Source: Shigella phage ESh25. From it: a stretch of DNA of 64,000 bases. The notes below the pieces were generated by a model. That model worked only from the letters and a program-made list of their open reading frames with translations. It had not been told where the DNA came from and did no database searches. The stretch lies in the sequence record ON528735, one strand, 5' to 3'. The translations under genes and the position numbers were made by a program. Below, in pieces: positions 1-64,000 of this stretch. Positions within the stretch are counted from its first letter, which is position 1. Each line of letters opens with the position of its first letter.

Positions 1-1
1 T

Positions 2-1090
2 AAATCTTTAATTCAGGCTCTGCTCGCTCGGTATTATTTGGAAAATTACGAAGGTAAAATTCTTATCATTGTTCCAACAACTGCTCTAACAACTCAGATG
101 GCTGATGACTTCGTTGACTATCGTTTATTCAGTCATGCAATGATAAAGAAAATTGGTGGCGGAGCATCAAAAGATGATAAATATAAAAATGATGCACCAG
201 TCGTTGTTGGTACATGGCAAACTGTAGTTAAACAACCAAAAGAATGGTTCTCACAGTTTGGAATGATGATGAATGATGAATGTCATCTTGCTACAGGAAA
301 AAGTATTTCATCTATCATATCAGGTTTAAATAACTGCATGTTCAAATTTGGTCTATCTGGTTCATTACGTGATGGCAAAGCCAATATCATGCAGTATGTT
401 GGAATGTTTGGTGAAATATTTAAGCCAGTAACGACTTCTAAATTAATGGAAGATGGACAAGTAACTGAGCTAAAAATTAATAGTATTTTTCTTCGCTATC
501 CCGATGAATTCACTACTAAATTAAAGGGAAAAACTTATCAAGAAGAAATAAAAATTATTACTGGGCTTAGTAAAAGAAATAAATGGATCGCTAAATTAGC
601 TATTAAGCTTGCGCAAAAAGATGAAAACGCTTTTGTCATGTTTAAACATGTATCACATGGTAAAGCTATTTTCGATTTAATTAAAAATGAATACGATAAA
701 GTTTATTACGTATCAGGGGAAGTTGATACCGAAACCCGCAATATAATGAAAACCTTAGCTGAAAATGGTAAAGGAATAATTATAGTAGCTAGTTATGGTG
801 TATTTTCTACTGGTATTTCAGTTAAAAATCTGCATCACGTTGTTTTAGCGCACGGTGTTAAATCAAAAATCATTGTATTACAAACAATCGGTCGTGTATT
901 ACGTAAGCATGGTTCTAAGACAATAGCAACAGTCTGGGACCTCATAGATGATTGTGGTGTTAAGCCAAAATCTGCTAATACGAAAAAGAAATATGTTCAT
1001 TTGAACTATCTTTTAAAACACGGCATTGATCGTATTCAGCGCTACGCAGATGAAAAATTTAATTACGTAATGAAAACAGTTAATTTATAA
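2..1090 (+). CDS. uvsW: UvsW SF2 DNA helicase, 5'-truncated at window edge (C-terminal ~360 aa)
   Basis: Frame open to window start; DExH box (NDECH) and motif VI-like QTIGRVLR; sits upstream of uvsW.1/uvsY as in T4. Confidence 0.8.
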   Translation, partial: KSLIQALLARYYLENYEGKILIIVPTTALTTQMADDFVDYRLFSHAMIKKIGGGASKDDKYKNDAPVVVGTWQTVVKQPKEWFSQFGMMMNDECHLATGKSISSIISGLNNCMFKFGLSGSLRDGKANIMQYVGMFGEIFKPVTTSKLMEDGQVTELKINSIFLRYPDEFTTKLKGKTYQEEIKIITGLSKRNKWIAKLAIKLAQKDENAFVMFKHVSHGKAIFDLIKNEYDKVYYVSGEVDTETRNIMKTLAENGKGIIIVASYGVFSTGISVKNLHHVVLAHGVKSKIIVLQTIGRVLRKHGSKTIATVWDLIDDCGVKPKSANTKKKYVHLNYLLKHGIDRIQRYADEKFNYVMKTVNL

Positions 1091-1115
1091 GGGCTTCGGC
1101 CCTTTGGAGAAAAAG

Positions 1116-1349
1116 ATGTTACTAGAATTTAAACAATTTCTTTATGAAGCTTCTATTGATGAATTTATGGGTAAAATTGCCTCTTGTCAAACATTAGAAG
1201 GTTTAGAAGAACTTGAAGCTTATTATAAGAAAAGAGTTAAAGAAACTGAATTAAAAGATACTGATGACATCTCTGTGAGAGATGCTTTGGCAGGAAAAAG
1301 AGCTGAATTAGAAGATTCAGACGATGATGAAGTAGAAGAAAGCTTTTAA
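1116..1349 (+). CDS. uvsW.1: small acidic protein, UvsW.1-like (77 aa from the ATG)
   Basis: ORF directly after uvsW; GGAG Shine-Dalgarno before ATG at 1116; track start at 1104 is a TTG. Confidence 0.6.
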   Translation: MLLEFKQFLYEASIDEFMGKIASCQTLEGLEELEAYYKKRVKETELKDTDDISVRDALAGKRAELEDSDDDEVEESF

Positions 1350-1404
1350 ATTAAAAAAGGCCCAACCAAAAAGGAAGGGCCAAAACTATAGACTAAAGGT
1401 CACA

Positions 1405-1572
1405 CTATAGCAAAAGTTGTGTTTCATTTAGTTGTTCTTCCGAACTTTCTGAAACTGATAGTTCTTTAATGTAATTATAACAAGGCCCAGGATGTACAGG
1501 ACCTTTGTCTGTTTCAACAACCAATGCAGAATCGATTGGAGTTTTACAGACAACGCAAATCTTATCTGACAT
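1405..1572 (-). CDS. small hypothetical protein (55 aa) with CxxC...HPGPC motif
   Basis: ORF below the track cutoff found by eye; GGAG 6 nt upstream of ATG; position matches T4 uvsY.-2. Confidence 0.4.
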   Translation of the reverse strand: MSDKICVVCKTPIDSALVVETDKGPVHPGPCYNYIKELSVSESSEEQLNETQLLL

Positions 1573-1600
1573 GATTGTCTCCTCTAAATTATATATCTAT

Positions 1601-1825
1601 TTATATAACTCTCATATGCATATCAATGCCCATATCTTTGGAATAAAAATATTCATCAAGATATCCAGCAAATTTTCCTTTAACATAAAGTACATCTTCA
1701 CCGCATGGGTGGTCGGCCAGGATACGAATATCCTGACGCTTGAGATTATACTTTTTCATTAAGAATTGAATTTCCGTTTCGAATTCTTCTTCATAATTAA
1801 AAGCATCATCAATGCTATATTTCAT
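1601..1825 (-). CDS. hypothetical protein (74 aa), uvsY.-1 position
   Basis: Start overlaps the uvsY stop (translational coupling). Confidence 0.6.
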   Translation of the reverse strand: MKYSIDDAFNYEEEFETEIQFLMKKYNLKRQDIRILADHPCGEDVLYVKGKFAGYLDEYFYSKDMGIDMHMRVI

Positions 1826-2238
1826 TATTTTCCAGCCTCAAATGCTCGCATGTCTTGAATATGCTTAATAGCAAATCCGCGTGATTTAATAGCATCAAGA
1901 GCTCCGCTACAGAAATCCAATAAAATTCCCCAATATTGTAATGAAGTATCAACTTTTAAAACATCCTTATCAGCTGATAGAACTGTCTTCATTTCTGATT
2001 TCTCATAACGGTCCATACTAAATTCATCACCATCTCCTCGTCCCGAGTAGTAGTCTAATTTAGCTTTAAGAGCAACTTTTTTCTGTGCTTCAATTCTAAG
2101 CATTTCCTTTTTAATACTTGAATGCTTATTGAGCCATTTACTATATAACATCACATTATTAGCTGCTTCATACTGCAATTTAGTCGAATCTATAAACACA
2201 TCTTTCTTCAATTCTTCTTGAAGATCTTCTAATCTCAT
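1825..2238 (-). CDS. uvsY: UvsY recombination mediator protein
   Basis: 137 aa, same length and position as T4 UvsY; middle-promoter-like element upstream. Confidence 0.9.
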   Translation of the reverse strand: MRLEDLQEELKKDVFIDSTKLQYEAANNVMLYSKWLNKHSSIKKEMLRIEAQKKVALKAKLDYYSGRGDGDEFSMDRYEKSEMKTVLSADKDVLKVDTSLQYWGILLDFCSGALDAIKSRGFAIKHIQDMRAFEAGK

Positions 2239-2278
2239 ATTGTTCTCTATTCAATTGTTATTGGATGGACTTAGATTC

Positions 2279-2306
2279 ATTATACCACGTATAAACGTGA
2301 AGCATT
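2279..2306 (-). promoter_or_regulatory. middle-promoter-like element for uvsY (MotA box plus -10)
   Basis: Minus strand reads AATGCTTCA, 13 nt, TATAAT; matches MotA-box consensus (a/t)(a/t)TGCTT(t/c)A at about -30. Confidence 0.5.
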
Positions 2307-2703
2307 ATACTCTATTACTGGAAGCCAGTTGTAGTTTTATCTGCTCAATATCATCAGGGTTATCGATGACTGAAAAGCGTATTTCTACTATCAAAGTATA
2401 ATCATCATAAACCGGTATTACATTAACTGCTAATTTATCAATACGTGGCTCATAGTTTCTTACTGCGCTTTCGATGTTACGCTCAACTGTGTCAGCAGTA
2501 AGAGGAGTCATATTTTCAAAAAGCTGGTCTGATAAATCACATCCAAATTCAGGGTCAAACGGTCTTGAACCTTTTCTTGTTGTAATAATTCCCAAAAGAC
2601 TGTTTTTAATTGACCTTAATCCAAGCGATCTGGAAACGTCTTTGTCCCAGTCCATTTTCATTTCTGGGTCGATGTCAGAATAAAGCTTATTAATATTTGC
2701 CAT
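2305..2703 (-). CDS. 25: baseplate wedge protein gp25
   Basis: 132 aa; same length, position and recalled sequence as T4 gp25. Confidence 0.9.
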   Translation of the reverse strand: MANINKLYSDIDPEMKMDWDKDVSRSLGLRSIKNSLLGIITTRKGSRPFDPEFGCDLSDQLFENMTPLTADTVERNIESAVRNYEPRIDKLAVNVIPVYDDYTLIVEIRFSVIDNPDDIEQIKLQLASSNRV

Positions 2704-3329
2704 TATAGTAACTCAAAGAACTCTTTGAGGCCTCTTATTACATGAGCATGGGTTTTTCCACACTCTGGACATTTAATTGGAACAGCCAAATAAACGGTAG
2801 GCTTTAAAAGCATATCTTTTATAGCTACAATATCTGACTCTGTGATGATAGAATATAAATCTTCTAGTTCCTTTTCATTTAAGTCTTCAACTGGAATGCT
2901 TTCCCCGTTAGCATGAATCGTTTCTATGCATGATACTATCATGTGGGCTATATTTTTATCATCAAAAATTTTAGGGTATCGGAATTTAATTTTAATGTCA
3001 CCCAGTGTATACCAGAGGTCTTCTGGTGCATCTATTTGTGTATGTAATAGATTTATATGGGTTGGTATTTCAGTTCCACAGGTGCACTTCCAGGAGTTTT
3101 CGTGATTAACTTCACCAAGAGAATGTGCCCATAAATGAATCAACAGTAGTTCTGATTCTTGGCGGTTTAAATCTTTTGCATTTGTGCAGTCTTTGATTAG
3201 CTTTTTAACAATTACTTCTACAGAACCATTATTTTTGGCAGTAATAAGTTCTAGATATTCTTTAAGCGTGAATGCGCGACAGTTGATTATTTTAGAACCA
3301 ACTCTCACATCAAATTTGTATTCATACAT
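2703..3329 (-). CDS. 26: baseplate hub protein gp26
   Basis: 208 aa; T4 order 25-26 divergent from 51; 1-nt TAATG overlap with gene 25. Confidence 0.85.
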
Positions 3330-3350
3330 ATTTAGCTCCTTTATTTATCA

Positions 3351-3362
3351 TATTTATAAATA
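3351..3362. promoter_or_regulatory. divergent late promoters (TATAAATA on both strands) for genes 26 and 51
   Basis: Palindrome TATTTATAAATA gives TATAAATA at 3355-3362 (+) and 3351-3358 (-), about 20-25 nt before each start codon. Confidence 0.6.
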
Positions 3363-3379
3363 GAATAAAAGGAGCATCT

Positions 3380-4132
3380 ATGGCAAACATTATTCGTTGT
3401 AAATTACCAGATGGTGTTCATCGTTTTAAACCATTTACGGTAGAAGATTATCGAGATTTTTTGTTAGTTCGAAACGATATAGAACATCGGTCACCACAAG
3501 AACAAAAAGAAGTAATTGCTGATTTAATTGCTGATTATTTTGGAGACTATCCAAAGACTTGGCAACCATTTATATTTTTGCAGGTATTTGTAGGGTCAAT
3601 AGGTAAAACTAAAGTACCAGTCACATTTGTATGTCCAAAATGTAAAAAAGAAAAGACAGTTCCATTTGAAATATACCAAAAAGAATTAAAGGAGCCTGTT
3701 TTTGATATAGCTAATGTTAAAATTAAATTAAAGTTTCCTTCTGAGTTTTATGAAAATAAAGCAAAGATGATTACTGAAAATATTCATTCTGTTCAAGTAG
3801 ATGAAATATGGTATGATTGGAAGGAAATTAGCGAATCAAGTCAAATAGAACTTGTTGATGCCATCGAGATAGAAACATTAGAAAAAATTCTCGATGCAAT
3901 GAATCCTATTAATTTAACATTGCACATGTCGTGTTGTGATAAGTACATTAAAAAATACACTGATATAGTAGATGTGTTTAAGCTATTAGTTAATCCAGAT
4001 GAGATATTTACTTTTTATCAAATTAATCACACACTCGTAAAAAGTAATTATAGCTTAAATTCAATAATGAAAATGATTCCTGCCGAGCGCGGATTCGTAT
4101 TAAAACTGATTGAGAAGGATAAACAACAATGA
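3380..4132 (+). CDS. 51: baseplate hub assembly protein gp51
   Basis: 250 aa, position after gene 26; AAGGAG before ATG. Confidence 0.85.
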
Positions 4133-5301
4133 GTATGTTGCAACGCCCCGGATATCCAAATCTCAGCGTTAAATTATTTGAGAGTTATGACGCTTGGAGT
4201 AATAATAGATTTGTTGAATTAGCTGCTACTATTACCACATTAACTATGCGTGACTCTCTTTATGGTCGAAATGAAGGAATGCTACAATTTTATGATTCTA
4301 AAAACATTCATACAAAAATGGATGGAAATGAAATAATTCAGATTTCTGTAGCTAATGCAAACGATATTAATAATGTTAAAACACGAATTTATGGATGCAA
4401 GCATTTTTCCGTGTCAGTAGATTCAAAAGGCGATAACATCATTGCTATTGAATTGGGAACTATTCATTCTATAGAAAATCTTAAATTTGGTAGACCGTTT
4501 TTCCCTGATGCAGGTGAATCTATAAAAGAAATGCTTGGCGTCATTTATCAAGACCGTACATTATTAACTCCAGCTATAAATGCTATAAATGCTTATGTTC
4601 CTGATATTCCGTGGACTAGCACATTTGAAAACTATTTGTCATATGTAAGAGAAGTTGCTCTAGCTGTAGGAAGTGACAAATTTGTATTTGTGTGGCAAGA
4701 CATCATGGGAGTTAACATGATGGACTATGATATGATGATAAATCAAGAACCATATCCAATGATTGTAGGTGAGCCAACTTTAATAGGTCAATTCATCCAA
4801 GAATTGAAATATCCATTAGCATATGATTTTGTTTGGTTGACTAAATCAAACCCGCATAAACGTGATCCAATGAAAAATGCTACTATCTATGCGCATTCGT
4901 TTTTGGATTCTTCATTGCCAATGATTACTACAGGAAAGGGTGAAAACTCTATTGTAGTGTCAAGGTCAGGTGCTTATTCTGAAATGACTTATAGGAATGG
5001 CTATGAAGAAGCTATTCGTCTTCAAACTATGGCGCAATATGATGGCTATGCTAAATGTTCTACTGTCGGTAATTTTAACTTGACTCCTGGTGTTAAAATT
5101 ATTTTTAATGATAGTAAAAACCAATTTAAAACAGAATTTTACGTTGATGAAGTTATCCATGAATTATCAAATAATAATTCAGTAACTCATCTATATATGT
5201 TCACTAATGCAACGAAACTGGAAACAATAGACCCAGTTAAGGTTAAAAATGAATTTAAATCTGATACTACCACTGAAGAAAGTAGTTCTTCCAATAAGTA
5301 A
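4129..5301 (+). CDS. 27: baseplate hub protein gp27
   Basis: 390 aa; T4 order 51-27-28-29. Confidence 0.85.
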
Positions 5302-5782
5302 TAAAGAAGTTTCTATTCCTAAGATGGGTCTTAAACATTATAACATTTTAAAAGATGTTAAAGGTCCTGATGAAAATTTAAAACTTCTTATTGATTCTAT
5401 TTGTCCGAATTTATCACCGGCAGAAGTTGATTTCGTTTCTATTCATTTATTGGAATTTAATGGAAAGATTAAATCTCGTAAAGAAATAGATGGTTATACT
5501 TATGATATTAATGACGTTTATGTATGTCAAAGATTGGAATTTCAATACCAAGGAAATACATTTTATTTTAGACCTCCTGGAAAATTTGAACAATTTTTAA
5601 CTGTAAGCGATATGTTATCCAAATGCTTGCTTAAGGTCAATGATGAAGTTAAAGAAATTAATTTTCTTGAGATGCCAGCATTTGTTTTAAAATGGGCAAA
5701 TGATATTTCTACAACTTTAGCAATTCCTGGCCCTAATGGTCCAATAACCGGAATTGGCAATATTATTGGATTATTTGAATGA
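5249..5782 (+). CDS. 28: baseplate hub distal protein gp28
   Basis: 177 aa, same as T4 gp28; overlaps the 3' end of gene 27. Confidence 0.75.
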
Positions 5783-7551
5783 AAAAGCCACAAGAAATGC
5801 AAACGATGCGTAGAAAAGTTATTTCAGATAATAAACCAACACAGGAAGCGGCTAAATCCGCTTCTAATACTTTATCTGGTCTTAATGACATTTCTACAAA
5901 ATTAGATGATGCTCAAGCTGCCTCTGAATTAATAGCTCAGACTGTTGAAGAAAAATCAAATGAAATAGTTGGAGCAATTGATAACGTTGAAAGCGCAGTA
6001 AGTGATACTACTGCCGGTTCTGAGTTAATTGCCGAGACTGTTGAAATTGGCAATAATATCAATAAAGAAATAGGCGAATCACTCGGAAGCAAATTAGATA
6101 AATTAACGAGTTTATTAGAACAAAAAATTCAAACAGCTGGAATTCAACAGACTGGAACGAGTTTAGCAGTAGTCGAAAATGCTATTCCTGTTAAAGTCGT
6201 CGAGGATGATACAGCTGAATCTGTGGGTCCTTTATTACCGGCTCCTGAAGCAGTTAATAATGATCCTGATGCTGATTTTTTCCCTACTCCTAAGCCAATT
6301 GAACCAAAACAAGAGTCTCCAGAAGAGAAGCAAAAAAGAGACGCATTTAACTTAAAATTATCTCAAGCTTTAGATAAATTAACAAAGACAGTTGATTTCG
6401 GATTTAAGAAATCTATTTCAATTACTGATAAAATATCTAGCATGCTATTTAAGTATACCGTCAGTGCTGCTATTGAAGCTGCTAAAATGGTTGCATTGAT
6501 AATGGCTGTTGTTATTGGAATAGACCTGCTGATGGTTCATTTTAAATACTGGTCAGATAAATTTTCAAAAGCCTGGGATTTATTTAGCACTGATTTTAAA
6601 ACTTTCTCAAGCGAAACAGGAACTTGGGGCCCTTTATTACAAAGCATCTTTGAATCTATTGATGAAATTAAAAAGTTCTGGGAAGCTGGAGATTGGGGCG
6701 GATTAACAGTAGCTATTGTTGAAGGGCTTGGAAGTGTTCTTTATAATTTAGGAGAGCTTATTCAACTTGGAATGGCTAAATTATCTGCGGCAATTCTTCG
6801 AGTTATTCCTGGTATGAAGGATACTGCTGATGAAGTAGAAGGAAGAGCACTAGAAAATTTCCAAAATACTACAAATGCTTCTCTTAGCAAAGAAGACCAA
6901 GAAAAAGTTGCAAATTATCAATATAAAAGAATGAATGGCGATCTTGGTCCAATAGCAAAAGGGCTAGACAAAATTGCGAACTGGAAAACTCGTGCATCTA
7001 ACTGGATTCGTGGTGTTGATAATAAAGAAGCACTAACGACTGATGAAGAGAGAGCAGAGGAAGAAGAAAAATTAAAGCAACTTTCTCCGGAGGAAGCTAA
7101 AATTGCTTTAATGAAAGCTAATGAAGCTCGTGCTGCTATGAATCGTTTTGATGAATACGCTAATTCAGCTGATATGAGTAAAGACTCAACGGTTAAATCA
7201 GTTGAATCTGCCTATGAAGACCTTAAAAAACGGATGGATGACCCGGATTTAAATAATTCACCGGCAGTTAAAAAAGAACTTGCTTCTAGATTTGCTAAAA
7301 TTGATGCTACTTATCAAGAGCTCAAGAAAAATCAGCCTAATGCCAAACCTGAAACTTCTGCTAAATCACCAGAAGCGAAACAGGTCCAGGTTATTGAAAA
7401 GAACAAAGCACAGCAAGCTCCTGTTCAACAAGCATCTCCTTCGATCAATAATACTAATAATGTTATTAAGAAAAATACTGTCGTTCATAATATGACACCC
7501 GTAACGAGCACGACTGCTCCTGGTGTATTTGATGCGACTGGAGTTAATTAA
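5779..7551 (+). CDS. 29: baseplate hub / tail-length determining protein gp29
   Basis: 590 aa, same as T4 gp29; coiled-coil-rich N-terminal half. Confidence 0.85.
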   Translation: MKKPQEMQTMRRKVISDNKPTQEAAKSASNTLSGLNDISTKLDDAQAASELIAQTVEEKSNEIVGAIDNVESAVSDTTAGSELIAETVEIGNNINKEIGESLGSKLDKLTSLLEQKIQTAGIQQTGTSLAVVENAIPVKVVEDDTAESVGPLLPAPEAVNNDPDADFFPTPKPIEPKQESPEEKQKRDAFNLKLSQALDKLTKTVDFGFKKSISITDKISSMLFKYTVSAAIEAAKMVALIMAVVIGIDLLMVHFKYWSDKFSKAWDLFSTDFKTFSSETGTWGPLLQSIFESIDEIKKFWEAGDWGGLTVAIVEGLGSVLYNLGELIQLGMAKLSAAILRVIPGMKDTADEVEGRALENFQNTTNASLSKEDQEKVANYQYKRMNGDLGPIAKGLDKIANWKTRASNWIRGVDNKEALTTDEERAEEEEKLKQLSPEEAKIALMKANEARAAMNRFDEYANSADMSKDSTVKSVESAYEDLKKRMDDPDLNNSPAVKKELASRFAKIDATYQELKKNQPNAKPETSAKSPEAKQVQVIEKNKAQQAPVQQASPSINNTNNVIKKNTVVHNMTPVTSTTAPGVFDATGVN

Positions 7552-7559
7552 GGAATAAT

Positions 7560-8654
7560 ATGGCAATTGTTAAAGAAATAACTGCTGATTTAATTAAAAA
7601 GTCCGGTGAGAAAATTTCAGCCGGACAGAGTACTAAATCAGAAGTAGGAACTAAAACATACACAGCCCAGTTTCCAACTGGGCGTGCTAGTGGTAATGAC
7701 ACTACAGGGGACTTCCAGGTAACAGATCTATATAAGAATGGATTATTATTTACTGCATACAATATGTCATCTAGGGATTCTGGAAGTCTTAGAACGATGA
7801 GATCTAACTACTCTTCTTCATCTTCGAGTATTTTACGTACAGCCAGAAACACTATCAGTAATACAGTATCAAAACTATCAAATGGACTAATATCAGATAA
7901 TAATTCAGGAACAATAAGTAAAGTTCCTGTTGCAAATATTCTTTTACCTAGATCTAAATCTGACGTCGATACGTCATCACATAGATTTAATGATGTTCAA
8001 GATAGTCTTATTACAAAAGGTGGAGGTACTGCTACTGGCGTGTTAAGCAATATGGCTTCAACTGCAGTATTTGGAGCACTGGAAAGTATAACACAAGGTA
8101 TAATGGCTGATAATAATGAACAGATTTATACGACAGCCAGAAGTATGTATGGTGGTGCTGAGAATAGAACTAAAGTGTTCACTTGGGATTTGACTCCGCG
8201 TTCCACAGAAGATTTAATGGCTATTATTAATATCTATCAATATTTTAACTATTTTTCTTATGGTGAAACGGGTAAATCTCAATATGCTGCTGAAATAAAA
8301 GGATATCTAGATGAGTGGTATCGCTCTACTTTTATTGAGCCATTAACTCCAGAAGATGCAGTTAAAAATAAGACGTTATTTGAGAAAATGACATCGAGTT
8401 TAACTAACGTTCTTGTAGTTTCAAACCCGACAATTTGGATGGTGAAAAACTTTGGTGCAACATCTAAGTTTGATGGAAAAACGGAAATATTCGGTCCATG
8501 TCAAATCCAGAGTATCAGATTTGATAAAACACCTAATGGTAACTTTAACGGATTAGCTATTGCTCCAAATCTCCCTAGTACATTTACTCTCGAGATTACT
8601 ATGAGAGAAATTATCACGTTAAACCGTGCTTCTTTATATGCGGGGACTTTTTAA
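7560..8654 (+). CDS. 48: baseplate tail-tube junction protein gp48
   Basis: 364 aa, same as T4 gp48. Confidence 0.85.
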   Translation: MAIVKEITADLIKKSGEKISAGQSTKSEVGTKTYTAQFPTGRASGNDTTGDFQVTDLYKNGLLFTAYNMSSRDSGSLRTMRSNYSSSSSSILRTARNTISNTVSKLSNGLISDNNSGTISKVPVANILLPRSKSDVDTSSHRFNDVQDSLITKGGGTATGVLSNMASTAVFGALESITQGIMADNNEQIYTTARSMYGGAENRTKVFTWDLTPRSTEDLMAIINIYQYFNYFSYGETGKSQYAAEIKGYLDEWYRSTFIEPLTPEDAVKNKTLFEKMTSSLTNVLVVSNPTIWMVKNFGATSKFDGKTEIFGPCQIQSIRFDKTPNGNFNGLAIAPNLPSTFTLEITMREIITLNRASLYAGTF

Positions 8655-9619
8655 TGTATTCTTTAGAGGAATTTAATAATCAAGCAATAAACGCAGATTT
8701 CCAACGTAATAATATGTTCAGCTGTGTTTTTGCTACAACTCCATCAACTAAAAGCTCTTCGTTGATAAGTTCAATTAGCAACTTTTCTTATAATAACTTG
8801 GGCCTAAATTCAGATTGGTTAGGATTAACTCAAGGCGATATTAATCAGGGAATTACTACGCTAATTACAGCTGGCACACAAAAACTGATAAGAAAATCAG
8901 GGGTTAGTAAATATCTTATTGGTGCCATGAGTCAACGTACAGTTCAAAGTTTATTAGGCTCATTTACAGTTGGTACATATTTAATTGACTTCTTTAACAT
9001 GGCATATAACTCATCTGGATTGATGATATACTCTGTAAAAATGCCAGAGAATAGATTATCCTATGAAACTGACTGGAACTATAATTCTCCTAATATTCGT
9101 ATAACTGGGAGAGAATTAGATCCTTTGGTTATTTCATTTAGAATGGATTCAGAAGCTTGTAACTATCGTGCAATGCAAGACTGGGTTAACGCTGTTCAAG
9201 ACCCAGTAACTGGATTGCGTGCTTTGCCGCAAGATGTCGAGGCAGATATTCAGGTTAATCTTCATTCTCGCAATGGATTACCACATACTGCGGTGATGTT
9301 CACTGGATGCATTCCAGTGTCCGTAAGCGCTCCTGAGTTATCATATGATGGAGATAACCAAATAACTACATTTGATGTTACTTTTGCGTATAGAGTGATG
9401 CAGGCTGGAGCAGTTGATAGACAAGCTGCCCTTGAATGGCTTGAATCTGCTACTATAAATGGTATTCAAAGCGTTCTCGGAAATAGTGGAGGTGTTACTG
9501 GACTATCTAATTCGCTTTCACGACTTAGTAGATTAGGGGGAACTGCAGGAAGCATTTCAAATATTAATACTATGACAGGAATTGTCAATTCGCAAAGTAA
9601 AATATTAGGAGCAATATAA
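8654..9619 (+). CDS. 54: baseplate tail-tube initiator gp54
   Basis: 321 aa; ATGA-type overlap with gene 48; terminator follows. Confidence 0.85.
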   Translation: MYSLEEFNNQAINADFQRNNMFSCVFATTPSTKSSSLISSISNFSYNNLGLNSDWLGLTQGDINQGITTLITAGTQKLIRKSGVSKYLIGAMSQRTVQSLLGSFTVGTYLIDFFNMAYNSSGLMIYSVKMPENRLSYETDWNYNSPNIRITGRELDPLVISFRMDSEACNYRAMQDWVNAVQDPVTGLRALPQDVEADIQVNLHSRNGLPHTAVMFTGCIPVSVSAPELSYDGDNQITTFDVTFAYRVMQAGAVDRQAALEWLESATINGIQSVLGNSGGVTGLSNSLSRLSRLGGTAGSISNINTMTGIVNSQSKILGAI

Positions 9620-9623
9620 CAAT

Positions 9624-9653
9624 GGGGACCTTTCGGTCCCCATATTTTTATTT
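9624..9653 (+). terminator. rho-independent terminator after gene 54
   Basis: 7-bp stem GGGGACC/GGTCCCC with 4-nt loop, followed by ATATTTTTATTT. Confidence 0.7.
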
Positions 9654-9938
9654 ACGGAATGAAATAAAAGCAGCAACTGAAGCAACAGAGGTTTCTTCAA
9701 TATAAACCTCAATTTTTACCGGAGCTTCTGACTCAAATTTACCTGTTACTACACCTTGGAAAATACTTTCAGTCTGTTCTGGCTTTGAAAAATTTTCAGA
9801 AGGAAAAATTCCGAACTTTTTATCGGTTCCGAAAATTTTAATAAATTCATCATAAACTGCTTCATTGAAAGCGTTATCAGCAGGAATAACGCCTTCAACT
9901 ACAAGTTCTTGACCTAAAAAGCGTAAAGAAGATTTCAT
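9648..9938 (-). CDS. hypothetical protein (96 aa) downstream of the alt genes
   Basis: ORF with GAGGA Shine-Dalgarno; early promoter cassette directly upstream. Confidence 0.6.
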   Translation of the reverse strand: MKSSLRFLGQELVVEGVIPADNAFNEAVYDEFIKIFGTDKKFGIFPSENFSKPEQTESIFQGVVTGKFESEAPVKIEVYIEETSVASVAAFISFRK

Positions 9939-9969
9939 TTTGTGTTCCTCATGTTATGTCAGTAAGATT

Positions 9970-9999
9970 ACTATAACACAACACGAGGGACTTGTAAAC
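9970..9999 (-). promoter_or_regulatory. sigma70-type early promoter (-35 GTTTAC, -10 TATAGT); part of a duplicated 54-bp cassette
   Basis: Minus strand GTTTAC, 17-18 nt, TATAG(T); 53/54 identical to 25270-25323. Confidence 0.55.
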
Positions 10000-12056
10000 T
10001 ACATTTTGAACTTTTTAGACATTCCGTTGATGTTAACCAAAGAAGCTAAGATTTGAGAAACTTCGCTTTCCTCTTCTTTTGATTCTTCTACAAGGAATTG
10101 ATTAAATCCAGCCATTGGACGAAATTCACCAGTTTCCATTAGATGGTCGCCATCATATACTGATTCTTCTAATTGTTCAGAAGGAGGAACGATTGTACCT
10201 TCGATTAGATACTTATTATAAGCAGTTTCTTTCATAAAGTAAGTACTTACTTTATTAATCTTCAGTAAAATTCCACGTGGTAGAATAACTTCAGCTTCTG
10301 ATGGAAATCCTGACAAATGACCTGGAACGATAACTTTAACTCGTTCAGCTCCTTTAATTACCATACCCACGCTAGTTTCTGCATCTTCATTAGCATATGT
10401 AGAATGACTACCCATATGCATCAAATCTTCTGCATCAACGGAACCTTCTCCTTCACCAGAAAATACTGCGCCGGAATCATCTAGAGCCATATAGTTTTTA
10501 CCATGCTCACCGAAGATATTTGGTTTAAGCGATGTGGATACGAAGTTCTTGAAATAGAACATTTTGTTTTCAATGTTATGACGCAAAGTTTTAAATGTAA
10601 CTTCTTGTCCACGGTAAAGTGTAGTTCCTGGAGGAAGAACTGAACCTTTAGCGAATGCAGAATCAAGCGTCTCGATGTGCTTAATAGCACGTTCCATATA
10701 TTCTTCACGGGTAGAATCCGGTTTACCTAAAAGGAACGAGTTCATTTCAACATATGAATCTGCGCAATAATCTTCAATTACATCAGACTCAGCCTGAGTC
10801 AATCCTTTTGGAGTTACTTCAGTGCTTGCATATTCATACGCCTGAGCAGCGGATTCATCAATTAATTTATAAATTCCATTCATTACAAATTGAATAATAG
10901 CTGTCTTTTCATCTGGCGTAGCTTTAGAACCTTTAACTAAATCATTGATAATTTTCTTAATAACATCAAAACTATTAGAAATATTAATATCAGCAAGATC
11001 GCTTAAAATTTTATCAGTTTTATAATCAAAGAATTCTTTATTCTTTAAATATTCTTGAGAACCTTGATATGTTATATCGCTCTGCAACTTGATAGATGGA
11101 TCACGTAAACGTGCATGGGCTAATGCAATATGATTTCGGAAGCTTTCTAGTTCATAATCGTTAGATTTAAAACGAGAAGCACTTCTCATACCACCGATAG
11201 CTCCTTTGCTGAAGTTTGAACCAATCTGAATAACGCCAGAGTTCATTGGTCCTTCTGCTTTATATACCGGAACTTTAGATTCAAACTCTTGATATTTCTT
11301 AGCAGCGAAGCTATCACCCTGAAGTGAAGCATCAACAGTAGAATATTGAGCTTGTGCTGCTAATCGACGACTAATTTTAGTTTTCTGAATAACAGCTTGA
11401 TCCGTACGCTTATCATTTTCTAAAGCAATAGAAGCAGCAACTGCGACAGCTTTAGGAACAGCATTACCTGTTTTAACGTCTACATAAACATCACCGACTT
11501 TCGATTCAACTTTTGTGAATAACTCAGTTGAAATAGGAGGTACACCTGGAATGTCTTCTAAATTGGCATTTTTACGGTAAACCATAATATATGCATATTT
11601 CTTATCATAGTCCCAGATTTCCTTTAAAAGAACATATCGACCTGCTCCTTTAGTACGTACTAAACGGTCAGCAATAACTTGCATTTGACGAGCAGCGCCG
11701 TTTGTTTTACTTTTTAGTACGCGGAATAGGCATGCATCAATTTTATACTGTTTCATTGTTTGAAGAGCAGTATCAAAAACCGCATTAATGACACCAATTG
11801 GATTTCCACCCAAGTTTTTAAGCTTAACTAACGATAATTTCTCGTTGACGCCTATCATTACGATATGCATCATTTTGTCGCCTGGCTTAACGTTTTTATT
11901 CGTATCACCGCCAGAGGTGTATGTACAAAATCGAAATCCAGGAAGAACGCTTTCTTCACCGGCTTGAATAGCAAAAATTTGAGGTATTTTATGCTTAGGA
12001 TTTAAGTTAACAACCGGCGCCGAAGCGCCGTCAAATAATTCTGTAATAAGTTCCAT
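9999..12056 (-). CDS. Alt-family ADP-ribosyltransferase paralogue (685 aa)
   Basis: C-terminal R-S-E ART triad (YRGQ, FVSTS, EAEVILPRG); N-terminal ~230 aa similar to the adjacent alt; divergent middle. Confidence 0.8.
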   Translation of the reverse strand: MELITELFDGASAPVVNLNPKHKIPQIFAIQAGEESVLPGFRFCTYTSGGDTNKNVKPGDKMMHIVMIGVNEKLSLVKLKNLGGNPIGVINAVFDTALQTMKQYKIDACLFRVLKSKTNGAARQMQVIADRLVRTKGAGRYVLLKEIWDYDKKYAYIMVYRKNANLEDIPGVPPISTELFTKVESKVGDVYVDVKTGNAVPKAVAVAASIALENDKRTDQAVIQKTKISRRLAAQAQYSTVDASLQGDSFAAKKYQEFESKVPVYKAEGPMNSGVIQIGSNFSKGAIGGMRSASRFKSNDYELESFRNHIALAHARLRDPSIKLQSDITYQGSQEYLKNKEFFDYKTDKILSDLADINISNSFDVIKKIINDLVKGSKATPDEKTAIIQFVMNGIYKLIDESAAQAYEYASTEVTPKGLTQAESDVIEDYCADSYVEMNSFLLGKPDSTREEYMERAIKHIETLDSAFAKGSVLPPGTTLYRGQEVTFKTLRHNIENKMFYFKNFVSTSLKPNIFGEHGKNYMALDDSGAVFSGEGEGSVDAEDLMHMGSHSTYANEDAETSVGMVIKGAERVKVIVPGHLSGFPSEAEVILPRGILLKINKVSTYFMKETAYNKYLIEGTIVPPSEQLEESVYDGDHLMETGEFRPMAGFNQFLVEESKEEESEVSQILASLVNINGMSKKFKM

Positions 12057-12059
12057 GAT

Positions 12060-14156
12060 TTATCCTTGAACGAACTTGTAAGGCATGTTTGTAATATCTA
12101 TGCAAGACGCAATAATTCCAAGAGATGATTCTACTTTCTGTTTAACGTTTGATGAAACAAATGATGCAAAGTCAACTCTGTCTTCTATTTCAATATCACC
12201 TGTCATTGCAACTACTTCACCGGTTTCCATTAAATGGTCTCCGTCATAGATTACCGATTCGGTGAGCTCTTCCGTGGTCATAACTTCAGCTTGAATGAGT
12301 TTTGTATTATTAGATGTTGTTCCGTCATTATTAGAAGCATCAGTTATTTTATTAACTTTGACCATCAATCCACGCGGTAGAATAACTTCAGCTTCTGTTG
12401 CTATTCCGAGACTTCCTGGATATACAACATTAACTTTATGAGCTCCATCAATTGCCCATCCTATTTGAACTTTAACGTATTCAGGATTTTCTTTATACGC
12501 TCTTATTTCGTTTGGATTAATAGTTATTCCTTCTTCATTTTTATCAACTGTTAATTCATTGCGAGCTTCTGGTTCTAAAAGACCAATACCAGCATGTGTG
12601 ATTCCAAAACGTCCAAAAATGATAGGAGTTAAAGAAGTAGATACAAAATTTCTGAAGTAGAACACTTTATTTTTAACTAACGCTTCATATATAGGAGCAG
12701 TCATACTTTGAGCACGATAAACTGTAATGCCTTCTGGTATACGGTCACCATTTTCAAAAGCTGAATCTAAGTTATTTATAGCAGATTCAATTTCTTTTTC
12801 ACTCATTACATCATATCGTTCTGGATTGTAGCGGCCTAAAAGAAGATTATTGATGTCAGTATATCCTGAACCGCAATATTCTCTAATGCCACGCTTTTGC
12901 GATGGAGTATATTTAGAACCATCACGGGCAATAGTAATATCAATCATTGGACCTGCACCAATTCCGGAAAAGCTATAAATCATTCGTTTGAGGAATTTAG
13001 TTTTTGCTGCGTTCCAAGAATTTTTAGTTATTTCTTCCCAGACTTCATCTGGCTGCCCTTTACGAGTTTTATTATGTTTATCAAGCCAATTATCTTTATA
13101 TTCTTCAAAGAATTGATTAACAGCTGCTGCGTATTTCTCTAAACATTTTATTGAAGTAGTTGGTTCATTTTTAATCGCATTAAGAATTACATCTTTAATT
13201 TTTTCAGAAACTTCATTAACCTCACTTTTTGAAAAGAATTTATAGTCATAGTGAAGTTCATCTGCAGTTCCTTCGGCAATAATTTTTGCTGCCTTAGTTT
13301 TAGAAGCTAATGAATTAATTCCAAGCTTCATTTCTTCTGCTTCGGGAATTAAAGGAGCGGTAGCAGGTTTATTAAAATTAGCTGCTGTAGATTCATACTT
13401 CTGGAATAATTCACTTTCAAATCTAGAAGATTCCAATGATTGACTTTGCGCAATTGCTCTACGGGAAATTTTAACTTTAACGATTACAGCTTGGTCAGAA
13501 CGTTTATCATTTTCTTGTGCAATAGATGCTGCAATTGCCTCATTTTTAGTTACTTGAGCTCCAGTATCTTTATTGATATAAACATCACCAACCTTCGATT
13601 CAACTTTAGTAAAGAGCTCGGTACTAATTTCAGGAACTCCTGGAATGTCTTCTAATGATACGTTTTTGCGATGTATAAGAATATATGCATACTTTTTATC
13701 GTAATCCCAGAGTTCCTTAAGAAGGACGTATCTGCCACCTGAACGACTACGGATAAGTCTATCAGCAATAACTTGAATTTGTCGAGCTTGGCCAGCAGTT
13801 TTAGACTTAAGAATACGAAGCATACAAGCATCAATTTTATATTGACGCATTGTTTGCATTGCAACAGTAAAAACTGAATTGATATAATTAATTGGGCTTG
13901 GACCAAGACCTTTTAATTTAGCAATTGAACCTTTAGCAGTTAATGTAAAAGGAACAATATGCATCATTTTATCGCCCATCTTTAAATCACGATTAGTATC
14001 ACCTCCAGATGTATAGGTACATAAACGAAAGCCTGGTTGTTCAATTGCATCATCAACATGAACTGAAAAAATTTGCGGTATTTTCTTCTTTGGATTTAAG
14101 TTTGTAATCGGAAGAGTAGTATCTTCGTCAAATAATTCTGTAATAAGTTCCATCAT
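12060..14156 (-). CDS. alt: Alt ADP-ribosyltransferase (injected internal head protein that modifies host RNA polymerase)
   Basis: 698 aa; R-S-E motifs YRAQ, FVSTS, EAEVILPRG; late promoter upstream; T4 position between 54 and 30. Confidence 0.85.
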   Translation of the reverse strand: MMELITELFDEDTTLPITNLNPKKKIPQIFSVHVDDAIEQPGFRLCTYTSGGDTNRDLKMGDKMMHIVPFTLTAKGSIAKLKGLGPSPINYINSVFTVAMQTMRQYKIDACMLRILKSKTAGQARQIQVIADRLIRSRSGGRYVLLKELWDYDKKYAYILIHRKNVSLEDIPGVPEISTELFTKVESKVGDVYINKDTGAQVTKNEAIAASIAQENDKRSDQAVIVKVKISRRAIAQSQSLESSRFESELFQKYESTAANFNKPATAPLIPEAEEMKLGINSLASKTKAAKIIAEGTADELHYDYKFFSKSEVNEVSEKIKDVILNAIKNEPTTSIKCLEKYAAAVNQFFEEYKDNWLDKHNKTRKGQPDEVWEEITKNSWNAAKTKFLKRMIYSFSGIGAGPMIDITIARDGSKYTPSQKRGIREYCGSGYTDINNLLLGRYNPERYDVMSEKEIESAINNLDSAFENGDRIPEGITVYRAQSMTAPIYEALVKNKVFYFRNFVSTSLTPIIFGRFGITHAGIGLLEPEARNELTVDKNEEGITINPNEIRAYKENPEYVKVQIGWAIDGAHKVNVVYPGSLGIATEAEVILPRGLMVKVNKITDASNNDGTTSNNTKLIQAEVMTTEELTESVIYDGDHLMETGEVVAMTGDIEIEDRVDFASFVSSNVKQKVESSLGIIASCIDITNMPYKFVQG

Positions 14157-14176
14157 AGCCTCTCTAGTGTTTATTC

Positions 14177-14184
14177 TATTTATA
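14177..14184 (-). promoter_or_regulatory. late promoter TATAAATA upstream of alt
   Basis: Minus strand TATAAATAG about 20 nt before the alt ATG; Alt is a late, packaged protein. Confidence 0.55.
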
Positions 14185-14189
14185 AAATT

Positions 14190-14206
14190 AAAGGCCCGAA
14201 GGCCTT
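14190..14206 (-). terminator. hairpin terminator (GGCC-UUCG-GGCC plus U-rich tail)
   Basis: Directly after the stop of the 62-aa ORF; followed on minus strand by TTTAATTTTAT. Confidence 0.5.
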
Positions 14207-14394
14207 TAGTAATCTAGTGGTAAGAGAGTACGATATATTTCAAACTTTGGTCCTTTTTCATAGGCATCAAATGTTTCTGTAAATTTATTATAAGCGTATG
14301 CATCTACAAATTCGAGAATGACTTGTGATACAGAAGTAGAAACATCTCCACCTTCTTTTTGAGCAATGACAATTGTTTCTAAGTAAGCTTTCAT
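14206..14394 (-). CDS. hypothetical protein (62 aa), alt.1 position
   Basis: Start overlaps the ligase stop. Confidence 0.55.
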   Translation of the reverse strand: MKAYLETIVIAQKEGGDVSTSVSQVILEFVDAYAYNKFTETFDAYEKGPKFEIYRTLLPLDY

Positions 14395-15854
14395 AAACCA
14401 GTTACCTCATGAAAATCACCAAATACATCCTCGAATGTATTAGCTTTAGTTTTATCTTCACGTAAACGAATCGCAATCGGAAGAAATAATTTAACGTAAT
14501 CAGTGCGGCCATCAGATTTTAACCAACCGTTGCATTCGCACTCTAGAATTTTTCCAATATAATAATTTTGGTTTTCCATAATGCGAGTACGGTCAAGTTC
14601 ATGTGATTTTACGCCGGCTTTGTCTTTTAAGCCTGAACCAGCATTTACCTTAATTTTTCCACACTCTGACTCAAGAATAAATCCACCCGCTTTAGTAGGG
14701 TCTTTACGGTGAGGATAAATTCCTACAATTTTTAAATCAACATCAATTACTTCTTTAAATTTATAAAGATTTTTTGAACGAGCATTTTCCCATAATCCAT
14801 CGATATTTTTGAGAATAATACCTTCAAGACCTTGGTCAATATACTTTTTATAAATTACCTTAGCTTCATCTAGGTTATTTACTACCTGGTTTTCAATTAA
14901 AATTACTTTATCATAACCTGATGTCATTTGTTCTAGTTTAGAAAAACGTACATCATATTTCAAACGAAATGCAGGAAGACCGTATATTTCTACCAACGGG
15001 ACATAATCCCAAACCTGAAACTTCATGCATTGAGCTTCTTTTTCAGAAATGGTTCCTTTTAAGGATTTATTGGCGATTCCATTAGAAGTAGTACGAGATT
15101 CCGCTACTTCGGCGAATTCTTTAGCTTTACTAATTTCAGGATAAGCATTAAAAAGAAAATCTAGGCCTTCTGGTTCCTTTTTAACTTGCTCATGGTATAC
15201 CAATTCGCCATCAATTAACACACCTTCTGGATGAATCTGGCGGGCTTCAGCAGTCATTTTGATTAACTCTTCCTTAAGAAGATCTAATCCTAGATATTCA
15301 TTACCAGCTCGTGATAAAAGACGAACATCATCTAATTCATCGCCTCGGACTTCAGCAAAACACCGGGCTCCATCTGCTTTTAACTGCGCAAAGGCTGGAA
15401 ACTTGATATTCTTACTAATGCCCTTTTCATCATAAGAACTTGCCAGCATTTGAGGTTGTTCAGGAATTAAACCTGGCCAAACTTTGTTTGCAATAGATAC
15501 TGAAGCACCGCATTCAAGGTCTCGCATCATCACTCGACGCAAAACTTCAACATCATCCTTTTTACCATCAGTGATATATCCAGTTAATTCCTCAATTGCA
15601 GCATTTCCAGTCAATTTCCGAGTAGCTAACGTGAATTCAATGAAATCAAGCATATCGGTAATGGTCAGCATTCCAAAACTCTGGGTAGCAATACCAGGTT
15701 TAGGCCATTTCTTGATATAATACTGTAACCCACGAGAATAAGTCAGACGATATACTCGTTTAAGCAATTCATTATCTTTATTCTTTTCAAGAATTGCTTG
15801 CTTCTGCTTAGTTGATCCAATAGATGCTATTTCATTCAGAATTTTAAGAATCAT
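14391..15854 (-). CDS. 30: ATP-dependent DNA ligase gp30
   Basis: 487 aa, same as T4 ligase; KADGAR adenylation motif. Confidence 0.95.
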   Translation of the reverse strand: MILKILNEIASIGSTKQKQAILEKNKDNELLKRVYRLTYSRGLQYYIKKWPKPGIATQSFGMLTITDMLDFIEFTLATRKLTGNAAIEELTGYITDGKKDDVEVLRRVMMRDLECGASVSIANKVWPGLIPEQPQMLASSYDEKGISKNIKFPAFAQLKADGARCFAEVRGDELDDVRLLSRAGNEYLGLDLLKEELIKMTAEARQIHPEGVLIDGELVYHEQVKKEPEGLDFLFNAYPEISKAKEFAEVAESRTTSNGIANKSLKGTISEKEAQCMKFQVWDYVPLVEIYGLPAFRLKYDVRFSKLEQMTSGYDKVILIENQVVNNLDEAKVIYKKYIDQGLEGIILKNIDGLWENARSKNLYKFKEVIDVDLKIVGIYPHRKDPTKAGGFILESECGKIKVNAGSGLKDKAGVKSHELDRTRIMENQNYYIGKILECECNGWLKSDGRTDYVKLFLPIAIRLREDKTKANTFEDVFGDFHEVTGL

Positions 15855-16120
15855 TGTTCATCCTTCAGAGTTTGATTTACAGCTCTATTATAAATCAATT
15901 CATCATTAAGCTCAGTTAAAGACCTATGATATGTAGTTCTAACTTTATTTCCTTGCATCCAGTGCTTGATATAAATGAAACCTTGCTCTACACATTTTTT
16001 AAAAATTCGTTCGTCTTTTTGAGCTCGGAATTCTGGATTGCATCTAAAGAATTGATTTACGTGACCGTAATCACGCGTAGTATTACCTTCATTTTCATAA
16101 ATAGTGTGAACGACAAACAT
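15851..16120 (-). CDS. hypothetical protein (89 aa), 30.1 position
   Basis: Overlapping start/stop with neighbours. Confidence 0.6.
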   Translation of the reverse strand: MFVVHTIYENEGNTTRDYGHVNQFFRCNPEFRAQKDERIFKKCVEQGFIYIKHWMQGNKVRTTYHRSLTELNDELIYNRAVNQTLKDEQ

Positions 16121-16959
16121 TAGAATGCTCCTTGGAAAATATTATCACCACAAGTAGGTCTATTATACAAATACTCTATGCCACCAGGTTTAATATAGTT
16201 CCATGTCTGAAACGGATGTGTCTGATATGGATGATATAGATGATTATAAGGATTAAACCCAGGAGTTCTCCAGGTAGTGTTCCAAGGAAAAGAATCATTT
16301 TTAATCATCTTTTCAATTACATCTTTTATAGCTTTTTCACTATCAAAACTTTCTTTATTTTCCTTCGGTGAAAAAAGTTTATTTTCTACATCATTCCATG
16401 TATAAACTCGCTGCGCAGTTTTTGGAATATTGTCACGCTCTCCTCGAGCCATCCAATAAACAGGAACATTTAATATTTCACTCGCATGATCGCAATGATG
16501 CGCGAGATCGTCAATATAACAAATTACGTTATATTTCTCTTTTGCCTTTTTGAACAACTCTTCTTTTGAAGAATCATGACCACACATCAATACTTCTGAG
16601 AAGGCACCAGGAAAAAGAGCATTCAAATTAAATTGACGATTTAGCAGAGCGTCAATAGAATCACCCAATGCTGTAACAGCTACAAAATTATAATCTTCTT
16701 TTAATTTGTTAATTACACACAGGGCATCTTTATACGGAGACAAATAGCGAATAAAATCTGAACGATTATACTTTTCGATTAATTTAACACCAAGTTCTTC
16801 ATCGCAATTAAAGAGCTTACCAGGAGAAATAAATTTTTCGTCCTGAATCATTTTTAAAATATGTTCCAACGGAAGATTATATTTTTGGGCAAAATAAGGA
16901 AGACCTGATTGCCAGCTTAAACATACACCATCAATATCAGTCAAAATAGTAGGCTTCAT
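16120..16959 (-). CDS. HAD-superfamily hydrolase-like protein (279 aa), 30.2 position
   Basis: N-terminal ILTDIDGV (HAD motif I) and later YIDDLAHH (motif IV-like). Confidence 0.6.
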   Translation of the reverse strand: MKPTILTDIDGVCLSWQSGLPYFAQKYNLPLEHILKMIQDEKFISPGKLFNCDEELGVKLIEKYNRSDFIRYLSPYKDALCVINKLKEDYNFVAVTALGDSIDALLNRQFNLNALFPGAFSEVLMCGHDSSKEELFKKAKEKYNVICYIDDLAHHCDHASEILNVPVYWMARGERDNIPKTAQRVYTWNDVENKLFSPKENKESFDSEKAIKDVIEKMIKNDSFPWNTTWRTPGFNPYNHLYHPYQTHPFQTWNYIKPGGIEYLYNRPTCGDNIFQGAF

Positions 16960-17420
16960 AGAGAGTCTCTTAATAGGTTTAACACATCAATAAATTCAGC
17001 TTCGGTTAGTATTGTATCATCTTTTGTTAGACTACTAGCCATGCTGTGCTTCAAAACTTTTCCTTTCGAGGCTTGTAATGCATCACGAAAGCCCTTGTTT
17101 TGAATCGCTGCCTCAAAATACGCATTTGTGTATAATTCTTTCCACGCTGTAGAGTATCTTGAAAACGGAACTCCGAGCCAGAAGAGGGTCCCACGGTCCT
17201 GAGCTCTAGCATAAGACCTTCCAGCTTGTTGGGCGGCAAGCCCGGATAACCCAAATACACGACGCTGCTGTTCAACATTTTTCACCTTACATCCTTGGAG
17301 GAATCCTTCGAGACCTCCAAATTGGATACCATCCATAACAAAAGGCCATTGGGCGAAATTACTTAATGCGCATGATGGCCATTTAAAATTGCTTCTAATC
17401 TCTAACTCAGACATTTTCAA
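16956..17420 (-). CDS. NADAR/YbiA-like domain protein (154 aa), 30.3 position
   Basis: ALSNFAQWPFVMDGIQF...LEGFLQGCK resembles the E. coli YbiA core DFSNFAAWPIKVDGKTW...SEHYFQAQK. Confidence 0.5.
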   Translation of the reverse strand: MKMSELEIRSNFKWPSCALSNFAQWPFVMDGIQFGGLEGFLQGCKVKNVEQQRRVFGLSGLAAQQAGRSYARAQDRGTLFWLGVPFSRYSTAWKELYTNAYFEAAIQNKGFRDALQASKGKVLKHSMASSLTKDDTILTEAEFIDVLNLLRDSL

Positions 17421-17613
17421 TACTTATAATTTCAACATCAGCCCAATGACCATAGCAAGGAAGACGAAATTCAACTGGCCAGTTAGGGTCCTTTTCTAAT
17501 ATAATAGACTGAACTTGTGGCTCTTCATATTCATCGGTATACGGACCTTTATACGTTACTTTATATGTGACCTTAATATACTGAATTCCAAAAATCTTAT
17601 TAATTATATTCAT
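17407..17613 (-). CDS. hypothetical protein (68 aa)
   Basis: ORF in operon-like array with overlapping ends. Confidence 0.5.
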   Translation of the reverse strand: MNIINKIFGIQYIKVTYKVTYKGPYTDEYEEPQVQSIILEKDPNWPVEFRLPCYGHWADVEIISIENV

Positions 17614-17807
17614 ACTAATTCCTTTAATCCGTAAATAGGAGATAATTCATCGCCCATACGAAGGTCTTCATTTCCATCTACCCAGGAAACAATATAAGCC
17701 TCTTTTATTTGAATACCACTCCATTTAAATGGAGGTAGAACCTTAGAAATTAATCCAGGTATACCAACTCCCTTTAATTCAACAGTTTGACCTAAAAAGA
17801 ATTTCAT
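17610..17807 (-). CDS. hypothetical protein (65 aa)
   Basis: ATGA-type overlap with neighbours. Confidence 0.5.
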   Translation of the reverse strand: MKFFLGQTVELKGVGIPGLISKVLPPFKWSGIQIKEAYIVSWVDGNEDLRMGDELSPIYGLKELV

Positions 17808-18145
17808 TAGAACCTCATCTGAAAACCGTGCGATTTAACATTACCGCCACCAATATCAGAGATATTAATTTCGCGCGCAATTGAAGGGTCAATGTCAATT
17901 TCACGATTGAGTTTAGTGATAGCTAAAGTATCGCGCCCATTTACAGTACGGAACTCTAAAGGGCAGACTACATTAACGTAGTTTTTAATCGATTCACTGG
18001 TAGGTTGCAAATGAGCAGGAAGGTCTTTAGGCGCCTTTGAGAAAACAACTTCACAGAAATTTTTGCGGGTATCAAAATAAGTAGTCATAAACATAATATT
18101 TTCCTCAGTAAGGGGCCGAAGCCCCTGTTTTATTTTAAATATCAA
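17807..18145 (-). CDS. hypothetical protein (112 aa; possibly starts at internal Met, 18094)
   Basis: GC-rich UUCG hairpin at 18107-18122 lies inside the track N-terminus, suggesting the later start with GAGGAAAA Shine-Dalgarno. Confidence 0.5.
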   Translation of the reverse strand: MIFKIKQGLRPLTEENIMFMTTYFDTRKNFCEVVFSKAPKDLPAHLQPTSESIKNYVNVVCPLEFRTVNGRDTLAITKLNREIDIDPSIAREINISDIGGGNVKSHGFQMRF

Positions 18146-18500
18146 ATTCGTTAAGAACTACATCAAAGATTGCTTCAAGATGCTCAGGTTTAGCTCTGTT
18201 ACTCAGAATATGACGAATCCAAGTTTTAACCAAAAGCTTGCGATTATCACCATTCCAGCAAGGATGAGTCCCTAAATCGCGTTGACGAAAATCATCATCC
18301 AGAGCGATTTTGAAGTTTGAACCTTCCATTGTGATTGAAACCGTGATGCCATTTTCAAATCGCATATAAACGTAGTTAGGAGTCATATACTGTTCAATTT
18401 CGCATACTGATCCATTTTGATGTTTCCAAAGGCAGATAGTATCAATAGAACCTGCAATACCATTAGAAACATATTTACGTTCAAAGTTGATGTAGTTCAT
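18135..18500 (-). CDS. hypothetical protein (121 aa)
   Basis: GGAGAA Shine-Dalgarno; early promoter upstream. Confidence 0.55.
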   Translation of the reverse strand: MNYINFERKYVSNGIAGSIDTICLWKHQNGSVCEIEQYMTPNYVYMRFENGITVSITMEGSNFKIALDDDFRQRDLGTHPCWNGDNRKLLVKTWIRHILSNRAKPEHLEAIFDVVLNEFDI

Positions 18501-18537
18501 TTTTATTCTCCGAGATGTTTAATTGCGGTACAGGTAT

Positions 18538-18566
18538 ATAATATCATATCCTGTACCAAAGTAAAC
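18538..18566 (-). promoter_or_regulatory. early promoter with embedded inverted repeat
   Basis: GTTTAC, 17 nt, TATTAT; inverted repeat GGTACAGG/CCTGTACC brackets the -10. Confidence 0.5.
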
Positions 18567-18568
18567 AA

Positions 18569-18901
18569 TTATTTTACTACTTTCCAGTGCTTCATGTCAA
18601 GTTTACCAACTTTTTTCATCTTCTCAATTAAGCGTTCGGCACGTTGGCGAGCTGTAACATAATACCATTCGCCTAATTCATTTTGTTCAATTTTTCCAAC
18701 GATTACTGTATTCAATTCATAAATCCAACCAGTAAAGAAATTATGAACTTGAATTGTAAAGGTGAAATCTGTTCCCATACCTTCTGTTGTTTCTACTTCA
18801 ATAATATCACCTTCAACTGCCATTAAGAACCACATAGTTTCATCATATTTACCATTGAAGCATTTAGTTTTAACTGTAGCGTTCAGATTAATCGTTTTCA
18901 T
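18569..18901 (-). CDS. hypothetical protein (110 aa)
   Basis: AAGGAG Shine-Dalgarno; own promoter. Confidence 0.55.
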   Translation of the reverse strand: MKTINLNATVKTKCFNGKYDETMWFLMAVEGDIIEVETTEGMGTDFTFTIQVHNFFTGWIYELNTVIVGKIEQNELGEWYYVTARQRAERLIEKMKKVGKLDMKHWKVVK

Positions 18902-18926
18902 TTTATTCTCCTTTGTTTGTGTAAGA

Positions 18927-18956
18927 TAATACTATCACAAAGGAACCATACTGTAA
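18927..18956 (-). promoter_or_regulatory. early promoter with inverted repeat that overlaps the downstream Shine-Dalgarno
   Basis: GTTTAC, 18 nt, TAGTAT; inverted repeat CCTTTGT/ACAAAGG, the 3' arm overlapping AAGGAG. Confidence 0.5.
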
Positions 18957-18977
18957 ACAACTTTATGCAATCTTTGG

Positions 18978-19006
18978 AAAATAAAAAAGGACTCCCGAAG
19001 GAGTCC
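18978..19006 (-). terminator. rho-independent terminator
   Basis: Perfect 7-bp stem GGACTCC with UUCG loop, followed on minus strand by TTTTTTATTTT. Confidence 0.75.
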
Positions 19007-19011
19007 TCAAC

Positions 19012-19188
19012 TTATGCTTTCTGCTTACCAAAACGAGAAGCATCATCTCGAAGAACCGCACGTGCTCGGCGCATGATCTTCTCAACAGTTTGATTGATAC
19101 GAGAGTTCGACCCACGCTTGTAGCCAGCGCGTTTAGAATCACCAACTTTCTTTTCAACTGCTTTCTTTGCTTTAGCTTGTTTTGCCAT
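19012..19188 (-). CDS. small lysine/arginine-rich basic protein (58 aa from MAKQ; track gives a 72-aa extension)
   Basis: Highly basic composition; start ambiguous between 19188 and 19230. Confidence 0.5.
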   Translation of the reverse strand: MAKQAKAKKAVEKKVGDSKRAGYKRGSNSRINQTVEKIMRRARAVLRDDASRFGKQKA

Positions 19189-19478
19189 TATAAATTCTCT
19201 TTTAAATGAAAATGCAGGACTTATTGGCATTGCCTGCGCAAGCCCTCAAGGGGAACATAGGTTTTTGGATATTTAACGACCAGGATAACCATAAACCTCG
19301 TCAACATACCACCAAGACTTACACAGATAACACTTTTCTGACGCATGATAGTAACATTCAAGAGGTACACCGTAAAACTGCCGGGGTCTTAAAACTATAA
19401 TGATTCGCAAATCATTAATCAGACAGTTCGACGGCTCCTCGATTTTAGCTCACACTAAGGCAGTGAATCTCCAATAAA

Positions 19479-19727
19479 TTACTTCAGTGTTACCACAAAG
19501 TGACGAACTGCTTTTCGTGCAGCAGAAGCCAGAGGCTTAGCATACTTAAGTTCATCTTTTTCCTGAAGCTCAGCAGCTAATGCAGTTTGAGCAGGATTCA
19601 GATGTTTGAAATAACGCAGAATTTCAAGAGCTTCGGCTTCAACATCAATAGATGCGCCATAGTTTTCGTGACCATTATTCCATGCGTTTCGTTGCAGTTC
19701 AAGAGCGTGTTGTAATTGTTTAATCAT
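19479..19727 (-). CDS. rIII: rIII lysis-inhibition accessory protein
   Basis: 82 aa, same as T4 rIII; position between genes 31 and 30. Confidence 0.8.
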   Translation of the reverse strand: MIKQLQHALELQRNAWNNGHENYGASIDVEAEALEILRYFKHLNPAQTALAAELQEKDELKYAKPLASAARKAVRHFVVTLK

Positions 19728-19874
19728 TTAAAAATTCTCGTTAGAGATTAAAACTCGGTAGTCACGTTCTTCTGAATTTCATCTTCTTTCGACAGATCTC
19801 TCAGTTGTAGACTACCACATAGAATTGTTCGGTTAACTTATTATTCCGACACCCAATTCATATTATTATTTATA

Positions 19875-20210
19875 TCACTTATAAAGACACGGAATAGCTT
19901 TATAGTGACAGGTAACGAATTTTTGTTTAATTTCTTTTGGCTGCTTAAGACCCAGAGCTACAAAAGGATGCGGAACATTTCGAATTTGACCAACTGGAAG
20001 AGAAGTCAAATCACCAACTTCGCAGAAACCTTCAGGAACATCAGGACCGACAGAGTGAACTACACACAGTTCAGGAACTTCACCTTGAACACGTTTACCG
20101 ATAATAAGTCCTGATTCTGTAACTTCTTCATCACCGGCTTGTGCGGGTTCAGAAACTAAAATAACATATTCACCGACAGCACGAATTGGTAGCTGTTGTA
20201 CTTCAGACAT
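19875..20210 (-). CDS. 31: gp31 co-chaperonin (GroES analogue for capsid folding)
   Basis: 111 aa, same as T4 gp31; middle-promoter-like element upstream. Confidence 0.85.
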
Positions 20211-20240
20211 CGTTTTTCCTTTTTGTTAACAGATGAATTA

Positions 20241-20267
20241 ATAATAACAAATAATTCTTAAAGCATT
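20241..20267 (-). promoter_or_regulatory. middle-promoter-like element for gene 31
   Basis: Minus strand AATGCTTTA (perfect MotA box), 12 nt, TATTAT. Confidence 0.5.
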
Positions 20268-20575
20268 TATTTACCAATAAATTGGAGTAAATGCTCAACT
20301 TTCATACCATTAACAGAAATCAATTTGTTAATAGAAAAACCTCGCCACTCGCCAAGCTCAACATCAAATACTGGAATCATATCAGTAGATTCTTTCCGAG
20401 TAGATTCAGTCAATTTACCGGTTTGCATTGTTGGCATAAAGTCTGCATCACGAGTACCTTTCATGGTACGAATAGTACCATCAGACTTTTCAAAAACCAC
20501 GTTTGAAATACCCATGGACAATTTAGTTTTCAAAATTTCACGAATTGCTACTTTCTGCTCAGTTGTCAGTTTCAT
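20267..20575 (-). CDS. hypothetical protein (102 aa), 31.1 position
   Basis: ORF contiguous with neighbours. Confidence 0.55.
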   Translation of the reverse strand: MKLTTEQKVAIREILKTKLSMGISNVVFEKSDGTIRTMKGTRDADFMPTMQTGKLTESTRKESTDMIPVFDVELGEWRGFSINKLISVNGMKVEHLLQFIGK

Positions 20576-20812
20576 TTATTTACCTATTACAGTTTTAATA
20601 TGGGTTGTTCCACGTTCTTTAAGAGTGGAAAGCAATTTTTGGCATTTTTCTAAATCAGATTTCCAACTATATGGTCTATCAATACTAGTCCAATCAGTTT
20701 TATAATACTGTTTCCATTTAGAGAAAAAATATTTCTTATACTCTACAGCAAACGAGATGTTCTCATTAGAATAAGAACTAATTGCTGTGAGTTGTACCAA
20801 ACGAAATTTCAT
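20576..20812 (-). CDS. hypothetical protein (78 aa), 31.2 position
   Basis: Start overlaps the cd stop. Confidence 0.55.
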   Translation of the reverse strand: MKFRLVQLTAISSYSNENISFAVEYKKYFFSKWKQYYKTDWTSIDRPYSWKSDLEKCQKLLSTLKERGTTHIKTVIGK

Positions 20813-21393
20813 TATTCACCACAGAATTCGTTGATATTTTCCCAGTTTAACTTATTCAAGTTTTTCTTAGGAACATTAAACACTTCAATACCTGCATTTC
20901 GCAGAATATCATCCCAGCCAGGTTTATTTTTATCATATGTTTCGCAATAAACCAGCTTTTTAATACCAGATTGAGCTATCGCTTTTGCACAATCTGGACA
21001 AGGAGAAAGTGTTACATACATAGTAGCACCTTCAATAGAAGAGCCATTTCGTGCAGCAAACAAAATCGCATTTAGTTCAGCATGAATTTCATTTTTAGAC
21101 GACCATTCAGAGTGAGCGCTCCGGTGTTCTTTTGCCAAGACAAAGCGATCAGTTGAACCAAATGATACGCATTCAGGCTTATGGCCTTGAATGATAGTAT
21201 GTTTAGGCTTATTCAACAACCAACCTTGCTCAGCAGCATAATCACAACAGTTCACACCACCAGCAGGTGAACCATTATATCCGGTAGAAATAATACGTCC
21301 ATTCTTTTCAATTACTGCTCCTACCTTCCAGGAGCAACATTTTGATTCCTGGGATACTAAATATGCAATTTGAAGTACTGTACTCGCTTTCAT
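20812..21393 (-). CDS. cd: dCMP deaminase
   Basis: 193 aa, same as T4 Cd; zinc-binding HAE and PCPDC motifs. Confidence 0.9.
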   Translation of the reverse strand: MKASTVLQIAYLVSQESKCCSWKVGAVIEKNGRIISTGYNGSPAGGVNCCDYAAEQGWLLNKPKHTIIQGHKPECVSFGSTDRFVLAKEHRSAHSEWSSKNEIHAELNAILFAARNGSSIEGATMYVTLSPCPDCAKAIAQSGIKKLVYCETYDKNKPGWDDILRNAGIEVFNVPKKNLNKLNWENINEFCGE

Positions 21394-21728
21394 TTCATAA
21401 TCACCAGATAAGCAGATTTAGCAGTTTCAACACGATAAATTTCGTGACGAAGTTTAGTTATACTTTTAATAACAGAACTAATTATATTCTGCCCATCTTT
21501 AAAGCGGTTTTTCTTATCAATAAAAATTGCACCAGCCATCTTTTTGTGAAGCTCAACTGGATACTTCGTCACAATAATAGCATCATACACAGAAGGATGA
21601 ATACTATTTACTAGAGTGTCATTCATTAAAGTTATTCTAATGAACTGTGCTGTTTCAGAGTCAAGCGCTCTATGATCGCCAGTATCATTTTCAAGACAAT
21701 TATCAATTATATCAGTTAAATTCATCAT
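21390..21728 (-). CDS. hypothetical protein (112 aa), cd.1 position
   Basis: ATGA overlap. Confidence 0.5.
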   Translation of the reverse strand: MMNLTDIIDNCLENDTGDHRALDSETAQFIRITLMNDTLVNSIHPSVYDAIIVTKYPVELHKKMAGAIFIDKKNRFKDGQNIISSVIKSITKLRHEIYRVETAKSAYLVIMK

Positions 21729-21964
21729 AGTACGCCATACACCCTTTGTGCTTCAACTAATCCATCAAAATCCAGTTTAAGATGCGATATTTGATCGCCA
21801 TCACCTGGATTCACAATTACTAATACTGAACGAGGAGTTTCGGTAATAACACGAACCGATGTTTCAGGAAATCGTTCAGAAACCTTATTTACCAATTCCT
21901 GTGCAAATAGCTTAACTTTTTCTTGGAATTCTTTAACAGTAATCGGTTTTTCACTTAGCAGCAT
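21725..21964 (-). CDS. hypothetical protein (79 aa), cd.2 position
   Basis: GAGGAAAA Shine-Dalgarno; own promoter. Confidence 0.5.
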   Translation of the reverse strand: MLLSEKPITVKEFQEKVKLFAQELVNKVSERFPETSVRVITETPRSVLVIVNPGDGDQISHLKLDFDGLVEAQRVYGVL

Positions 21965-21993
21965 TTTGTTTTCCTCATTTGTTTGGTAGAGCT

Positions 21994-22023
21994 ATAATAT
22001 CACAACTCTACCGTAAAGTAAAC
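21994..22023 (-). promoter_or_regulatory. early promoter with inverted repeat
   Basis: GTTTAC, 18 nt, TATTAT; inverted repeat GGTAGAG/CTCTACC brackets the -10. Confidence 0.5.
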
Positions 22024-22025
22024 TA

Positions 22026-22331
22026 TTAAATTGCTTTGAATTCTGCTGTCTGCGATTCAAAGCGAATGTCGCCTTTGATAACTAACTCAGCATCAAGACC
22101 GAATACGACAATGATATGCGCGGAACCTGGATACAGCGTAATGGCAACAGAATCCACTTGGTCTGGAAGCAAAGTGTTCAATACATGAGTCACTTGAGCA
22201 TGGATTCGAAGTTCGGCTGCGTTATCAAGCTTTTCAAACATGTTATTAGCGATAATTTGACTAAACACTACTTCTACGATTTTAGAATAAGTCGGAAACA
22301 TATTTACCTCACATAATTTTCTTCGAGCCAA
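22026..22331 (-). CDS. hypothetical protein (101 aa; likely starts at internal Met, about 22301)
   Basis: ORF in the cd-pseT array. Confidence 0.5.
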   Translation of the reverse strand: MARRKLCEVNMFPTYSKIVEVVFSQIIANNMFEKLDNAAELRIHAQVTHVLNTLLPDQVDSVAITLYPGSAHIIVVFGLDAELVIKGDIRFESQTAEFKAI

Positions 22332-22504
22332 TCAATAACATCCAACGCATTATCAAAAGTTGAACCATCTACTTTGTCTTCTGTTTCATAATCAAGAACA
22401 TCTAAACCTACTCTTCCATCAACAATAGGCCATAAACAAAATAGATATTTCTTTTCTTTTTCAATTTTATCACAAAGACGATAAATCTTTTCTATGTTAT
22501 TCAT
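22304..22504 (-). CDS. hypothetical protein (66 aa)
   Basis: ORF in the cd-pseT array. Confidence 0.45.
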   Translation of the reverse strand: MNNIEKIYRLCDKIEKEKKYLFCLWPIVDGRVGLDVLDYETEDKVDGSTFDNALDVIDWLEENYVR

Positions 22505-22690
22505 AAGTTTTCCATGGTAAAGGCAGTTTAGTTTTCTTTACTGTTAGTTCAACATCAGGATTCTTTTCTCTTAATTTAAGGCATTCCTCCCAAGCTCTGA
22601 TTTCACTAGTGAATACACAAAATTGCCCATTACTAGTACCGACTAAACCACTATTTACAATAATAGCCCAAGTTTCATGATGCCATGCCA

Positions 22691-22691
<1 letters not shown>
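22497..22691 (-). CDS. hypothetical protein (64 aa)
   Basis: Start overlaps the pseT stop. Confidence 0.45.
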
Positions 22692-23891
<1,200 letters not shown>

Positions 23892-23895
<4 letters not shown>

Positions 23896-24122
23896 TTATT
23901 TTTCTCAACTAATGATTGAATATAATCATGCAGGTCTTTAGATGCTTTACCCCACTTATTTTGATATTCATTTTTGAGATTAGCACGGGATTGAGCTAAT
24001 AAAACATCATTAGTTGGAGGTAAAGATTCTAACCGCTGAATCTGGCGTCCATAAATCATTGCAGCCATCTCGGATTCATAAATCAATCCTTTGAGATGTT
24101 CAAATTGATGCCATGAAATCAT
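23892..24122 (-). CDS. hypothetical protein (76 aa)
   Basis: Overlapping ends with neighbours. Confidence 0.5.
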
Positions 24123-24418
24123 TTACATTTATCCTCTTTTAACTCTTGACGATAATAACATATCATAGTTTTTTGGTCATGTACATATCGTTTTACATCA
24201 TTAAGCCAAATACGAAATTCCTGGGAATCTTCAAATGGCATACCGACCCAAGCTTTACCATCAATAACTTTAACTTGCCAAGATAGTTTAGCTTCATCAT
24301 ATGACTTTATCTGTACAGGCCAATTAGGATGAACTGTTTCTTTCTTTACTTCTAGAGGCTTTGTCGAACAACCAGCTAGAAGACCGATAGATAATATTAC
24401 TGCTGATAGTCTAATCAT
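24119..24418 (-). CDS. outer-membrane lipoprotein, o-spanin (Rz1 equivalent)
   Basis: Signal peptide with lipobox LAGC; immediately follows and overlaps the i-spanin candidate. Confidence 0.65.
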   Translation of the reverse strand: MIRLSAVILSIGLLAGCSTKPLEVKKETVHPNWPVQIKSYDEAKLSWQVKVIDGKAWVGMPFEDSQEFRIWLNDVKRYVHDQKTMICYYRQELKEDKCK

Positions 24419-24768
24419 TTAGAAAGGTCCTGGATGTCTTCTGCGAACTTGTTGAAGGAGTTGTTGATTTGTTTTTCAACCAATCCTGGCTTACGAGCCA
24501 CCACATCCGCCTTCTTTGCATCTTTGCGCAGTTTTTCATTTTCACGCTCAATATCAGCAATCGCCTCACGATTTTTATTATTCATCGCATCAATATAATT
24601 ATACTGAATTCGCAAATTATTTAATGCTAAGGCGTTTTCATTGGCCGTTTTTGTAATTTCTACAACAGACGTTTCTAATCTTTCTACCTTATTTTTTAAA
24701 ATAATAGATGTTCCGCCAAATGCTATTACAAGTAATAGCAATCCAGCTGTAAAATTACTTACATGCAT
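24415..24768 (-). CDS. inner-membrane i-spanin (Rz equivalent)
   Basis: N-terminal transmembrane helix (GLLLLVIAFGG) followed by charged coiled-coil; T4 pseT.3/pseT.2 are the known spanins at this position. Confidence 0.65.
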   Translation of the reverse strand: MHVSNFTAGLLLLVIAFGGTSIILKNKVERLETSVVEITKTANENALALNNLRIQYNYIDAMNNKNREAIADIERENEKLRKDAKKADVVARKPGLVEKQINNSFNKFAEDIQDLSK

Positions 24769-25265
24769 AAAGTTTTAATAACCTCTATAATATCGTCTTG
24801 AGAAAGACCGTTAATTAAAATATGATGTTCAGCCGGAGATTTAGAAATTTTAAAGCACGCCGCAACATCTTCTGCCATATCCGATGCGCTACGATTTGGA
24901 TTACTAATTCCAAGACGATGCTTTCCTGTCAAAGGATTAACGATGATATAGCATTTGCAGCTATTGATATGAACATTAGGTTGAGTCTGATTAATAAACA
25001 CTTCACAATCATACTTAGCGAGTTGATTTTCTAAAAAGACTTTCATCTCCTCAACCGCATCAGGAAGCATATCACGGGCTTGCTCAAGATGACGATTTCG
25101 ATATTCTTTAATGGTCGTTTTCCGCTTGACTTGCTTAGCTAAATCTTTCTTAAGATCGGTGATATATCCAACTCGACGATTTCCTTTGAATACAGAAATC
25201 CCATCTGTAGTATCACCGTATGCTTCAACGACCATTTCAGTAGTAATAAGCTGCAAATCCATCAT
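24759..25265 (-). CDS. alc: Alc, terminator of host (cytosine-DNA) transcription
   Basis: 168 aa (T4 Alc about 167 aa); position between pseT and rnlA. Confidence 0.8.
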   Translation of the reverse strand: MMDLQLITTEMVVEAYGDTTDGISVFKGNRRVGYITDLKKDLAKQVKRKTTIKEYRNRHLEQARDMLPDAVEEMKVFLENQLAKYDCEVFINQTQPNVHINSCKCYIIVNPLTGKHRLGISNPNRSASDMAEDVAACFKISKSPAEHHILINGLSQDDIIEVIKTLCM

Positions 25266-25293
25266 AAAGTCCTCATGTTATGTCAGTAAGACT

Positions 25294-25323
25294 ACTATAA
25301 CACAACACGAGGGACTTGTAAAC
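25294..25323 (-). promoter_or_regulatory. early promoter for alc; second copy of the duplicated 54-bp cassette
   Basis: GTTTAC, 18 nt, TATAGT; 53/54 identical to 9946-9999. Confidence 0.55.
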
Positions 25324-25326
25324 AGC

Positions 25327-26914
<1,588 letters not shown>

Positions 26915-26922
26915 AATAAAAT

Positions 26923-26936
26923 GGGCCTTGCGGCCC
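26923..26936 (-). terminator. hairpin (GGGCC-GCAA-GGCCC) between nrdB and denA, terminator-like
   Basis: Stem-loop followed on minus strand by ATTTTATT, then the denA ATG. Confidence 0.45.
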
Positions 26937-26941
26937 ACTCC

Positions 26942-28120
26942 TTAAAAATATTTTTTAAAACTCATCATAACTTTATCATCAACATCATTATCAATCTGTG
27001 CAACAAGATAAGATGACAGTTCTACTTCTTGCGGCGCGGATTGAACATTATCAGAATTAAGGTATTCACGAATCCAAGGATATGGATGTTTAACCGGAGC
27101 ATCGGTAATCGGGCATGGAAGACCACACTGTTTCATACGAGATACAGTTAAGTAATCAATAAAGCTCCACATGCTATTTGTATTTAATCCAGGAACATCG
27201 CCATCTTTAAATAAATGAACTGCCCAATCTTTTTCTTGGCGGTTAACTTCCATGAAAATATCAACTGCTTCTTGTTCACACTCTTTGGCAATTTTAACCC
27301 ATTCATCACCATCAGTACCGGATTGAAGTTGACGAATAATATATTGTGTACCTTTAAGATGAAGCTGCTCATCACGTGCAATAAATTTCATAATCTTCGC
27401 ATTACCTTCCATGATTTCCATGTTCTTATGGAAGTTGAAAGTACATGCAAAGGATACATAAAAACGAATAGCTTCCAGAGCATTGATAACGTGCAGACAG
27501 AGATAAAGCGACTTCATCAGGTCTCGTTTACATTCTTCCAAATGAGTGAGACTGTTTGAATATGCTTCTAAATCATATTCATTTTCAGCAAAATAACTAA
27601 AGTTTTCTTTGGCGTTTTCCCAAATACGTGTCTTGTCCAGAACATCATCATAATAACGACCAATAGATTCAGCACGTTTCATGATAGCTTTATCTAATAC
27701 AATCTCATCAAATACCTTTGACGGATCAGTATAAAGATTTCGCATAATATGAGTGTATGAACGACTGTGAATGGTTTCACTAAAAGTCCATGTAGCAACC
27801 CATGTATCAAGGCTTGGGTCTGAAATCAATGACATAAGTACAGCAGACGGTGCACGACCCTGAATGCTATCTAGAAGTGATTGATACTTCAGATTATTAG
27901 TAAAAATATTCTGCTGATATTGAGGAAGCTTATTAAACTGTGCAGCATCCATCATTAAGTTTACTTCTTCAGGACGCCAGAAAAATGACAACTGCTTTTC
28001 GGTTAAATCTTCAAAAACTTTATGACGTTGAATATCATAACGCGCAATACCAAGACCTGAACCAAAAAACATAGGTTCTTTTAAAACATCAACTGGATTT
28101 GTATTAAAAACTGTGCTCAT
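26942..28120 (-). CDS. nrdB: ribonucleotide reductase small subunit, uninterrupted
   Basis: 392 aa continuous ORF; no intron or homing-endonuclease ORF. Confidence 0.9.
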   Translation of the reverse strand: MSTVFNTNPVDVLKEPMFFGSGLGIARYDIQRHKVFEDLTEKQLSFFWRPEEVNLMMDAAQFNKLPQYQQNIFTNNLKYQSLLDSIQGRAPSAVLMSLISDPSLDTWVATWTFSETIHSRSYTHIMRNLYTDPSKVFDEIVLDKAIMKRAESIGRYYDDVLDKTRIWENAKENFSYFAENEYDLEAYSNSLTHLEECKRDLMKSLYLCLHVINALEAIRFYVSFACTFNFHKNMEIMEGNAKIMKFIARDEQLHLKGTQYIIRQLQSGTDGDEWVKIAKECEQEAVDIFMEVNRQEKDWAVHLFKDGDVPGLNTNSMWSFIDYLTVSRMKQCGLPCPITDAPVKHPYPWIREYLNSDNVQSAPQEVELSSYLVAQIDNDVDDKVMMSFKKYF

Positions 28121-28171
28121 AAATTTTCCACTTAGTTAATAGTTGGTGACTCGTCCGTGAGTCAAATTATA

Positions 28172-30436
28172 TCATAATTTACAGGATGAACAATCTTCAG
28201 CTTTTGGAGTTTCTATTTCATAATCATCAGTACCAGAACCATCACGGGTATTATGATAATAGAAATTTTTTCCGCCAAAATACCAAAAATACAAAAGGTC
28301 ATCAATCATTATTGACATTGGAACCTTTCCTTTTGGAAAAATCTGCGGGTCATAATATGTATTCGCTGAAGCTGATTGACATACCCATTTCAGCATAATA
28401 GCTACCTGCGTAAGATAAGGTTTATTACCTTTCTTAGCTAATTTCCATGTATAATCATATAGGTCTATGTTATGTTCAATATTGGGCACGACTTGATTAA
28501 AGGAACCCTCTTTTGATTCTTTAACAGAGACTGGTCCACGTGGAGGCTCGATACCGTTTGTACTGTTAGAAACTTGGGAAGATGACTCACATGGCATAAG
28601 TGCTGATAATGTGCTATTACGGATGCCAAAGAGCTTAAGGTCTTCCCGCAGCGACGACCAGTCACAAACGTATTTTGGAGCTGCGATTTGGTCAATCTTT
28701 TTATTGTACCAGTCGATAGGTAATTCGCCTCGAGACCAACGAGTGTCTGAATAATATTCACAAGGTCCTTTTTCTTTGGCGAGTTTAATGGATGCTTTAA
28801 TGAGTCCATACTGTAATCTCTCAAATAGTTCATGTGTTAAATCGTTAGCATCTTCATAAGAAGCAAAGTTACTTGCCAACCAAGCTGCATAGTTAGTAAC
28901 ACCTACACCGAGGTTACGACGCTTTTTAGCTTTTTCTGCTTCAGGAACTGGATATCCTTGGTAATCCAAAAGATTATCAAGAGCACGAACCTGGACTTCT
29001 GCCAATTCATTAATTTTATCTTGGTCTTGCCAGTCAAAATTATCCAGTACGAATGCAGAGAGAGTACACAATCCAATTTCAGCATCAGGACTATTCACAT
29101 CATTTGTTGGAATAGCAATTTCACAGCACAAGTTACTCTGACGAATAGGTGCCTTTTCACGAATAAACGGAGTATAGTTATTCGTATTATCAATGAACTG
29201 TACATAAATCCTTGCTGTTCCTGAGCGTTCAGTCATGAGCAATTCAAATAGTTCACGGGCTTTAATACGCTTTTTACGAATATTAGGGTCTTTTTCTGCT
29301 GCTTCGTATAATTCACGGAAACGGTCTTGGTCTTTAAAATAAGAATAATAAAGCTCTCCGCCCATTTCATGGGGACTGAACAAAGTAATGTAATCGTTCT
29401 TTCCAAAACGTTCCATCATCAAATCATTCAGTTGAACACCATAATCCATATGACGAATGCGGTTTTCTTCTACGCCTTTGTTATTTTTCAAAACAAGAAG
29501 ATTTTCAACTTCCAAATGCCAAATAGGATAATAAGCAGTAGCAGCGCCGCCACGAATTCCACCCTGTGAGCATGATTTAACAGCAGTCTGAAAATGTTTC
29601 CAAAAAGGAATAACACCAGTATGGCGTACTTCACCCATGCCAATCTTAGAACCTTCAGCACGAATCATACCAACGTTAATACCAATTCCAGCGCGTTTAG
29701 AGATATATTCAACAATTGAAGCGGAAGCCTTATTGATAGACTTTAATGAATCACCTGCCTCAATAACAACGCATGAACTAAACTGCCGGGTTGGAGTACG
29801 GCAACCAGCCATAATAGGAGTTGGCAATGAAATCTGTCGAGTAGATACTGCTTCATAAAAACGAATAACGTGTTTTAATCTATCAACAGGTTCATCTTGA
29901 TGCAGTGCCATTCCAATAGTCATAAATGCAAACTGCGGAGTTTCATAAATTTGACCAGTGGTTTTATCTTTAACTAGATATTTTTCTTTTAATTGCATCG
30001 CCCCGGAATAAGTAAATTCCATATCCCGCTCGTGCTTAATTTTTGATTCTAAAAATGTAATTTCTTCTGCTGAATATTTTGACAATAATTCAGGGTCATA
30101 TTTACCTTCATTTACACAGTAAGAAATATGGTCAATAAATGAACGCGGTTCATACTGCCCATAAACATGCTTACGAAGAGCAAACATTAAACAACGTGCA
30201 GCTACATATTGATAATCAGGCTCTTCAACCGAAATAGAATTCGCAGCAGCCTTAATGACAATAGTCTGAATATCATCAGTTGTCATTCCATCACGGAGAT
30301 AAGATTTAATATTTTCATATAATTCATAAGGATCTACTGATGTTCCTTCAGCTGCCCAAGATAAAACTTTAATAATTTTTTGTGGGTCAAAGCTCTGAGA
30401 AACACCACTACTTTTGATAACATTAATTAATTGCAT
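28172..30436 (-). CDS. nrdA: ribonucleotide reductase large subunit
   Basis: 754 aa, same as T4 NrdA; C-terminal CSSCKL tail. Confidence 0.95.
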   Translation of the reverse strand: MQLINVIKSSGVSQSFDPQKIIKVLSWAAEGTSVDPYELYENIKSYLRDGMTTDDIQTIVIKAAANSISVEEPDYQYVAARCLMFALRKHVYGQYEPRSFIDHISYCVNEGKYDPELLSKYSAEEITFLESKIKHERDMEFTYSGAMQLKEKYLVKDKTTGQIYETPQFAFMTIGMALHQDEPVDRLKHVIRFYEAVSTRQISLPTPIMAGCRTPTRQFSSCVVIEAGDSLKSINKASASIVEYISKRAGIGINVGMIRAEGSKIGMGEVRHTGVIPFWKHFQTAVKSCSQGGIRGGAATAYYPIWHLEVENLLVLKNNKGVEENRIRHMDYGVQLNDLMMERFGKNDYITLFSPHEMGGELYYSYFKDQDRFRELYEAAEKDPNIRKKRIKARELFELLMTERSGTARIYVQFIDNTNNYTPFIREKAPIRQSNLCCEIAIPTNDVNSPDAEIGLCTLSAFVLDNFDWQDQDKINELAEVQVRALDNLLDYQGYPVPEAEKAKKRRNLGVGVTNYAAWLASNFASYEDANDLTHELFERLQYGLIKASIKLAKEKGPCEYYSDTRWSRGELPIDWYNKKIDQIAAPKYVCDWSSLREDLKLFGIRNSTLSALMPCESSSQVSNSTNGIEPPRGPVSVKESKEGSFNQVVPNIEHNIDLYDYTWKLAKKGNKPYLTQVAIMLKWVCQSASANTYYDPQIFPKGKVPMSIMIDDLLYFWYFGGKNFYYHNTRDGSGTDDYEIETPKAEDCSSCKL

Positions 30437-30753
30437 AAGTCCTCAACTTGAAAATCGTCTTTAAACAATCGGTTAACTATATGAGCTATTATATCACCAT
30501 GACACGGCTTTGGTTTACATGTGCATCCTAGCCTCATTCCACGTAAAGGCTCTAAATGTGCTTTAGTTATTTCTCCGGATTTAATTCGACGTATAAAATC
30601 TTTTTTGAATAATTCAATGGCAGCCTCCCGGCTGCCAGCATCTTTACCGACGTAATTTCCCCAAAATGTACCACGGTGAATATTAACATCAAAGTCGGAT
30701 TTATATTTATTCACTACCTGGCATAGACGGCCCGCGCGGTGATAATTCGTCAT
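30427..30753 (-). CDS. hypothetical protein (108 aa) with C-x-C-x-P-x-x-C-H motif (DUF4326-like), nrdA.1 position
   Basis: [14 protein letters not shown] motif. Confidence 0.5.
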
Positions 30754-30982
30754 ATTGTTTTTCCGTTAAAACAGTAATATCATAGTAACAATCTGAAGAA
30801 GTTTTAACTGTAGAAATTTTATTATCAAAATACTCACGAGTCATTTTATGAGTATAATATTTTTTGCCATAAATGATAATAGGCTGATTTGGTCCTGGAA
30901 CTTCTAACTCGCTTGGATTAGGAAGTGTAAAAAGAACTACACCAGAAGTATCTTTAAATCGTAAAATCATATATCCTCGCAA
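30707..30982 (-). CDS. hypothetical protein (91 aa), nrdA.2 position
   Basis: ORF between td and nrdA. Confidence 0.5.
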
Positions 30983-30993
30983 TTAAATTAAAA

Positions 30994-31854
30994 TTATACC
31001 GCCATTTTTCCTTTCAAGACACCGTGGGACTGATAATCTTTGAGAACGAAATCTTTAGGCCTGAGTTTAAGAACATATTCCAATTGTTCTTTAGTAGAAA
31101 GATAGCGGAATTTATAAGGCAATCCGCCTATTACCAGTTCACAAAGCTCTTTAGGTTCACGACGCAAAATTTCTTTACATTGTTCTACGTGATTCATATA
31201 GATATGAGTATTACCGCCAGAAAATATCAAATCTCCAGGAATAAGATTACACATCTTAGCTACAATATGAACTAACGCAGCATATGATGCAATATTAAAT
31301 GGAAGACCAAGAAAAACATCTACTGATCGTTGATACCACTGCAAATCCAAATAGCCATTACGCACATTAAACTGATAGAACATATGACAAGGCGGTAATG
31401 CCATATATTTAAGTTCAGCTGGATTCCACGCAGAAACAATTTGTCGCCTATCATTCGGCAGTTTTTTAATACGATCAATAACTTCTACAATTTGGTCTAC
31501 ACCGCCAAAATCACGCCATTGTTTTCCATAAATTGGACCAAGTTCACCGCTATGGTATCCTAAATCTTTTGCTTGATTTTCGTAATTTTCATCCCAGACT
31601 GTTTTGCCTTGAATTAATGAATCATGCTGAATTAATCGTAAATCATTGACATTTATGCTTCCTGATAAAAACCAAAGTAGCTCAGCAATGCAAGCTTTCC
31701 AGGCGAGCTTTTTAGTTGTTACTGCAGGAAAACCTTTACTTAAATCCCAGCGTAATTTAGTACCGAACAAAGCAATTGTTCCTGTGCCTGTTCGATCATC
31801 GGTTTCATAGCCATTTTCAAAAATGTCTTTAATTAAATCTTGGTATTGTTTCAT
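30994..31854 (-). CDS. td: thymidylate synthase, uninterrupted
   Basis: 286 aa continuous; catalytic LPPCH motif; no intron or I-TevI-like ORF. Confidence 0.95.
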   Translation of the reverse strand: MKQYQDLIKDIFENGYETDDRTGTGTIALFGTKLRWDLSKGFPAVTTKKLAWKACIAELLWFLSGSINVNDLRLIQHDSLIQGKTVWDENYENQAKDLGYHSGELGPIYGKQWRDFGGVDQIVEVIDRIKKLPNDRRQIVSAWNPAELKYMALPPCHMFYQFNVRNGYLDLQWYQRSVDVFLGLPFNIASYAALVHIVAKMCNLIPGDLIFSGGNTHIYMNHVEQCKEILRREPKELCELVIGGLPYKFRYLSTKEQLEYVLKLRPKDFVLKDYQSHGVLKGKMAV

Positions 31855-31899
31855 TTAGTACCTTATATAAATTATAATACATTTTATGAAGCTAAATAA

Positions 31900-32247
31900 T
31901 CAATACGGTTTAGCATCAAATTTTCTTTCGATTTCAGGAGTGAAATATAATTCTTTACCGCGTTTAGAAAAGCGACCAATAATATGATAATTATTCTCAT
32001 CAAACGTGATATTACCAATATCCATAGCTTTCAACCAAATATCGATATTTCTATCCAGCTTTATGTCAAAATTCCAATACGGAGAACTATTACCGAAAAT
32101 ACTGCAAGCGGATTCAGTAAAACAACTACTATAAATCTTATCTTTAGGAACTACTAATTGATAGACACCTTTAATAAACTGAGGACCCTGCCACTTTGGC
32201 TGTTTCGCGTCTTTTTCTAATAGAATAGGATAATAATTAAAGTTCAT
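31900..32247 (-). CDS. hypothetical protein (115 aa) between frd and td
   Basis: ORF with no recognisable motif; from memory T4 frd and td are adjacent, so this may be lineage-specific. Confidence 0.5.
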   Translation of the reverse strand: MNFNYYPILLEKDAKQPKWQGPQFIKGVYQLVVPKDKIYSSCFTESACSIFGNSSPYWNFDIKLDRNIDIWLKAMDIGNITFDENNYHIIGRFSKRGKELYFTPEIERKFDAKPY

Positions 32248-32266
32248 ATTTTCCGCCAGTGTTATT

Positions 32267-33078
<812 letters not shown>

Positions 33079-33087
33079 TATATTTCC

Positions 33088-33330
33088 TCAAACAGACTTT
33101 TTCACAATTTTCCAATCAGCTTTAAACTGTTCAACATCAGAATGGTAAATCCAAAACCCTGCGCTTTCTCCATCCTCATAAAGAGGGCATCCATCACATT
33201 CATCTTCCCATCCCATATCACGCAAAAGACGTTCAGCTTTTTCAACAAGTTCAGAATTTTTACCGATGATATTAAAATACCATTTACCTCTAACTTCTGA
33301 ATCTTTGATGCTCTGGCGTTGTAATCTCAT
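33088..33330 (-). CDS. hypothetical protein (81 aa from internal Met; CxxC-containing)
   Basis: Track N-terminus reads through the promoter at 33357-33386; GAGGAG Shine-Dalgarno precedes the ATG at 33330. Confidence 0.5.
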   Translation of the reverse strand: MRLQRQSIKDSEVRGKWYFNIIGKNSELVEKAERLLRDMGWEDECDGCPLYEDGESAGFWIYHSDVEQFKADWKIVKKSV

Positions 33331-33356
33331 TTTATTCTCCTCAAGTTGATAGGGTA

Positions 33357-33386
33357 ATAGTATCACACTACTACCCTGTTGTAAAC
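33357..33386 (-). promoter_or_regulatory. early promoter with inverted repeat
   Basis: GTTTAC, 18 nt, TACTAT; near-perfect 11-bp inverted repeat AGGGTAGTAGT/ACTATTACCCT spans spacer and -10. Confidence 0.5.
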
Positions 33387-33388
33387 AA

Positions 33389-33649
33389 TTATTTTTGAAT
33401 TTTATCGAGCCACTTACCAAGCTTAATCATTTCTTTAGTAGCCTTTTCCATACTTCTGAACTTAACCAATAGAGGATAGGTATCGACACCCATAACTAAA
33501 CTGGTTACAAGACTGTGTTCACCCACAAGCCATAACGAATACGTTTGAATATCGAGTCCGTAATTTCTGTCTTTATGGACCCGTACACCCATCACTTCAA
33601 ATTTCTCACTAGCTTTTTCTACCGCATCCAGGAAATCATCTTTAGTCAT
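33389..33649 (-). CDS. hypothetical protein (86 aa from Met at 33649)
   Basis: Stop of the upstream ORF lies 1 nt before this ATG. Confidence 0.45.
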   Translation of the reverse strand: MTKDDFLDAVEKASEKFEVMGVRVHKDRNYGLDIQTYSLWLVGEHSLVTSLVMGVDTYPLLVKFRSMEKATKEMIKLGKWLDKIQK

Positions 33650-33650
33650 A

Positions 33651-34037
33651 TTAGGCCTTAAAAGTTTTTCGCAAAAGTTCAATGATTTCATCTGCATTGT
33701 TTTCGTCAACAATGCAGTGAATTTTTGTTACGCCAGAAACTATACCTTCATTAGCGGATTGAGGCTTTTCTAAAGTTACCTCAGTAAAGTATTTGAATTC
33801 TTCAGAGTAAATCTCAAAATACGTCTCAAGTGGGCCACCCGCCATGTATTCAGTACCATCTTCCATAGTTACACGTACCACACATTCACCAGCACAATCA
33901 TCACTTTCCATTTCATCTACAACAAAACTAGGTCCGTGCTTCTCTATTAAATTTAGCATCATTACATTGCAACGGCACTCGTTAGCAAAGTCATTTTTAA
34001 ATAAAGGGTTAATGATATAAGTTTTTCCAACTTCCAC
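33651..34037 (-). CDS. hypothetical protein (128 aa, GTG start)
   Basis: GAGGAAA Shine-Dalgarno 5 nt before the GTG; 8-bp hairpin at 34058-34076 upstream. Confidence 0.5.
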   Translation of the reverse strand: MEVGKTYIINPLFKNDFANECRCNVMMLNLIEKHGPSFVVDEMESDDCAGECVVRVTMEDGTEYMAGGPLETYFEIYSEEFKYFTEVTLEKPQSANEGIVSGVTKIHCIVDENNADEIIELLRKTFKA

Positions 34038-34083
34038 TTTGATTTCCTCATTTTAACGGGGCTATCAAATAGCCCCTTGATAA

Positions 34084-34377
34084 TTATTGTTCAATCAGTC
34101 CCATGTAAAATTCTGCGTCTTCAGAATCCATGCCATCGCAATATTCATTAGCCATAAAGCGGGTAAGGTCTTCAAGAGGACCTTCAATGACAATAGAAAA
34201 ATTGCAATAATTGGGATCATCATGAATACTTGTGATACTAAGTTCAGGATAACGATTACGAATAATCTCTTCAATATATTCAAAATCAACGATGTCAATA
34301 TCAACTTTAGCCATATTATTTTCCTCTTTGATCATCAGCAGTATTGCCGATAGTTGTATAGTACCATGGAAGGACAA
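34084..34377 (-). CDS. hypothetical protein (97 aa), frd.3 position
   Basis: AGAGGAAAA Shine-Dalgarno; promoter upstream. Confidence 0.55.
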
Positions 34378-34387
34378 GGATGTAAAC
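34358..34387 (-). promoter_or_regulatory. early promoter; member of a repeated cassette family
   Basis: GTTTAC, 18 nt, TACTAT; the 38 bp at 34382-34420 is 37/38 identical to 51068-51106. Confidence 0.5.
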
Positions 34388-34408
34388 AGTTTTGTGAAAA
34401 AATTTTTG

Positions 34409-34437
34409 AAATAAAAAAGGGGACCTCTAGGGTCCCC
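34409..34437 (-). terminator. rho-independent terminator after gene 32
   Basis: Stem GGGGACC/GGTCCCC followed on minus strand by TTTTTTATTT. Confidence 0.7.
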
Positions 34438-34459
34438 AATTAATTAGTAATATAATCTA

Positions 34460-35365
34460 TTAAAGGTCATTCAAAAGGTCATCTAGGTCCGTGTCATCAG
34501 CACTAGATGAACTGCCAGAGCTTGAGCTCATAAAATCATCTTCAGTTTTTGTATTGAAGTCATCAACATTGAATGCATCCAAATCATCAGCAACTTTATC
34601 AGCTTTCTTAGCAGCAGTTGCAGCGGCACCGCCCATCACAGCAGTTCCCATAACTTGACCGAATTTAGTGCTCAGTTCTTCAAACGATTTGAATTTATCT
34701 TTAGAAGTCATTTCAGAAAGGTCAACCATTTGTTCGAACAGTTCTTTCTGGAAAGATTCATCGTCAATGTTTGGAATCGCAGATTGATTCAGGAATTTAG
34801 ATTCGTCGTAGTTACTAAATCCAGAAACCTGTTTAACTTTCAGTACAAAGTTAGCACCTTCCCACGGACAAGTTACATCAACCGGAGTTTCACCCATTTC
34901 AACATCAACCGCAATCATTGCATTGATTTTATCCCAGATTTTCTTACCGAAACGGTATTTAAATACTTTACCTTCATTTTCTGGAGCAGCTGGGTCTTTT
35001 ACAACAAGAATGTTAGCCCAGTAAGAAGTTTTGCGTTTAACAAGACTGTACTCTTTATTGTCAGTGTTGTACAGATCATTTTTACTGATGTACTGACATA
35101 CTGGGCAAGAATCGTAATCACCGTGGGTAGATGAACAGTTTTCAATATACCATTTACCATTTTTCTTGAAACCGTGATTTACAAGAATTGCGAATGGTGC
35201 TTGTTCATCATTTTTAGACGGAAGAAAACGAATTACTGCTTGACCGTTACCCGCATTGTCGAGTTTCAGTTTCCACTCGCCTTTATCTTCAGAAGAAAAA
35301 CCTTTATTGCCATTCAGTTTAGCCATTTGTGCAGCGAGTTCAGCAGTAGATTTACGTTTAAACAT
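34460..35365 (-). CDS. 32: single-stranded DNA-binding protein gp32
   Basis: 301 aa, same as T4 gp32; zinc-site [10 protein letters not shown]; acidic Ser/Asp-rich C-terminal tail. Confidence 0.95.
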
Positions 35366-35456
35366 TTTTATTTCCTTTTTAATTTAATTAACAGTTGGTG
35401 CTATGACGATGTATGACCTCATAGCTGGTCAGTGAGATAATTATAATCTATTTATA
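35366..35456 (-). promoter_or_regulatory. gene 32 leader: late promoter TATAAATA (35449-35456) plus A/U-rich translational operator
   Basis: TATAAATAG on minus strand; leader TTAAATTAAAAAGGAAATAAAAATG consistent with the T4 gp32 autoregulatory operator. Confidence 0.5.
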
Positions 35457-35464
35457 ATAAGCAA

Positions 35465-36118
35465 TTAATACTTACAAGATTTCACAGTTTCAATGAAAAC
35501 ACTTTTAGCTTTCTGTGAATCAATATTTAAAATTTTTCTATAAGCCTTTAATTTTATAGAATAATTATTCCAGACTAAATTATCAGTCTGTTCATCATGT
35601 TTATCAATTATATTTAAAAACGAATCAAGCAAGATAAACGTCTCAAACGAAATTATATTTGATTGAAGTAGTTTAAAAATATAACTTGATTGAACTTTTG
35701 GATTATACTCAAAAATTTCTTTAAAAGCAGAAACTTCAACTTTTTTACTAAAATAATAAATGTTGCGAATATCTTCTTCAAACTTAAATTTAATTTGCTT
35801 TAAACGTCCGATATATTCACGATAAAACACAAGTGCATCAGCGTCAGAGATGTCACCAATCCAAGCATCTTGGTTGGCAACCAAATTGCTTATAAAGATT
35901 AAAGCAAGTTCCTTTAATTTATATTTTTCTGATAACTTCTGGAAAAAATACTTATCCCTTCGCTTTTGATAAGCGGCATCAGACACCCGCATGCACCAAT
36001 TATACTTAATAACATCATACTTTCCATTCATATGTTGTTTTATCATTAAGTATAATTTATAAACTGATTTACCATCAATGTATCTTTCACCACCAGCAGG
36101 CATGCGGAGTTTAATCAT
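35465..36118 (-). CDS. 59: gp59 helicase loader
   Basis: 217 aa, same as T4 gp59; no segG-like ORF between 32 and 59. Confidence 0.8.
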   Translation of the reverse strand: MIKLRMPAGGERYIDGKSVYKLYLMIKQHMNGKYDVIKYNWCMRVSDAAYQKRRDKYFFQKLSEKYKLKELALIFISNLVANQDAWIGDISDADALVFYREYIGRLKQIKFKFEEDIRNIYYFSKKVEVSAFKEIFEYNPKVQSSYIFKLLQSNIISFETFILLDSFLNIIDKHDEQTDNLVWNNYSIKLKAYRKILNIDSQKAKSVFIETVKSCKY

Positions 36119-36453
36119 AGTAGAAAATCTAATGTATTAGTTTTTTCACAACGAACAACAGAAGGACGTAAAAGATTTTCGTCAATAGCTTCTGACTGAA
36201 TTTTTTCAATTATACCCAAAGGAATAAATTTAGCAAATTGAGTTTCAGGAATAGAATTTTCTTCTAAGAATGCTGTTGTAGCTTCGAGATAACTCATTCC
36301 AAACTCTTCTACCATTTTTTCAATAATAAATCCATTTTCTTGGCGGTCAAGAAGCTTTGCTATTTCATCCTTTTCTTTCTTAATTGAAAGTTCTTTTTCT
36401 GAAAGACCGGTCTCATCGACCGGACGAATATCATTTAGAGAAAACTGTGTCAT
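36115..36453 (-). CDS. 33: gp33 late-transcription co-activator
   Basis: 112 aa from MTQFSL (same as T4 gp33). Confidence 0.8.
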   Translation of the reverse strand: MTQFSLNDIRPVDETGLSEKELSIKKEKDEIAKLLDRQENGFIIEKMVEEFGMSYLEATTAFLEENSIPETQFAKFIPLGIIEKIQSEAIDENLLRPSVVRCEKTNTLDFLL

Positions 36454-36700
36454 AAAGTTCAACTACCTCTTCAGTTTCAGCTTCAAACACATCACGGTTA
36501 TCTTTATGATACAAAGCTAATAGACGATTAAACATCTTACCATCAACGCCAAGTTCATCTTTGGCACGAATTCGAATATCTTTAATCAGTTCATTATAAC
36601 CGGAAATTTTCAGTTTATGGTCAGATGCTTCTTTAATAAATTTAGCCAAGTCTTCGCCATGGATAGCTTCATCAAATTCAACCATTTCTTTTTTAGCCAT
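36431..36700 (-). CDS. dsbA: DsbA double-stranded DNA-binding protein
   Basis: 89 aa, same as T4 DsbA; between rnh and 33. Confidence 0.75.
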   Translation of the reverse strand: MAKKEMVEFDEAIHGEDLAKFIKEASDHKLKISGYNELIKDIRIRAKDELGVDGKMFNRLLALYHKDNRDVFEAETEEVVELYDTVFSK

Positions 36701-36708
36701 TATTCACC

Positions 36709-37626
36709 TCAAAATTCATTAATGCTATTAGTTAATTTAGAAAGACCTGCTTTTACAAAATATGAATAAATTTTGCCACGCGGTGGTAATTTATATGAAT
36801 TATAGTAATTCACAATGTTTGAAGCAATATTATCAGGAATATAATCAAAATCAATTAGAACTAAATTTTCTTTATAACGATTATATTCAGATTCTGTGAG
36901 AAGCACCTTAGCTTGCTCACGGTCATTAGCAATAGCTTCAACGATTGAAGTTTTCATTGAAGGAGTCCGTTCACCTTCAACTCTGGTAAACCAAAAGTCA
37001 GAACGTACTTTAACTGAAGCAACGTTATCCTTTTTGTCACCCTTAAGAATTTTAGTCATACAATCAATTTCAGCAGAACCGCTTTTAATTTTAACCCATT
37101 TCTTGTGCATCGGTGACCATTGCTTAACATTTGGATATTTGTGAAGTTGAGTAAAGTCACCATCCGACGAAATGATTAAAATCTTATGTCCTTCTAAAGA
37201 GAACTTTTTAACAAGAACAGCGATATGATCATCTGCTTCATACTTATCAATATCCATAACGATGTATGGCATATAAGCTTTCAATTCATCTATAACTTTA
37301 TGACTGGATTCAAAATAACCTTCCCAGTCCCAAGTAGATTCTTCTCGTGCTTTTCCACGGTTTTTCTTATAATAATAAGCGAAATCACGACGCCAGTATC
37401 CAGATTTCGCGTTATCAATACACAGTACAATTTTAGTGTATCCAAGCGTTTTTGCTTTTTTGACATTAAACTTAATTGAGTTCAATATCAAATGACGAAC
37501 CATTGATAAATTAATTTTTTCTTTATCTGGGAAGTTTACCAGAGCAGTTGAAAGAGCAATTTGACTAAAGTCAATAAAGCAAATTCCTTCTTTGTAATCT
37601 TCATCCAGCATCATTTCTAAATCCAT
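36709..37626 (-). CDS. rnh: RNase H (5'-3' exonuclease / flap endonuclease)
   Basis: 305 aa from MDLEMM (same as T4 RNase H). Confidence 0.9.
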   Translation of the reverse strand: MDLEMMLDEDYKEGICFIDFSQIALSTALVNFPDKEKINLSMVRHLILNSIKFNVKKAKTLGYTKIVLCIDNAKSGYWRRDFAYYYKKNRGKAREESTWDWEGYFESSHKVIDELKAYMPYIVMDIDKYEADDHIAVLVKKFSLEGHKILIISSDGDFTQLHKYPNVKQWSPMHKKWVKIKSGSAEIDCMTKILKGDKKDNVASVKVRSDFWFTRVEGERTPSMKTSIVEAIANDREQAKVLLTESEYNRYKENLVLIDFDYIPDNIASNIVNYYNSYKLPPRGKIYSYFVKAGLSKLTNSINEF

Positions 37627-37655
37627 ATGAACCTCGTTCAATTAGTGAGATTTCT

Positions 37656-37685
37656 ATTATATACTATCTAAATCTTAAAGTAAAC
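37656..37685 (-). promoter_or_regulatory. early promoter for rnh
   Basis: GTTTAC, 18 nt, TATAAT on minus strand. Confidence 0.55.
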
Positions 37686-37688
37686 AGG

Positions 37689-37696
37689 TATAAATA
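37689..37696 (+). promoter_or_regulatory. late promoter TATAAATA for gene 34
   Basis: TATAAATA 34 nt before the gene 34 ATG; divergent from the rnh early promoter. Confidence 0.6.
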
Positions 37697-37730
37697 CTTA
37701 TTATTGAAAACACAATAGGAGCCCGGGAGA

Positions 37731-40700
37731 ATGGCCGAGATTAAAAGAAAGTTCAGAGCAGAAGATGGTCTGGACGCAGGTGGCGATAAAATAATCAACG
37801 TAGCTTTAGCTGATCGTGCCGTAGGAACTGACGGTGTTAACGTTGATTACTTAATTCAAGAAAACACAGTTCAACAATACGATCCAACTCGTGGATATTT
37901 AAAAGATTTTGTAATCATTTATAATAATCGTTTTTGGGCAGCAACGGATAATATTCCAAAACCTGCTGGAAATTTTAATAGAATTCGTTGGAAAGCATTA
38001 CGTACTGATGCCGTATATACAACTGTATCATCTGGACCATATCAATTAAAATCCGGAGAAGCAATTTCAGTAGATACATCAGTTGGTAATGACATTGAGT
38101 TTACTTTACCACCTTCTCCGCTCGATGGAGAAACAGTAATAATTCAAGATATCGGTGGAAAACCTGGTATAAATCAGGTTAAAATAAGTTCTTCAAATCA
38201 GAGCATTGTTAATTTTAGAGGTGAACAAGTACGTTCAGTTTTAATGACTCATCCAAAGTCACAGATGATATTCATTTTTAATAATCGTTTGTGGCAAATG
38301 TATGTTGCTGATTATAGCAGAGAAGCTGCAATTGTTACTCCATCGACTGCATATCAAGCACAATCTAATGATTTTATCGTGCGTAGATTTACTTCCGCAG
38401 CGCCGATTAATATTAAACTTCCGAGATTTGCTAATCATGGCGATATTATTAATTTCGTTGATTTAGATAAATTAAATCCACTTTATCATACAATTGTCAC
38501 GACATATGATGAAACAACTTCAGTACAAGAAGTTGGAACTCATTCCATTGAAGGCCGTACATCGATTGACGGTTTCTTGATGTTTGATGATAGTGAAAAA
38601 TTATGGAGATTGTTTGACGGGGATAGTAAAGCACGTTTACACATTATAACGACTAATTCAAACATTCGTCCAAATGAAGAAGTTATGGTATTTGGTGCGA
38701 ATAATGGAACAACTCAAACGATTGAACTTCAGCTTCCAACTAATATTTCTGTTGGTGATACTGTTAAAATTTCCATGAATTACATGAGAAAAGGACAAAC
38801 AGTTAAAATCAAAGCTGCCGGTGAAGATAAAATTGCTTCTTCAGTTCAATTGCTGCAATTCCCAAAACGCTCAGAATATCCACCTGAAGCTGAATGGGTG
38901 ACTGTTCAAGAATTAGTTTTTAACGGTGAAACTAATTATGTTCCAGTTTTACAGCTTGCTTATATTGAAGATTCTGACGGAAAATACTGGGTAGTACAAC
39001 AAAACGTTCCAACAGTTGAAAGAGTCGATTCTTTAAATAATTCTACTAGAGCAAGATTAGGCGTAATTGCTTTAGCTACACAAGCCCAAGCTAACGTCGA
39101 TTTAGAAAATTCTCCACAAAAAGAATTAGCAATTACTCCAGAAACATTAGCTAACCGTACTGCTACAGAAACTCGTAGAGGTATCGCAAGAATAGCAACT
39201 ACTGCTCAAGTAAATCAGAACACTACATTCTCTTTTGCTGATGACCTTATCATCACTCCTAAAAAGCTGAATGAAAGAACTGCTACAGAAACTCGTAGAG
39301 GTGTTGCTGAAATTGCTACGCAGCAGGAAACTAATACAGGTATCGATGATACTACAATCATCACTCCTAAAAAGCTTCAAGCTCGTCAAGGTTCTGAATC
39401 ATTATCAGGTATTGTAACTTTTGTATCTACCGCAGGAGCTACCCCAGCTTCTAGTCGTGAATTAAATGGTACAAATGTTTACAATAAAAACACTAATAAT
39501 TTAGTTGTTTCGCCTAAAGCACTGGATCAGTATAAAGCTACTCCAACACAGCAAGGTGCAGTAATTTTAGCAGTTGAAAGTGAAGTAATTGCTGGACAAA
39601 GCCAAGAAGGATGGGCAAATGCGGTTGTAACGCCAGAAACGTTACATAAAAAGACATCAACTGATGGAAGAATTGGTTTAATTGAAATTGCTACGCAAAG
39701 TGAAGTTAATACAGGAACTGATTATACTCGCGCAGTCACTCCTAAAACTTTAAATGACCGTAGAGCAACTGAAAGTTTAAGTGGTATAGCTGAAATTGCT
39801 ACACAAGTTGAATTCGACGCAGGCGTCGACGATACTCGTATCTCTACACCATTAAAAATTAAAACTAGATTTAATAGTACTGATCGTACTTCTGTTGTTG
39901 CTCTATCTGGATTAGTTGAATCAGGAACTCTCTGGGACCATTATACCCTTAATATTCTTGAAGCAAATGAGACACAACGTGGTACACTTCGTGTAGCTAC
40001 ACAAGTTGAAGCTGCTGCAGGAAAATTAGATAATGTTTTAATAACTCCTAAAAAGCTTTTAGGTACTAAATCTACCGAATCGCAAGAAGGTGTTATTAAA
40101 GTTGCAACTCAGTCTGAAACCGTGACTGGAACGTCAGCAAATACTGCTGTATCTCCAAAAAATTTAAAATGGATTGTGCAGAGTGAACCTACTTGGGCAG
40201 CTACTACTGCGATAAGAGGTTTTGTTAAAACCTCATCTGGTTCAATTACGTTCGTTGGTAATGATACAGCTGGTTCTACGCAGGACTTAGAACTATATGA
40301 GAAAAATGGTTATGCAGTATCACCATATGAATTAAACCGTGTATTAGCAAATTATTTGCCGTTAAAAGCAAAAGCTGCTGACGCAAATTTATTAGATGGT
40401 CTAGATTCATCTCAGTTCATTCGTAGGGATATTGCCCAGACAGTTAATGGTTCACTAACCTTAACCAAACAAACGAACCTGAGTGCCCCTCTTGTATCAT
40501 CTAGTACTGCTACGTTTGGTGGATCAGTTTCAGCAAATAGTACACTAACTATTTCTAATACTGGAACGGCAACTCGTCTGATTTTTGAAAAAGGACCTCA
40601 AACTGGGACGAACCCAGCTCAAACGATGACAGTCAGAGTGTGGGGAAATCAATTTAGCGGGGAATCAGACACAACACGTTCTACCGTATTTGAAGTTAGT

Positions 40701-41600
40701 GATGAAACGTCTAGTCATTTTTATTCTCAGCGTAATAAAGCTGGAAATATAACATTTAATATCAACGGCACAGTAACACCGATAAATGTTAATGCTTCAG
40801 GAACATTGAATGCAAATGGTGTAGCAACATTTGGTAATTCAGTCACTGCAACTGGTGAAATTATTTCTCGAAGCGCAAATGCTTTCCGTGCTATTAACGG
40901 AAATTATGGTTTCATTGTTCGCAATGATGGATCAGTAACGAATTTTATGCTTACTGCATCGGGTGATCAGACTGGCGGATTTAATGGATTGCGTCCTTTA
41001 GCTATTAATAATGCATCTGGCCAAGTAACGATTGGTGAAAGCTTAATCATTGCAAAAGGTGCTACTATAAGTTCAGGCGGTTTAACTGTTAACTCGAGAA
41101 TTCGCTCTCAAGGTACTAAAACTTCTGATTTATACACTCGCGCACCAACATCTGATACAGTAGGATTCTGGTCAATTGATATTAACGATTCAGCCACTTA
41201 TAATCAATTCCCTGGTTATTTTAAAATGGTTGAAAAAACTAATGAAGTGACTGGACTTCCATACTTAGAACGTGGTGAAGAAGTTAAATCTCCTGGTACA
41301 TTGACTCAGTTTGGTAACACACTTGATTCACTTTACCAAGATTGGATTACTTATCCAACGACCCCAGAAGCACGTACCACTCGCTGGACACGTACATGGC
41401 AGAAAACTAAAAATTCTTGGTCAAGTTTTGTTCAGGTATTTGACGGAGGTAACCCTCCTCAACCTTCAGATATAGGAGCGATCCCATCTGATAATGGAAT
41501 AATAGGTAATCTTACTATTCGCGATTTCTTGCGAATTGGTAATGTTCGCATTATTCCTGACCCAGTGAATAAAACTGTTAAATTTGAGTGGATTGAATAA
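37731..41600 (+). CDS. 34: long tail fibre proximal subunit gp34
   Basis: 1289 aa, same as T4 gp34; internal repeats of a TPExL/TPKKL...ATE(T/S) motif. Confidence 0.9.
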   Translation: MAEIKRKFRAEDGLDAGGDKIINVALADRAVGTDGVNVDYLIQENTVQQYDPTRGYLKDFVIIYNNRFWAATDNIPKPAGNFNRIRWKALRTDAVYTTVSSGPYQLKSGEAISVDTSVGNDIEFTLPPSPLDGETVIIQDIGGKPGINQVKISSSNQSIVNFRGEQVRSVLMTHPKSQMIFIFNNRLWQMYVADYSREAAIVTPSTAYQAQSNDFIVRRFTSAAPINIKLPRFANHGDIINFVDLDKLNPLYHTIVTTYDETTSVQEVGTHSIEGRTSIDGFLMFDDSEKLWRLFDGDSKARLHIITTNSNIRPNEEVMVFGANNGTTQTIELQLPTNISVGDTVKISMNYMRKGQTVKIKAAGEDKIASSVQLLQFPKRSEYPPEAEWVTVQELVFNGETNYVPVLQLAYIEDSDGKYWVVQQNVPTVERVDSLNNSTRARLGVIALATQAQANVDLENSPQKELAITPETLANRTATETRRGIARIATTAQVNQNTTFSFADDLIITPKKLNERTATETRRGVAEIATQQETNTGIDDTTIITPKKLQARQGSESLSGIVTFVSTAGATPASSRELNGTNVYNKNTNNLVVSPKALDQYKATPTQQGAVILAVESEVIAGQSQEGWANAVVTPETLHKKTSTDGRIGLIEIATQSEVNTGTDYTRAVTPKTLNDRRATESLSGIAEIATQVEFDAGVDDTRISTPLKIKTRFNSTDRTSVVALSGLVESGTLWDHYTLNILEANETQRGTLRVATQVEAAAGKLDNVLITPKKLLGTKSTESQEGVIKVATQSETVTGTSANTAVSPKNLKWIVQSEPTWAATTAIRGFVKTSSGSITFVGNDTAGSTQDLELYEKNGYAVSPYELNRVLANYLPLKAKAADANLLDGLDSSQFIRRDIAQTVNGSLTLTKQTNLSAPLVSSSTATFGGSVSANSTLTISNTGTATRLIFEKGPQTGTNPAQTMTVRVWGNQFSGESDTTRSTVFEVSDETSSHFYSQRNKAGNITFNINGTVTPINVNASGTLNANGVATFGNSVTATGEIISRSANAFRAINGNYGFIVRNDGSVTNFMLTASGDQTGGFNGLRPLAINNASGQVTIGESLIIAKGATISSGGLTVNSRIRSQGTKTSDLYTRAPTSDTVGFWSIDINDSATYNQFPGYFKMVEKTNEVTGLPYLERGEEVKSPGTLTQFGNTLDSLYQDWITYPTTPEARTTRWTRTWQKTKNSWSSFVQVFDGGNPPQPSDIGAIPSDNGIIGNLTIRDFLRIGNVRIIPDPVNKTVKFEWIE

Positions 41601-41608
41601 GAGGTATT

Positions 41609-42724
41609 ATGGAAAAATTTATGGCAGAGTTTGGACAAGGATATGTCCAAACGCCATTTTTATCGGAAAGCAATTCAGTAAGATATAAAATAAGCATAGC
41701 GGGTTCTTGCCCGCTTTCTACTGCGGGACCATATGTTAAATTTCAGGATAATCCCGTTGGAAATCAAACATTTAGTGCAGGTCTTCATTTAAGAGTTTTT
41801 GACCCTTCTACGGGAGCATTAGTTGATAGCAAGTCATATGCTTTTTCTGCTTCAAACAATACAACATCTGCCGCTTTTGTCAGTTTCATGAATTCTTTGT
41901 CAAACAATAGACTTGTTGCTATATTAACTAGCGGAAAGGTTAATTTTCCTCCTGAAGTGGTATCTTGGTTAAGGGGAGCAGGAACTTCAGTTTTTCCATC
42001 AGATTCAGTATTGTCAAGATTTGACGTGTCATATGCTGCTTTTTACACTTCTTCTAAAAGAGCTATCGCATTAGAGCATGTTAAACTAAGTAATAGAAAA
42101 AGCACAGATGACTATCAAACTATGTTAGATGTTGTATTTGATAGTTTAGAAGACGTCGGAGCTACAGGATTTCCTAAAAGAACATACGAAAGCGTTGAGC
42201 AATTTATGTCTGCGGTTGGAGGAACTAATAATGAAATTGCGCGATTGCCAACTTCAGCTGCTATAAGTAAACTTTCTGACTACAATTTAATTCCTGGTGA
42301 TGTTCTTTATCTTAAAGCACAACTATATGCTGATGCTGATTTACTTGATCTTGGAACTACAAATATATCTATTCGTTTTTATGATGCATCAAATGGATAT
42401 ATTTCCTCGACCCAAGCTGAGTTTACTGGGCAAGCTGGGTCTTGGGAATTAAAAGAAGATTATGTAGTTGTTCCTGAAAATGCAGTAGGATTTACGATAT
42501 ATGCACAAAGAACTGCCCAAGCAGGTCAAGGCGGCATGAGAAATTTAAGCTTTTCTGAAGTATCAAGAAATGGCGGCATTTCAAAACCTGCCGAATTTGG
42601 CGTCAACGGTATTCGCGTTAATTATGTCTGCGAATCGGCTTCACCTCCAGATATAATGGTACTTCCTACACAAGCCTCTTCTAAAACTGGCAAAGTGTTT
42701 GGGCAAGAATTTAGAGAAGTTTAA
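41609..42724 (+). CDS. 35: long tail fibre hinge protein gp35
   Basis: 371 aa (T4 372 aa). Confidence 0.85.
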   Translation: MEKFMAEFGQGYVQTPFLSESNSVRYKISIAGSCPLSTAGPYVKFQDNPVGNQTFSAGLHLRVFDPSTGALVDSKSYAFSASNNTTSAAFVSFMNSLSNNRLVAILTSGKVNFPPEVVSWLRGAGTSVFPSDSVLSRFDVSYAAFYTSSKRAIALEHVKLSNRKSTDDYQTMLDVVFDSLEDVGATGFPKRTYESVEQFMSAVGGTNNEIARLPTSAAISKLSDYNLIPGDVLYLKAQLYADADLLDLGTTNISIRFYDASNGYISSTQAEFTGQAGSWELKEDYVVVPENAVGFTIYAQRTAQAGQGGMRNLSFSEVSRNGGISKPAEFGVNGIRVNYVCESASPPDIMVLPTQASSKTGKVFGQEFREV

Positions 42725-42729
42725 ACTGA

Positions 42730-42763
42730 GGGAGCCTTCGGGTTCCCTTTTTCTTTATAAATA
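42730..42763 (+). promoter_or_regulatory. hairpin terminator after gene 35 followed by late promoter TATAAATA (42756-42763) for genes 36-37
   Basis: Imperfect GGGAGCC-UUCG-GGUUCCC stem plus T-run, then TATAAATA 24 nt before the gene 36 ATG. Confidence 0.5.
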
Positions 42764-42786
42764 ATATTAAAATAAAGGGGCATATA

Positions 42787-43437
42787 ATGGCTGATTTAAA
42801 AGTAGGTTCAACTGTAGGTGGATCTGTCATTTGGCATCAAGGAAATTTTCCATTGAATTCAGCCGGTGACGATGTACTCTACAAATCATTTAAAATATAT
42901 TCAGAATATAATAAACCGCAGGCAGCTGATAACGATTTCGTTTCTAAAGCTAATGGTGGTACTTACACCGGTCCAATTACTATTAATTACGGGGTAAATA
43001 GTTATCTTCAATTAAGTAATAATGAAACCCCCATTCGAATTCGTTCTGGTGGCGGTACCGGTAATACTCTTGTAGTTGGTGGCTCTTCCGGCGGTATTAG
43101 TTTTAGACCTGCAGGTAGTGAAATCACTACTGGACAAATTACTATTACACCAGAAGGTTTGACAACATTTACCAGGGCTGTAACGGCTCCATCTGTAACT
43201 GTTACATCTACTCCTTCCGCAGCATCTGATGTTACTCGTAAAGATTATGTTGATGGAGCAATAAATACTGTTACAACAAATGCAAACTCTAGGGTATTAC
43301 GCTCTGGAGACACTATGACAGGAAATTTAACTGCGCCAAACCTTTTTTCACAGAATCCTGCATCTCAACCTTCACACGTTCCACGATTTGACCAAATCGT
43401 AATTAAGGATTCTGTTCAAGATTTCGGCTATTATTAA
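42787..43437 (+). CDS. 36: long tail fibre distal connector gp36
   Basis: 216 aa; position between 35 and 37. Confidence 0.85.
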
Positions 43438-43445
43438 GAGGACTT

Positions 43446-46412
43446 ATGGCTACTTTAAAACAAATACAATTTAAAAGAAGCAAAACTGCAGGTCAACGTC
43501 CTGCTGCTTCAGTATTAGCCGAAGGTGAATTGGCTATAAACTTAAAAGATAAAACAATTTTCACAAAAGATGACTCAGGTAGTGTTATAGAATTAGGTTT
43601 AAAATATGGAGGAACAATTGATGGTTCTTTAACTGTTAATGGAAATATAATTGGAAATTTAACAGGTAACGCTGCAACTGCAACGAAATTAAAAACAGCA
43701 CGAAAAATTAATGGTATATCCTTTGATGGGTCAAAGGATATCACGCTAACTCCATCTGACATAAATGTCAATAGCACAACATTTATAAAAAATAATGGCG
43801 AATTACCTGTTGATGCTAATTTAGATGAGTATGGGCCTGTTGAAGAATATCTTGGTGTTTGGTCGAAAGCAACTTCAACCAACGCTCAACCAGCAAATAA
43901 ATTTCCAGAAGAAAATGCTGTAGGTGTGCTAGAAGTATTTGTGGCCGGTCAATTTGCTGGTACTCAGAGATATACAACTAGATACGGAAATGTTTATATT
44001 CGTTCCTTGACTGCTACATGGAACGGAGTAAATGGTCCGTGGAGTGTGTGGCGAAATATTCAATCCGGTACTCGTCCACTGTCAACAACAATTGATCTTA
44101 ATGATCTAGGAGGCGCTGAACACTTTGGTTTGTGGCGAAATAGTTCAAATTCTATTGCTACCTTTGACAGAAATTTCCCAGAAGAGGGGTCGTCAGCTCA
44201 AGGACTTTTAGAAGTATATGAAGGTGGAAACTATTCTCGCACACAGAGATATACGACCAGATTTGGTGTTGTTTATACTCGCTGTCTTGCTGCTGCGTGG
44301 GATGCTTCTGCGCCTAAATGGGGACCGTGGCAACAAGTCGGTAATGTCACACCAGCGACTTTTTATGATGGAGATCTGAATGATTTTAAAACTCCTGGGT
44401 TATATAATATTTTAGGCACTGATGCCGTTATTAACTGTCCTACCGGTGAAGGTTTGCCGACTGTTATTGTTGGTTTGCTGGAAGTTAAACAGCGTGCTTC
44501 TGGCGGTGCTATTTTCCAAAAATTTACTACTGCCGGAACGGGTGCAACTACCCGCGATCGTATTTTTGAGCGCGCATATACCGGCGGTGTTTGGGGTGCA
44601 TGGAACGAAGTATATACATCTTATTCTCTGCCAATTACTTTGGGTATGGGTGGTATTAAAGCTCAATTAGCGGAGTTAGATTGGCAAACCTTTGATTTTG
44701 TCCCTGGTAGTATGTTTAGCGTTCCTTTGAATAAAATAAAGAACATGCCAGCAAATATGGATTGGGGGACGATTGATGGAAACTTGGTTATGTTTTCTGT
44801 CGGTCCTAGCGAACATACTAGCACAGGGCGCACTGTTCAGGTTTGGCGCGGTACTGTATCCCAGACAAACTACCGTTATTTTGTCGTTCGTGTATTCGGT
44901 AATTCAGGAAATAGAACTTGCACAGTTCGTCGTGTTGTTCTTGAAGATGGTCGCCACAAATGGACAGCGCAGCAAGATTTTAATGGCGCAGTTAACTTCG
45001 GTGCTGCAACCACGTTTAAATCAACTACAACTTTTAATACAGAAGTTAAATTTCGCGCATTGAATGCGTTCCGCCTGTATGGCGGAAAATTTGGTACATT
45101 TTTCCGTAATGATGGAGAGAGTCTTTATATTCTTTCCACCGACGAAGATGATCAAGATGGAAACTTTAATACAAATAGACCTTTCCGTTATGAATTGAGA
45201 ACTGGTGATGTTACTTTAGGTGGTACTAGTGGTGCTAACGTTTTAAAATTAAAACGTGATTCTCTCACCGCATTTTTTGGTGGTGATATTAATATAAAAG
45301 GCTTGATGACTTTTGACGCCGGACGTTTAGGATCACGAGATTATTTTAAATTTAACCATTGGGGTGATAGTAATAATGCGCGTGATAACATTATTCAGTT
45401 AGAAGACAGCAAAGGAGTTCATTTTTCTACTGAACGTACTTTAGCGACTGGTGCAATTAAAACTAAATTCTTTGGTGAAGTTGAATCCGATGGTAGATTG
45501 ATTATTAAACGTCCGGGTGATTCTATTGTATTATCAGCACCTGCTAGTAATTCTTTGCATATTCGTGGTGACGTAGACGGTACTAATAACTGGTATATTG
45601 GTAAGGGTGGTGATGATAATGGATTAGCGTTCTATAGTTATGCTACTAATGCTGGTGTATACATTACAAACGCAGGGGATATCACGCTAAGTCCAAAAGG
45701 CGTCGAAATGGCTCATGTTAATAACGTTCGATTATATGTTCATGGTGAACGTTGGACCGCTAGTCAACCAGGTGATTGGGGCAACCAATGGCGAGTAGAA
45801 GCGCCAATATTCGTCGATCATGGTTATGTTGGATCAGATAGCTATTATCCAATTATTAAAGGAAGAAGTGTAGTCACCAATCAAGGGTTTGTAACTGCCG
45901 TCGATCTTGGTATTCGTCGTATCCCTAATAATTGGGGACAAGCAATTATTCGTGTTGGATCTGCGGAGGCTTCTCCTGATGCTGGTCATCCTAACGCGAT
46001 ATTCGAGTTCCACTATGATGGGTTCTTTTACGCACCAGGAAATGGAAATTTTAATGATGTGTATATTCGTTCCGATGGTCGTCTTAAGATTAATAAAAAA
46101 GAGCTAGAAAACGGAGCGGTTGAAAAAGTTTGCCGACTGAAAGTTTATACTTACGATAAAGTTAAGTCTATTAAAGACCGTAGTGTTATTAAACATGAAG
46201 TTGGTATTATTGCGCAGGATCTTGAAAAGGAATTGCCGGAAGCTGTATCTAAAGTTGAAGTTGATGGATCTGATGTTTTGACAATTTCTAACTCTGCTGT
46301 GAATGCTCTTTTAATTAAGGCCATTCAGGAAATGAGCGAAGAAATTAAAGAATTGAAAACACCTTTCTTCACTAAAATTGCTCGTAAAATTAGCAATTAT
46401 TTTAAATTCTAA
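43446..46412 (+). CDS. 37: long tail fibre distal subunit gp37, T2/T6-type with C-terminal intramolecular-chaperone-like domain
   Basis: 988 aa; T4-like N-terminus [13 protein letters not shown]; C-terminus carries [15 protein letters not shown]...[11 protein letters not shown], which resembles the auto-cleaving chaperone domain of phage fibres; no His-rich tip. Confidence 0.9.
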
Positions 46413-46417
46413 CAACA

Positions 46418-46430
46418 AGGGGCTTTGCCC
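46418..46430 (+). other. GC hairpin GGGGC-UUU-GCCCC between genes 37 and 38, just upstream of the gene 38 Shine-Dalgarno
   Basis: Stem-loop followed by TTTGGAGAAAATTATG. Confidence 0.4.
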
Positions 46431-46444
46431 CTTTGGAGAAAATT

Positions 46445-47245
46445 ATGGCAGTAGTTGGTGTTCCTGGTTGGATTGGAAGTTCATCCGTAAATGAAACAGG
46501 ACAACGATGGATGAGTCAAGCGGCTGGTCAATTAAGATTGGGTATTCCTTGCTGGATGAGTCAATTTGCAGGTCGCTCAAGAGAAATTATTCACACGCTT
46601 GGAGCAGACCATAACTTCAATGGTCAATGGTTCCGAGATAGATGTTTTGAGGCAGGTAGTGCACCTATAGTGTTTAATATCACAGGAAATTTGGTATCAT
46701 ATTCTAGAGATGTTCCTTTATTCTTCATGTATGGAGATACACCAAATGAATATGTTCAGTTGAATATTAGCGGTGGAGCTCATATGTGGGGCAGAGGTGG
46801 ACAAGGTGGATGGACTCATTCTGGTGGAGATGGTAATGGTCAACAGGGTGGACATTGTATTCAAAATGACATTGGTGGTCGGTTAAGAATTAATAATGGT
46901 GGAGTAATTTGTGGCGGAGGAGGCGGTGGCGGCGGTATCGCTTATCGTCCTCACTCTGGTGCAAACTGGCAAGATATTGGTGGCGGTGGAGGAAGACCGT
47001 TTGGCCCAGGAGGTGGCGGTGGTTATTCAGGAGGTGCTGCTTCTTATGATGGCCCAGGAGGTGGTTATAATTATGGTATTGCTCACTCTGGTCAAGGTGG
47101 CGATGCTGGAGGAAATGGACAAAATGCCTGGCATGATGGTGGTAAAGTTCTAAAAGTTGGCGCTGGCGGGGCGGCAGGTTATGCTGTAATAGGGTCTGCT
47201 CCAACATGGCAAAATGTTGGAATAATATATGGTCCAAGAGTATAA
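46445..47245 (+). CDS. 38: gp38 receptor-recognising adhesin (T2-type, glycine-rich motifs flanking variable segments)
   Basis: 266 aa from MAVVGVPGW; polyglycine runs GGGGGGGG, GGGGG, GGGGG separated by short variable segments. Confidence 0.85.
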
Positions 47246-47276
47246 TTTTGAATAAATACCCTTAAAAGGAGGGTCT

Positions 47277-47933
47277 ATGACAGCACCTAGAATATCATTT
47301 TCGCCCTCTGGTATTCTGTTTGGTGTTCTAGATCGCTTGTTCAAAGATAACGCTACCGGGAAGGTTCTTGCTTCCCGGGTAGCTGTCGTAATTCTTTTGT
47401 TTATAATGGCGATTGTTTGGTATAGGGGAGATAGTTTCTTTGAGTACTATAAGCAATCAAAGTATGAAACATACAGTGAAATTATTGAAAAGGAAAGAAA
47501 TGCACGCTTTGAATCTGTCGCCCTGGAACAACTCCAGATAGTTCATATATCATCTGAGGCAGACTTTAGTGCGGTGTATTCTTTCCGCCCTAAAAACTTA
47601 AACTATTTTGTTGATATTATAGCATATGAAGGAAAATTACCTTCAACAATAAGTGAAAAATCACTTGGAGGATATCCTGTTGATAAAACTATGGATGAAT
47701 ATGCAGTTCATTTAAATGGACGTCATTATTATTCAAACTCAAAATTTGCTTTTTTACCAACTAAAAAGCCTACTCCCGAAATAAATTACATGTACAGTTG
47801 TCCATATTTTAATTTGGATAATATCTATGCTGGAACAATAACCATGTACTGGTATAGAAATGATCATATAAGTAATGACCGCCTTGAATCAATATGTGCT
47901 CAGGCGGCCAGAATATTAGGAAGGGCTAAATAA
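47277..47933 (+). CDS. t: holin
   Basis: 218 aa, same as T4 T holin; single N-terminal transmembrane helix and large periplasmic domain. Confidence 0.9.
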   Translation: MTAPRISFSPSGILFGVLDRLFKDNATGKVLASRVAVVILLFIMAIVWYRGDSFFEYYKQSKYETYSEIIEKERNARFESVALEQLQIVHISSEADFSAVYSFRPKNLNYFVDIIAYEGKLPSTISEKSLGGYPVDKTMDEYAVHLNGRHYYSNSKFAFLPTKKPTPEINYMYSCPYFNLDNIYAGTITMYWYRNDHISNDRLESICAQAARILGRAK

Positions 47934-48206
47934 TTATTTGTTTGTATACATCTCTAGATATCGATATACACCCTCAAAACCCTCGTTGAATTCGTCGATG
48001 AGGGTTTTCTTATCTTCTTGAGTTAATTCAGAAACAATTTTACGGAATGAATTCTGATTTAACTTTCTACCTTCATGCGTTACTCCAATCTCATTCAGAA
48101 ATGCAATAAAATTAGCACGATTCTCAACAATATCTTCTCTGGAAAATTTAATCAAAATAGACGCAACAGTAATAATTTCACGAACTGTATCAATATTTTT
48201 ATTCAT
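47934..48206 (-). CDS. asiA: AsiA anti-sigma70 factor
   Basis: 90 aa, same as T4 AsiA; recalled N-terminus MNKNIDTVREII. Confidence 0.9.
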   Translation of the reverse strand: MNKNIDTVREIITVASILIKFSREDIVENRANFIAFLNEIGVTHEGRKLNQNSFRKIVSELTQEDKKTLIDEFNEGFEGVYRYLEMYTNK

Positions 48207-48218
48207 TAACTATACCAC

Positions 48219-48371
48219 TCAATTAGTTGACTTTGCTATAATATCATCAGACGTTTGATTTGTAAACTGGTCTGTGGTATTTTCTTCAAAAATTTTTTCT
48301 ACGAATTCCTTGAACGACTTACGTTCCTGAGCTACATTATGCTCGATTACTTTTTCAAGATTATGACTCAT
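48219..48371 (-). CDS. possible small acidic ORF (50 aa) coupled to the arn stop (ATGA overlap)
   Basis: Found by eye; overlaps the asiA promoter, so may not be translated. Confidence 0.3.
   Translation of the reverse strand: MSHNLEKVIEHNVAQERKSFKEFVEKIFEENTTDQFTNQTSDDIIAKSTN
48238..48267 (-). promoter_or_regulatory. early promoter for asiA
   Basis: GTTTAC, 18 nt, TATTAT about 30 nt before the asiA ATG. Confidence 0.55.
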
Positions 48372-48646
48372 TCGAAATAATCTTCAATTTCATAATCAAG
48401 GACATAAATCATTATAGTTTTTAATACATCATCAATACTTTTTCCTGGAGCTGGAATTACGTAAAAATATCCTGCTTTTGAGTTATCTTTATAAGTTCCA
48501 ATCAAGAAATCATTATTCCCAAGATGTAGTTCTTCAACTAATTCATTAACAATTGAGTGATATAAATTTGGTAGAAACTTGTATAGCTTTTCTAGAATAT
48601 CAATTTTGATTGTGTATTGAACCACAGATTGAGAATCAATAATCAT
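48368..48646 (-). CDS. arn: Arn anti-restriction (McrBC inhibitor) protein
   Basis: 92 aa, same as T4 Arn; position adjacent to asiA. Confidence 0.7.
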   Translation of the reverse strand: MIIDSQSVVQYTIKIDILEKLYKFLPNLYHSIVNELVEELHLGNNDFLIGTYKDNSKAGYFYVIPAPGKSIDDVLKTIMIYVLDYEIEDYFE

Positions 48647-48729
48647 AGACCTTCCCCTTATGTTTCTGTTTGCGATTAGATTCTTTAAACGCTTTCTTCT
48701 TATCCTTATGGACAGAAGCTTTATTAAAA

Positions 48730-48948
48730 TTATGTTTTGCGACTAAATTGTTCATAGTGCTGAATTACCTCTCTTAAACAATTGCATGTGAATGAAAACT
48801 TTTTAGCTACACCACATTCAAATATATGTTCTCTTAAATCACGTGTGTCAGTATATCCCATCTCAACGATAAAATGTCTTATTAAATTTTTATCTTTATC
48901 ATTAAGAGAATTAAAATAATCAGATTTTGAATTAATTTCCCTGGCCAA
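48730..48948 (-). CDS. hypothetical protein (72 aa), Cys-containing
   Basis: ORF in the arn-motA array. Confidence 0.5.
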   Translation of the reverse strand: MAREINSKSDYFNSLNDKDKNLIRHFIVEMGYTDTRDLREHIFECGVAKKFSFTCNCLREVIQHYEQFSRKT

Positions 48949-49228
48949 ATTGAATCACCTTCAGTTGACGTTTTAATTCTTTTATCATTTCTTCGTTCAT
49001 CGCAATATAAAGATCGCGTAAAGCAGGTTTTAACATTCCATTTACTGGAGAACTAAATGGACACACATAATCTTTTCCTACGAGCTTTTTGGCGAATTCC
49101 ATATTACAGAACTTAAATCCCGGCTCATTGGTATAAATTCCCCAATTAGTTGACATCATTTTATTAGCATATTCCAGTGCCTGGATTTGATTCATAATTC
49201 CATCGATTTGAAACTTTTTAATATTCAT
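48932..49228 (-). CDS. hypothetical protein (98 aa)
   Basis: ORF in the arn-motA array. Confidence 0.5.
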   Translation of the reverse strand: MNIKKFQIDGIMNQIQALEYANKMMSTNWGIYTNEPGFKFCNMEFAKKLVGKDYVCPFSSPVNGMLKPALRDLYIAMNEEMIKELKRQLKVIQFGQGN

Positions 49229-49689
49229 TAGTAAAGGTCCTCAGAGTAAAGTTCTTTTTCACTACCACCACGTTCAATACGTACTTGTCCAGCGTAAGTT
49301 GCAATAATCATTGCTTCTTCGCGAGTCCAATAATTACTATATTGGTCAATAAACCCTTGGTCATCATCACAAACTTGTTGAGTAACTAATTGAGGTTTAA
49401 CTACATCTAAAACTTCTGCCATATCTTTAGAATAATGACGAGCACCTGGAATAATAAGAGTTCGTCCATCTTTTAATTTAAAACGGTTGGCTGCACAGAC
49501 AATTCGTCGTTGATACTTTTGGTTTTCATCCCAATATGCAGTCTGCCAACAGATTTCAGGAACTTCATCTAAAACATTTTGTTCTGTATATTCACCACCA
49601 TAAGAAGCTAATTTAGCAGCCAGACTTTCCGGAGTCTCACGAGATAAAGCTTTATCTAACAGAGCTAAACGTTCTTTAAAAGTTTTCAT
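49228..49689 (-). CDS. hypothetical protein (153 aa)
   Basis: ORF in the arn-motA array; ATGA-type overlaps. Confidence 0.55.
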
Positions 49690-50015
49690 TTAAACCATCC
49701 TTTAATACGCTGCCACAAAGTTTTCTGTTGAGCTTTGTTAACACCAATTGAACGAATAACCGGTTGAGATTCCTGGAATTCTTTATAATCGGCAAGGTAA
49801 ATTTCGTAAGCTGCATCTGTAAAGGAACTTATCGCTGCCATAAAATTATTGCGAATACCTACTGGAGCATCTTTACTTTCACGAATAATCATGTATTTAC
49901 CAGTCTTAATCTTTACAATAGTTCCAAGATAAGCTCCATGGTACCAAATATCCCAACCCTCTTGAGTAGGTTCTGCACAACGACGAAGTTCATTGACAAT
50001 TTCTAACTTGTTCAT
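49686..50015 (-). CDS. hypothetical protein (109 aa)
   Basis: ORF in the arn-motA array. Confidence 0.55.
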
Positions 50016-50025
50016 TATTTATTCC

Positions 50026-50661
50026 TCACAGTTCAGATGCTACAGTGATTACAGCTTCAATGATTTCTGCCGAGCGTTTAATGTCAAGATACACATTACC
50101 GTTTTTAGCGATTTTACATGACATTCCGATATCAGTAAATTTCTGAATATGATGTTCCATCATTTTGTATCCAAAAATTCGCATATTTCCATTGTTGTTA
50201 ATTTCAAAATTGCGAATTCCATGTGTACGTTTTTCTAAAATGGCAAGATAATTACTACGATAAGTTTCAACCTTTTTAAGAACAAATCCATTTTCATCTA
50301 GCAGTTTTAACATGAGATCTTTATCTTCTTCCATATCGGAAGTAATCTCGCGAGCTTTACGAGTAGCACGTTTTTTCAGAAGTTCTGGAGCATTTTCTTG
50401 CGCATATAAAGTTGCTGCGTTTGAAATAATATCTTGCGCTTCGCCTGTGATGATTAATCCATCACCTGATTTCTCCACCAGGCCTTTTTTAATCAATACC
50501 CCAATATTACTATTAACTACTGCGTTACCTAAATCTGGATTCACCTCACGAACTTCTGCAGCTGTAATGAAATCTTTCTTAGCAATAGTAATTAAAATCG
50601 CAGCAGTTTTTTCATTCAGAACATCGTTAGAAGCTTTGATGATGTAAGTTACTTTAGACAT
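50026..50661 (-). CDS. motA: MotA middle-transcription activator
   Basis: 211 aa, same as T4 MotA; between 52 and the arn cluster. Confidence 0.85.
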   Translation of the reverse strand: MSKVTYIIKASNDVLNEKTAAILITIAKKDFITAAEVREVNPDLGNAVVNSNIGVLIKKGLVEKSGDGLIITGEAQDIISNAATLYAQENAPELLKKRATRKAREITSDMEEDKDLMLKLLDENGFVLKKVETYRSNYLAILEKRTHGIRNFEINNNGNMRIFGYKMMEHHIQKFTDIGMSCKIAKNGNVYLDIKRSAEIIEAVITVASEL

Positions 50662-50698
50662 TTTAATCTCCGTTTCAGTTCATTTATTTGATAGGTCT

Positions 50699-50727
50699 AT
50701 AGTATCATGTTTAAAGCAGAAGTAAAC
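50699..50727 (-). promoter_or_regulatory. early promoter for motA
   Basis: GTTTAC, 17 nt, TACTAT; leader shares the 23-nt CTATCAAATAAATGAACTGAAAC with the neighbouring cassette at 51010-51035. Confidence 0.55.
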
Positions 50728-50766
50728 ACTTTTTTGCACTCTTTTTCAAGAGCTCTAATAAAGTAC

Positions 50767-50994
50767 TTACTTAATGTTCAGATTACGAACTTCGATTTCG
50801 TCTTCATGGGCAAAATCAAACTGTTTGAATTCTGTGTCACCTTTAAATTTAAAAATCATTGTGAAGAAAGTCAGAACACCAGGTTTTTCTTCACGAACTC
50901 CACAGATATTATATTCAATACCATCTACAACCAGTTTGTTAGCAGTCAGAGCATTTTTAGCTTTAACGATTTCGTTTTCGATTTTAAATTTCAT
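50767..50994 (-). CDS. hypothetical protein (75 aa)
   Basis: GGAGA Shine-Dalgarno; own promoter. Confidence 0.55.
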   Translation of the reverse strand: MKFKIENEIVKAKNALTANKLVVDGIEYNICGVREEKPGVLTFFTMIFKFKGDTEFKQFDFAHEDEIEVRNLNIK

Positions 50995-51043
50995 TTTTTG
51001 TATCTCCGGGTTGTTTGTTTCAGTTCATTTATTTGATAGTTGT

Positions 51044-51073
51044 ATAGTACCACAGTATGCTTTGGTTGTAAAC
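51044..51073 (-). promoter_or_regulatory. early promoter; repeated cassette (near-identical to 34358-34420)
   Basis: GTTTAC, 18 nt, TACTAT with conserved upstream AAAATTTTTTCACAAAAC. Confidence 0.5.
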
Positions 51074-51095
51074 CGTTTTGTGAAAAAATTTTTGA

Positions 51096-51124
51096 AATAA
51101 AAAAGGGAGAGCCGAGGCTCTCCC
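51096..51124 (-). terminator. rho-independent terminator
   Basis: Stem GGGAGAGCC/GGCTCTCCC followed on minus strand by TTTTTTATTT. Confidence 0.7.
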
Positions 51125-51129
51125 TAAAA

Positions 51130-51279
51130 TTACTGCATGACTGTGATAACCGTCATGATAACACGTTGAATTCCGAACGCAAGAAGACCTCCTGCTACGG
51201 CAGGAACAACACCTAAACCCGCCAGTAAAATGCCACCAGATACTAATGCAGCGCTTGTGATACCAATGAATGGACTCAT
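51130..51279 (-). CDS. small hydrophobic Gly/Ala-rich membrane peptide (49 aa)
   Basis: Found by eye; ATGA overlap with the gene 52 stop; single predicted transmembrane segment. Confidence 0.45.
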   Translation of the reverse strand: MSPFIGITSAALVSGGILLAGLGVVPAVAGGLLAFGIQRVIMTVITVMQ

Positions 51280-52604
51280 TTGATTTCCTCTAAATCTTTG
51301 GTGTATTCTGTAACTACATCAGTAGTTTTCCAATATTCGTTTTCTTCTTTTTTGGCTTTAGCTTCTTCAGCAAGTTTCTTTGCTTCGTCGGAAGTCATAT
51401 GAAAAATATTCATTCCGACTAGTTTATCAACATAAGAAGAATACATCTCAATTTTAGAAAGTTCTTCGGTCAGTTCTTTACGAGTTTTACCCTGCACAAC
51501 AATTTCACCTGAAATTACTTTCTTAATGAAATGTGCCTTGGCAAAAGCTAAACGAAATGCTAATTCAGTTTCTTTGATTTTGTTATCAATTCGTTTTTGG
51601 ACATAAGTTTTACGAACTTCAACGAAGTCTTTGATTAAATCAACTACATTATCGTAAACTTGTAGTTTTCCTTTCTCATTAATAACCGTAATATTCTGAG
51701 AACGACGCTCAATCAACCCGAAGTCTTTCATAATTTTTGCATGGCGTTCTTCTTCGTTATCGCTCAAAGAGTATTCTTTGCGGAATTTAACTTTGAAGCC
51801 AAAGCCATGCTCACCACAAGCATCATCCCATGTAATGAAGCCTTTATCTTCAAGCGGGTCTAAGATTTTACTCACATAAGTTTCACGATCATACTTATAT
51901 GGAATCTCAGTGATATGCATTTGAGTTCGTGAAGTAAACTTATATGTTCCACGAATTTCATATTGCCCATCAATTTCAACGACTTCACCACGAAATTCTG
52001 GGAATTCTACCTTCGGTTTAGTTACTTTCTTTCCTTGAAGAGCTTGCAGTACAGCTTTCTTGACAGAAGAAACACTATGAGGAAGAATGTAAGTTGCATA
52101 ACCAGTTGCAATACCGGAAACGCCATTAAGAAGAACAGTAGGAATAATAGGCAAATAGAAAGCAGGCGGAATGTGTTCTTTATCTTGATGTACCGGAGCA
52201 TATTCAGTATCTTTATATACGTTATAGAAATTTTTACTTACACGAGCAAAAATATAACGACTTGCTGCTGCCTTTTGGACAGTACGAGAACCAAAGTTTC
52301 CTTGACCGTCTAACAGAGGAAAGTTATTATTCCAAGTGTTAGCCATCAAAGCACCTGCGTCTTGTGCAGAGTTTTCGCCATGGTGATATCCAAGGTCCGC
52401 TACACCACCTGCAATAGAAGCGAGTTTGTGAAACTTATCTTTATTTCCTCGTGCCAAATCAAGAGCTCGAGCAATAACAAATCGTTGAACTGGCTTAAAT
52501 CCATCAATCATATTTGGGATAGCACGATTTTCAACCGTGTACATAGCATAAGCCAATGCTTCATTATCAATGATACTTTTTAAATCGCGATTATTCAGTT
52601 GCAT
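51276..52604 (-). CDS. 52: DNA topoisomerase II medium subunit gp52 (GyrA-like)
   Basis: 442 aa, same as T4 gp52. Confidence 0.9.
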   Translation of the reverse strand: MQLNNRDLKSIIDNEALAYAMYTVENRAIPNMIDGFKPVQRFVIARALDLARGNKDKFHKLASIAGGVADLGYHHGENSAQDAGALMANTWNNNFPLLDGQGNFGSRTVQKAAASRYIFARVSKNFYNVYKDTEYAPVHQDKEHIPPAFYLPIIPTVLLNGVSGIATGYATYILPHSVSSVKKAVLQALQGKKVTKPKVEFPEFRGEVVEIDGQYEIRGTYKFTSRTQMHITEIPYKYDRETYVSKILDPLEDKGFITWDDACGEHGFGFKVKFRKEYSLSDNEEERHAKIMKDFGLIERRSQNITVINEKGKLQVYDNVVDLIKDFVEVRKTYVQKRIDNKIKETELAFRLAFAKAHFIKKVISGEIVVQGKTRKELTEELSKIEMYSSYVDKLVGMNIFHMTSDEAKKLAEEAKAKKEENEYWKTTDVVTEYTKDLEEIK

Positions 52605-52741
52605 AAATTTACCATACTAGTGAATGTAGTGCCATAATAACATCAGAAATGAAAAGCACGACTTGAATTAATCCGAACATTATTCCGTAATATAACGCTA
52701 TCAATAAAATAGCAAGGGCTAATGAATAGCCCAAGATTTTC

Positions 52742-52897
52742 TTAATCATTAGATAACAACACAAATGTTAAATATGCACACATACCTTGGGCTAAAGCCT
52801 GCGAAAACACACTGCTGGCATCGATACAGATAGTTAAAACACATGCTACTATCCAACAAATAAATGAAATAACTCCTAATAATTTTGCGATATTCAT
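52742..52897 (-). CDS. ac: small membrane protein (51 aa), Ac-like
   Basis: Found by eye; 51 aa hydrophobic; GAGGAAAAT Shine-Dalgarno; T4 order 52-ac-stp-ndd. Confidence 0.5.
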   Translation of the reverse strand: MNIAKLLGVISFICWIVACVLTICIDASSVFSQALAQGMCAYLTFVLLSND

Positions 52898-52904
52898 ATT
52901 TTCC

Positions 52905-52985
52905 TCACTGGCGTCCGAAGACGCCTTTAGTTTTAAGATTATTACGATAGAACTGCATCACGTGTTCGTTGTGGAAATTACTCAT
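52905..52985 (-). CDS. stp: Stp peptide (26 aa), activator of the host PrrC anticodon nuclease
   Basis: Translation [26 protein letters not shown] matches recalled T4 Stp; 1-nt overlap with the ndd stop. Confidence 0.7.
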
Positions 52986-53443
52986 TAATATGCCTGCAAA
53001 ACGAATTTAAAATTATCAGCCAACATACGGTTCATTTCTTCAAGTGTTTGATACTCAGAATGATGATTACGAGTAAACGCTAAAGCTAACTGTCCTTTTC
53101 CAAATCCCGTCGTCAGAGGTTTCATCTTAGAAGCAGGCAGATAAAATACTGTGTATGGAACATTGTTATTTGCAATAGTACGTGCAAGCTGAGACCGACG
53201 TTGACGAATATGACTTAGAACTGCACTGAATCCTTGCTTAGAACGCTGATTACCTACATAAAATCGTGCAGACACACATGGATTACTAAATGGACGACCA
53301 TCTAATTTACTTACTAAAAAGTAAAATCCAGGTTTAGATAAAATGTCTTTATGCGGAGTTCCCAAAAACCATTCACCGCCCTTGATTGTGCCAATAACAG
53401 TAGCGCCTGCATTATTCAGATCAGTAACAGTCATGTATTTCAT
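52985..53443 (-). CDS. ndd: Ndd nucleoid disruption protein
   Basis: 152 aa from [13 protein letters not shown] (T4 Ndd about 151 aa); track start is an upstream extension. Confidence 0.85.
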
Positions 53444-53503
53444 ATTAATTTCCTCTAAATTATTTTCTACTCCAAGGCCGCATGAATACACACGGCCATT
53501 AAA

Positions 53504-53719
53504 TTACTCGTCGCAGTCGACGCTCAATTCCCAGAATTCTTCTACGGTATAAGTTTCAGTATCATTTTCAATACAGAAACGTTCATTACTGTTATTTGCT
53601 AAAGTAGCGTTAACTGTCATTTTCTCGCTGGTGCTCTTAAGAGGTGAAATACGAATTAACTGATCACCACTATTCAAGCAAAAAATTTCGCCAACTTTTA
53701 CATCTTTAAAAATTTTCAT
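53504..53719 (-). CDS. hypothetical protein (71 aa)
   Basis: ORF in the ndd-denB small-ORF array. Confidence 0.5.
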   Translation of the reverse strand: MKIFKDVKVGEIFCLNSGDQLIRISPLKSTSEKMTVNATLANNSNERFCIENDTETYTVEEFWELSVDCDE

Positions 53720-53834
53720 AATTCACCTCAGGGAGTATAAAACCCAAATGCAGTTGTTGACCATCCCATCCAATATGGAAAATTTGCACCAATGTAAAAC
53801 ATAAGAATATAAAACCAACCGCTCAGCAAATTCA

Positions 53835-54032
53835 TCATTTTACACCATTCCAAATTGTTTCAACTACGGATTTTAAACCATTTTGATGAATGTCCATTCC
53901 GACTACCGCCATCAAATAGATTCCAACTACAACTGAACCTAAGGCAAAAATCAGCATGAAAATGAATAAAGCCGGAAAAATATTATCGAAAAACCATTCA
54001 ATAAATGTAAAAGCACTGCGTTTACGCTTCAT
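53835..54032 (-). CDS. small membrane protein (65 aa from MKRKRS)
   Basis: GAGGAAAATATG start; one hydrophobic helix. Confidence 0.5.
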   Translation of the reverse strand: MKRKRSAFTFIEWFFDNIFPALFIFMLIFALGSVVVGIYLMAVVGMDIHQNGLKSVVETIWNGVK

Positions 54033-54039
54033 ATTTTCC

Positions 54040-54153
54040 TCACATAAATCCAAAATAAACGTTTAATACATCAATCATTAAAACGATTGGGAATATACTC
54101 AAAACTATTAGTATTATAACTACATTCCATATAGCTTTAATAATCTTTTTCAT
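54040..54153 (-). CDS. small hydrophobic peptide (37 aa)
   Basis: Track N-terminal extension reads through the promoter at 54182-54211; Shine-Dalgarno GGAGGAAC. Confidence 0.4.
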   Translation of the reverse strand: MKKIIKAIWNVVIILIVLSIFPIVLMIDVLNVYFGFM

Positions 54154-54181
54154 TTTCTGTTCCTCCGTAGTTGATAGGGTA

Positions 54182-54211
54182 ATAGTACCACGGAGGAACA
54201 GTCTTGTAAAC
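54182..54211 (-). promoter_or_regulatory. early promoter with inverted repeat that includes the downstream Shine-Dalgarno
   Basis: GTTTAC, 18 nt, TACTAT; inverted repeat TTCCTCCGT/ACGGAGGAA. Confidence 0.5.
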
Positions 54212-54395
54212 CACTTTTTAAAAATATTCGTAATAAATGTGAATACCAACTACTACCGCTGAAACTTGCGCAACCCACCACGCACAAGCAATAAGTACAG
54301 AATTCAAAATTTTCATAATAACCTCATTACAAAAGTAAATGTTAAACAAATTACTGGAATACTAATTAACCAAACAAAACACCACCACAGTGAAC

Positions 54396-54659
54396 TCATA
54401 GTTCAATCTCAGCGATTTTCATTTCATTACTATTAATAGCCGCTTTAAGACTATCTGAAAGAATTACATTCCAGTGGTCATTCATATGACCATTAACTAA
54501 GCGTGTAATTTCTTCAGGAGTTGAAAAATAAGGCTGATCAGACTCCCAGTGCGATAATCCTAAGCGAGTATAAATCATGCCTTCATCATCGCTAGAATAT
54601 TCAACTGACACAAACTCATCAGTTATTTTATGTTTAGCGTAATAAAATTTAAATTTCAT
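54396..54659 (-). CDS. hypothetical protein (87 aa from MKFKFYYAK)
   Basis: Track extension reads through the promoter; GGAGAATAAAATG start. Confidence 0.5.
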   Translation of the reverse strand: MKFKFYYAKHKITDEFVSVEYSSDDEGMIYTRLGLSHWESDQPYFSTPEEITRLVNGHMNDHWNVILSDSLKAAINSNEMKIAEIEL

Positions 54660-54693
54660 TTTATTCTCCAAATCCGTATCAGTTGATAGTTGT

Positions 54694-54723
54694 ATAGTAC
54701 CACGGTCCTTGTGGTATGTAAAC
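54694..54723 (-). promoter_or_regulatory. early promoter; cassette family member
   Basis: GTTTAC, 18 nt, TACTAT; shares GGTACTATACAACTATC with the 34358 and 51044 cassettes. Confidence 0.5.
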
Positions 54724-54739
54724 TGTTTTGTGAAATTTT

Positions 54740-55297
54740 TTAAATGGAAAGATACCATCCGTTGTAGTTGCTTTTTCTTACAACCTTACGAAGGTCTTCT
54801 CTGTCACCGATGAACTTCGGAGTGTACTGGATGACACCTGGATGAATTTCTTTAGTGTTGAATATAATTATACAGTCAGCGACTTGATGATTTAGAATGG
54901 GCCCTAGATTTATTCCAGAACCGTATGGATACTCTCCGCTGCATCCTGTTGTTACAGAAATCCAACGTGAGTCAGTTTGGTGTGTCTTAACTTCTACACG
55001 GAGCCCACAGTATTTTGGATGTGCCAAAACATCCCATGCATATGTGTACGGATCATCGACATCTTCTTGGCCTTTATTGACATATCCGCTTAGCCAATCT
55101 GCCACAAAAAACTCTGCGTACACAGCGATACGGCATCTTTCGATAACTTCTGCCTTATCCTGATTTGGATTTTGTTTTAAAGAGTATCTTGCAGTATCAG
55201 CAATTTTGGCCTTCATTTCACTAGTCAAGTCACTGTTAGATAGGGTAAATGACGGAATCTGAAATAGTCTCTGCAAACCCGGATTCGTTTTCTGCAT
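54740..55297 (-). CDS. denB: endonuclease IV
   Basis: 185 aa, same as T4 DenB; adjacent to rIIB. Confidence 0.8.
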   Translation of the reverse strand: MQKTNPGLQRLFQIPSFTLSNSDLTSEMKAKIADTARYSLKQNPNQDKAEVIERCRIAVYAEFFVADWLSGYVNKGQEDVDDPYTYAWDVLAHPKYCGLRVEVKTHQTDSRWISVTTGCSGEYPYGSGINLGPILNHQVADCIIIFNTKEIHPGVIQYTPKFIGDREDLRKVVRKSNYNGWYLSI

Positions 55298-55348
55298 TTA
55301 AACTTTCCTTTATGTCGGAATCATAATTTCTCTTAAAACAAAAGGGCC

Positions 55349-55360
55349 GAAGCCCTTATT
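55349..55360. terminator. hairpin GGGC-CGAA-GCCC, terminator-like on both strands
   Basis: Followed by TTATTTATTT on plus and TTTTGTTTTAAG on minus; same stem recurs at 55577-55588. Confidence 0.5.
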
Positions 55361-55554
55361 TATTTGAATTGTGCAATTCTTTTCTCTAAACATTCAGCAT
55401 AAGATTTCATTGAGATGAACTGTGAAAGTAGCAGTTCTTGCTCAACTGCACTAACTGTTAGAAACTTTGCGCTTTCTAAAAATTTACTCAGTGCATTAAT
55501 TTTGAGCATTAATTGATCGTATTCTTCTTTTACTCGTGCTTGATAACCTAACAT
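55360..55554 (-). CDS. hypothetical coiled-coil protein (64 aa)
   Basis: ORF between rIIB and denB. Confidence 0.5.
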   Translation of the reverse strand: MLGYQARVKEEYDQLMLKINALSKFLESAKFLTVSAVEQELLLSQFISMKSYAECLEKRIAQFK

Positions 55555-55582
55555 AATTTTCCTTAGTTAAGGGCCGAAGCCC

Positions 55583-56521
55583 TTATTTAAATTGTTCAGT
55601 AACGTCTTCAATTACTTCGTATTGGCAGGTACGCATTTTAGCGTCGTTGTAATCAATCGGAATTGATACTACATCACGAGGATGAACTTTAACTTTTACA
55701 ACTCGACTAGTTGAACCACCGAAGTGACGAATATAAGATTTAGAACACACATGCAGACCACGAGAACAAGTTTGTGTATCATCGTCATTCACACGAGTAC
55801 GCGGCATTTTAACTACTTTACCCGGGCTGTTATCAAAGGTGTTTGAATGACAGTCAAAGTAATTACTACGAACTACTTTCCAAGCATAGAAGTAACCATC
55901 TTCTGTAATTTCAATATCATTTGCTACCAAGAAATCAAAGAGTCGAGATACCGCTTTTTGGCTTGGGTTTTCCAGCAGATTTTCCAAGAACGGAAAATAA
56001 AATTCAAAGTTTTCGCCTTTTTCCATCGAATCAAGAATACGATCAACCAAACCAGACCGCAATTCAATATTTTGATAGAATAAGCTTCCACCTTCAATTC
56101 GAACATCGCCGGAAATATATTTTTCAACAGCGCGACGAACATTAATTTTTTGTGCCGCTTCTTCTAACTTATCTGCTACGAGCAGATTAAGAATTTCCTG
56201 GAAGTTTGAATGTGTATTAGGAGTTGCGTTATAAGTTACACCGTCAACAGTAATTGAAATGAATTTTTTAGATGCATTCCAAATAATGTCAGATTTAGCA
56301 ACTGGAGCAATAACTGCATCGCTATTAACTTTAACTGTAATATCACCGCTAATAGTAACTTTAGGGCGTTTAGCTTCTTCAGCATTTTTCAAAACACGAC
56401 GAATTGTGTCAACCGATACACCTTGCCAATCAGCCAATTCCTGTTGGGTGTAATTACCACTTGAATACAGCTTAACAATTTCAGCTTGTTCGTTTTTGGT
56501 CAGGCATTTAATATTGTACAT
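55583..56521 (-). CDS. rIIB: rIIB membrane-associated protein
   Basis: 312 aa, same as T4 rIIB. Confidence 0.9.
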   Translation of the reverse strand: MYNIKCLTKNEQAEIVKLYSSGNYTQQELADWQGVSVDTIRRVLKNAEEAKRPKVTISGDITVKVNSDAVIAPVAKSDIIWNASKKFISITVDGVTYNATPNTHSNFQEILNLLVADKLEEAAQKINVRRAVEKYISGDVRIEGGSLFYQNIELRSGLVDRILDSMEKGENFEFYFPFLENLLENPSQKAVSRLFDFLVANDIEITEDGYFYAWKVVRSNYFDCHSNTFDNSPGKVVKMPRTRVNDDDTQTCSRGLHVCSKSYIRHFGGSTSRVVKVKVHPRDVVSIPIDYNDAKMRTCQYEVIEDVTEQFK

Positions 56522-56532
56522 AATTTTCCTTA

Positions 56533-58710
56533 TTAGGCCGCAAGGGCCTTCATAGTTTTAGCGATTTGGGAAACTTCATCATCACTTAAAGAGTTGCGAT
56601 AACCGATGAAGTCGGAAACAATACGGAATTTCTTGGTAAACTCAGCAACCATTTTATCACTGTTTTTTGAAGCATTATTTGATAATTCATCAAAGAGATT
56701 AGTTACTGTCCAGATATCATGACCGATGGTATCTTTTCCACCATTGAAATATACACCGCGCAATGAACTAACTATATTAGCGAGTCGTGTATATTCTTCA
56801 GAAACTTCATCTGTACTGAAGTACTTCATCATAAAATCTAGCTCAGGATACTTGATAATTTTATCAATATATCGTTGAGCTGAACTTGAATAACCTACAT
56901 ACTTATCATAATCTACATCATCAAAAGCATCTACATATAAATCACGCAAAGCTTCAAAAATACATTGGCACTGACTGAGTTCTTTTACCTTTTTCTGTAA
57001 AAGCGGACGAATAACATAAAATTCATTAATGCCAATAAGATTAGCCATACGAATCAAAATATTCATAGATGGATGACAAAGTGATGTAGTACCATCCATA
57101 GAGAAAATATCAGAACGATGCATATACGCTACATAACCAGTAATTTCATCTGCTTCTGATGTGAGCGTAAATAATTCCTCTTTTTCCCAGCGCCCATCTT
57201 TAATTTCAAATTTAAATGCTGTAGCAGCTTTAGGACGAGGAGCTTTACTTTTAACTACCTTTGGAATATAGCTTTTAACTAAAGTTTCAATTTCTGACAG
57301 ATAATGAATGTTAACTTCATCACTTTCAAACATTGCCATAATATCAGGTAGTAAATCAATCTGCGATTCTACTTCCGGATTAATAAACAGAAGACGCTCA
57401 TTGTGATGAATATTCAAAGTGTTATTAAATTCACTATCATCTAGCGCATGTGCTAATCCACGGACAATATTAACACGATTTTTAATATTATCAATAACGA
57501 TATTAATTTTTGTTGTATTAATACCAAACAGACGATAACTTGATGCAACGGCTGAAGTTTCATGACTTTGCTTAATGCGTTTCAGTCGAGGGTCAAGATT
57601 TACTTCATACACCACGCCTGCATTACATAACTTACTGTCAGGTTCAAACATGCTCTGCATCTTTTTATATGACAGATTTTTAGTCGTGAATTTGACTGAA
57701 TTACTAATCATATAATCTCGAGCAGAATACCCCATCTTCATCAATTCACGATATGTGTGACGGGGAGATGTAGATTCTTTAAATCGTTTTACATCTTCAT
57801 TAAATGCTTTCTCACTAAGCTCTTTAACTCGTTCAATAATATTTTTACGAGTACGATCATCCAATGAAAGAGCTTCACGTGATGGAGCAATATCAAGTGA
57901 ACCCATTGGAAACTTAATGTAATTCACTTCATTGCGAATGCTTAGCCAGTTACGGTCTCTAATAACACCATCGATAGGATAAACAATACCGCCATAGATA
58001 GCATATAATCCACCACGATCAGGCCAGTATCTTTCTGGATTTACACCGTAATAATCATCAAAATCCGGAAAATAATCAATTTCGCGGTCAAGACCATTAA
58101 TAATAGCCAAATCTTTGAACGGTCGCATGATATAAGAAACTTCATAAGCAAAGTTTCTAAAGTCTTTTTCTTCAACTGGAACTACGATTTCAATACCAGT
58201 TTTATCATCTGGACCCATTTCTTTTACGAATGTAGGTTTAATCTGTGGGCCATCACCATCCATGTAAGCTACATAACCACGAATTTCACCTTTATGATAC
58301 GAAGTAATACTAAACGTATCAGTATAACTAAACGGAGATTTAGAACCTAAACCAAATCCGCCAATGAAATCGTTAGATTCAGCCTTAGATGAACTGAAGT
58401 ATGAATTATACAAACCAGGAGAATTATCATCACCCTGAATATCAAAATCACTCATACCCGGACCAAAATCTCGGCAAACAAATCGTGGATCTAAACGTCC
58501 AGGAACTTGAATGATAAATTTTTCAGGATTTCCATTGAGAGCATGGGCATCAATCATGTTGGTAATCAATTCACGAACAACTGCGCGAATTTTGTTTGTA
58601 TACAAATCAGATGACAGAATTTTAAATACTTTAGGAGATGCTGTGATGCTAAATGCTTTTGATTTAGAACCATTACCAAGAATTGTTTCTTTTTCAGTGG
58701 TGATAATCAT
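56533..58710 (-). CDS. rIIA: rIIA protein (GHKL-type ATPase fold)
   Basis: 725 aa, same as T4 rIIA; N-terminal [11 protein letters not shown] Bergerat-type motif. Confidence 0.9.
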
Positions 58711-58720
58711 AATTTCCTCA

Positions 58721-58924
58721 TTAATTCATATTACGCTTAATAACTTCAGCAACTTCTAGTAGTTCATCTTTAGTTGCGGTGTCGGATTGAATTTTATCTC
58801 TAATATCTTTAAAGCGGTTTTTAAATTCTTCGGCTTCTCCCATATCGAAAAAGCGTTGAATGATTCTATATTCTCGATGAACTGCTTTATCAAAAAGTTC
58901 TAAATTTACTTTATATGATTTCAT
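58721..58924 (-). CDS. hypothetical protein (67 aa), rIIA.1 position
   Basis: Own early promoter upstream. Confidence 0.55.
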
Positions 58925-58949
58925 TCCAATATCCTCATTTGCCCAATTA

Positions 58950-58979
58950 ATTATACCACATCCTTGTGGTAAAGTAAAC
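58950..58979 (-). promoter_or_regulatory. early promoter
   Basis: GTTTAC, 18 nt, TATAAT; spacer contains inverted repeat ACCACA/TGTGGT. Confidence 0.55.
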
Positions 58980-60796
58980 TACTGGCTCATCCATTCTTTA
59001 CGAAGGTCAGCATTATCTCCCATGAGCATTTCAAAAAGCTCTTTCCAGTTCTCAGGAAGTTTAACAACATCATATACTGGATTTTGAATCATCTCACGAT
59101 ATTCAGATTTTTCCAAAGAGCCAAGTCCCTTAATATAACGGATGCTATGTTTAGGTAGAGCATCTTTGGCACTCTCATATTCAGCGACTGTATAAAACCA
59201 TTCTTGTTTTTTACCGACCTGAGCGATGATTACAGGAGTTTTGACGAAGCGAATTCGTCCTTGCTCAAACAATTCTGGCCAATTACTAAAAAATCCGAGC
59301 AGAGAAGGATAAATGCTTCCTAGACCATCATGGTCAGCATCAGTCATAATAGCAATATTGCGATAATTCAAGTTTTCAGCTTTTTCACCAAGAACTAGAC
59401 CAGTGATTGCGCAAATATCAAATAGTTCTTTGTTTTTAAGCATATCGGCATATGACATACCCCAGCTATTAAGAACTTTACCGCGCAATGGATAACCACC
59501 ATGAAGTTCTTTATCGCGAACATCAATAAGATATCCGATAGCTGAATCACCCTCAGTCAAGAACAATGTAGTGTCAGCATCTTTACCGCAAAGATTCGCT
59601 TTAATATGTTTATGAACCTTAGCTTTAGAAGCCTTTTTAGCTGCTTTAGTTTCTGCTGCTTTTTCTGCCGCCAATTTACGAGCCAAAGCAGCTTCAATAA
59701 TCGGCATCAGAATTGCTTCATTATTTAGAATAGCGCGTGAAATCTTTTTAGCGTCAAGTTGAATATGACTACGAATTTCGCCAAATGGAGAAGTCAAACG
59801 CTCTTTAGTTTGAGAATCAAATCGCATGTTTTTCATATCACGAACAAACATAACGATAGTCAAACATTCTTTAACGCGTGCTTTAGTTACATCAATTTTG
59901 AATTTACGTTTGATTTGTGGAATAAGGTCTTCACAAATATCATCCATAACACAATCAATGTGATGACCACCATTCTTAGTGTGAATGTTATTCACATAAG
60001 TTAATTGACGAAAACCATCCGGTGAACGACCAACCGCAATAGAACAATTTTCTTGTTCTTGAACAATAGCGTGTTCATCATACTGTCGTGCATATTTCTT
60101 AAAATTGCCCTGAACCTTTTTACCATTAAAGGTAAATTGAATATCAGGATAAACAACAGCAAGTGTCTGGAGACGATCTAGTGTAATATCAAGATAAACT
60201 TGGGACAGCTCATTAGTTTCAAATGACATAAAATCAGGAATGAAAGTAACACGAGTTCCTTTCCATTTTCCAGGAATAGTTTCCCAGGATTTATTTTCCA
60301 TGCCGTTTGAACAACGAACTACAATATTATTTTGACCATCGCCAGTTTCACCGACAAACATCACAGAAAAAATGTTTGTCAAACTAGAACCAACACCATT
60401 CATACCACCGGTGACACGTTCTTTATCATCACCAAAGTTACCACCTGCTTTTGGAATAGTCCATGCAGCAACAGGACCAGGAATTTCTTCACCGGTAGGT
60501 GTTTTAACCATCGCCTGTGGAATACCGCGACCGTTATCTTCAACTGTTACTTGATTGTTTTTAATAGTAACATTAATTTTATTTGCGAATTTAAACTTAG
60601 TACGAATACCTTCATCTACTGAGTTATCGATAATTTCATCAATAAGCTTAACAAGACCAGGTACATACTGAACACTTTCCCATTTACCAAACAGAAAGCG
60701 CTCATGCATTTCATTAGCAGAAGAGCCAATGTACATGCCGCTACGCTTTTTGATATGTTCAATATCGCTCAGAATTTTAATTTCATTCTTAATCAT
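58979..60796 (-). CDS. 39: DNA topoisomerase II large subunit gp39 (GyrB-like ATPase), uninterrupted 605-aa form
   Basis: Continuous ORF covering what T4 splits into genes 39 and 60; no bypass element or mobA-like ORF. Confidence 0.9.
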   Translation of the reverse strand: MIKNEIKILSDIEHIKKRSGMYIGSSANEMHERFLFGKWESVQYVPGLVKLIDEIIDNSVDEGIRTKFKFANKINVTIKNNQVTVEDNGRGIPQAMVKTPTGEEIPGPVAAWTIPKAGGNFGDDKERVTGGMNGVGSSLTNIFSVMFVGETGDGQNNIVVRCSNGMENKSWETIPGKWKGTRVTFIPDFMSFETNELSQVYLDITLDRLQTLAVVYPDIQFTFNGKKVQGNFKKYARQYDEHAIVQEQENCSIAVGRSPDGFRQLTYVNNIHTKNGGHHIDCVMDDICEDLIPQIKRKFKIDVTKARVKECLTIVMFVRDMKNMRFDSQTKERLTSPFGEIRSHIQLDAKKISRAILNNEAILMPIIEAALARKLAAEKAAETKAAKKASKAKVHKHIKANLCGKDADTTLFLTEGDSAIGYLIDVRDKELHGGYPLRGKVLNSWGMSYADMLKNKELFDICAITGLVLGEKAENLNYRNIAIMTDADHDGLGSIYPSLLGFFSNWPELFEQGRIRFVKTPVIIAQVGKKQEWFYTVAEYESAKDALPKHSIRYIKGLGSLEKSEYREMIQNPVYDVVKLPENWKELFEMLMGDNADLRKEWMSQ

Positions 60797-60846
60797 CACT
60801 TATCCTCGTTTGGTTTCGGGAATATTATACTCCGGCAATCATAAAG

Positions 60847-60860
60847 CTAAAGGCCCGAAG
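60847..60860 (-). terminator. hairpin GGCC-UUCG-GGCC, terminator-like, followed by a MotA-box-like element before gene 39
   Basis: Minus strand AAAAGGCCTTCGGGCCTTTAGCTTTAT, then 12 nt, then TATAAT. Confidence 0.45.
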
Positions 60861-60865
60861 GCCTT

Positions 60866-61135
60866 TTATTTAAAACGAATAGTTGAATCCTTAAAGAACA
60901 GCCCAGAACATACTGTTCCTTCTACTTTCTGCCCGGTAGGTCCAATAGCACGAAATCCAGTATGTTGGAAATCATTTTCAGAGCAACCGAACCAGTTATA
61001 TCCAGTGATTTCAATATTCGTAAAACCACTTGATGATAAAATTTTAGTTGCATTATCAGCATCAGTACATCCTGCTAAAGACACTGCTAATACTAATGCC
61101 GCGATAGAACGATTAATATATTTCATAATTTTCAC
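60866..61135 (-). CDS. predicted lipoprotein (about 86-89 aa)
   Basis: Signal peptide with lipobox LAGC. Confidence 0.55.
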   Translation of the reverse strand: MKIMKYINRSIAALVLAVSLAGCTDADNATKILSSSGFTNIEITGYNWFGCSENDFQHTGFRAIGPTGQKVEGTVCSGLFFKDSTIRFK

Positions 61136-61503
61136 TCAAATTTAATGGCTTGAAGAAGACTAATAATTCTCAAGCGACTTCTTTCATCTTTAACTGTAAA
61201 AGAAAGAGGGTCACCAGATTTCATAGTAATAGTACATTCAAAATCAAAATCTTCGGAAACTTCTTTGAAGAAGTCAAATTCTTCATCATAAATTAGAACA
61301 TTACTCTGCATACTGTGAAGAATTTTTCCATCATTTCCAGATGCTGTACTAATCATCGTAACATTATGACCTTTCATATCTTCAACGATAAATTCGCTTG
61401 TAGATATTACAGCATTAATAGAACCATTCCTATAAATAGCAGACATTAGATATTTCTTTTCTTCGCCTTCGCGAATACGATATTTCTTACCGATTTTAAA
61501 CAT
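61132..61503 (-). CDS. hypothetical protein (123 aa from the ATG)
   Basis: Track start is a GTG; ATG at 61503. Confidence 0.5.
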   Translation of the reverse strand: MFKIGKKYRIREGEEKKYLMSAIYRNGSINAVISTSEFIVEDMKGHNVTMISTASGNDGKILHSMQSNVLIYDEEFDFFKEVSEDFDFECTITMKSGDPLSFTVKDERSRLRIISLLQAIKFE

Positions 61504-61505
61504 AA

Positions 61506-61682
61506 TCACCCTTTAAGTAAATCGTAAAATCCACCATTCACATGCTTAGGAGCAGAAGGCCGACGAGTAGACAAACGATGACATTTAGGGCAAACATCAT
61601 TTTCTCGTTCAGAAATCTTTTTAATTTTTTCATATTCATGCCCGCAATCTTCGGATTGGCATTTATAATCATACATTGGCAT
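61506..61682 (-). CDS. small zinc-ribbon protein (58 aa), FmdB-like CxxC...CxxC
   Basis: Found by eye; MPMYDYKCQSEDCGHEYE...CPKCH. Confidence 0.45.
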   Translation of the reverse strand: MPMYDYKCQSEDCGHEYEKIKKISERENDVCPKCHRLSTRRPSAPKHVNGGFYDLLKG

Positions 61683-61684
61683 AA

Positions 61685-62110
61685 TTATTCCTTAAAGTGT
61701 GCTTTCAGCATTTGATACAAGGACCATGCCTGTTCATTATTTTCAATAGTAACTTTCATGACAGGAAATTCTGTGAAATCTTCTATTTGTTCTTGCTCTT
61801 TCTCTTCCTGCTCTTGCTCTTCAGCTGCCTGATATGGATTTTCCACTTCATCAAAGAACTCGGCTTCGTTAGTAGAGAGCCAGATAAAGTTTTCGTCAAG
61901 AATATCACCATGTGTTGCATATCCAATTGTGCCAGTAAATGACATAATTTTAGTAGGACGACCAAGATGGTTAACATCTAAAATTTTAAAAGGATGCATA
62001 CCTAAACGGCGTGCATAGATTCCGTTATCAGTATGGTCTTTAATAAAATTTTCTTGAGCCTGTTTATTTTTAAATTGATACCATTTATTAACTTCAAATT
62101 TAATAGCCAT
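61685..62110 (-). CDS. goF: hypothetical acidic protein (141 aa), goF-like position and length
   Basis: 141 aa equals T4 GoF length; order 39-goF-cef-motB. Confidence 0.5.
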
Positions 62111-62325
62111 TAATAAATTTCCTTCCAGTAAGTTGTGCCATCTTCAGTAATTTCACGAAATACACCGTAAATTGGTTGTTTATCACCAACCTTTTCATAC
62201 ACATAAACCGAAGTCAAGTGAGTAAACTTGATGGTGTGTTCCTTTTGAACTACTACCAAATCTGGATCGAATAATACATCTTCAAATTCGTCATTAGTGC
62301 AGTTCTGAACAATTTTACGTTTCAT
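62110..62325 (-). CDS. cef: hypothetical protein (71 aa), cef-like position
   Basis: Length and position only. Confidence 0.4.
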
Positions 62326-62338
62326 TACAATTTCCTCA

Positions 62339-62608
62339 TTAATTGAACCGTGGAGCGATGCGTTTCAGAAGAGTAGCAGCACCTTTGGCAAATTTTACAT
62401 CATGAAAAACAGTTTCTTCTTCCGTTACAACACGAGCTTTAATGTTTTCACAATCCCAATTTTTGCGAACAATCTTCAAAAGCTGCAGTAAATCTTTACA
62501 TTCAGCAATATCGATAACACATCCACGAGAATCTTCCATTATCGCACGATAACCGTAAGCCATACCATAATCATTGAAAGATTGCTCGATGATAATTAAA
62601 TTTTCCAT
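62339..62608 (-). CDS. hypothetical protein (89 aa from MENLIII)
   Basis: GGAGAATAAAATG start; track extension runs through the promoter-like cassette at 62641-62670. Confidence 0.5.
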   Translation of the reverse strand: MENLIIIEQSFNDYGMAYGYRAIMEDSRGCVIDIAECKDLLQLLKIVRKNWDCENIKARVVTEEETVFHDVKFAKGAATLLKRIAPRFN

Positions 62609-62704
62609 TTTATTCTCCAAGTTTTTCTGTATCAGTAGTTGATATTGATATAGTACCATAATCAACTACTGATGTATATAGTTTTATGAAAAAAATTTTA
62701 AACT

Positions 62705-63196
62705 TTATGCATAGCGAGCTTTGCTGTAGTGTTTAATCCAACTTTCAGGAATGACTTTGTATGTTCCTAAAAATACCGCGTTGTATAACTTAACGCCATC
62801 TTCTACCCATTGATCAGTAATGTATGCACACATAGCGCGAGTACGGTTAACAACACCTTCCTCACCTTCAGTAAATTCAAACTCATAAGGAGCAACGAAC
62901 TTGATAGCTTGACCGAGTTTCCACTTAAAGTCTACACCTACATGCGAAGTATCAATCGTTTCAATTCCTTTAGCGGGAACAGCTTTTAAAAACGCAGACT
63001 CAAGAAATTTCGCACGAACATAGCCAAACTGGGGTTTAGACTTTCCATCTTTAGGAATGATACGCACTTTTACTTCAGAATCTTCATCTTTAACACCGTG
63101 TTTAAGCTGAATGCTTACAACTTCAACCAATTTTCCTGCTGCTTTAGAACGGGATTTATCAGATACACGAGCAATTTCACCGATATTAATAATCAT
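62705..63196 (-). CDS. motB: MotB-like protein (163 aa)
   Basis: Length matches T4 MotB (162 aa); paralogous to the next ORF (shared ITDQWVEDGV...VPESW / VTDQWIEDGV...VPRSA). Confidence 0.55.
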   Translation of the reverse strand: MIINIGEIARVSDKSRSKAAGKLVEVVSIQLKHGVKDEDSEVKVRIIPKDGKSKPQFGYVRAKFLESAFLKAVPAKGIETIDTSHVGVDFKWKLGQAIKFVAPYEFEFTEGEEGVVNRTRAMCAYITDQWVEDGVKLYNAVFLGTYKVIPESWIKHYSKARYA

Positions 63197-63240
63197 AGTT
63201 ATCTCTCACTTGTTAAAAAGATTTTATACTCCACGGGACC

Positions 63241-63270
63241 ATTATACTCTGGTCCCAAGAGTTTGTAAAC
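63241..63270 (-). promoter_or_regulatory. early promoter with -10 in the loop of an inverted repeat
   Basis: GTTTAC, 18 nt, TATAAT; inverted repeat GGGACCA/TGGTCCC flanks the -10. Confidence 0.55.
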
Positions 63271-63272
63271 TA

Positions 63273-63815
63273 TTAATTCAAAATAGCTACCACTGCACTA
63301 CGAGGTACTACGCTAAAATCACCTACATGAACAACGTTCAGAAGTTCAACACCATCTTCAATCCACTGGTCTGTTACCCAACCACAGACCGAAATAAATG
63401 GGGTCTTGATAGCTACTGCACGAGTCAAAAGGTCAGTAGGATCAACTTCTTGGAAGAGGATAATCTCTGCTTCAAAGACTATAGTTTTAATTACTTCATC
63501 ATTATCTAAGCGATGTGCTCGAATCACGTAAGCTTTATTCTTATCATGCCAATTACTTTTTGAAAAACTTTTAACCACAAACTCACCTTCACCAAAAACA
63601 CTGGTCAATGCTTTATAACCCAAATTTAGTTCAGTAGTTTTAATTTCAGTTTCAACCAGTTTGTAGGTTTTGCCAGTTTCGATGGTCCGAGCAGTCATAA
63701 ATGTTTCCTTAATTTCTAATGGTTTAACAAGAGTGCCGTACATGCTTGCTATATCCATATCAAACGGTTTATCTACAGGATTCGGTGTGTATTCAGGATT
63801 ATAATTAAATTTCAT
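63273..63815 (-). CDS. MotB-paralogous hypothetical protein (180 aa)
   Basis: Shares the C-terminal motif with the 163-aa MotB-like protein. Confidence 0.55.
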   Translation of the reverse strand: MKFNYNPEYTPNPVDKPFDMDIASMYGTLVKPLEIKETFMTARTIETGKTYKLVETEIKTTELNLGYKALTSVFGEGEFVVKSFSKSNWHDKNKAYVIRAHRLDNDEVIKTIVFEAEIILFQEVDPTDLLTRAVAIKTPFISVCGWVTDQWIEDGVELLNVVHVGDFSVVPRSAVVAILN

Positions 63816-63817
63816 AA

Positions 63818-64000
63818 TTATCTCATTTCAATAAAATCTACAAGTTCAGCATGGGATTTACGGAACATTACTTGATGCCCACCAATGATAACTTGGTCAT
63901 CTGGCACTTCATAAATCGCAATGTACATTCCACGTTCTTTTAAGTCTTCACGCTCTTCTCGAGTGAACCATCTCATCATATCATATTCACTAGCGAAAGC
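63818..64000 (-). CDS. hypothetical protein, 5'-truncated at window edge (C-terminal about 60 aa)
   Basis: Frame open to window end; stop at 63818-63820 just upstream of the next start. Confidence 0.4.
   Translation of the reverse strand, partial: AFASEYDMMRWFTREEREDLKERGMYIAIYEVPDDQVIIGGHQVMFRKSHAELVDFIEMR

Follow-up and report, generated by a model that had tools for sequence, protein, structure and literature searches.

The window analysed here, the whole 64,000 nt stretch of DNA, belongs to a T6-like Tequatrovirus and is 99.1% identical to phage T6 at positions 18900-19800. Along the direction of transcription the order at the locus is gene 31, rIII, a gap, gene 30.9, a terminator-like hairpin and gene 30.8, all on the minus strand. 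The gap and its surroundings comprise the following features:

19479-19727, minus strand: gene rIII, the upstream neighbour, transcribed in the same direction as the gap
19189-19478, minus strand: non-coding interval of 290 nt, from the rIII stop codon to the T4-type ATG of gene 30.9
19186-19201, minus strand: Shine-Dalgarno sequence AAGAG (19197-19201) and ATG (19186-19188) of gene 30.9, with the start as in the T4 annotation
19012-19188, minus strand: gene 30.9, encoding a basic protein of 58 aa (PHROG 1427, of unknown function)
18987-19008, minus strand: terminator-like hairpin with a C(UUCG)G loop, 3′ of gene 30.9, called by a terminator scan

An earlier note on this DNA described an ORF-free gap of 248 bp at 19231-19478. 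The existence of the gap is borne out by the records of T4, T6, VR25, Bp7, PhAPEC2 and ST0, in which no gene is annotated between rIII and 30.9. However, the boundary at 19231 derives from an upstream in-frame ATG at 19230, which is the start of gene 30.9 in the T6 record. As the T4 start lies at 19188, and the ATG at 19230 reads ACG in Dhakavirus and Mosigvirus relatives, gene 30.9 more likely starts at the T4-type ATG, leaving the non-coding interval of 290 nt listed above. The T4 counterpart is 244 nt in length (record coordinates 130541-130784). The interval is unannotated in the records of T4, T2 and T6, although few viruses have been studied as intensively; no described transcript, promoter, sRNA or structure was found in the literature on it. 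No tRNA or tmRNA was detected by ARAGORN in 18900-19800, and no tandem repeats were found. An Rfam cmscan of 18800-19900 at E ≤ 10 (Rfam 15) returned nothing within the gap, the sole sub-threshold match being Atu_C8 (31 bits vs a gathering score of 50) over the 3′ end of 30.9 and the terminator region, outside the gap. The gene 30.9 product, gp30.9, has no match in Pfam, NCBIfam or PDB sequences, and RNA binding by this protein therefore gains no independent support.

The coding capacity of the gap is limited to mechanical ORFs of 49 aa (GTG start), 45 aa (TTG) and 28 aa (ATG) on the transcribed strand and of 64 aa (ATG) on the opposite strand. The figure of about 29 codons that had been given for the longest ORF thus holds for ATG starts on the transcribed strand and is exceeded by the GTG and TTG frames, and the reported lack of a Shine-Dalgarno sequence agrees with the absence of a convincing one ahead of any gap ORF (by eye). 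It is highly improbable that the gap encodes one or more unannotated small proteins. Frames of 28-64 aa are present on both strands, and two GenBank records annotate such ORFs (wV7, 66 aa with a TTG start; SV76, 28 and 25 aa), but the gap ORFs shift in frame or length, or vanish, across 27 close relatives, and are not kept because of 1-nt indels between genomes that are otherwise 97-99% identical. In addition, none of the gap ORFs matched Pfam or PHROGs, and the substitutions pair across helices and show no codon periodicity. Since their frames change among close relatives and no Pfam or PHROGs match was obtained, the wV7 and SV76 ORFs are very probably spurious, and annotators may treat the small ORFs called here in some genomes in the same way. 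A short ORF kept from the AUGAUG that precedes H3 (see below) was rejected on similar grounds, the frame differing between T4 and T6, the stops varying and locus L027 having no AUG.

In order to compare the gap with its surroundings, loci were collected by searching rIII against IMG/VR and gene 30.9 against metagenomes and IMG/VR, and from GenBank phages. At least 55 distinct versions of the spacer between rIII and 30.9 were obtained, ranging from 120 to 416 nt, and relatives from other genera were represented by VR25 (Gaprivervirus), Bp7 (Dhakavirus), and PhAPEC2 and ST0 (Mosigvirus). The earlier note would have been contradicted by an interval that is absent or non-conserved in relatives; the interval was found in 775 phage records, and the gap is 87-96% identical between the window and the other genera, a range that refers to the aligned part only. 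In the same genomes, rIII is 72-86% identical (49-70% at third codon positions), gene 30.9 is 73-93% identical (31-63% at third codon positions), genes 31, 30.8 and 30.7 are 62-89% identical, and the intergenic regions 31-rIII, 30.9-30.8 and 30.8-30.7 are 63-91% identical. The gap outscored every other segment in nine of the ten comparisons, the exception being L022, the most distant relative tested, in which the gap is 71% identical and lies below rIII, 31 and 30.9. A 30-nt sliding comparison showed a plateau of 93-100% from about 19460 to about 19220, falling to 71-80% at both gene ends. The gap is the best-conserved segment of a neighbourhood of about 2 kb, and this is not a general trait of the local intergenic DNA. 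The leader is also better conserved than the protein that follows it, with about 93% identity vs about 65% amino acid identity for gp30.9 in the same comparisons. Homogenisation through recombination between T-even phages in co-infected cells could contribute to the high identity.

The RNA of the transcribed strand forms a chain of modules, in which a promoter-like site is embedded. In the direction of transcription these are:

19449-19467, minus strand: HA, hairpin with stem UUCAC/GUGAG and a 9-nt loop (consensus UACCWWAGU), with moderate support
19362-19440, minus strand: domain D1, enclosing H2, 25 pairs, from RNAalifold and pair counts
19398-19417, minus strand: H2, hairpin UAAUGAUU-UGCG-AAUCAUUA of 8 bp, followed by UAGUUUUAAG, with the stem kept and the loop variable
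19348-19376, minus strand: promoter-like site from a pattern search, with -35 TTTACG (19376-19371), a 17-nt spacer, TGn and -10 TACTAT (19353-19348)
19307-19353, minus strand: HC, imperfect long hairpin with the TACTAT "-10" in its 5′ arm, a cassette of about 45 nt that is absent from T4 (about 19309-19353)
19260-19309, minus strand: H3 motif, UAUGWUG, a stem, an 11-nt loop UUUAUGGUUAU, then GUUAAAUAUCCAAAAACC, from covariation and a covariance model
19243-19252, minus strand: H4, CCC-UUGA-GGG within the conserved motif GUWCCC..GGGCUUG
19204-19237, minus strand: H5, hairpin GCAGG-(14-nt loop)-CCUGC (19214-19237) with a U-rich tail AUUUUCAUUU (19204-19213), from covariation

Covariation backs five of these modules, HA, D1 (enclosing H2), HC, H3 and H5. 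Helices were assessed by pair counts on alignments of distinct sequences, and compensatory changes beyond those of shuffled or slid controls were seen in all five, so that the covarying base pairs whose absence would have told against the earlier proposal are present; the changes come largely from a few lineages and represent few independent events. Support is strongest for D1, H3 and H5, and is weaker but consistent for HA and HC. The long-range helix of D1 is an interrupted helix of 17 bp that pairs GAGG.GCCGU.GAACUGUC with GGCAGUUU.ACGGU...CCUC, its 3′ strand including the "-35" hexamer. Across the 25 pairs of D1, 99.1% of cells are paired (25-63% in slid controls) and five pairs are compensatory, a number reached in none of 500 shuffles. 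The same fold is obtained as the minimum free energy (MFE) structure of the single sequence, at -25.9 kcal/mol (z = -3.0) on the minus strand and -20.2 kcal/mol (z = -2.0) on the plus strand. Inside D1, the H2 loop occurs as UGCG, UGUG, UGAG or UACG on a stem unchanged in pairing, and lineage L023 carries two compensatory pairs in H2. For H3, the stem GAC(G)AGG/CCU(G)GUC at 19278-19302 consists of 3+3 bp with a bulged G between a conserved loop and conserved flanks; four of its six pairs are compensatory and 90.4% of cells are paired (26-56% in slid controls). A covariance model of H3 (R1) gave one match in the 64-kb window, with 68.8 bits vs 15.1 for the next best, and one match per searched locus with the gap, and zero matches where rIII abuts the next gene. 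H5 is paired in 100% of cells with two of five pairs compensatory (GCAGG/CCUGC vs ACUGG/CCAGU), and its loop, like that of H3, is conserved. The hairpin and its U-rich tail adjoin the ribosome-binding site of 30.9 on the upstream side, and a hairpin with a U-rich tail likewise stands ahead of this site in the more distant aligned lineages. HA is paired in 84.6% of cells with compensatory changes in two of five pairs (UCAC/GUGA, UCGC/GCGG, UUGC/GCAG) and a folding energy that is not significant, and HC is paired in 97.5% of cells with two of ten pairs compensatory (MFE -11 kcal/mol, z = -2.2).

H4 corresponds to a CCCC/GGGG hairpin that had been proposed at 19243-19253. A hairpin is present at this position, but it is a CCC/GGG stem of 3 bp with a folding energy at chance level (MFE -3 kcal/mol, z = +0.57; 142 of 200 shuffles fold equally well or better). 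As the stem never varies, no covariation is observed and covariation cannot assess it; every lineage carries the motif GUWCCC..GGGCUUG, at differing positions inside the gap. Whole-gap folding gave -75.5 kcal/mol for the minus-strand RNA vs -59.8 kcal/mol for the plus strand, with a z-score of only -1.9, and most single hairpins are thermodynamically unremarkable. The structure was assigned to the sense RNA on the basis of this better minus-strand folding and of G-U pairs that are invariant in D1 and HC on the transcribed strand. The terminator scan lists just 18987-19008 and 19034-19050, and hence no intrinsic terminator in the gap 3′ of rIII; it called neither H2, with an AU-rich stem, nor H5, with its 14-nt loop, and no alternative terminator/antiterminator pairing was found. 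Two further pairings were rejected: an RNAfold helix between the 5′-terminal 8 nt of the gap (UUUAUUGG) and the loop of H5 (CCAAUAAG), as relatives with another 5′ end or without HA keep the H5 loop (by eye), and an RNAalifold helix AGGGCUUG/UAAGUCCU, which is broken by changes in L037 and L022 (by eye) that are compensatory in the GCAGG/CCUGC stem.

The -35/-10 pair previously noticed on the minus strand was confirmed in the form TTTACG, 17 nt, TACTAT, with TGn just upstream of the -10. A generic sigma-70 scan omits the site, which fits 8 of 12 consensus positions (own count) at a threshold of 9. It matches 11 of 12 positions of the early-promoter consensus of phages T4 and PST in promoter-early stem-loop (PeSL) elements, TTTACW-N17-TAYWAT (PMC4122927), with G where the consensus has W. 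The pattern TTTAC-N18-TAYWAT has 11 matches in the window including this site, all on the minus strand, vs 0.62 expected; the other ten resemble textbook T4 early promoters, and the 10 nt next to the -35 of the gap site are GC-rich, unlike those of the ten. No acceptable -10 is seen 13-15 nt from a candidate MotA box, the GCTT in GGGCTTGCG (by eye), and among the mapped T4 middle promoters of a published table none falls between P30.2 (128355) and P31 (131540). Most lineages have a well-spaced -10-like hexamer, either TACTAT at 17 nt or TATTTT at 16-17 nt (own reading): in the other genera a 6-nt insert displaces TACTAT and supplies TATTTT at a spacing of 16 nt (own reading). T4 and L037 have lost the -10 through deletions.

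The pattern of change within the site bears on what maintains it. The 17-nt spacer is as invariant as both hexamers, the -10 lying within the 5′ arm of HC. At 19372, in the -35, C is changed to T in several relatives; three distinct sequences in the alignment of D1 then also have A in place of the G at 19432, its D1 partner. These three double-change sequences represent loci L002, L011, L012 and L020, of Tequatrovirus and Gaprivervirus type; elsewhere in the alignment one sequence has a G-U intermediate at this pair and one has a mismatch. The co-change at 19372/19432 suggests that the RNA helix, and not a promoter, is under selection. In our reading, RNA structure would be the main constraint on the -35/spacer block, the conservation of which is better explained in this way than by promoter use. 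The full D1 helix could form only in transcripts started upstream of the promoter, that is, by read-through from rIII.

Differences between lineages follow the boundaries of the modules, which are gained or lost as whole structural units and in an order that varies between lineages. L013 and L084 lack D1, L014 has no HA, and in place of HC there is either a 138-nt module (M138) or, in T4, a deletion. The cassette site lies directly after the -35/spacer block, and the 45-nt deletion of T4, the 6-nt insert and the alternation of HC with M138 all begin there. The site thereby offers natural variants, with no cassette in T4-type phages, HC in T2 and T6, and M138 in F1-type phages; HC is carried by 262 phage records (T2, T6, RB69 and 259 others). 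The structured gap is confined to loci with rIII and 30.9 as neighbours, and both the gap and H3 are missing from more distant T4-like phages with rIII directly against the following gene. Homologues of 30.9 without a structured leader also exist (L039, L119), and the leader is therefore dispensable for 30.9 expression as such. No further copies of the gap modules were detected in the 64-kb window (blastn-short; H3 covariance model), only generic promoter hexamers recurring. A dispersed-repeat origin was discarded, there being no second copy of any module in the window.

The gap is almost certainly a functional RNA element. The earlier note had suggested a small RNA or a long structured leader; a functional structured non-coding RNA is upheld by the conservation and the compensatory helices, whereas the CCC/GGG hairpin and the promoter are the weaker parts of that proposal. 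On balance, it is probable that the gap is a cis-acting structured intercistronic or leader RNA of the rIII-30.9 unit. It would most likely be transcribed within a message running from rIII to 30.9 and ending at the terminator-like hairpin after 30.9. The separable modules HA, D1 with H2, HC, H3, H4 and H5 would be under purifying selection tighter than that on the neighbouring genes. By folding into domains they would order the 290 nt of untranslated RNA, and may thereby affect its processing or stability or guard against premature termination. Lying last, beside the ribosome-binding site, H5 with its U-rich tail may set the amount of gp30.9, the presumed regulated target. Promoter activity of the embedded sigma-70-like -35/-10 pair, if real, may be an optional extra, giving an early start in T2/T6-type phages. 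Such a leader would represent an unrecognised function at the RNA level, placed between a gene that times lysis and one for a small, conserved, basic protein of unknown function, with conservation above that of the surrounding genes across at least four genera held by RNA base-pairing. That the leader is better conserved than gp30.9 fits a more conserved partner, such as a host factor, and action in trans, and suggests a conserved component of the host, or a core component of the phage, as the partner, if any, instead of gp30.9.

Known T4 structures of this kind include the gene 32 leader pseudoknot, the gene 43 operator hairpin and the gene 26-25 intercistronic structure. The gap resembles T4 mRNA leaders and operators in being a sense-strand non-coding structure upstream of a gene, kept among the T-evens, with a hairpin near the ribosome-binding site, but at 290 nt and with at least five helices it is much longer, and it is modular. 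It shares with riboswitches, attenuators and ribosomal-protein leaders the long conserved leader and an end hairpin with a U-tail just ahead of the ribosome-binding site, the protein that follows being very small and very basic. Unlike these, it has no Rfam match and no terminator/antiterminator pairing was found, it exceeds its protein in conservation, and 30.9 homologues exist without it.

Two other readings begin at the promoter-like site. It is doubtful that the gap encodes an independent small RNA of about 135-150 nt, which would start near 19341, end near 19205 at H5 and its U-tail, carry part of HC with H3, H4 and H5, and act in trans on a partner such as a conserved host factor or another RNA. 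This would suit a promoter-like class that is enriched and strand-specific in the window (11 matches vs 0.62 expected), the well-spaced -10-like hexamer of most lineages (own reading), the downstream H5 and U-rich tail, the conserved loops of H3 and H5, and a gap far better conserved than the neighbouring proteins, as expected for a conserved host partner; M138 also starts at the predicted transcription start in Tequatrovirus- and Gaprivervirus-type phages (own reading). However, D1 and HA lie upstream of the promoter and are equally conserved and covarying, and the start would split D1, which holds the -35, and HC, the 5′ arm of which holds the -10. T4 and L037 have no -10, lineages of Klebsiella, Citrobacter and Enterobacter phages have no promoter-like site ahead of the modules (by eye), H5 with its tail is a weak terminator that was not called by the scan, and no Rfam family was matched. 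The same promoter recalls the PeSLs, which are promoter-early stem-loop cassettes of T4-like phages (Arbiol et al. 2010, PMC2839356; Comeau et al. 2014, PMC4122927) and include "degraded" forms in which the -35 and the stem-loop are kept and the -10 is lost (PMC4122927). The gap is similar in having a sigma-70-type early promoter that fits TTTACW-N17-TAYWAT in an early-gene intergenic region, H2 ending 21 nt upstream of the -35 and followed by its T-run, and indels and replacements between close relatives that begin at the promoter, after the -35/spacer block, as PeSL junctions do. It is unlikely, all the same, that the gap is a DNA-level cassette of this type, a punctuation mark and crossover point whose identity would result from repeated recombination and not from RNA function. 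PeSLs are dispersed recombining copies, whereas the hairpins and spacer of the gap are single-copy apart from the generic promoter hexamers; the Shine-Dalgarno sequence and start codon of 30.9 do not follow the promoter directly, HC, H3, H4 and H5 occupying the 160 nt past the -10; and compensatory changes with sense-strand G-U pairs imply selection on RNA pairing, including a covarying helix that contains the -35 itself. Moreover, the conserved block far exceeds a PeSL in length and the genes around it in conservation, its plateau of about 240 nt reaching H3, H4 and H5 well past any promoter. Two neighbouring intergenic regions are less conserved, and the record of a relative annotates an early promoter and terminators there. 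The gap is closest to a PeSL but is not a member of the class, having three of the five defining features and lacking two.

A further reading, which can be offered only tentatively from sequence comparison, is that the spacer is a locus of modular stand-alone non-coding RNAs (D1, H3, H5, and M138 in about 400 genomes) that would be processed or separately transcribed and bind a conserved host component. The ribosome or S1, RNase E, Hfq, RNA polymerase or a defence protein would be speculative candidates for such a partner. If true, this would constitute a new class of RNA effectors in the best-studied virulent phages.

Early T4 mRNAs are cleaved by RegB with S1 at sites with the consensus GGAGRAYARAA (PMC3014915, PMC1702504), the RIII protein is reported to modulate RegB activation (PMC9409239), and secondary structure protects against RegB according to a review. 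Two GGAG motifs are located in the 5′ part of the gap, directly past rIII, one just upstream of HA (19469-19472) and one in D1 (19435-19438). Neither of them fits the extended A-rich consensus (own reading), the second being paired in D1, and RegB sites were therefore not assigned in the gap.

M138 is a module of 135-147 nt found at the cassette site of relatives (e.g. L028:2760-2897). It is absent from the 64-kb window, and an Rfam search of the gap versions of relatives, including M138, at E ≤ 1 returned no family. An origin as a host-derived element was rejected, as no match was obtained in 185,579 bacterial and archaeal species genomes. The RNA comprises seven helices with 98.6% of cells paired, and has 13 compensatory pairs vs 3.1 ± 1.3 in shuffles and 0-3 in slid controls; one hairpin of 4 bp has a GNRA or UAAA loop, and three of its four pairs covary. 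M138 occurs once per genome in 403 phage records, where it is unannotated or lies under "hypothetical protein" calls. Most copies are at least 90% identical, and the phages that carry it infect Klebsiella, Escherichia, Enterobacter, Shigella, Yersinia, Citrobacter, Salmonella, Serratia, Raoultella and Erwinia.

A multi-helix RNA of about 138 nt, designated M138, was found in relatives only, where it occupies the site that carries the HC hairpin cassette of the rIII-30.9 gap in the window (~19309-19353). Examples at the relatives' rIII/30.9 loci (L-numbers) are as follows.

L028 2760-2897 (+), M138 RNA
L007 726-865 (-), M138 RNA
L017 2849-2986 (+), M138 RNA

M138 is carried by 403 phage records covering many enterobacterial hosts, and 98.6% of cells in its helices are paired, with compensatory pairs present (n = 13). 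Comparison with Rfam gave no match, a search of the window showed M138 to be absent there, and no match was obtained among 185,579 species genomes of bacteria and archaea. M138 appears to represent a structured RNA family not previously described.

Downstream of the gap, the core S.R.GYKR..N.RI of the small basic protein gp30.9 is invariant in all homologues aligned, and a 30.9-like gene is retained without the structured gap in more distant T4-like phages. The gene starts 10 nt past rIII at locus L039, and at locus L119 it comes after gene 31 and appears to have its own early promoter.

Window 19012-19188 (-), gene 30.9
L039 2735-2869, 30.9-like gene
L119 1495-1773, 30.9-like gene

The GenBank record of T6 gives 30.9 as a 72-aa protein starting at an ATG at 19230, within the loop of the gap hairpin H5 (19189-19230 (-) being the added stretch), whereas the T4 start corresponds to the ATG at 19188 and a 58-aa protein. 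Because the upstream ATG is replaced by ACG in Dhakavirus and Mosigvirus relatives, the 72-aa form is, on this sequence comparison, probably an annotation artefact. At the 3′ end of 30.9, a match to the Rfam family Atu_C8 that spans the gene end and its terminator (window 18973-19056 (-)) was sub-threshold, scoring 31.4 bits (E = 4e-4) where the gathering score is 50. Alignment of the equivalent L007 match suggests that the terminator hairpin and U-run account for it, and family membership was therefore rejected.

The pattern TTTAC-N18-TAYWAT, derived from the T4/PST early-promoter consensus, has 10 more matches in the window between 21994 and 63269, every one on the minus strand (10/10). Most have an A/T-rich upstream region and TGG/TGA ahead of the -10, as is typical of T4 early promoters. 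In at least two cases, with the -35 at 51072 and 34386, the promoter-like site follows a GC-rich segment and T-run with the look of a terminator, and this order of terminator-like segment then promoter resembles that of the promoter-early stem-loop (PeSL) cassettes of T4-like phages. Separately, TATAAATT at window 19189-19196 (+) agrees with the T4 late-promoter motif TATAAATA at 7/8 positions; it is oriented antisense, into the gap and rIII, and could be a chance match.

In two IMG/VR contigs, 3300045988_074297 (L046, 2397-2623) and 2974717474_000001 (L047), the 3′ part of the gap is joined to residues 43-82 of rIII in the same reading frame, yielding MPISPAFSFKREFIMEKDELKYAKPL...; the fusion could reflect rearrangement, duplication or an assembly artefact. 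The fused gap portion comprises the H3 hairpin (2417-2465), the ribosome-binding site and the ATG.

Follow-up and report, generated by a model that had tools for sequence, protein, structure and literature searches.

A family of early-promoter cassettes in a T4-like phage genome, very probably one lineage kept alike and mosaic by recombination

The primary references for the early promoters of phage T4 are Liebig and Rueger 1989, Wilkens and Rueger 1996 and Miller et al. 2003. These promoters combine UP, -35, TGn and -10 elements with additional regions of consensus (Hinton 2010), and processing of T4 early leaders is known to be signalled by the RegB site, GGAGRAYARAA. Promoter-early stem-loops (PeSLs) are known from phi1/RB49, where experiments addressed promoters, terminators and mini-circles, and from T4/PST, with the ndd region among the examples (Arbiol et al. 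2010, PMC2839356; Comeau et al. 2014, PMC4122927). According to Repoila et al. 1994, as cited in Arbiol 2010 (PMC2839356), the internal-protein (IP) genes of T-even phages are flanked by conserved early-promoter motifs.

The window analysed here, a stretch of 64,000 nucleotides, is from a Tequatrovirus (T4-like) genome showing 98-99.7% identity with sequenced phages. A sequence-only reading had proposed a family of early-promoter cassettes with a conserved UP element, of which at least three sites would share TTTCACAAAAC-N-GTTTAC-N18(..TGG)-TACTAT-ACAACTATC. We found this arrangement to be exact at the three sites (A, B and C), and the cassette motifs are all on the minus strand, their reverse complement being seen on the plus strand. 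The features of these sites and of their relatives are listed below, with promoter numbering after Nolan 2006 and start sites inferred from orthology and consensus.

34419..34437, minus strand: site A predicted intrinsic terminator hairpin GGGGACCCTAGAGGTCCCC, then TTTTTTATTT, 3' of gene 32 (terminator scan)
34388..34418, minus strand: site A terminator T-run and UP-like block TTTTTTATTTCAAAAATTTTTTCACAAAACT (about -67 to -37)
34358..34387, minus strand: site A core promoter (-35 GTTTAC 34382-34387; -10 TACTAT 34358-34363)
34364-34381, minus strand: site A spacer, 18 nt ending TGG
34349..34357, minus strand: site A downstream box ACAACTATC, discriminator (-6 to -1) plus +1 to +3; predicted start, A at 34351
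34084..34348, minus strand: remaining leader of site A (to 34315, Shine-Dalgarno GAGGA) and frd.3 ORF
34084-34314, minus strand: frd.3 ORF, 76 aa (Pfam PF05798 Phage_FRD3, E = 6e-38)
51104..51125, minus strand: site B predicted intrinsic terminator hairpin AGGGAGAGCCTCGGCTCTCCCT, then TTTTTTATTTC, 3' of motA.1
51035..51103, minus strand: site B UP-like block, -35 (51068-51073), spacer, -10 (51044-51049) and box (51035-51043), ortholog of the T4 motA early promoter; predicted +1 at 51037
50767..51034, minus strand: remaining leader of site B (to 50995, GGAG Shine-Dalgarno) and 75-aa ORF
50767-50994, minus strand: inserted 75-aa ORF (phrog_10955, putative protein)
50662..50727, minus strand: site D, second, diverged promoter (-35 GTTTAC 50722-50727; 17-nt spacer; -10 TACTAT 50699-50704; box variant AGACCTATC; 23-nt repeat copy 2 50672-50694), then GGAGATTAAAATG of motA
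54685..54745, minus strand: site C promoter 3' of denB, AAAAAATTTCACAAAACA (-35 54718-54723; -10 54694-54699; box 54685-54693); predicted +1 at 54687
54396..54684, minus strand: remaining leader of site C, AACTGATACGGATTTGGAGAATAAA, with perfect RegB consensus GGAGAATAAAA, and 87-aa ORF
54396-54659, minus strand: 87-aa ORF (phrog_2390, putative), standing where T4 has ndd.6/ndd.5
62609..62691, minus strand: site E, degraded family member (-35 ATATAC, TGGTACTAT, box variant ATCAATATC)
54182..54211, minus strand: sister-type promoter TACTAT-TACCCTATCAAC at the ndd.4 site (repeat D1)
33357-33386: second copy of the sister-type promoter

In sequence, the repeated motifs are classical T4 early promoters (UP / -35 GTTTAC / TGn / -10), and their positions fit the published features of that class, including the GT-rich stretch before -12 and T-12/A-11/T-7. 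An unbiased search for repeats in the window placed these promoter families among its highest-ranked direct repeats (D1, D5, D8 and D10). GGTACTATACAACTATC occurs exactly at 34349-34365, 51035-51051 and 54685-54701, three sites that also share an exact TTTCACAAAACNGTTTAC; with the relatives at 50690-50706 and 62641-62657, which have three mismatches, GGTACTATACAACTATC gives 5 matches at up to three mismatches versus 0.22 expected, and none of 100 shuffles reached 5. By itself, the 9-mer ACAACTATC occurs 3 times versus 0.71 expected, a count reached in 4 of 100 shuffles, and its significance is in its fixed place beside the -10 and not in its number. The box also falls just outside the interval previously proposed for site A, which was taken to start at 34358. 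Upstream, the near-identity of sites A and B stands, although not as the 37/38 first given, because 34382-34420 and 51068-51106 are 39 nt long and match at 38/39; this stretch contains the terminator T-run and the UP-like block of site A, which is A/T-rich and has A at -44 and -40, as in the T4 early consensus. Of the upstream block, site C has only AAAAAATTTCACAAAAC in common with the other two. The 23-nt leader repeat CTATCAAATAAATGAACTGAAAC was recovered exactly as described, at 50672-50694 and at 51017-51039 (0.00 expected), and the latter copy overlaps the box of site B.

Comparison with T4 showed orthologous cassettes at motA, frd.3 and ndd.6, which are identical or nearly identical to the window sites from -74 to +3, except for the frd.3 spacer. 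Site B matches the T4 motA promoter at 36/37, 25/25 and 15/15 positions across this interval, and site C is identical to the ndd.6 promoter throughout it. The frd.3 cassette matches its T4 counterpart at 36/37 positions upstream and 15/15 from -12 to +3, and its leader is orthologous to that of T4 frd.3 (24/27 identical). The site A hairpin is orthologous to that downstream of gene 32 in T4, and the site B hairpin carries a terminator annotation in phages JB75 and Lutter, the site B promoter being also annotated in Lutter. These two of the three sites, each joined to the intrinsic terminator that follows the preceding gene, are PeSL cassettes; at site C, the end of denB (stop codon) overlaps the upstream part of the cassette, so that there is no stem-loop. 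T4 contains about five further copies, at e.8, nrdC.10 and imm.1 and, as partial members, at nrdC.8 and mobD.5. The subfamily defined by -10 TACTAT plus ACAACTATC comprises about 8 of 41 T4 early-type promoter sites. In the remaining 33 T4 early promoters, no position from -6 to +3 exceeds 0.56 bit and the signal is only a weak a..c.tAt; the box (ACAACT followed by ATC) would simply be the discriminator plus the first transcribed bases.

A rearrangement is seen at motA, where the window differs from T4 by a 345-bp insertion comprising the 75-aa ORF, which is missing from T4 and had no match in a Pfam search, between duplicated promoter/leader copies. The edges of the insertion, at 50707 and 51030, correspond to -15 and +7 of the two promoter copies; a 23-bp piece of T4 can be aligned to either side of it. 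The promoter at site D, which shows 92% identity with site B over 36 nt (repeat D8), would have arrived with the inserted module. Because the motA leaders differ, the T4 arrangement is not a simple excision product of that in the window, and replacement with a short right-hand homology, GGAGATTA, must be assumed. In Salmonella phage S16, a homolog of the 75-aa ORF occupies another cassette site, between nrdC.11-like and nrdC.10-like genes, flanked by a direct repeat of ca. 55 nt containing promoter and leader.

Spacers, boxes and leaders are mosaic across loci. The spacer of site A matches that of the T4 e.8 promoter at 17/18 positions, versus 8/18 for the orthologous frd.3 spacer, and the spacers of the T4 frd.3 and nrdC.10 promoters are identical (18/18). 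In several copies, identity extends through the Shine-Dalgarno and ATG, and orthologous loci have unrelated small ORFs under the same cassette. Among distinct copies from IMG/VR, 18 contain both blocks, 4 only the upstream block and 9 only the box. Site E has a T4 e.8-type leader, precedes an ORF starting at 62608 and adjoins a window-specific insertion, and the ndd.4-site promoter of another genome has ACAAC where others have TACCC. The suggested spread of cassettes thus gains support from mosaic spacers, boxes and leaders and from the ORF module between duplicated copies. Breakpoints between the window and T4 fall near promoters in 7 of 40 cases versus 1.26 expected under random placement (P about 0.001); against a gene-boundary null, a rough estimate gives about 5-6 of 14 ORF-scale events versus about 4 expected, which makes the enrichment unconvincing.

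Our results support both the early-promoter cassettes with a UP-like element and the conservation beyond the -35 and -10 hexamers. Very probably, these are T4-type early promoters whose copies represent one lineage kept alike and mosaic by recombination; common descent, together with patchy exchange between the copies, accounts best for the extra identity. A complete cassette would comprise, in order, a terminator or stem-loop, a UP-like A/T block, -35 GTTTAC, TGn, -10 TACTAT and the start region, followed by a short A-rich leader, a GGAG-type Shine-Dalgarno and ATG. Host sigma70 RNA polymerase would fire from the cassettes right after infection, with the alpha C-terminal domains on the A/T block, sigma region 4 on GTTTAC, and sigma regions 3 and 2 on TGn and TACTAT, and the upstream hairpin would insulate each small transcription unit. 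The copies would derive from a single promoter lineage, the TACTAT...CTATCAA clade, and homologous recombination and gene conversion among dispersed copies would yield both similarity and mosaicism; identical blocks would act as linkers, allowing spacers, leaders and whole small ORFs to pass between loci and phages.

The three copies in the window are most alike in the blocks where polymerase contacts are expected (UP, -35, TGn, -10 and discriminator), whereas the spacers differ (8-9/18), a pattern that selection on function alone could generate. Functional constraint would here mean selection for maximal binding of host, possibly Alt-modified, polymerase, with convergence or stasis and no exchange; it would also agree with a similar CACAAAAGTTGTTTAC...TACTAT arrangement in a Klebsiella phage and with the involvement of several promoter regions in Alt-dependent stimulation (Hinton 2010). 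We nevertheless deem it unlikely as the sole cause, because spacers and leaders, for which no polymerase contacts are known, reach 17/18 and 18/18 between non-orthologous sites while ortholog spacers differ at 10/18 positions, and also in view of the identity reaching ATG in several copies, of the 33 T4 early promoters that work without the box and of the ORF inserted between duplicated copies. The invariant blocks do exceed textbook polymerase contacts in length, the literature offers no known mechanism for early-promoter shut-off, and a stem-loop-binding recombination protein was speculated upon by Arbiol 2010 (PMC2839356). Still, binding of an additional protein, be it a phage shut-off factor or a recombination-targeting DNA-binding protein, is very unlikely: the blocks are confined to about 8 of 41 T4 early-type promoters, so that no general shut-off factor could rely on them, each block is also found without the other, and the sequence has no dyad or other sign of a protein site.

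An extra regulatory or RNA-processing signal had also been suspected in the box. Its positions +1 to +3 would be transcribed, the conserved CTATCAAC runs to +6 in many copies, RegB and RNase G/E are known to target T4 early leaders, and the leader of site C matches the RegB consensus perfectly. However, six of the nine box bases lie upstream of the predicted +1 and would therefore be absent from the RNA, the box is exact in the subfamily only, and the identity of frd.3 to other copies ends at +3. The leaders had no common fold (z = -1.05, +1.67, -1.89) and an Rfam search gave 0 matches. The RegB motif is instead at the Shine-Dalgarno, 20-30 nt downstream of the box, and just one leader among those of the three sites matches it perfectly, with one mismatch in the motA leader, three in that of the 75-aa ORF and no counterpart in frd.3. 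An RNA-level element for processing, stability or translation at the 5' end of early transcripts is, in our opinion, highly improbable. The multiple dispersed copies, up to 5 of them exact per genome, beside variable small ORFs could also evoke an autonomous mobile element (MITE-, IS- or integron-like) with a dedicated transposase or integrase, but this is barely credible, given that terminal inverted repeats and target-site duplications are lacking, that the repeats around the inserted ORF are promoter/leader copies of differing sequence type, that homology edges differ from copy to copy and that the nearby ORFs examined have no recombinase-like domain; introns and homing-endonuclease genes, the other mobile elements by which the window and T4 differ, lie at unrelated sites.

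The sites follow the layout of T4 early promoters: the UP-like region, rich in A, covers -40 to -44 and extends further upstream, GTTTAC occupies -36 to -31, the -10 has the form TAnnnT with a TGn-type extension, and the whole lies upstream of early genes on the early strand; nothing essential differs, although they constitute one subfamily and not the whole class, and the frd.3 promoter has another spacer. As with PeSLs, terminator stem-loop, early promoter, Shine-Dalgarno and ATG form composites, dispersed in many copies over plastic regions before small ORFs of uncharacterised function and adjoining insertions, deletions and replacements between close relatives, and the published T4/PST consensus TTTACW-N17-TAYWAT fits our sites; unlike PeSLs, one of the three sites is without stem-loop. 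The IP-gene system, as cited, similarly has early-promoter repeats with weak stem-loops around interchangeable small genes, but at other loci (ipI, ipII/ipIII). In lambdoid morons and integron gene cassettes, too, a single gene is carried to a permissive site together with its own signals for expression; however, morons are not thought to move via regulatory sequences, whereas here promoter and leader would provide the homology, and integrons use attC sites and an integrase, with no dedicated recombinase evident here. Both the extended T4 early-promoter consensus and the role as recombination linkers are already published, and because PeSL shuffling of small genes is among what has been described, our finding is real but ordinary; as far as we have seen, the 75-aa ORF insertion at motA and its alternative location in S16 represent a new example of a known principle rather than a new one.

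The shared motifs described in the sequence-only reading are real and occur exactly at three sites, but they read 5' to 3' on the minus strand. With positions numbered after Nolan et al. 2006 (GTTTAC at -36 to -31, the -10 hexamer at -12 to -7), the three promoter cores and their gene neighbourhoods are the following.

Early-promoter cassettes in the window
34382-34387 (-35 GTTTAC) and 34358-34363 (-10), minus strand: frd.3 cassette, 18-nt spacer, exact match; gene order gene 32, frd.3
51068-51073 (-35 GTTTAC) and 51044-51049 (-10), minus strand: motA-locus cassette, 18-nt spacer, exact match; gene order gene 52, motA.1, 75-aa ORF, motA
54718-54723 (-35 GTTTAC) and 54694-54699 (-10), minus strand: denB-downstream cassette, 18-nt spacer, exact match; gene order denB, 87-aa ORF

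The sequence GGTACTATACAACTATC is found exactly three times in the window (34349-34365, 51035-51051 and 54685-54701, minus strand), with relatives carrying three mismatches at 50690-50706, a second, diverged promoter between the 75-aa ORF and motA, and at 62641-62657, a degraded copy; shuffled sequences gave a mean of 0.22 matches. Each of the three sites also holds an exact copy of TTTCACAAAACNGTTTAC. The frd.3 and motA cassettes had been described as identical at 37 of 38 positions, and they are indeed nearly identical, but the block is actually 39 nt long and 38 of its positions agree; in its upstream block, the denB cassette has only AAAAAATTTCACAAAAC in common with these two. A leader repeat of 23 nt has exact copies at 50672-50694 and 51017-51039, and an unbiased repeat search placed the early-promoter families among the top direct repeats of the window.

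All three sites combine GTTTAC, a spacer within the 17-18 nt of T4-type early promoters and a TAnnnT -10, and lie in the correct orientation directly 5' of early genes, at the positions of the orthologous T4 promoters. The sequence (A/G)TGG abuts TACTAT at every site, so that the -10 is of the extended type (TGn) and the bases 5' of -12 are rich in G and T, and a promoter scan likewise flagged TG before the second hexamer in each case. Further upstream there is an UP-like, A/T-rich region, AAAAATTTTTTCACAAAAC, at about -56 to -38. In the numbering used here, the upstream block is an UP-like A/T region, TGG an extended -10 and TACTAT the -10 itself; the downstream box, the nine nucleotides directly 3' of the -10 (ACAACT|ATC), takes in the discriminator (-6 to -1) plus the predicted positions +1 to +3. 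T4 early promoters are known to be of the UP/-35/TGn/-10 type, and their alignments "reveal additional regions of consensus" (Hinton 2010). The sequence TCACA (-46 to -42) was also considered as a CRP half-site and rejected, because inspection by eye found no TGTGA partner at the needed spacing.

For the comparison with T4, the reference genome was assembled and scanned for GTTTAC-N17/18-TAnnnT, and the early-promoter profile was computed from it here. The scan yielded 41 minus-strand sites. T4 contains orthologous cassettes at motA (163.65 kb), frd.3 (146.85 kb) and ndd.6 (167.06 kb), and further members of the same subfamily, defined by TACTAT plus the downstream box, at e.8, nrdC.10, imm.1, nrdC.8 and mobD.5, so that the cassette is present in about eight copies. 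From -74 to +3, the motA and ndd.6 promoters of T4 are the same, or nearly the same, as those in the window. A-44 and A-40, both present in the cassettes, are the highest-information positions of the 33 independent T4 promoters outside the subfamily (0.48 and 0.98 bit), which retain them. These 33 promoters show only a weak a..c.tAt signal 3' of the -10, with at most 0.56 bit per position, and the exact downstream box is therefore a feature of one promoter lineage and no general requirement. The cassettes fit the T4 early-promoter consensus to which the sequence-only reading had proposed to compare them, but beyond the subfamily the exact box dissolves into this weak signal.

The same reading had offered two explanations for the extended conservation, an additional signal for regulation or RNA processing, or a recent spread of cassettes. 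We found no evidence that the box contains such a signal. Of its nine bases, six are 5' of the predicted +1, and RNA folding against shuffled sequences revealed no shared fold and no unusual stability among the three leaders or their longer read-through versions, none of the leaders being clearly stabler than its shuffles (z = -1.05, +1.67 and -1.89). A search of the whole 64-kb window with Rfam gathering thresholds gave no matches. T4 early leaders have an established processing signal, the RegB/S1 site GG*AGRAYARAA; its consensus is perfectly matched by a predicted site at the denB cassette, GGAGAATAAAA, has one mismatch in the motA leader and three in that of the 75-aa ORF, and is absent from the frd.3 leader. 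Its position is that of the Shine-Dalgarno sequence, outside the downstream box.

A second class of early promoters carries a long inverted repeat, with examples in the window at 54182-54211, 25270-25323 and 9946-9999, minus strand; no such repeat exists at the frd.3, motA and denB sites. The spacer between -35 and -10 holds the 5' arm, and the 3' arm either follows the -10 closely or covers the Shine-Dalgarno sequence, as in CTGTTCCTCCGTGGT / ACTACGGAGGAACAG at 54.19 kb. In T4, inverted-repeat early promoters have their -10 at 73915, 65775, 65390, 62773, 57966 and 20588, and 12 of the 41 T4 sites contain an inverted repeat at p<=0.05 against shuffles. In transcripts that read through from upstream, the Shine-Dalgarno sequence would be sequestered in this hairpin. 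Stem-loops overlapping the -10 are already listed as subclasses of PeSL, the promoter-early stem-loop cassettes of T4-like phages (Arbiol 2010, PMC2839356). Two of these early promoters, 9946-9999 and 25270-25323, show 98% identity over 54 nt (GTTTACAAGTCCCTCGTGTTGTGTTATAGTA.TCTTACTGACATAACATGAGGA) despite lying 15 kb apart, and the pair also exists in T4 (-10 at 123069 and 136312); it is another promoter lineage that is held near-identical. The degraded member of the TACTAT subfamily (62609-62691, minus strand) has ATATAC as its -35, TGGTACTAT and a leader of the T4 e.8 type, and its spacer ATCAGTAGTTGAT and leader ATCAACTACTGAT are exact reverse complements of each other. This copy precedes an 89-aa ORF (62339-62608, minus strand) and adjoins an insertion specific to the window with respect to T4 (62400-62599).

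The window belongs to a Tequatrovirus, with 98-99.7% identity to sequenced T4-like phages. The frd.3 (34.4 kb) and motA (51.05 kb) cassettes start right after a GC-rich hairpin followed by TTTTTTATTT, where intrinsic terminators of gene 32 and of motA.1, respectively, are predicted; other genome records annotate a promoter and a terminator at exactly the motA locus. The stem-loop that characterises PeSL is thus present at these two sites and lacking at the denB cassette (54.7 kb), which has neither hairpin nor terminator and overlaps the end of denB. The published definition permits a variable stem-loop position and degraded copies (Arbiol 2010, PMC2839356; Comeau 2014, PMC4122927). The leaders measure 28-43 nt, with a GGAG- or GAGGA-type Shine-Dalgarno sequence plus ATG at the 3' end, and the identity of several cassette copies extends through GGAGAATAAAATGAAA.

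The spread of cassettes, the other explanation, was borne out, with recombination as the probable route judging from mosaic copies and from cargo exchange. For instance, the frd.3 cassette agrees with T4 frd.3 at 36/37 positions upstream and 15/15 over -12 to +3, and at 8/18 in the spacer; this spacer matches that of the T4 e.8 promoter at 17/18 positions, and the T4 frd.3 spacer is identical to that of T4 nrdC.10 (18/18). An exact-pattern scan of IMG/VR retrieved 21 copies from about seven genomes, with a maximum of five per genome, in which the same spacer types were found at differing loci. Relaxed scans gave 18 distinct copies with both blocks, four with the upstream block only and nine with the box only, which shows that the upstream block and the box are separable. 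One ndd.4 ortholog has ACAAC where the window and T4 have TACCC.

Cargo exchange is evident at orthologous loci, where one cassette is predicted to drive unrelated ORFs.

Alternative cargoes at cassette sites
after denB: T4 ndd.6 or an 87-aa ORF
nrdC.10 site: a 300-aa ORF or a 49-aa ORF
imm.1 site: a 126-aa ORF or a 78-aa ORF
motA site: motA or the 75-aa ORF

The cargo ORFs fall into phrog_10955, phrog_2390 and Frd3, all families of unknown function, and Pfam and PHROG searches returned nothing beyond Frd3 and families of that kind. The 75-aa ORF is part of a 345-bp insertion with respect to T4, which has its edges at -15 and +7 of two promoter copies; 23 bp of T4 sequence can be aligned to either side. 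A simple single crossover, by integration or excision, was rejected as its origin, because the motA leaders of T4 and the window differ; a replacement is therefore required. The ORF was found in roughly 130-170 matched T4-like phage records. Its homolog in Salmonella phage S16 (62% identity) is located between nrdC.11-like and nrdC.10-like genes, an interval that in T4 is another site of the same promoter subfamily, and is flanked by a direct repeat of ~55 nt comprising promoter and leader; the S16 leader (CCAAATAAATGGTAAAAC...) is similar to the 23-nt leader repeat of the window. Because the homolog occupies a different site, again with promoter and leader repeats, a module consisting of leader, ORF, promoter and leader has in all probability moved between cassette sites. 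The two S16 promoters flanking the homolog (1380-1490 and 1725-1807) are near-exact over ~55 nt of -10 and leader, which suggests lineage-specific homogenisation of neighbouring early promoters in this more distant genus as well.

Breakpoints between the window and T4 fall at promoters at motA, at denB-ndd (+33) and at 33.3-33.4 kb. Over the whole window, the interval from -75 to +60 around early promoters contains seven of the 40 breakpoints, against 1.26 for random placement (P about 0.001), a null that ignores the preference of indels for gene boundaries; the excess does not convince when set against a roughly estimated gene-boundary null. We do not rely on this enrichment, because it is significant only against the naive null. 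Of the remaining differences, the majority are introns and homing-endonuclease genes. Compared with T4, the nrdB intron, the mobE region, the td intron and segG are missing from the window, as is the mobA/gene 60 insertion, which in T4 splits the topoisomerase large subunit (positions in the window 27444-27447, 28120-28176, 31305-31307, 35428-35464 and 59314-59379). At about 10250-14160 there is a tandem alt-like duplication, with several repeat pairs 2094-2097 nt apart and 70-97% identical; at this place T4 retains no more than the remnants alt.-1 and alt.-2. The distal tail-fibre region (43600-47252; 3' part of gene 37, and gene 38) has no DNA-level alignment to T4 and is a replaced adhesin module.

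The cassettes open no new question. Some of their blocks are invariant beyond known polymerase contacts. It is conceivable, though we consider it very improbable, that a dedicated phage factor recognises the invariant blocks (about -59 to -37 and -16 to +8), be it an early-promoter shut-off agent or a recombination-targeting protein. If so, the subfamily would form an early-promoter class of its own, under separate regulation or actively mobilised; our analysis found no support for such a factor. The feature as a whole is already known, since both the extended T4 early-promoter consensus and the role as recombination linker have been published. The work thus confirms that the T4 early-promoter/PeSL architecture can be recovered by a sequence-only reader, and adds one clean further case of promoter-linked gene shuffling, with the 75-aa ORF at motA here and at the nrdC.10 site in S16.

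Arbiol et al. 2010 (PMC2839356) described composite early-promoter/stem-loop cassettes whose 3' end is a Shine-Dalgarno sequence plus ATG, showed promoter and terminator activity as well as mini-circles, the latter by outward-facing PCR, and proposed that they act as recombination linkers. Repoila et al. 1994, as cited there, had the same idea for T-even internal-protein loci. Comeau et al. 2014 (PMC4122927) extended PeSL to T4 and PST, gave the consensus TTTACW-N17-TAYWAT and included the ndd region among the examples. As with PeSL, the copies are dispersed and sit preferentially in plastic regions, 5' of small ORFs whose function is unknown, and in their sequence the cassettes of the window match the published concept.

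Follow-up and report, generated by a model that had tools for sequence, protein, structure and literature searches.

What kind of receptor-binding tip do genes 37 and 38 of Shigella phage ESh25 encode, and which host receptor is it likely to recognize? The window analyzed here, that is, the whole 64,000-nucleotide stretch of DNA (sequence record ON528735), has a Tequatrovirus backbone with ~96% identity to many sequenced phages, in line with the T4-like backbone proposed in a first-pass annotation. In this analysis we established the open reading frames, the domain homologies, the gp38 fold, the mosaic boundaries, and the near identity of gp38 to characterized adhesins. It is very probable that the two genes specify the receptor-binding distal tip of a Tequatrovirus long tail fiber in its T6-like form, in which an autocleaved gp37 would be capped by gp38 and the receptor would most likely be OmpA.

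The boundaries of the module were read from a sliding DNA identity profile and from gp37 identities calculated per 50 amino acids. DNA identity to T4 and T2 is zero from the 43600 bin on, remains absent to about 47200, and is back at 97 to 100% from 47400 on, within gene t (47277..47933, + strand), the holin gene (PF11031, E 1e-116) that marks the right edge. The left edge is formed by the N-terminal ~67 amino acids of gp37 (43446..43646, + strand), which join gp36. BLASTP aligns residues 1 to 66/67 only (79% identity to T4, 76% to T2), and this is the only stretch that gp37 has in common with its T4 and T2 counterparts, the C-terminal intramolecular chaperone (IMC) domain aside in the case of T2. 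The profile bears out the mosaic host-range cassette that had been proposed from the sequence, but the accompanying label “T2/T6-type” holds only in part. Judged by sequence, gp37 (91% amino acid identity to T6 gp37) and the attachment domain of gp38 are T6-type. T2 shows no DNA similarity over 43600 to 47200 and T2 gp37 matches only at the N terminus and the IMC, and therefore we rejected the T2 designation. The receptor-binding half of gp38 is instead of the RB32/AV119 type: across 46600 to 47200, DNA identity to T6 falls from 94% to 72, 36, and 16%, while identity to Jbel rises from 27% to 89 to 94%. The module thus reads as a recombinational patchwork whose pieces have already been seen in other sequenced phages. 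No single record matches it throughout; ES12 comes closest in gene 38 and in the 5′ half of gene 37, and PBM-1 and EPIMAM01 come closest in the 3′ half of the latter gene, the whole 3.8-kb segment showing 96% DNA identity to the nearest sequenced modules (ES12/ES26, PBM-1, and EPIMAM01). GC content over 44000 to 47500 is 0.42 to 0.45, compared with 0.32 to 0.39 in most flanking bins, and the rise coincides with the exchanged module; because Gly codons account for at least part of it, it was not counted as a sign of foreign origin.

Upstream of the module lies gene 36 (42787..43437, + strand), a 216-amino-acid open reading frame with a PF03903 (Phage_T4_gp36) match, for which gp36 is annotated at the equivalent position in RB32, T6, and T4; it encodes the distal hinge connector, the attachment site of gp37. 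An exact match to the T4-type late promoter motif, TATAAATA (42756..42763, + strand), precedes gene 36 and is the likely start of a 36-37-38 transcript, so that the three genes would probably be transcribed late from it. The assignment is made from position because the number of such motifs in the whole window (11 found versus 9.4 expected) is not above chance. The exact-match scan found no motif of this type immediately upstream of either gene 37 or gene 38. A stem-loop between genes 37 and 38 was considered as a terminator and discarded, its folding energy being ordinary (z −1.6) and the terminator scan making no call there. Scans of the whole window for tRNAs and Rfam families returned no matches.

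Gene 37 (43446..46412, + strand) would be translated as a 988-amino-acid precursor of the distal long tail fiber subunit, and both this length and the 266 amino acids given for gp38 were recovered as open reading frames on the + strand. Over its full length, gp37 is 91% identical to the T6 protein and 97% identical to the PBM-1 and EPIMAM01 proteins, and an exact-sequence look-up found an identical gp37 on one 9.5-kb Logan contig, SRR27217509_941. Compared with T6 (MH550421), with which the locus shares the gene order 34-35-36-37-38-t, gp37 lacks 6 amino acids after residue 526 (988 versus 994 amino acids). The RB32 protein is more distant: it has 1,027 amino acids and is only 70% identical, and identity in the tip region is 16 to 56% over amino acids 651 to 850. 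The shaft contains a Gp34_trimer-like fiber domain (amino acids 514 to 581; 44985..45188, + strand; PF21446, E 2e-12), and residues 512 to 593 match the solved T4 gp34 fragments 5nxh and 4uxe.

The C terminus of gp37 had been likened to the autocleaving chaperone domains of phage fibers, and the strings quoted for it are present in the protein. Residues 876 to 934 match Peptidase_S74 (PF13884; E 1.3e-10, 41.8 bits against a Pfam cut-off of 22), and the match begins at profile position 1 and spans positions 1 to 57 of 58. The motif DVYIR^SDGRLK (the caret marks the predicted cut) retains both Ser876 and Lys881, which we take to be the nucleophile and the base, respectively, roles assigned after work on the endosialidase IMC. 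The sequence thus identifies the C terminus as an S74-type IMC with an intact Ser/Lys motif (amino acids 876 to 988; 46071..46409, + strand); its terminal position and its length of 113 amino acids (~100 to 120 expected) agree with this assignment, as do alignments to the S16 gp37 chain 6f45_A (E 1.3e-5) and to the tail fiber 8jov_1 (E 0.003). SDxRxK is found in gp37 of T6, T2, RB32, S16, and Jbel and is absent from that of T4, and S-D-x-R-x-K, with the Lys five residues after the Ser, is conserved in all nine T2/T6/S16-type gp37 proteins examined; T6 has the site as DVYIR^SDxRLK, likewise followed by a 113-amino-acid IMC. Nor does the protein end in a His-rich T4 tip, as had been pointed out: its last 150 residues contain 3 His residues and no HxH, compared with 14 His residues and 7 HxH motifs in T4 gp37. 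The last 113 residues would form a chaperone that helps three chains to fold into a fiber and is then released by cleaving itself just upstream of Ser876, Lys881 acting as the base, which would leave an 875-amino-acid mature gp37 that ends in DVYIR and an exposed trimer tip. This cleavage is extrapolated from relatives. In S16, the last 113 residues of gp37 are autocleaved at DLNVS^SDRRIKK, a site that has been aligned to exactly DVYIR^SDGRLKI of Tequatroviruses and discussed as both the cleavage site and the gp38 docking strand (PMC7917993). From the position of the motif and this precedent, DVYIR (amino acids 871 to 875; 46056..46070, + strand) is predicted to be the last strand of mature gp37 and the surface to which gp38 docks in ESh25.

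Gene 38 (46445..47245, + strand) directly follows gene 37 and precedes the holin gene t, an order also found in T6, RB32, T2, and S16. We placed its start at the ATG at 46445, rather than at the TTG at 46433 given in the open reading frame list (270 amino acids), because GGAG lies 6 nucleotides upstream of the ATG and all homologues begin with MAVVG. The 266-amino-acid product matches PF05268 (GP38; E 2e-67, 227.6 bits) and PF21721 (Gp38_N; E 3e-20, 72.2 bits), each with a cut-off of 25. The Pfam matches of genes 37 and 38 are far beyond chance and, as sequence evidence, are homology-level signals. Gly runs occupy residues 157 to 164 (eight Gly residues), 179 to 183, 189 to 193, and 205 to 207, and Gly makes up 38% of the sequence from residue 110 on. 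Among solved structures, gp38 matches 9v85 (E 7e-72) and 6f45_D (E 1.7e-48) by sequence. An AlphaFold2 model built from an 80-sequence alignment reached a pLDDT of 85.6 (single-sequence input gave 33), and a Foldseek search of the PDB with this model (E ≤ 0.001) returned only 9v85_C and 6f45_D, with target-normalized TM scores of 0.86 and 0.81; the predicted fold combines a beta-helix and a polyglycine-II sandwich, as in the solved gp38 structures. In alignments of 5, 6, and 80 sequences, five conserved glycine-rich motifs separate four hypervariable segments (HVSs), and variation is concentrated between the motifs. A BLASTP comparison with the chaperone gp38 of T4 (183 amino acids) detected no similarity (best E 0.73). 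The protein is therefore a GP38-family adhesin with polyglycine motifs and not a T4-type assembly chaperone, as the first-pass annotation had maintained on both counts.

[quoted passage not shown] Among 80 gp38 homologues, Trp9 is invariant, and Trp22 and Trp37 are at least 90% conserved. Since such Trp prongs dock into the gp37 tip (PMC7917993), the T6-type domain of ESh25 gp38, with its conserved tryptophans, may be expected to plug into its own gp37 tip, an arrangement again extrapolated from relatives.

The C-terminal half of gp38 is predicted to form the polyglycine-II sandwich, with the four HVSs protruding as receptor loops (region of glycine-rich motifs and HVSs, amino acids 116 to 245; 46790..47179, + strand; boundaries within it are our own delineation from the alignments). 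All four segments lie on the + strand. HVS1 (amino acids 123 to 134; 46811..46846) is identical in RB32, fFiEco06, AV119, and Jbel and differs in T6, T2, and S16. HVS2 (amino acids 165 to 178; 46937..46978) shows one difference each from RB32 (N174K) and AV119 (P169V) and contains an Arg-x-His-Ser-Gly-Ala stretch that has been named as OmpA contacting in type 1 adhesins (PMC12032242). HVS3 (amino acids 194 to 215; 47024..47089) has one difference from RB32 and four from AV119, and its residues 209 to 213 correspond in our numbering map to N204 to G208 of PP01 gp38, in the loop-D defined for that protein (PMC12892980). HVS4 (amino acids 226 to 240; 47120..47164) is identical to that of RB32 and Jbel and has one difference from AV119; its H230 is Tyr in PBM-1 and fFiEco06 and Ser in AV119.

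The variable segments had been expected to set receptor choice, and chimeras of RB32 gp38, which needs OmpA plus lipopolysaccharide (LPS), do place specificity in the HVS segment (PMC3157838). The gp38 of RB32/RB33 (NC_008515) has the same length of 266 amino acids, the same HVS set, and 97% identity, with 8 substitutions that include N174K and I212N. AV119 gp38, an OmpA-dependent type 1 adhesin by experiments with deletion mutants (PMC12032242), is nearly identical in its receptor-binding half, although its attachment domain is of another subtype, with 22 of the 47 residues different, and it is paired with a different, longer gp37; FL08 gp38, also of type 1, is among the homologues at 89%. 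Because the gp38 loops almost match those of RB32/RB33 and AV119, the sequence match to OmpA-dependent adhesins makes OmpA the most likely primary receptor, with some dependence on the LPS core, and this is also where the proposed alignment with the T2, T6, and S16 adhesins leads, the variable segments being readable in it. Adsorption would then proceed via OmpA, resistance would arise chiefly through loss of ompA or variation in its loops, and retargeting the phage would call for swapping the part of gene 38 that begins at about codon 48.

Three other readings of the locus were weighed, and none is probable. The T6-type gp37 and attachment domain might be taken to imply Tsx, the receptor of T6 and the commonest predicted gp38 receptor (PMC12032242); the 91% identity of gp37 and the 47 N-terminal residues of gp38, a single residue off T6, speak for it. 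However, specificity sits in the HVS region rather than in the attachment domain (PMC3157838; bioRxiv 10.64898/2026.04.02.716166), all four HVSs differ from those of T6 (10, 12, 14, and 13 differences), and T6 DNA identity across the region is only 16 to 36%, which makes Tsx a very unlikely receptor. Slightly less probable still is that the S74-like C terminus of gp37 is an uncleaved relic and that gp38 binds elsewhere. Cleavage is predicted here from the gp37 sequence, which leaves room for this view, but the catalytic residues are intact, the motif has been kept in the five phages named above despite very different upstream sequences, and gp37 processing has been reported in T2, T6, and S16. 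As for the idea that the product of gene 38 is an assembly chaperone of the T4 type and that gp37 itself bears the receptor-binding tip, the position of the gene between gene 37 and t is all that favors it; set against the adhesin Pfam families and fold, the lack of similarity to T4 gp38, and a gp37 without the His-rich T4 needle, it is almost certainly wrong.

A more serious contender, although still unlikely, leaves the architecture of an autocleaved gp37 capped by gp38 as it is and holds that one substitution in loop-D has altered binding, toward other OmpA alleles or loops or another outer membrane protein. ESh25 would then descend from an ES12-like parent and differ from it in host range. 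Codon 212 of gene 38 (47078..47080, + strand) is ATT (Ile), compared with AAT (Asn) in all close relatives, through an A-to-T change at 47079. Ile212 is the sole difference from the gp38 of ES12 and ES26 (99.6% identity to ES12) and one of only two single-nucleotide polymorphisms (SNPs) in 8,638 nucleotides compared with contig SRR27217509_941; neither the phage collection nor the gene-position index contained an identical gp38. Residue 212 aligns without gaps with residue 206 of RB51/RB68, where a single HVS3 change (RB68 Q206L) switches the receptor from OmpF to OmpW (bioRxiv 10.64898/2026.04.02.716166), and with T207 in loop-D of PP01, beside G208, a residue that crosslinks to OmpC, and the essential Y209 (PMC12892980). 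Homologues that share this HVS3 type have Asn here, except for P0001 (Thr) and P0029 (Ile). On the other hand, Ile may be neutral variation, because it occurs naturally at this column in T6-like adhesins and in P0029, a related cluster with 16 members; most single-position side-chain changes in the PP01 loops are tolerated (PMC12892980), the other three HVSs are as in OmpA-binding relatives, and a sequencing or assembly difference could account for the codon. OmpA remains the preferred receptor, but because N212I is private and lies in a receptor-switch column, the call is less certain than identities of 97 to 99.6% suggest; the N174K difference from RB32 in HVS2 is a further caveat. If N212I was selected, a polar-to-aliphatic change would again have retuned receptor or allele specificity, now in an OmpA-type adhesin, and position 212 would stand out as a site that switches specificity in gp38 subtypes generally. 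Contig SRR27217509_941 ends within gene 38, 4 nucleotides past the codon-212 SNP; taking this break as a sign of a polymorphic population would be overinterpretation, as repeats of glycine codons could equally break the assembly. A paper search found no literature on SRR27217509.

Among known systems, the S16 tip complex (PDB 6F45) shares the proposed architecture, an IMC-processed gp37 trimer capped by a gp38 composed of attachment domain, beta-helix, and polyglycine-II sandwich, with processing in ESh25 being a prediction. S16 belongs to another genus, Gelderlandvirus, its gp38 is 51% identical and has other HVSs, and its receptor is OmpC. The gp38 receptor-binding domain of PP01 (PDB 9V85), whose loop A-E map was used to place residue 212, is the best structural match (E 5.5e-26, 62% identity), but PP01 binds the OmpC of O157 and its loop sequences are unlike those of ESh25. 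T4 shares the locus, the flanking genes, and the first 66 amino acids of gp37; it differs in having a His-rich receptor needle on gp37 itself, in lacking an S74 domain there, and in encoding an unrelated chaperone as gp38. The layout of glycine-rich motifs and HVSs has been published, as have the trimming of gp37 by proteolysis and its capping by gp38. The adhesin-type module, described since the 1980s, is not new; the ESh25 version is useful mainly for annotation and adds nothing to what is known of T-even tail fibers. Most of the family has this form, adhesin-type gp38 being present in 786 phage records versus 297 for the T4 type.

The gp38 protein of ESh25 is an adhesin and not the T4 assembly chaperone, as the first-pass annotation had proposed. 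It matches the Pfam families GP38 (adhesin, PF05268; E = 2e-67) and Gp38_N (PF21721; E = 3e-20), and at the sequence level it aligns with two solved structures, the receptor-binding domain of PP01 gp38 (9v85; E = 7e-72) and S16 gp38 (6f45_D; E = 1.7e-48), whereas BLASTP finds no similarity to T4 gp38 (E = 0.73). AlphaFold prediction from the single sequence gave a pLDDT of 33; with an alignment of 80 homologues as input, the pLDDT rose to 85.6, and the only PDB matches of this second model at E ≤ 0.001 were the same two structures (target-normalised TM scores of 0.86 for 9v85 and 0.81 for 6f45_D). From residue 110 onward, glycine makes up 38% of the protein, with runs at residues 157-164, 179-183, 189-193, and 205-207. 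The polyglycine motifs said to flank variable segments are seen in the alignments as conserved Gly columns bracketing four variable stretches, a layout of glycine-rich motifs and hypervariable segments (HVS) described by Trojet et al. in 2011 (PMC3157838).

In the locus, ORFs for gene 34 (37731-41600), gene 35 (41609-42724), gene 36 (42787-43437), gene 37 (43446-46412; 988 aa), gene 38 (46445-47245; 266 aa counted from the ATG), and the holin gene t (47277-47933) are all encoded on the plus strand. Mechanical ORF calling places the start of gene 38 at a TTG (46433). Because GGAG lies six bases 5' of the ATG and every gp38 homologue begins with MAVVG, the ATG was taken as the start, and the 266-aa length originally assigned is correct. 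A GC-rich 6-bp stem-loop (46418-46432; GGGGCT TTG CCCCTT region) follows the gene 37 stop and precedes the ribosome-binding site of gene 38; its folding energy is unexceptional (z = -1.6), and a terminator scan gave no call for it. Gene 35 is followed by a terminator-like hairpin (42728-42749) and, immediately 3' and before gene 36, by the late-promoter motif TATAAATA (42756-42763); a second TATAAATA is located at 37689, 5' of gene 34.

The gp37 ORF contains the C-terminal strings from which a chaperone-like end, unlike the His-rich T4 tip, had been proposed, and that reading is borne out. Peptidase_S74, the intramolecular chaperone, matches residues 876-934, with the alignment beginning at the first position of the profile (E = 1.3e-10); the score of 41.8 bits clears the threshold of 22. 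Ser876 and Lys881 are present at its start, from which 113 residues run to the end. The SDxRxK motif occurs 99 to 117 residues before the end of gp37 in T6, T2, RB32, S16, PBM-1, EPIMAM01, fFiEco06, and Jbel, and was not found in T4 gp37. The last 150 residues contain 14 His and 7 HxH motifs in T4 gp37, versus 3 and none in ESh25. The ESh25 C terminus also aligns with the S16 gp37 chain of the tip complex 6F45 (E = 1.3e-5) and with a tail fibre, 8jov_1 (E = 0.003). S16 gp37 is autocleaved at DLNVS^SDRRIKK, which removes the last 113 residues (Salem et al. 2021, PMC7917993; 112 when counted from the motif here). The same authors aligned this site with the Tequatrovirus sequence DVYIR^SDGRLKI, which ESh25 gp37 carries exactly, and proposed the DVYIR strands as a docking surface for gp38 tryptophans. 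By analogy, we infer that ESh25 gp37 would be autocleaved as well. Processing of gp37 is also treated by Trojet et al. (PMC3157838), going back to 1986.

The backbone is T4-like, as annotated: the flanks are about 96% identical to many Tequatroviruses over 97 to 100% of their length. A 200-nt sliding DNA comparison with T4, T2, T6, Jbel, ES12, PBM-1, EPIMAM01, and RB32 shows that genes 34 to 36 are mostly 84 to 100% identical to T4 and T2, a few variable patches excepted, that bins 43600 to 47000 retain no similarity to either phage, and that identity is back at 97 to 100% in gene t. T6 identity is 72 to 100% across gene 37 and on through the first ~150 nt of gene 38, followed by 72, 36, and 16%. 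Past its conserved first part, nearly the whole of gene 37 is without similarity to Jbel, one isolated 57% bin excepted; from 46600 onward, Jbel is 89 to 94% identical. The nearest relative is ES12 for the 5' half of gene 37 and for gene 38, and PBM-1 and EPIMAM01 for the 3' half of gene 37. At the protein level, gp37 is 97% identical to PBM-1 and EPIMAM01, 91% to T6, and 70% to RB32, while the match to T4 and T2 is confined to residues 1 to 67, plus the chaperone domain for T2. The 994-aa relatives have 6 additional residues after position 526 of the ESh25 protein, which accounts for its length of 988 aa. The 47 N-terminal residues of gp38, its attachment domain, differ from T6 at 1 position and from AV119 and Jbel at 22, which places a junction between this domain and the remainder. 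Pairing of gp38 N-terminal with gp37 C-terminal subtypes is already known as a lock-and-key rule (PMC3157838). The identity profile and the gp38 junction bear out a mosaic cassette, and such mosaicism is normal for the locus. The original T2/T6-type label holds for T6, the module being T6/RB32-type, and fails for T2, to which no DNA similarity exists in the 43600 to 47000 bins.

Exchanged segments also occur outside the module. At the DNA level, a patch in gene 36 (43000-43200) resembles none of T4, T2, and Jbel and is 96 to 99% identical to T6, RB32, and ES12; because it sits between T4-matching stretches, gene 36 is itself mosaic. Likewise, gene 34 patches at 38000-38200 and 40600-41000 show 0 to 72% identity to T4 and T2 versus 92 to 99% to T6, PBM-1, and ES12; segments of the proximal fibre gene have thus been exchanged as well.

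The module is a textbook feature, and near-identical copies have already been sequenced. By tblastn, 786 phage records carry the adhesin type and 297 the T4 chaperone type; the adhesin was described as the predominant form by Trojet et al. (PMC3157838). Over its full 3.8 kb, the segment shares 96% identity with PBM-1, EPIMAM01, ES12, and ES26, and the exact gp37 is present on a public Logan contig (SRR27217509_941). This E. coli-type gene 37-38 module is also found at full length (91.9% identity) in a record named Pseudomonas phage PsgM02F (OR584013.1; 132048-135849). Its host label, Pseudomonas coronafaciens, is an unexpected one for a Tequatrovirus that has an enterobacterial porin adhesin.

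Judging from the adhesin sequence, OmpA is the best prediction for the receptor. The RB32 and RB33 gp38 proteins are 97% identical to that of ESh25; both phages require OmpA and are affected by LPS composition, and RB5xRB32 chimeras locate the trait in the four-HVS segment (PMC3157838). OmpA dependence was also shown for the "type 1" phages AV119 and FL08 (Lutz et al. 2025, PMC12032242). Compared with ESh25, AV119 gp38 has the same HVS1, and its HVS2, HVS3, and HVS4 contain 1, 4, and 1 differences, respectively. T6, which uses Tsx, differs strongly from ESh25 in all four. The OmpA contacts named for AV119 gp38, R165-A170 and D217 (PMC12032242), correspond to R168-A173 and D220 in ESh25, and all are kept except P169 (Val in AV119).

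Over 8638 nt, only two SNPs separate the Logan contig from ESh25. At 38641, contig G is A in ESh25, changing gp34 codon 304 from CGC to CAC (R304H); ES12 and ESh25 are 100% identical in the 38600 bin, so this allele is shared and not private. At 47079, contig A is T, changing gp38 codon 212 (47078-47080) from AAT to ATT (N212I). Asn is present at this position in ES12, PBM-1, RB32, fFiEco06, Jbel, AV119, and the contig, and no identical gp38 was found in the phage collection or by exact-sequence look-up. N212I may be a substitution that affects host range, or it may be neutral. Residue 212 lies within HVS3 and maps to T207 of PP01 loop-D (N204-Y209), in which the adjoining G208 crosslinks to OmpC and Y209 is essential. 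Aligned without gaps across the stretch flanked by the conserved PG and GGD anchors, residue 212 also shares a column with residue 206 of RB51/RB68 gp38, where Q206L switches the receptor from OmpF to OmpW (bioRxiv 10.64898/2026.04.02.716166). As for variation in this column, Ile is also present in T6-like adhesins, and among 79 cluster representatives the subgroup that shares the ESh25 HVS3 type carries Asn, the exceptions being P0001 (Thr) and P0029 (Ile). N212I makes the OmpA prediction slightly less certain.

The contig stops inside gene 38 at the end of the 8638-nt shared stretch (47083 in ESh25), 4 nt past the N212I site. A mixed population could account for this, or just breakage of the assembly by glycine-codon repeats. 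In the RefSeq record of RB68 (NC_027979), gp38 codon 206 encodes Gln, whereas Leu206 is what distinguishes RB68 from RB51 according to the 2026 preprint (bioRxiv 10.64898/2026.04.02.716166); the deposited record and the stock studied therefore appear to differ.

Follow-up and report, generated by a model that had tools for sequence, protein, structure and literature searches.

The T4-type block of small hydrophobic peptides around ndd in Shigella phage ESh25

In T4-type phages, topoisomerase gene 52 and denB flank a block of accessory early genes. Transcripts of the block belong to the early class in T4, where Ndd protein was detected early in infection and Ndd.1 by mass spectrometry, and the same proteome study missed Stp and every hydrophobic peptide (Class_P = NA) (PMC9697503, Table S2 for transcripts). 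This missing detection is weak negative evidence, because tiny hydrophobic peptides suit shotgun mass spectrometry poorly. The block genes are all non-essential, and no phenotype has been recorded for them in transposon (HIDEN-SEQ) or CRISPRi (CRISPRi-ART) screens. The T4 Stp peptide, identical to the one encoded here, activates the host PrrC anticodon nuclease by inhibiting the type IC restriction enzyme EcoprrI (PMC1484252), in agreement with the role that an initial annotation of the present sequence had given it. T4 ac makes the infected cell sensitive to acriflavine, and a 2025 preprint proposes that Ac blocks AcrAB-TolC, a candidate target (10.1101/2025.06.30.662393).

T4-type phages also possess hyperplastic regions and promoter-early stem-loop (PeSL) cassettes (Arbiol et al. 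2010, PMC2839356; Comeau et al. 2014, PMC4122927), the latter with the consensus TTTACW-N17-TAYWAT (PMC4122927). The block is itself a published hyperplastic region, and the exchange of ndd.4 and ndd.5 is among that paper's own examples (PMC4122927).

T4 Imm and Sp are likewise small phage proteins, made early and located in the membrane or periplasm, but have no Pfam or PHROG relationship to the block peptides. The T4 genes imm.1 and sp lie elsewhere in the genome. On the bacterial side, AcrZ is a small inner-membrane regulator of 49 aa that binds AcrB, which it modulates rather than inhibits. Ac is of similar size, hydrophobic and helical, and the same pump, AcrAB-TolC, has been proposed for it, although as the target of a candidate inhibitor; the likeness is a functional analogy only. 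Homology between the two was rejected, as BLASTP with an approximate AcrZ query gave no alignment at E <= 100.

Gene content of the block in ESh25

The window analysed here is a 64,000-nucleotide stretch of Shigella phage ESh25 (sequence record ON528735). By DNA identity it is a T4-like (Tequatrovirus) genome: it shares 99.4% of its sequence with phage Jbel, and hundreds of Tequatrovirus genomes match it at 92-97%. Positions 52609-54659 on the minus strand, which carries all the features described below, correspond to the annotated T4 block 52.1/ac/stp/ndd/ndd.1/ndd.2/ndd.3+2a/ndd.4/ndd.5/ndd.6 together with an 87-aa gene lost in T4. The block genes match the T4 annotation (NC_000866, T4p265-T4p275) one to one; gene order, strand, junction overlaps and promoters are all the same, the proteins are 93-100% identical to their T4 counterparts, and every ORF could be assigned to a Pfam or PHROG family. 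In contrast, the T4 reference has ndd.3 plus ndd.2a where the window has an intact 65-aa gene, Ndd.4 is annotated with 42 aa in T4 and has 37 aa in the window, and the 87-aa gene between ndd.6 and denB is reduced in T4 to an 8-codon remnant. An IMG/VR search with Ndd returned five near-identical loci, and the loci for comparison were therefore taken from GenBank records.

The initial annotation had pointed to a dense run of tiny peptides in this region. All the ORFs that it claimed are present on the minus strand, and its calls of Ac, Stp, ndd, gene 52 and denB are borne out by Pfam, PHROG and T4 matches. The observation is thus correct but not new, because the stretch is a long-annotated T4 gene block; all its ORFs have been named since the T4 genome was annotated, and the small-peptide cluster was already known. 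As a discovery it carries little weight, the region being a published example of modular shuffling.

Nearest to gene 52, 52.1 (52609-52749) encodes a 46-aa hydrophobic peptide (phrog_3595) that matches PF24129 (DUF7396) over residues 1-46 with 78.3 bits against a gathering score of 27; it accounts for the sub-cutoff peptide suspected at 52607-52749. The gene begins within an 8-nt overlap with the stop of ac, a Shine-Dalgarno (SD) site of its own is absent, and its pN/pS is 0.19. The peptide is 72-91% identical in RB69 and Dhakavirus, its conserved motif YYG..G....VLFISDVI...SLvW occurs in a Klebsiella T4-like phage too, and tblastn hits to it came from 733 phage records, in many of which it is left unannotated. 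The adjacent ac (52742-52897; SD GAGG 7 nt upstream; pN/pS 0.12) encodes the 51-aa acridine-sensitivity protein (phrog_2501, E = 2e-25), 100% identical to T4 Ac, with two hydrophobic helices and uncharged stretches at residues 6-25 and 27-50. Directly downstream of ndd, with whose stop it has 1 nt in common (TAATG), and 7 nt ahead of the ac start lies stp (52905-52985; pN/pS 0.13). Its 26-aa product matches PF08133 (E = 2e-21) along its full length, residues 1-26, with 75.3 bits (cut-off 25), and is 100% identical to T4 Stp (NP_049878). Stp had initially been counted among the hydrophobic peptides, but with a GRAVY of -1.03 it is hydrophilic. Siphovirus Stp homologues were rejected as a new find, rtp6 of phage Rtp being already so annotated. 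The last stp codons contain a tetraloop hairpin (GGCGUC-UUCG-GACGCC, 52910-52925) that ends 3 nt ahead of the ac SD site and is invariant across all compared loci except T2; it is not a terminator on the coding strand, because no U-run follows it. Upstream of stp are ndd itself (52985-53443), for the soluble nucleoid disruption protein of 152 aa (PF06591, E = 1e-95), and ndd.1 (53504-53719), for an acidic soluble protein of 71 aa (phrog_2183; GRAVY -0.38, 14 acidic residues, pN/pS 0.10).

On the denB side, ndd.2 (53728-53838) encodes an uncharged, aromatic-rich peptide of 36 aa (12 F/W/Y; phrog_4135), the one indicated earlier at 53720-53834. It joins the upstream 65-aa gene by an ATGA overlap, its pN/pS is 0.24 with a marginal third-position excess (P = 0.066), and its start codon is ATA instead of ATG in three loci; a homologue with the motif FPYW(M/L)G is found in Kanagawavirus PEi20. 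The 65-aa product of ndd.3/2a (53835-54032; 72 aa if an upstream TTG is used) has a basic N-terminus, MKRKRS, one predicted transmembrane (TM) segment and, at the C-terminus, a conserved tail, GLKSVVETIWNG, whose motif is kept in PEi20 and a Klebsiella phage. As a single ORF it matches PF23906 (DUF7248) over residues 6-63 with 71.9 bits (gathering score 27); the gene has a pN/pS of 0.12 and is intact in 14 of 16 loci checked. In NC_000866 the gene is split by a 1-nt deletion, which is missing from three other T4 records. Read against these records, ndd.3 and ndd.2a make up a single 65-aa gene, which corrects the annotation. A second correction sets the length of ndd.4 (54040-54153; SD GGAGG 7 nt upstream) at 37 aa: the phrog_3098 profile, to which this predicted single-TM peptide belongs, is likewise 37 aa long, and the ATG that opens the 42-aa T4 annotation reads ACG in the window. 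Within Tequatrovirus ndd.4 has four variable sites, too few to judge selection; Dhakavirus has the peptide at 61% identity, and PEi20 also conserves it.

The interval 54250-54396, also indicated at the outset, holds two ORFs. The 32-aa hydrophobic peptide of ndd.5 (54218-54316; phrog_5011) is preceded by the SD site GAGG and an ATGA overlap with ndd.6; its pN/pS is 0.10, with 2/0/8 variable sites at codon positions 1/2/3. The 28-aa hydrophobic peptide of ndd.6 (54313-54399; phrog_8851; pN/pS 0.23 from few sites) overlaps the 87-aa ORF by ATGA in turn. It occurs in 502 phage records. RB69 carries ndd.5 and ndd.6 unannotated, the latter 54% identical and with its ATGA coupling retained; the equally unannotated Dhakavirus homologue of ndd.6 starts with TTG, and both homologues have in common the Ndd.6 pattern MSS..W...W...IP.IC..F. 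The 87-aa ORF (54396-54659; phrog_2390) is a homologue of RB69ORF270c and encodes a soluble protein (GRAVY -0.51) with a confident alpha/beta AF2 model. T4 lost it when the stretch between two ATGAAA repeats was deleted in frame, which left the 8-codon remnant. A 120-aa form (54396-54758, overlapping denB) was rejected as a coding extension, because the PHROG profile spans residues 34-120 only, because an early promoter lies inside the extension, and because RB69 has no extension and relatives are frame-shifted in it. Thus, where four further membrane peptides of 37-87 aa had been announced, Ndd.4 and Ndd.3/2a are hydrophobic as described, but Ndd.1 and the 87-aa protein are soluble by GRAVY and the AF2 model.

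Expression, exchange and proposed function

Two conserved T4-type early promoters serve the block. One (54182-54210; GTTTACA-N17-(TGg)TACTAT, repeat family D1) stands upstream of ndd.4 and the genes downstream of it and is conserved in T4, T2, Jbel, PM123, Lutter and ECO78. The other (54694-54722) stands upstream of the 87-aa ORF, ndd.6 and ndd.5; T2 and ECO78 have a different ORF behind this cassette, and T4 has the deletion remnant. With a third copy at 51072-51044 they form a 53-nt promoter repeat whose copies are 64-81% identical and all fit TTTACW-N17-TAYWAT. As in PeSL cassettes, small ORFs of the window are exchanged between close relatives at promoter repeats. A stem-loop terminator, which completes a PeSL, was detected ahead of the 51072-51044 copy (51125-51104) and was not detected ahead of either promoter copy in the block. 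A match to "Pseudomonas phage vB_PSGBLB0006" was rejected as a related block, since only promoter/5'UTR cassettes are in common, ahead of unrelated genes.

Host sigma-70 RNA polymerase would transcribe from 54722-54694 and 54210-54182 towards gene 52 right after infection, giving an mRNA with ten small cistrons set end to end. Besides the three ATGA overlaps, the junctions comprise one TAATG and the 8-nt overlap at ac/52.1, with SD sites otherwise, so that each cistron may be translated from its own SD site or by re-initiation at overlapping stop/start signals. The compared phages differ by genes gained or lost, replaced or inactivated one by one.

The analysis establishes which genes these are, that they are under coding constraint, which promoters and couplings they have and that their distribution is mosaic. 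The best explanation, in which we place considerable confidence, is that the block is an early accessory set of independent, individually dispensable host-interaction modules, exchanged among phages through recombination at the promoter repeats. Stp binds and inhibits EcoprrI and so unleashes PrrC in prr+ hosts, as the literature shows; Ac would cause acridines to build up in the infected cell, probably through a block of AcrAB-TolC; and Ndd disrupts the nucleoid. The seven hydrophobic peptides are predicted to insert into the host inner membrane, where 52.1 and Ndd.2 to Ndd.6, by analogy, may each bind an inner-membrane or periplasmic component, the 65-aa protein putatively through its conserved C-terminal tail. 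Since genome-wide screens recorded no phenotype, we infer the role of host modulator for all but Ac and Stp. Labels such as "outer membrane" and "periplasmic" on ndd ORFs are unsupported, because beta-barrel length and a recognisable signal-peptide cleavage context are absent.

A more specific version is tentative, and we think it somewhat unlikely as a whole: that 52.1, Ndd.2, Ndd.3/2a, Ndd.4, Ndd.5 and Ndd.6 are each a phage-made ligand with its own specific target, a different one for each, among the host's inner-membrane or periplasmic machines. Efflux pumps, transporters and defence sensors anchored in the membrane would be examples of such machines; the peptides could act as small-protein regulators in the style of AcrZ, with Ac on AcrAB-TolC as the first example; and the binding surfaces could be the invariant, periplasm-facing DUF7248 tail DGLKSvvETiWnG and the 52.1 motif VLFISDVI...SLvW.

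The initial annotation had suggested roles in host takeover or superinfection exclusion. Host takeover is fair as a general label for an early-transcribed block with Ndd, Stp and Ac, but nothing favours exclusion: Ac, the sole hydrophobic peptide with a phenotype, is tied to drug efflux or permeability, and no small protein of the block matched the Imm/Sp superinfection-exclusion or holin/antiholin families in Pfam or PHROG at E <= 0.1. A PADLOC scan of all small proteins likewise gave no match to anti-phage defence, and an NCBIfam scan of the same set returned sub-threshold noise only. The Pfam result also bears on whether the hydrophobic peptides form one joint membrane complex, such as a superinfection-exclusion, lysis-timing or ion-leak device, as the earlier wording implied. 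The genes are indeed adjacent, co-transcribed and partly coupled in translation (the 87-aa ORF to ndd.6 to ndd.5; ndd.3/2a to ndd.2), and the same membrane is predicted for all hydrophobic products. However, RB69 has 52.1, ac, an ndd.5-like gene and ndd.6 but neither stp nor ndd.2 to ndd.4, Dhakavirus has ndd.4 and ndd.6 but neither ndd.2, ndd.5 nor the 65-aa gene, a nonsense codon interrupts the 65-aa gene in the T2 record, and disruption of single genes is without phenotype. We therefore give a joint complex little credence.

Just as improbable in our estimate is that the peptides are real but near-functionless cargo, ORFans retained by hitch-hiking on mobile promoter cassettes (PeSLs). The published exchange in this hyperplastic region (PMC4122927), the dispensability of all the genes and the known losses (the 87-aa gene in T4, the 65-aa gene in the T2 record, ac broken in PM123 and the T2 record) would fit such cargo, but purifying selection on the small ORFs is as strong (pN/pS) as on ndd and denB.1, the families persist in genera infecting Escherichia, Edwardsiella and Klebsiella, and Ac and Stp have clear phenotypes.

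The peptides keep some worth as a pointer to six cross-genus families with no assigned function even in the best-studied phage. Such small peptides are regularly missed by automatic annotation, and neither standard proteomics nor fitness screens of single genes on laboratory E. coli can reveal them. If the Ac-AcrAB-TolC proposal is true, the neighbouring peptides are the next candidates as phage modulators of host membrane machinery, which would be relevant to phage-antibiotic synergy. The practical output is annotation repair, covering ndd.3/ndd.2a, the length of ndd.4, the unsupported localisation labels and ndd.5 and ndd.6 of RB69.

Hydrophobicity, density and coding constraint

The block encodes seven hydrophobic micro-proteins of 28-65 aa (52.1, Ac, Ndd.2, Ndd.3/2a, Ndd.4, Ndd.5 and Ndd.6), each with one hydrophobic stretch except Ac, which has two; Stp, Ndd, Ndd.1 and the 87-aa protein are soluble. 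Counting ATG-ORFs with a minimum length of 28 aa and a Kyte-Doolittle mean over 19 residues of 2.0 or more, we found six hydrophobic ORFs in the 1791-nt block against 0.36±0.54 (maximum 2) in 300 dinucleotide-preserving shuffles. The unusual density noted initially is thus far above chance. Five of the six small hydrophobic minus-strand ORFs with an SD site and an ATG in the 64-kb window fall in 51.1-54.3 kb.

Judged by codon-level constraint, the sub-60-codon ORFs are coding sequence rather than regulatory DNA. In the annotated frame pN/pS is about 0.08-0.25 for the small ORFs; in other frames it is mostly 0.4-13, above 1 in most cases, with stops in nearly every sequence. Variable sites pooled over codon positions 1/2/3 number 39/27/102, a third-position excess with P = 3.6e-13, although for Ndd.4 and Ndd.6 variation within Tequatrovirus is too low for a significant selection test. 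Homologues of 52.1, Ndd.2, DUF7248, Ndd.4 and Ndd.6 with conserved motifs occur in Mosigvirus, Dhakavirus, Kanagawavirus and a Klebsiella T4-like phage. Conservation of these regions as regulatory nucleotides only, the refutation foreseen at the outset, is rejected on these grounds. It is very improbable indeed that some or all of the ORFs below 50 codons are by-products of T-rich DNA whose conservation reflects regulatory or structural RNA or promoter cassettes: the hydrophobic peptides went unseen in T4 proteomics, many GenBank records leave the small ORFs uncalled, conserved promoters and hairpins do occur in the region and Ndd.4 and Ndd.6 give no significant codon-position signal inside the genus, but low pN/pS and third-position bias are confined to the annotated frame, amino-acid motifs persist at 44-61% identity in genera where blastn misses the small-ORF DNA, the number of hydrophobic ORFs exceeds that expected from composition, and an Rfam search of the region gave no match.

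Beyond the coordinates first considered, motA.1 (51130-51279), just downstream of gene 52, encodes a 49-aa hydrophobic peptide with a pN/pS of 0.08 and belongs to the same small-peptide hot spot; 3' of it follow the terminator and then the third promoter copy.

Gene map and expression signals of the 52-denB block

The sequence comes from the genome of a T4-like myovirus. Over the 2.3 kb surrounding the block, identity is 99.4% to Salmonella phage Jbel and 92-97% to several hundred genomes of Tequatrovirus, and by ORF listing and sequence the genes map one-to-one onto the T4 reference annotation. All lie on the minus strand: gene 52 (51276-52604; topoisomerase II medium subunit), 52.1 (52609-52749; 46 aa, DUF7396), ac (52742-52897; 51 aa), stp (52905-52985; 26 aa, PF08133), ndd (52985-53443; 152 aa, PF06591), ndd.1 (53504-53719; 71 aa), ndd.2 (53728-53838; 36 aa), ndd.3 and ndd.2a as a single ORF (53835-54032; 65 aa, DUF7248), ndd.4 (54040-54153; 37 aa), ndd.5 (54218-54316; 32 aa), ndd.6 (54313-54399; 28 aa), an 87-aa ORF missing in T4 (54396-54659), and denB (54740-55297; 185 aa). 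Every product has a Pfam or PHROG family; except for Stp, Ndd, 52.1 and the 65-aa protein, these are function-unknown PHROGs. The initial annotation had the ORFs and their approximate coordinates right, and the three intervals that it listed below the ORF cutoff are 52.1, ndd.2, and ndd.5 with ndd.6. It was a correct reading of a gene block already known and named; what interest remains lies in six conserved peptide families of the model phage that are still without a function.

A 53-nt repeat (repeat family D1) occurs three times, each copy being a T4 early promoter with the pattern GTTTACA-N17-TGgTACTAT. On the minus strand, the copies lie upstream of the 87-aa ORF (54722-54694), upstream of ndd.4 (54210-54182), and (51072-51044) beyond the strong terminator (51125-51104) at which the gene 52-motA.1 unit stops. 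T4, T2 and the other Tequatrovirus genomes keep all three. For the last ORF, a longer 120-aa form was rejected in favor of the 87-aa form because the promoter at 54722-54694 falls inside the extension, the PHROG profile spans residues 34-120 only, the extension is missing from RB69, and relatives carry frameshifts in it.

ATGA overlaps occur at three junctions (87-aa ORF/ndd.6, ndd.6/ndd.5 and 65-aa gene/ndd.2), the ndd/stp junction is TAATG, ac and 52.1 overlap by 8 nt, and the remaining junctions have 7-8-nt spacers with GAGG or GGAGG. The ORFs devoid of a Shine-Dalgarno (SD) site (52.1, ndd.6 and ndd.2) are exactly those with overlaps, which fits translational coupling. A UUCG tetraloop hairpin, GGCGUC-UUCG-GACGCC (52910-52925, minus strand), occupies the last stp codons 3 nt before the ac SD and is unchanged, synonymous positions included, in every compared locus but T2; it may stabilize the mRNA or tune ac translation.

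Coding status and hydrophobicity of the small ORFs

Our comparison set of 15 related loci included T4, T2, Jbel, ACG-C40, pSs-1, PM123, Lutter, JEP6, ECO78 and five IMG/VR contigs (L008-L012; L numbers denote comparison loci), with RB69 and one Dhakavirus added for depth. In the annotated frame, pN/pS was 0.08-0.24 for motA.1, 52.1, ac, stp, ndd.2, the 65-aa gene, ndd.5, ndd.6 and the 87-aa ORF, on par with ndd (0.10) and denB.1 (0.09). The other two frames gave mostly 0.4 to 13, the majority above 1, with stop codons in nearly all sequences. Pooled variable sites were distributed 39/27/102 over the codon positions (P = 3.6e-13). Individually, ndd.4 had only four variable sites, the 3/2/5 distribution of ndd.6 was not significant alone, and the ndd.2 signal was marginal (P = 0.066); the coding status of these three is settled by deeper homologues. 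Ndd.4 keeps 61% identity in Dhakavirus and can be recognized in Kanagawavirus PEi20 and a Klebsiella T4-like phage, the Ndd.6 pattern MSS..W...W...IP.IC..F is retained in RB69 and Dhakavirus, and FPYW(M/L)G is common to Ndd.2 and an ORF of PEi20. Also retained are the C-terminal tail of the 65-aa protein, DGLKS(v/l)(v/i)(E/D)T(i/v)W(n/e)G, and the 52.1 motif YYG..G....VLFISDVI...SLvW. By tblastn, phage records matched numbered 613 for Stp, 502 for Ndd.6, 596 for Ndd.4 and 733 for 52.1, many with the ORF unannotated. An Rfam search of the region returned no RNA family. Because selection is frame-specific, with variation concentrated at third positions, homologues reach deep and no RNA family was found, conservation at the nucleotide level only, an alternative raised in the initial annotation, is not borne out, and it is highly improbable that the tiny ORFs are non-coding sequence.

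Hydropathy upheld the proposed membrane peptides for seven products, namely 52.1, Ac, Ndd.2 (uncharged and one-third aromatic), the 65-aa protein, Ndd.4, Ndd.5 and Ndd.6, but not for three others: Stp, which is hydrophilic, Ndd.1, which is acidic and soluble, and the 87-aa ORF, whose product is also soluble. An eighth hydrophobic peptide, MotA.1, is encoded immediately downstream of gene 52. The density of such ORFs is no artefact of composition: the 1791-nt block holds six hydrophobic ATG-ORFs of at least 28 aa, versus 0.36±0.54 (maximum 2) in 300 dinucleotide-preserving shuffles. Five of the six small hydrophobic minus-strand ORFs with an SD site in the 64-kb window fall in 51.1-54.3 kb, the only stretch where plus-strand AT skew is positive, a signature of U-rich hydrophobic codons.

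Mosaic gene content and annotation errors

The block is a mosaic. At the position of the 87-aa ORF, some phages share the allele of the window; PM123, Lutter and JEP6 have one with 53-56% identity to it, and T2 and ECO78 have an unrelated 68-aa ORF there, preceded by the same promoter. T4 has lost 237 nt in frame between two ATGAAA repeats, which leaves a remnant of 8 codons (L001 5494-5622), still with its SD, its ATG and the ATGA overlap to ndd.6. The ac allele of ECO78 (L017 3238-3393) is of RB69 type and is flanked by T4-type stp and 52.1; ac is a broken ORF with start codon ATA in PM123 (L014 1743-1900) and is disrupted in T2 record PV958097 (L018 3501-3754), where the Stp C-terminus is also replaced. 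Genes absent are stp and ndd.2 to ndd.4 in RB69, and ndd.2, ndd.5 and the 65-aa gene in Dhakavirus. Since genes are gained and lost one at a time, an obligate multi-peptide assembly is disfavored, and we give very little credence to the peptides forming one joint complex. The pattern agrees with the hyperplastic regions of T4-type phages, which are shuffled at promoter-early stem-loop (PeSL) cassettes with the T4/PST consensus TTTACW-N17-TAYWAT, a ndd.4/ndd.5 exchange being among the worked examples (PMC4122927).

Annotations also diverge. T4 NC_000866 carries a 1-nt deletion right after the start of the 65-aa gene (L001 4933-5129; ATGAA-CGT versus ATGAAGCGT), which yields a truncated 'ndd.2a' and an 'ndd.3' read out of frame, the latter listed by CRISPRi-ART as a PHROG singleton (PMC11879866). 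The missing G and an intact 198-nt ORF are present in T4 records MT984581, KJ477684 and OZ209057 and the other relatives checked; in the T2 record the gene is interrupted by a TGA nonsense codon. The annotated 42-aa ndd.4 of T4 starts at an ATG within the SD region, where the window has ACG; the conserved form is 37 aa. RB69 encodes unannotated ndd.6 and ndd.5-like ORFs (L004 3840-3926 and 3733-3843), ATGA-coupled to RB69ORF270c, and Dhakavirus an ndd.6 homologue (L005/L022 4266-4355) whose apparent TTG start overlaps the upstream stop.

Outside the peptide genes, two identical plus-strand copies of a 21-nt stem-loop, AAGGGCCGAAGCCCTTATTTA (55342-55362 and 55569-55589), lie on either side of denB.1, as expected of a cassette with PeSL-type stem-loops at its ends. 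The window has a T4-type 185-aa denB (54740-55297) directly followed by denB.1; Jbel (L002 3738-4557), its closest relative over the ndd block, and many others have denB annotated as 158 aa and an extra 330-nt ORF, so the window is also mosaic around the block. The 142-kb vB_PSGBLB0006 (L007), deposited as a Pseudomonas phage, shows 85-90% identity to the block's two early-promoter/5'UTR/SD cassettes, there preceding unrelated genes (2501-2567 and 3933-4026), which fits mobile promoter cassettes.

Expression, fitness and proposed function

Table S2 of a T4 time-course places the transcripts of motA.1, 52.1, ac, stp and ndd.2 to ndd.6 in the 'early' class and records no detection of their proteins; Ndd and Ndd.1 were detected, as early proteins (Wolfram-Schauerte et al., PMC9697503). 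The HIDEN-SEQ transposon-sequencing supplement lists T4 52.1, stp, ndd and ndd.1 to ndd.6 as non-essential, with almost all TA sites hit and no significant change (q = 1.0) in the conditional comparisons retrieved (10.1101/2025.11.20.689424). The CRISPRi-ART supplement scores these genes and ac as 'Not Fit' (PMC11879866). That the peptides are functionless cargo seems to us most unlikely.

The block is best explained as an array of accessory genes that are independent of one another, expressed early and organized much like an operon. It would be transcribed by host RNA polymerase from two early promoters, ribosomes would translate the packed cistrons in part through coupling, and the seven micro-peptides are predicted to enter the inner membrane. 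The function of Stp is known: it inhibits the type IC enzyme EcoprrI, releasing the latent PrrC anticodon nuclease (PMC1484252). That of Ac is known in part. Ac makes T4 infection acriflavine-sensitive, and plasmid-borne ac sensitized E. coli to acriflavine and ampicillin in a 2025 preprint, which puts forward a block of AcrAB-TolC by this two-helix peptide (10.1101/2025.06.30.662393); a 2026 PNAS paper restates the block as an assumption. No sequence similarity was found between Ac and the AcrZ sequence used for comparison. With moderate confidence, we infer that each of the other peptides modulates some host envelope component.

Stp homologues are present beyond the T4 family. Kagunavirus vB_EcoS-Ro145clw (L006 2494-2571) encodes an unannotated 25-aa homologue, identical at 23/25 residues, immediately downstream of the endolysin gene and preceded by promoter-like and SD-like sequences; the siphovirus stp homologue lacks the GGCGUC-UUCG-GACGCC hairpin. 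Further tblastn matches came from a Tunavirus and records named Veterinaerplatzvirus. In phage Rtp (L025 583-675), rtp6 is already annotated as Stp-like, and a polynucleotide kinase/phosphatase lies two genes away.
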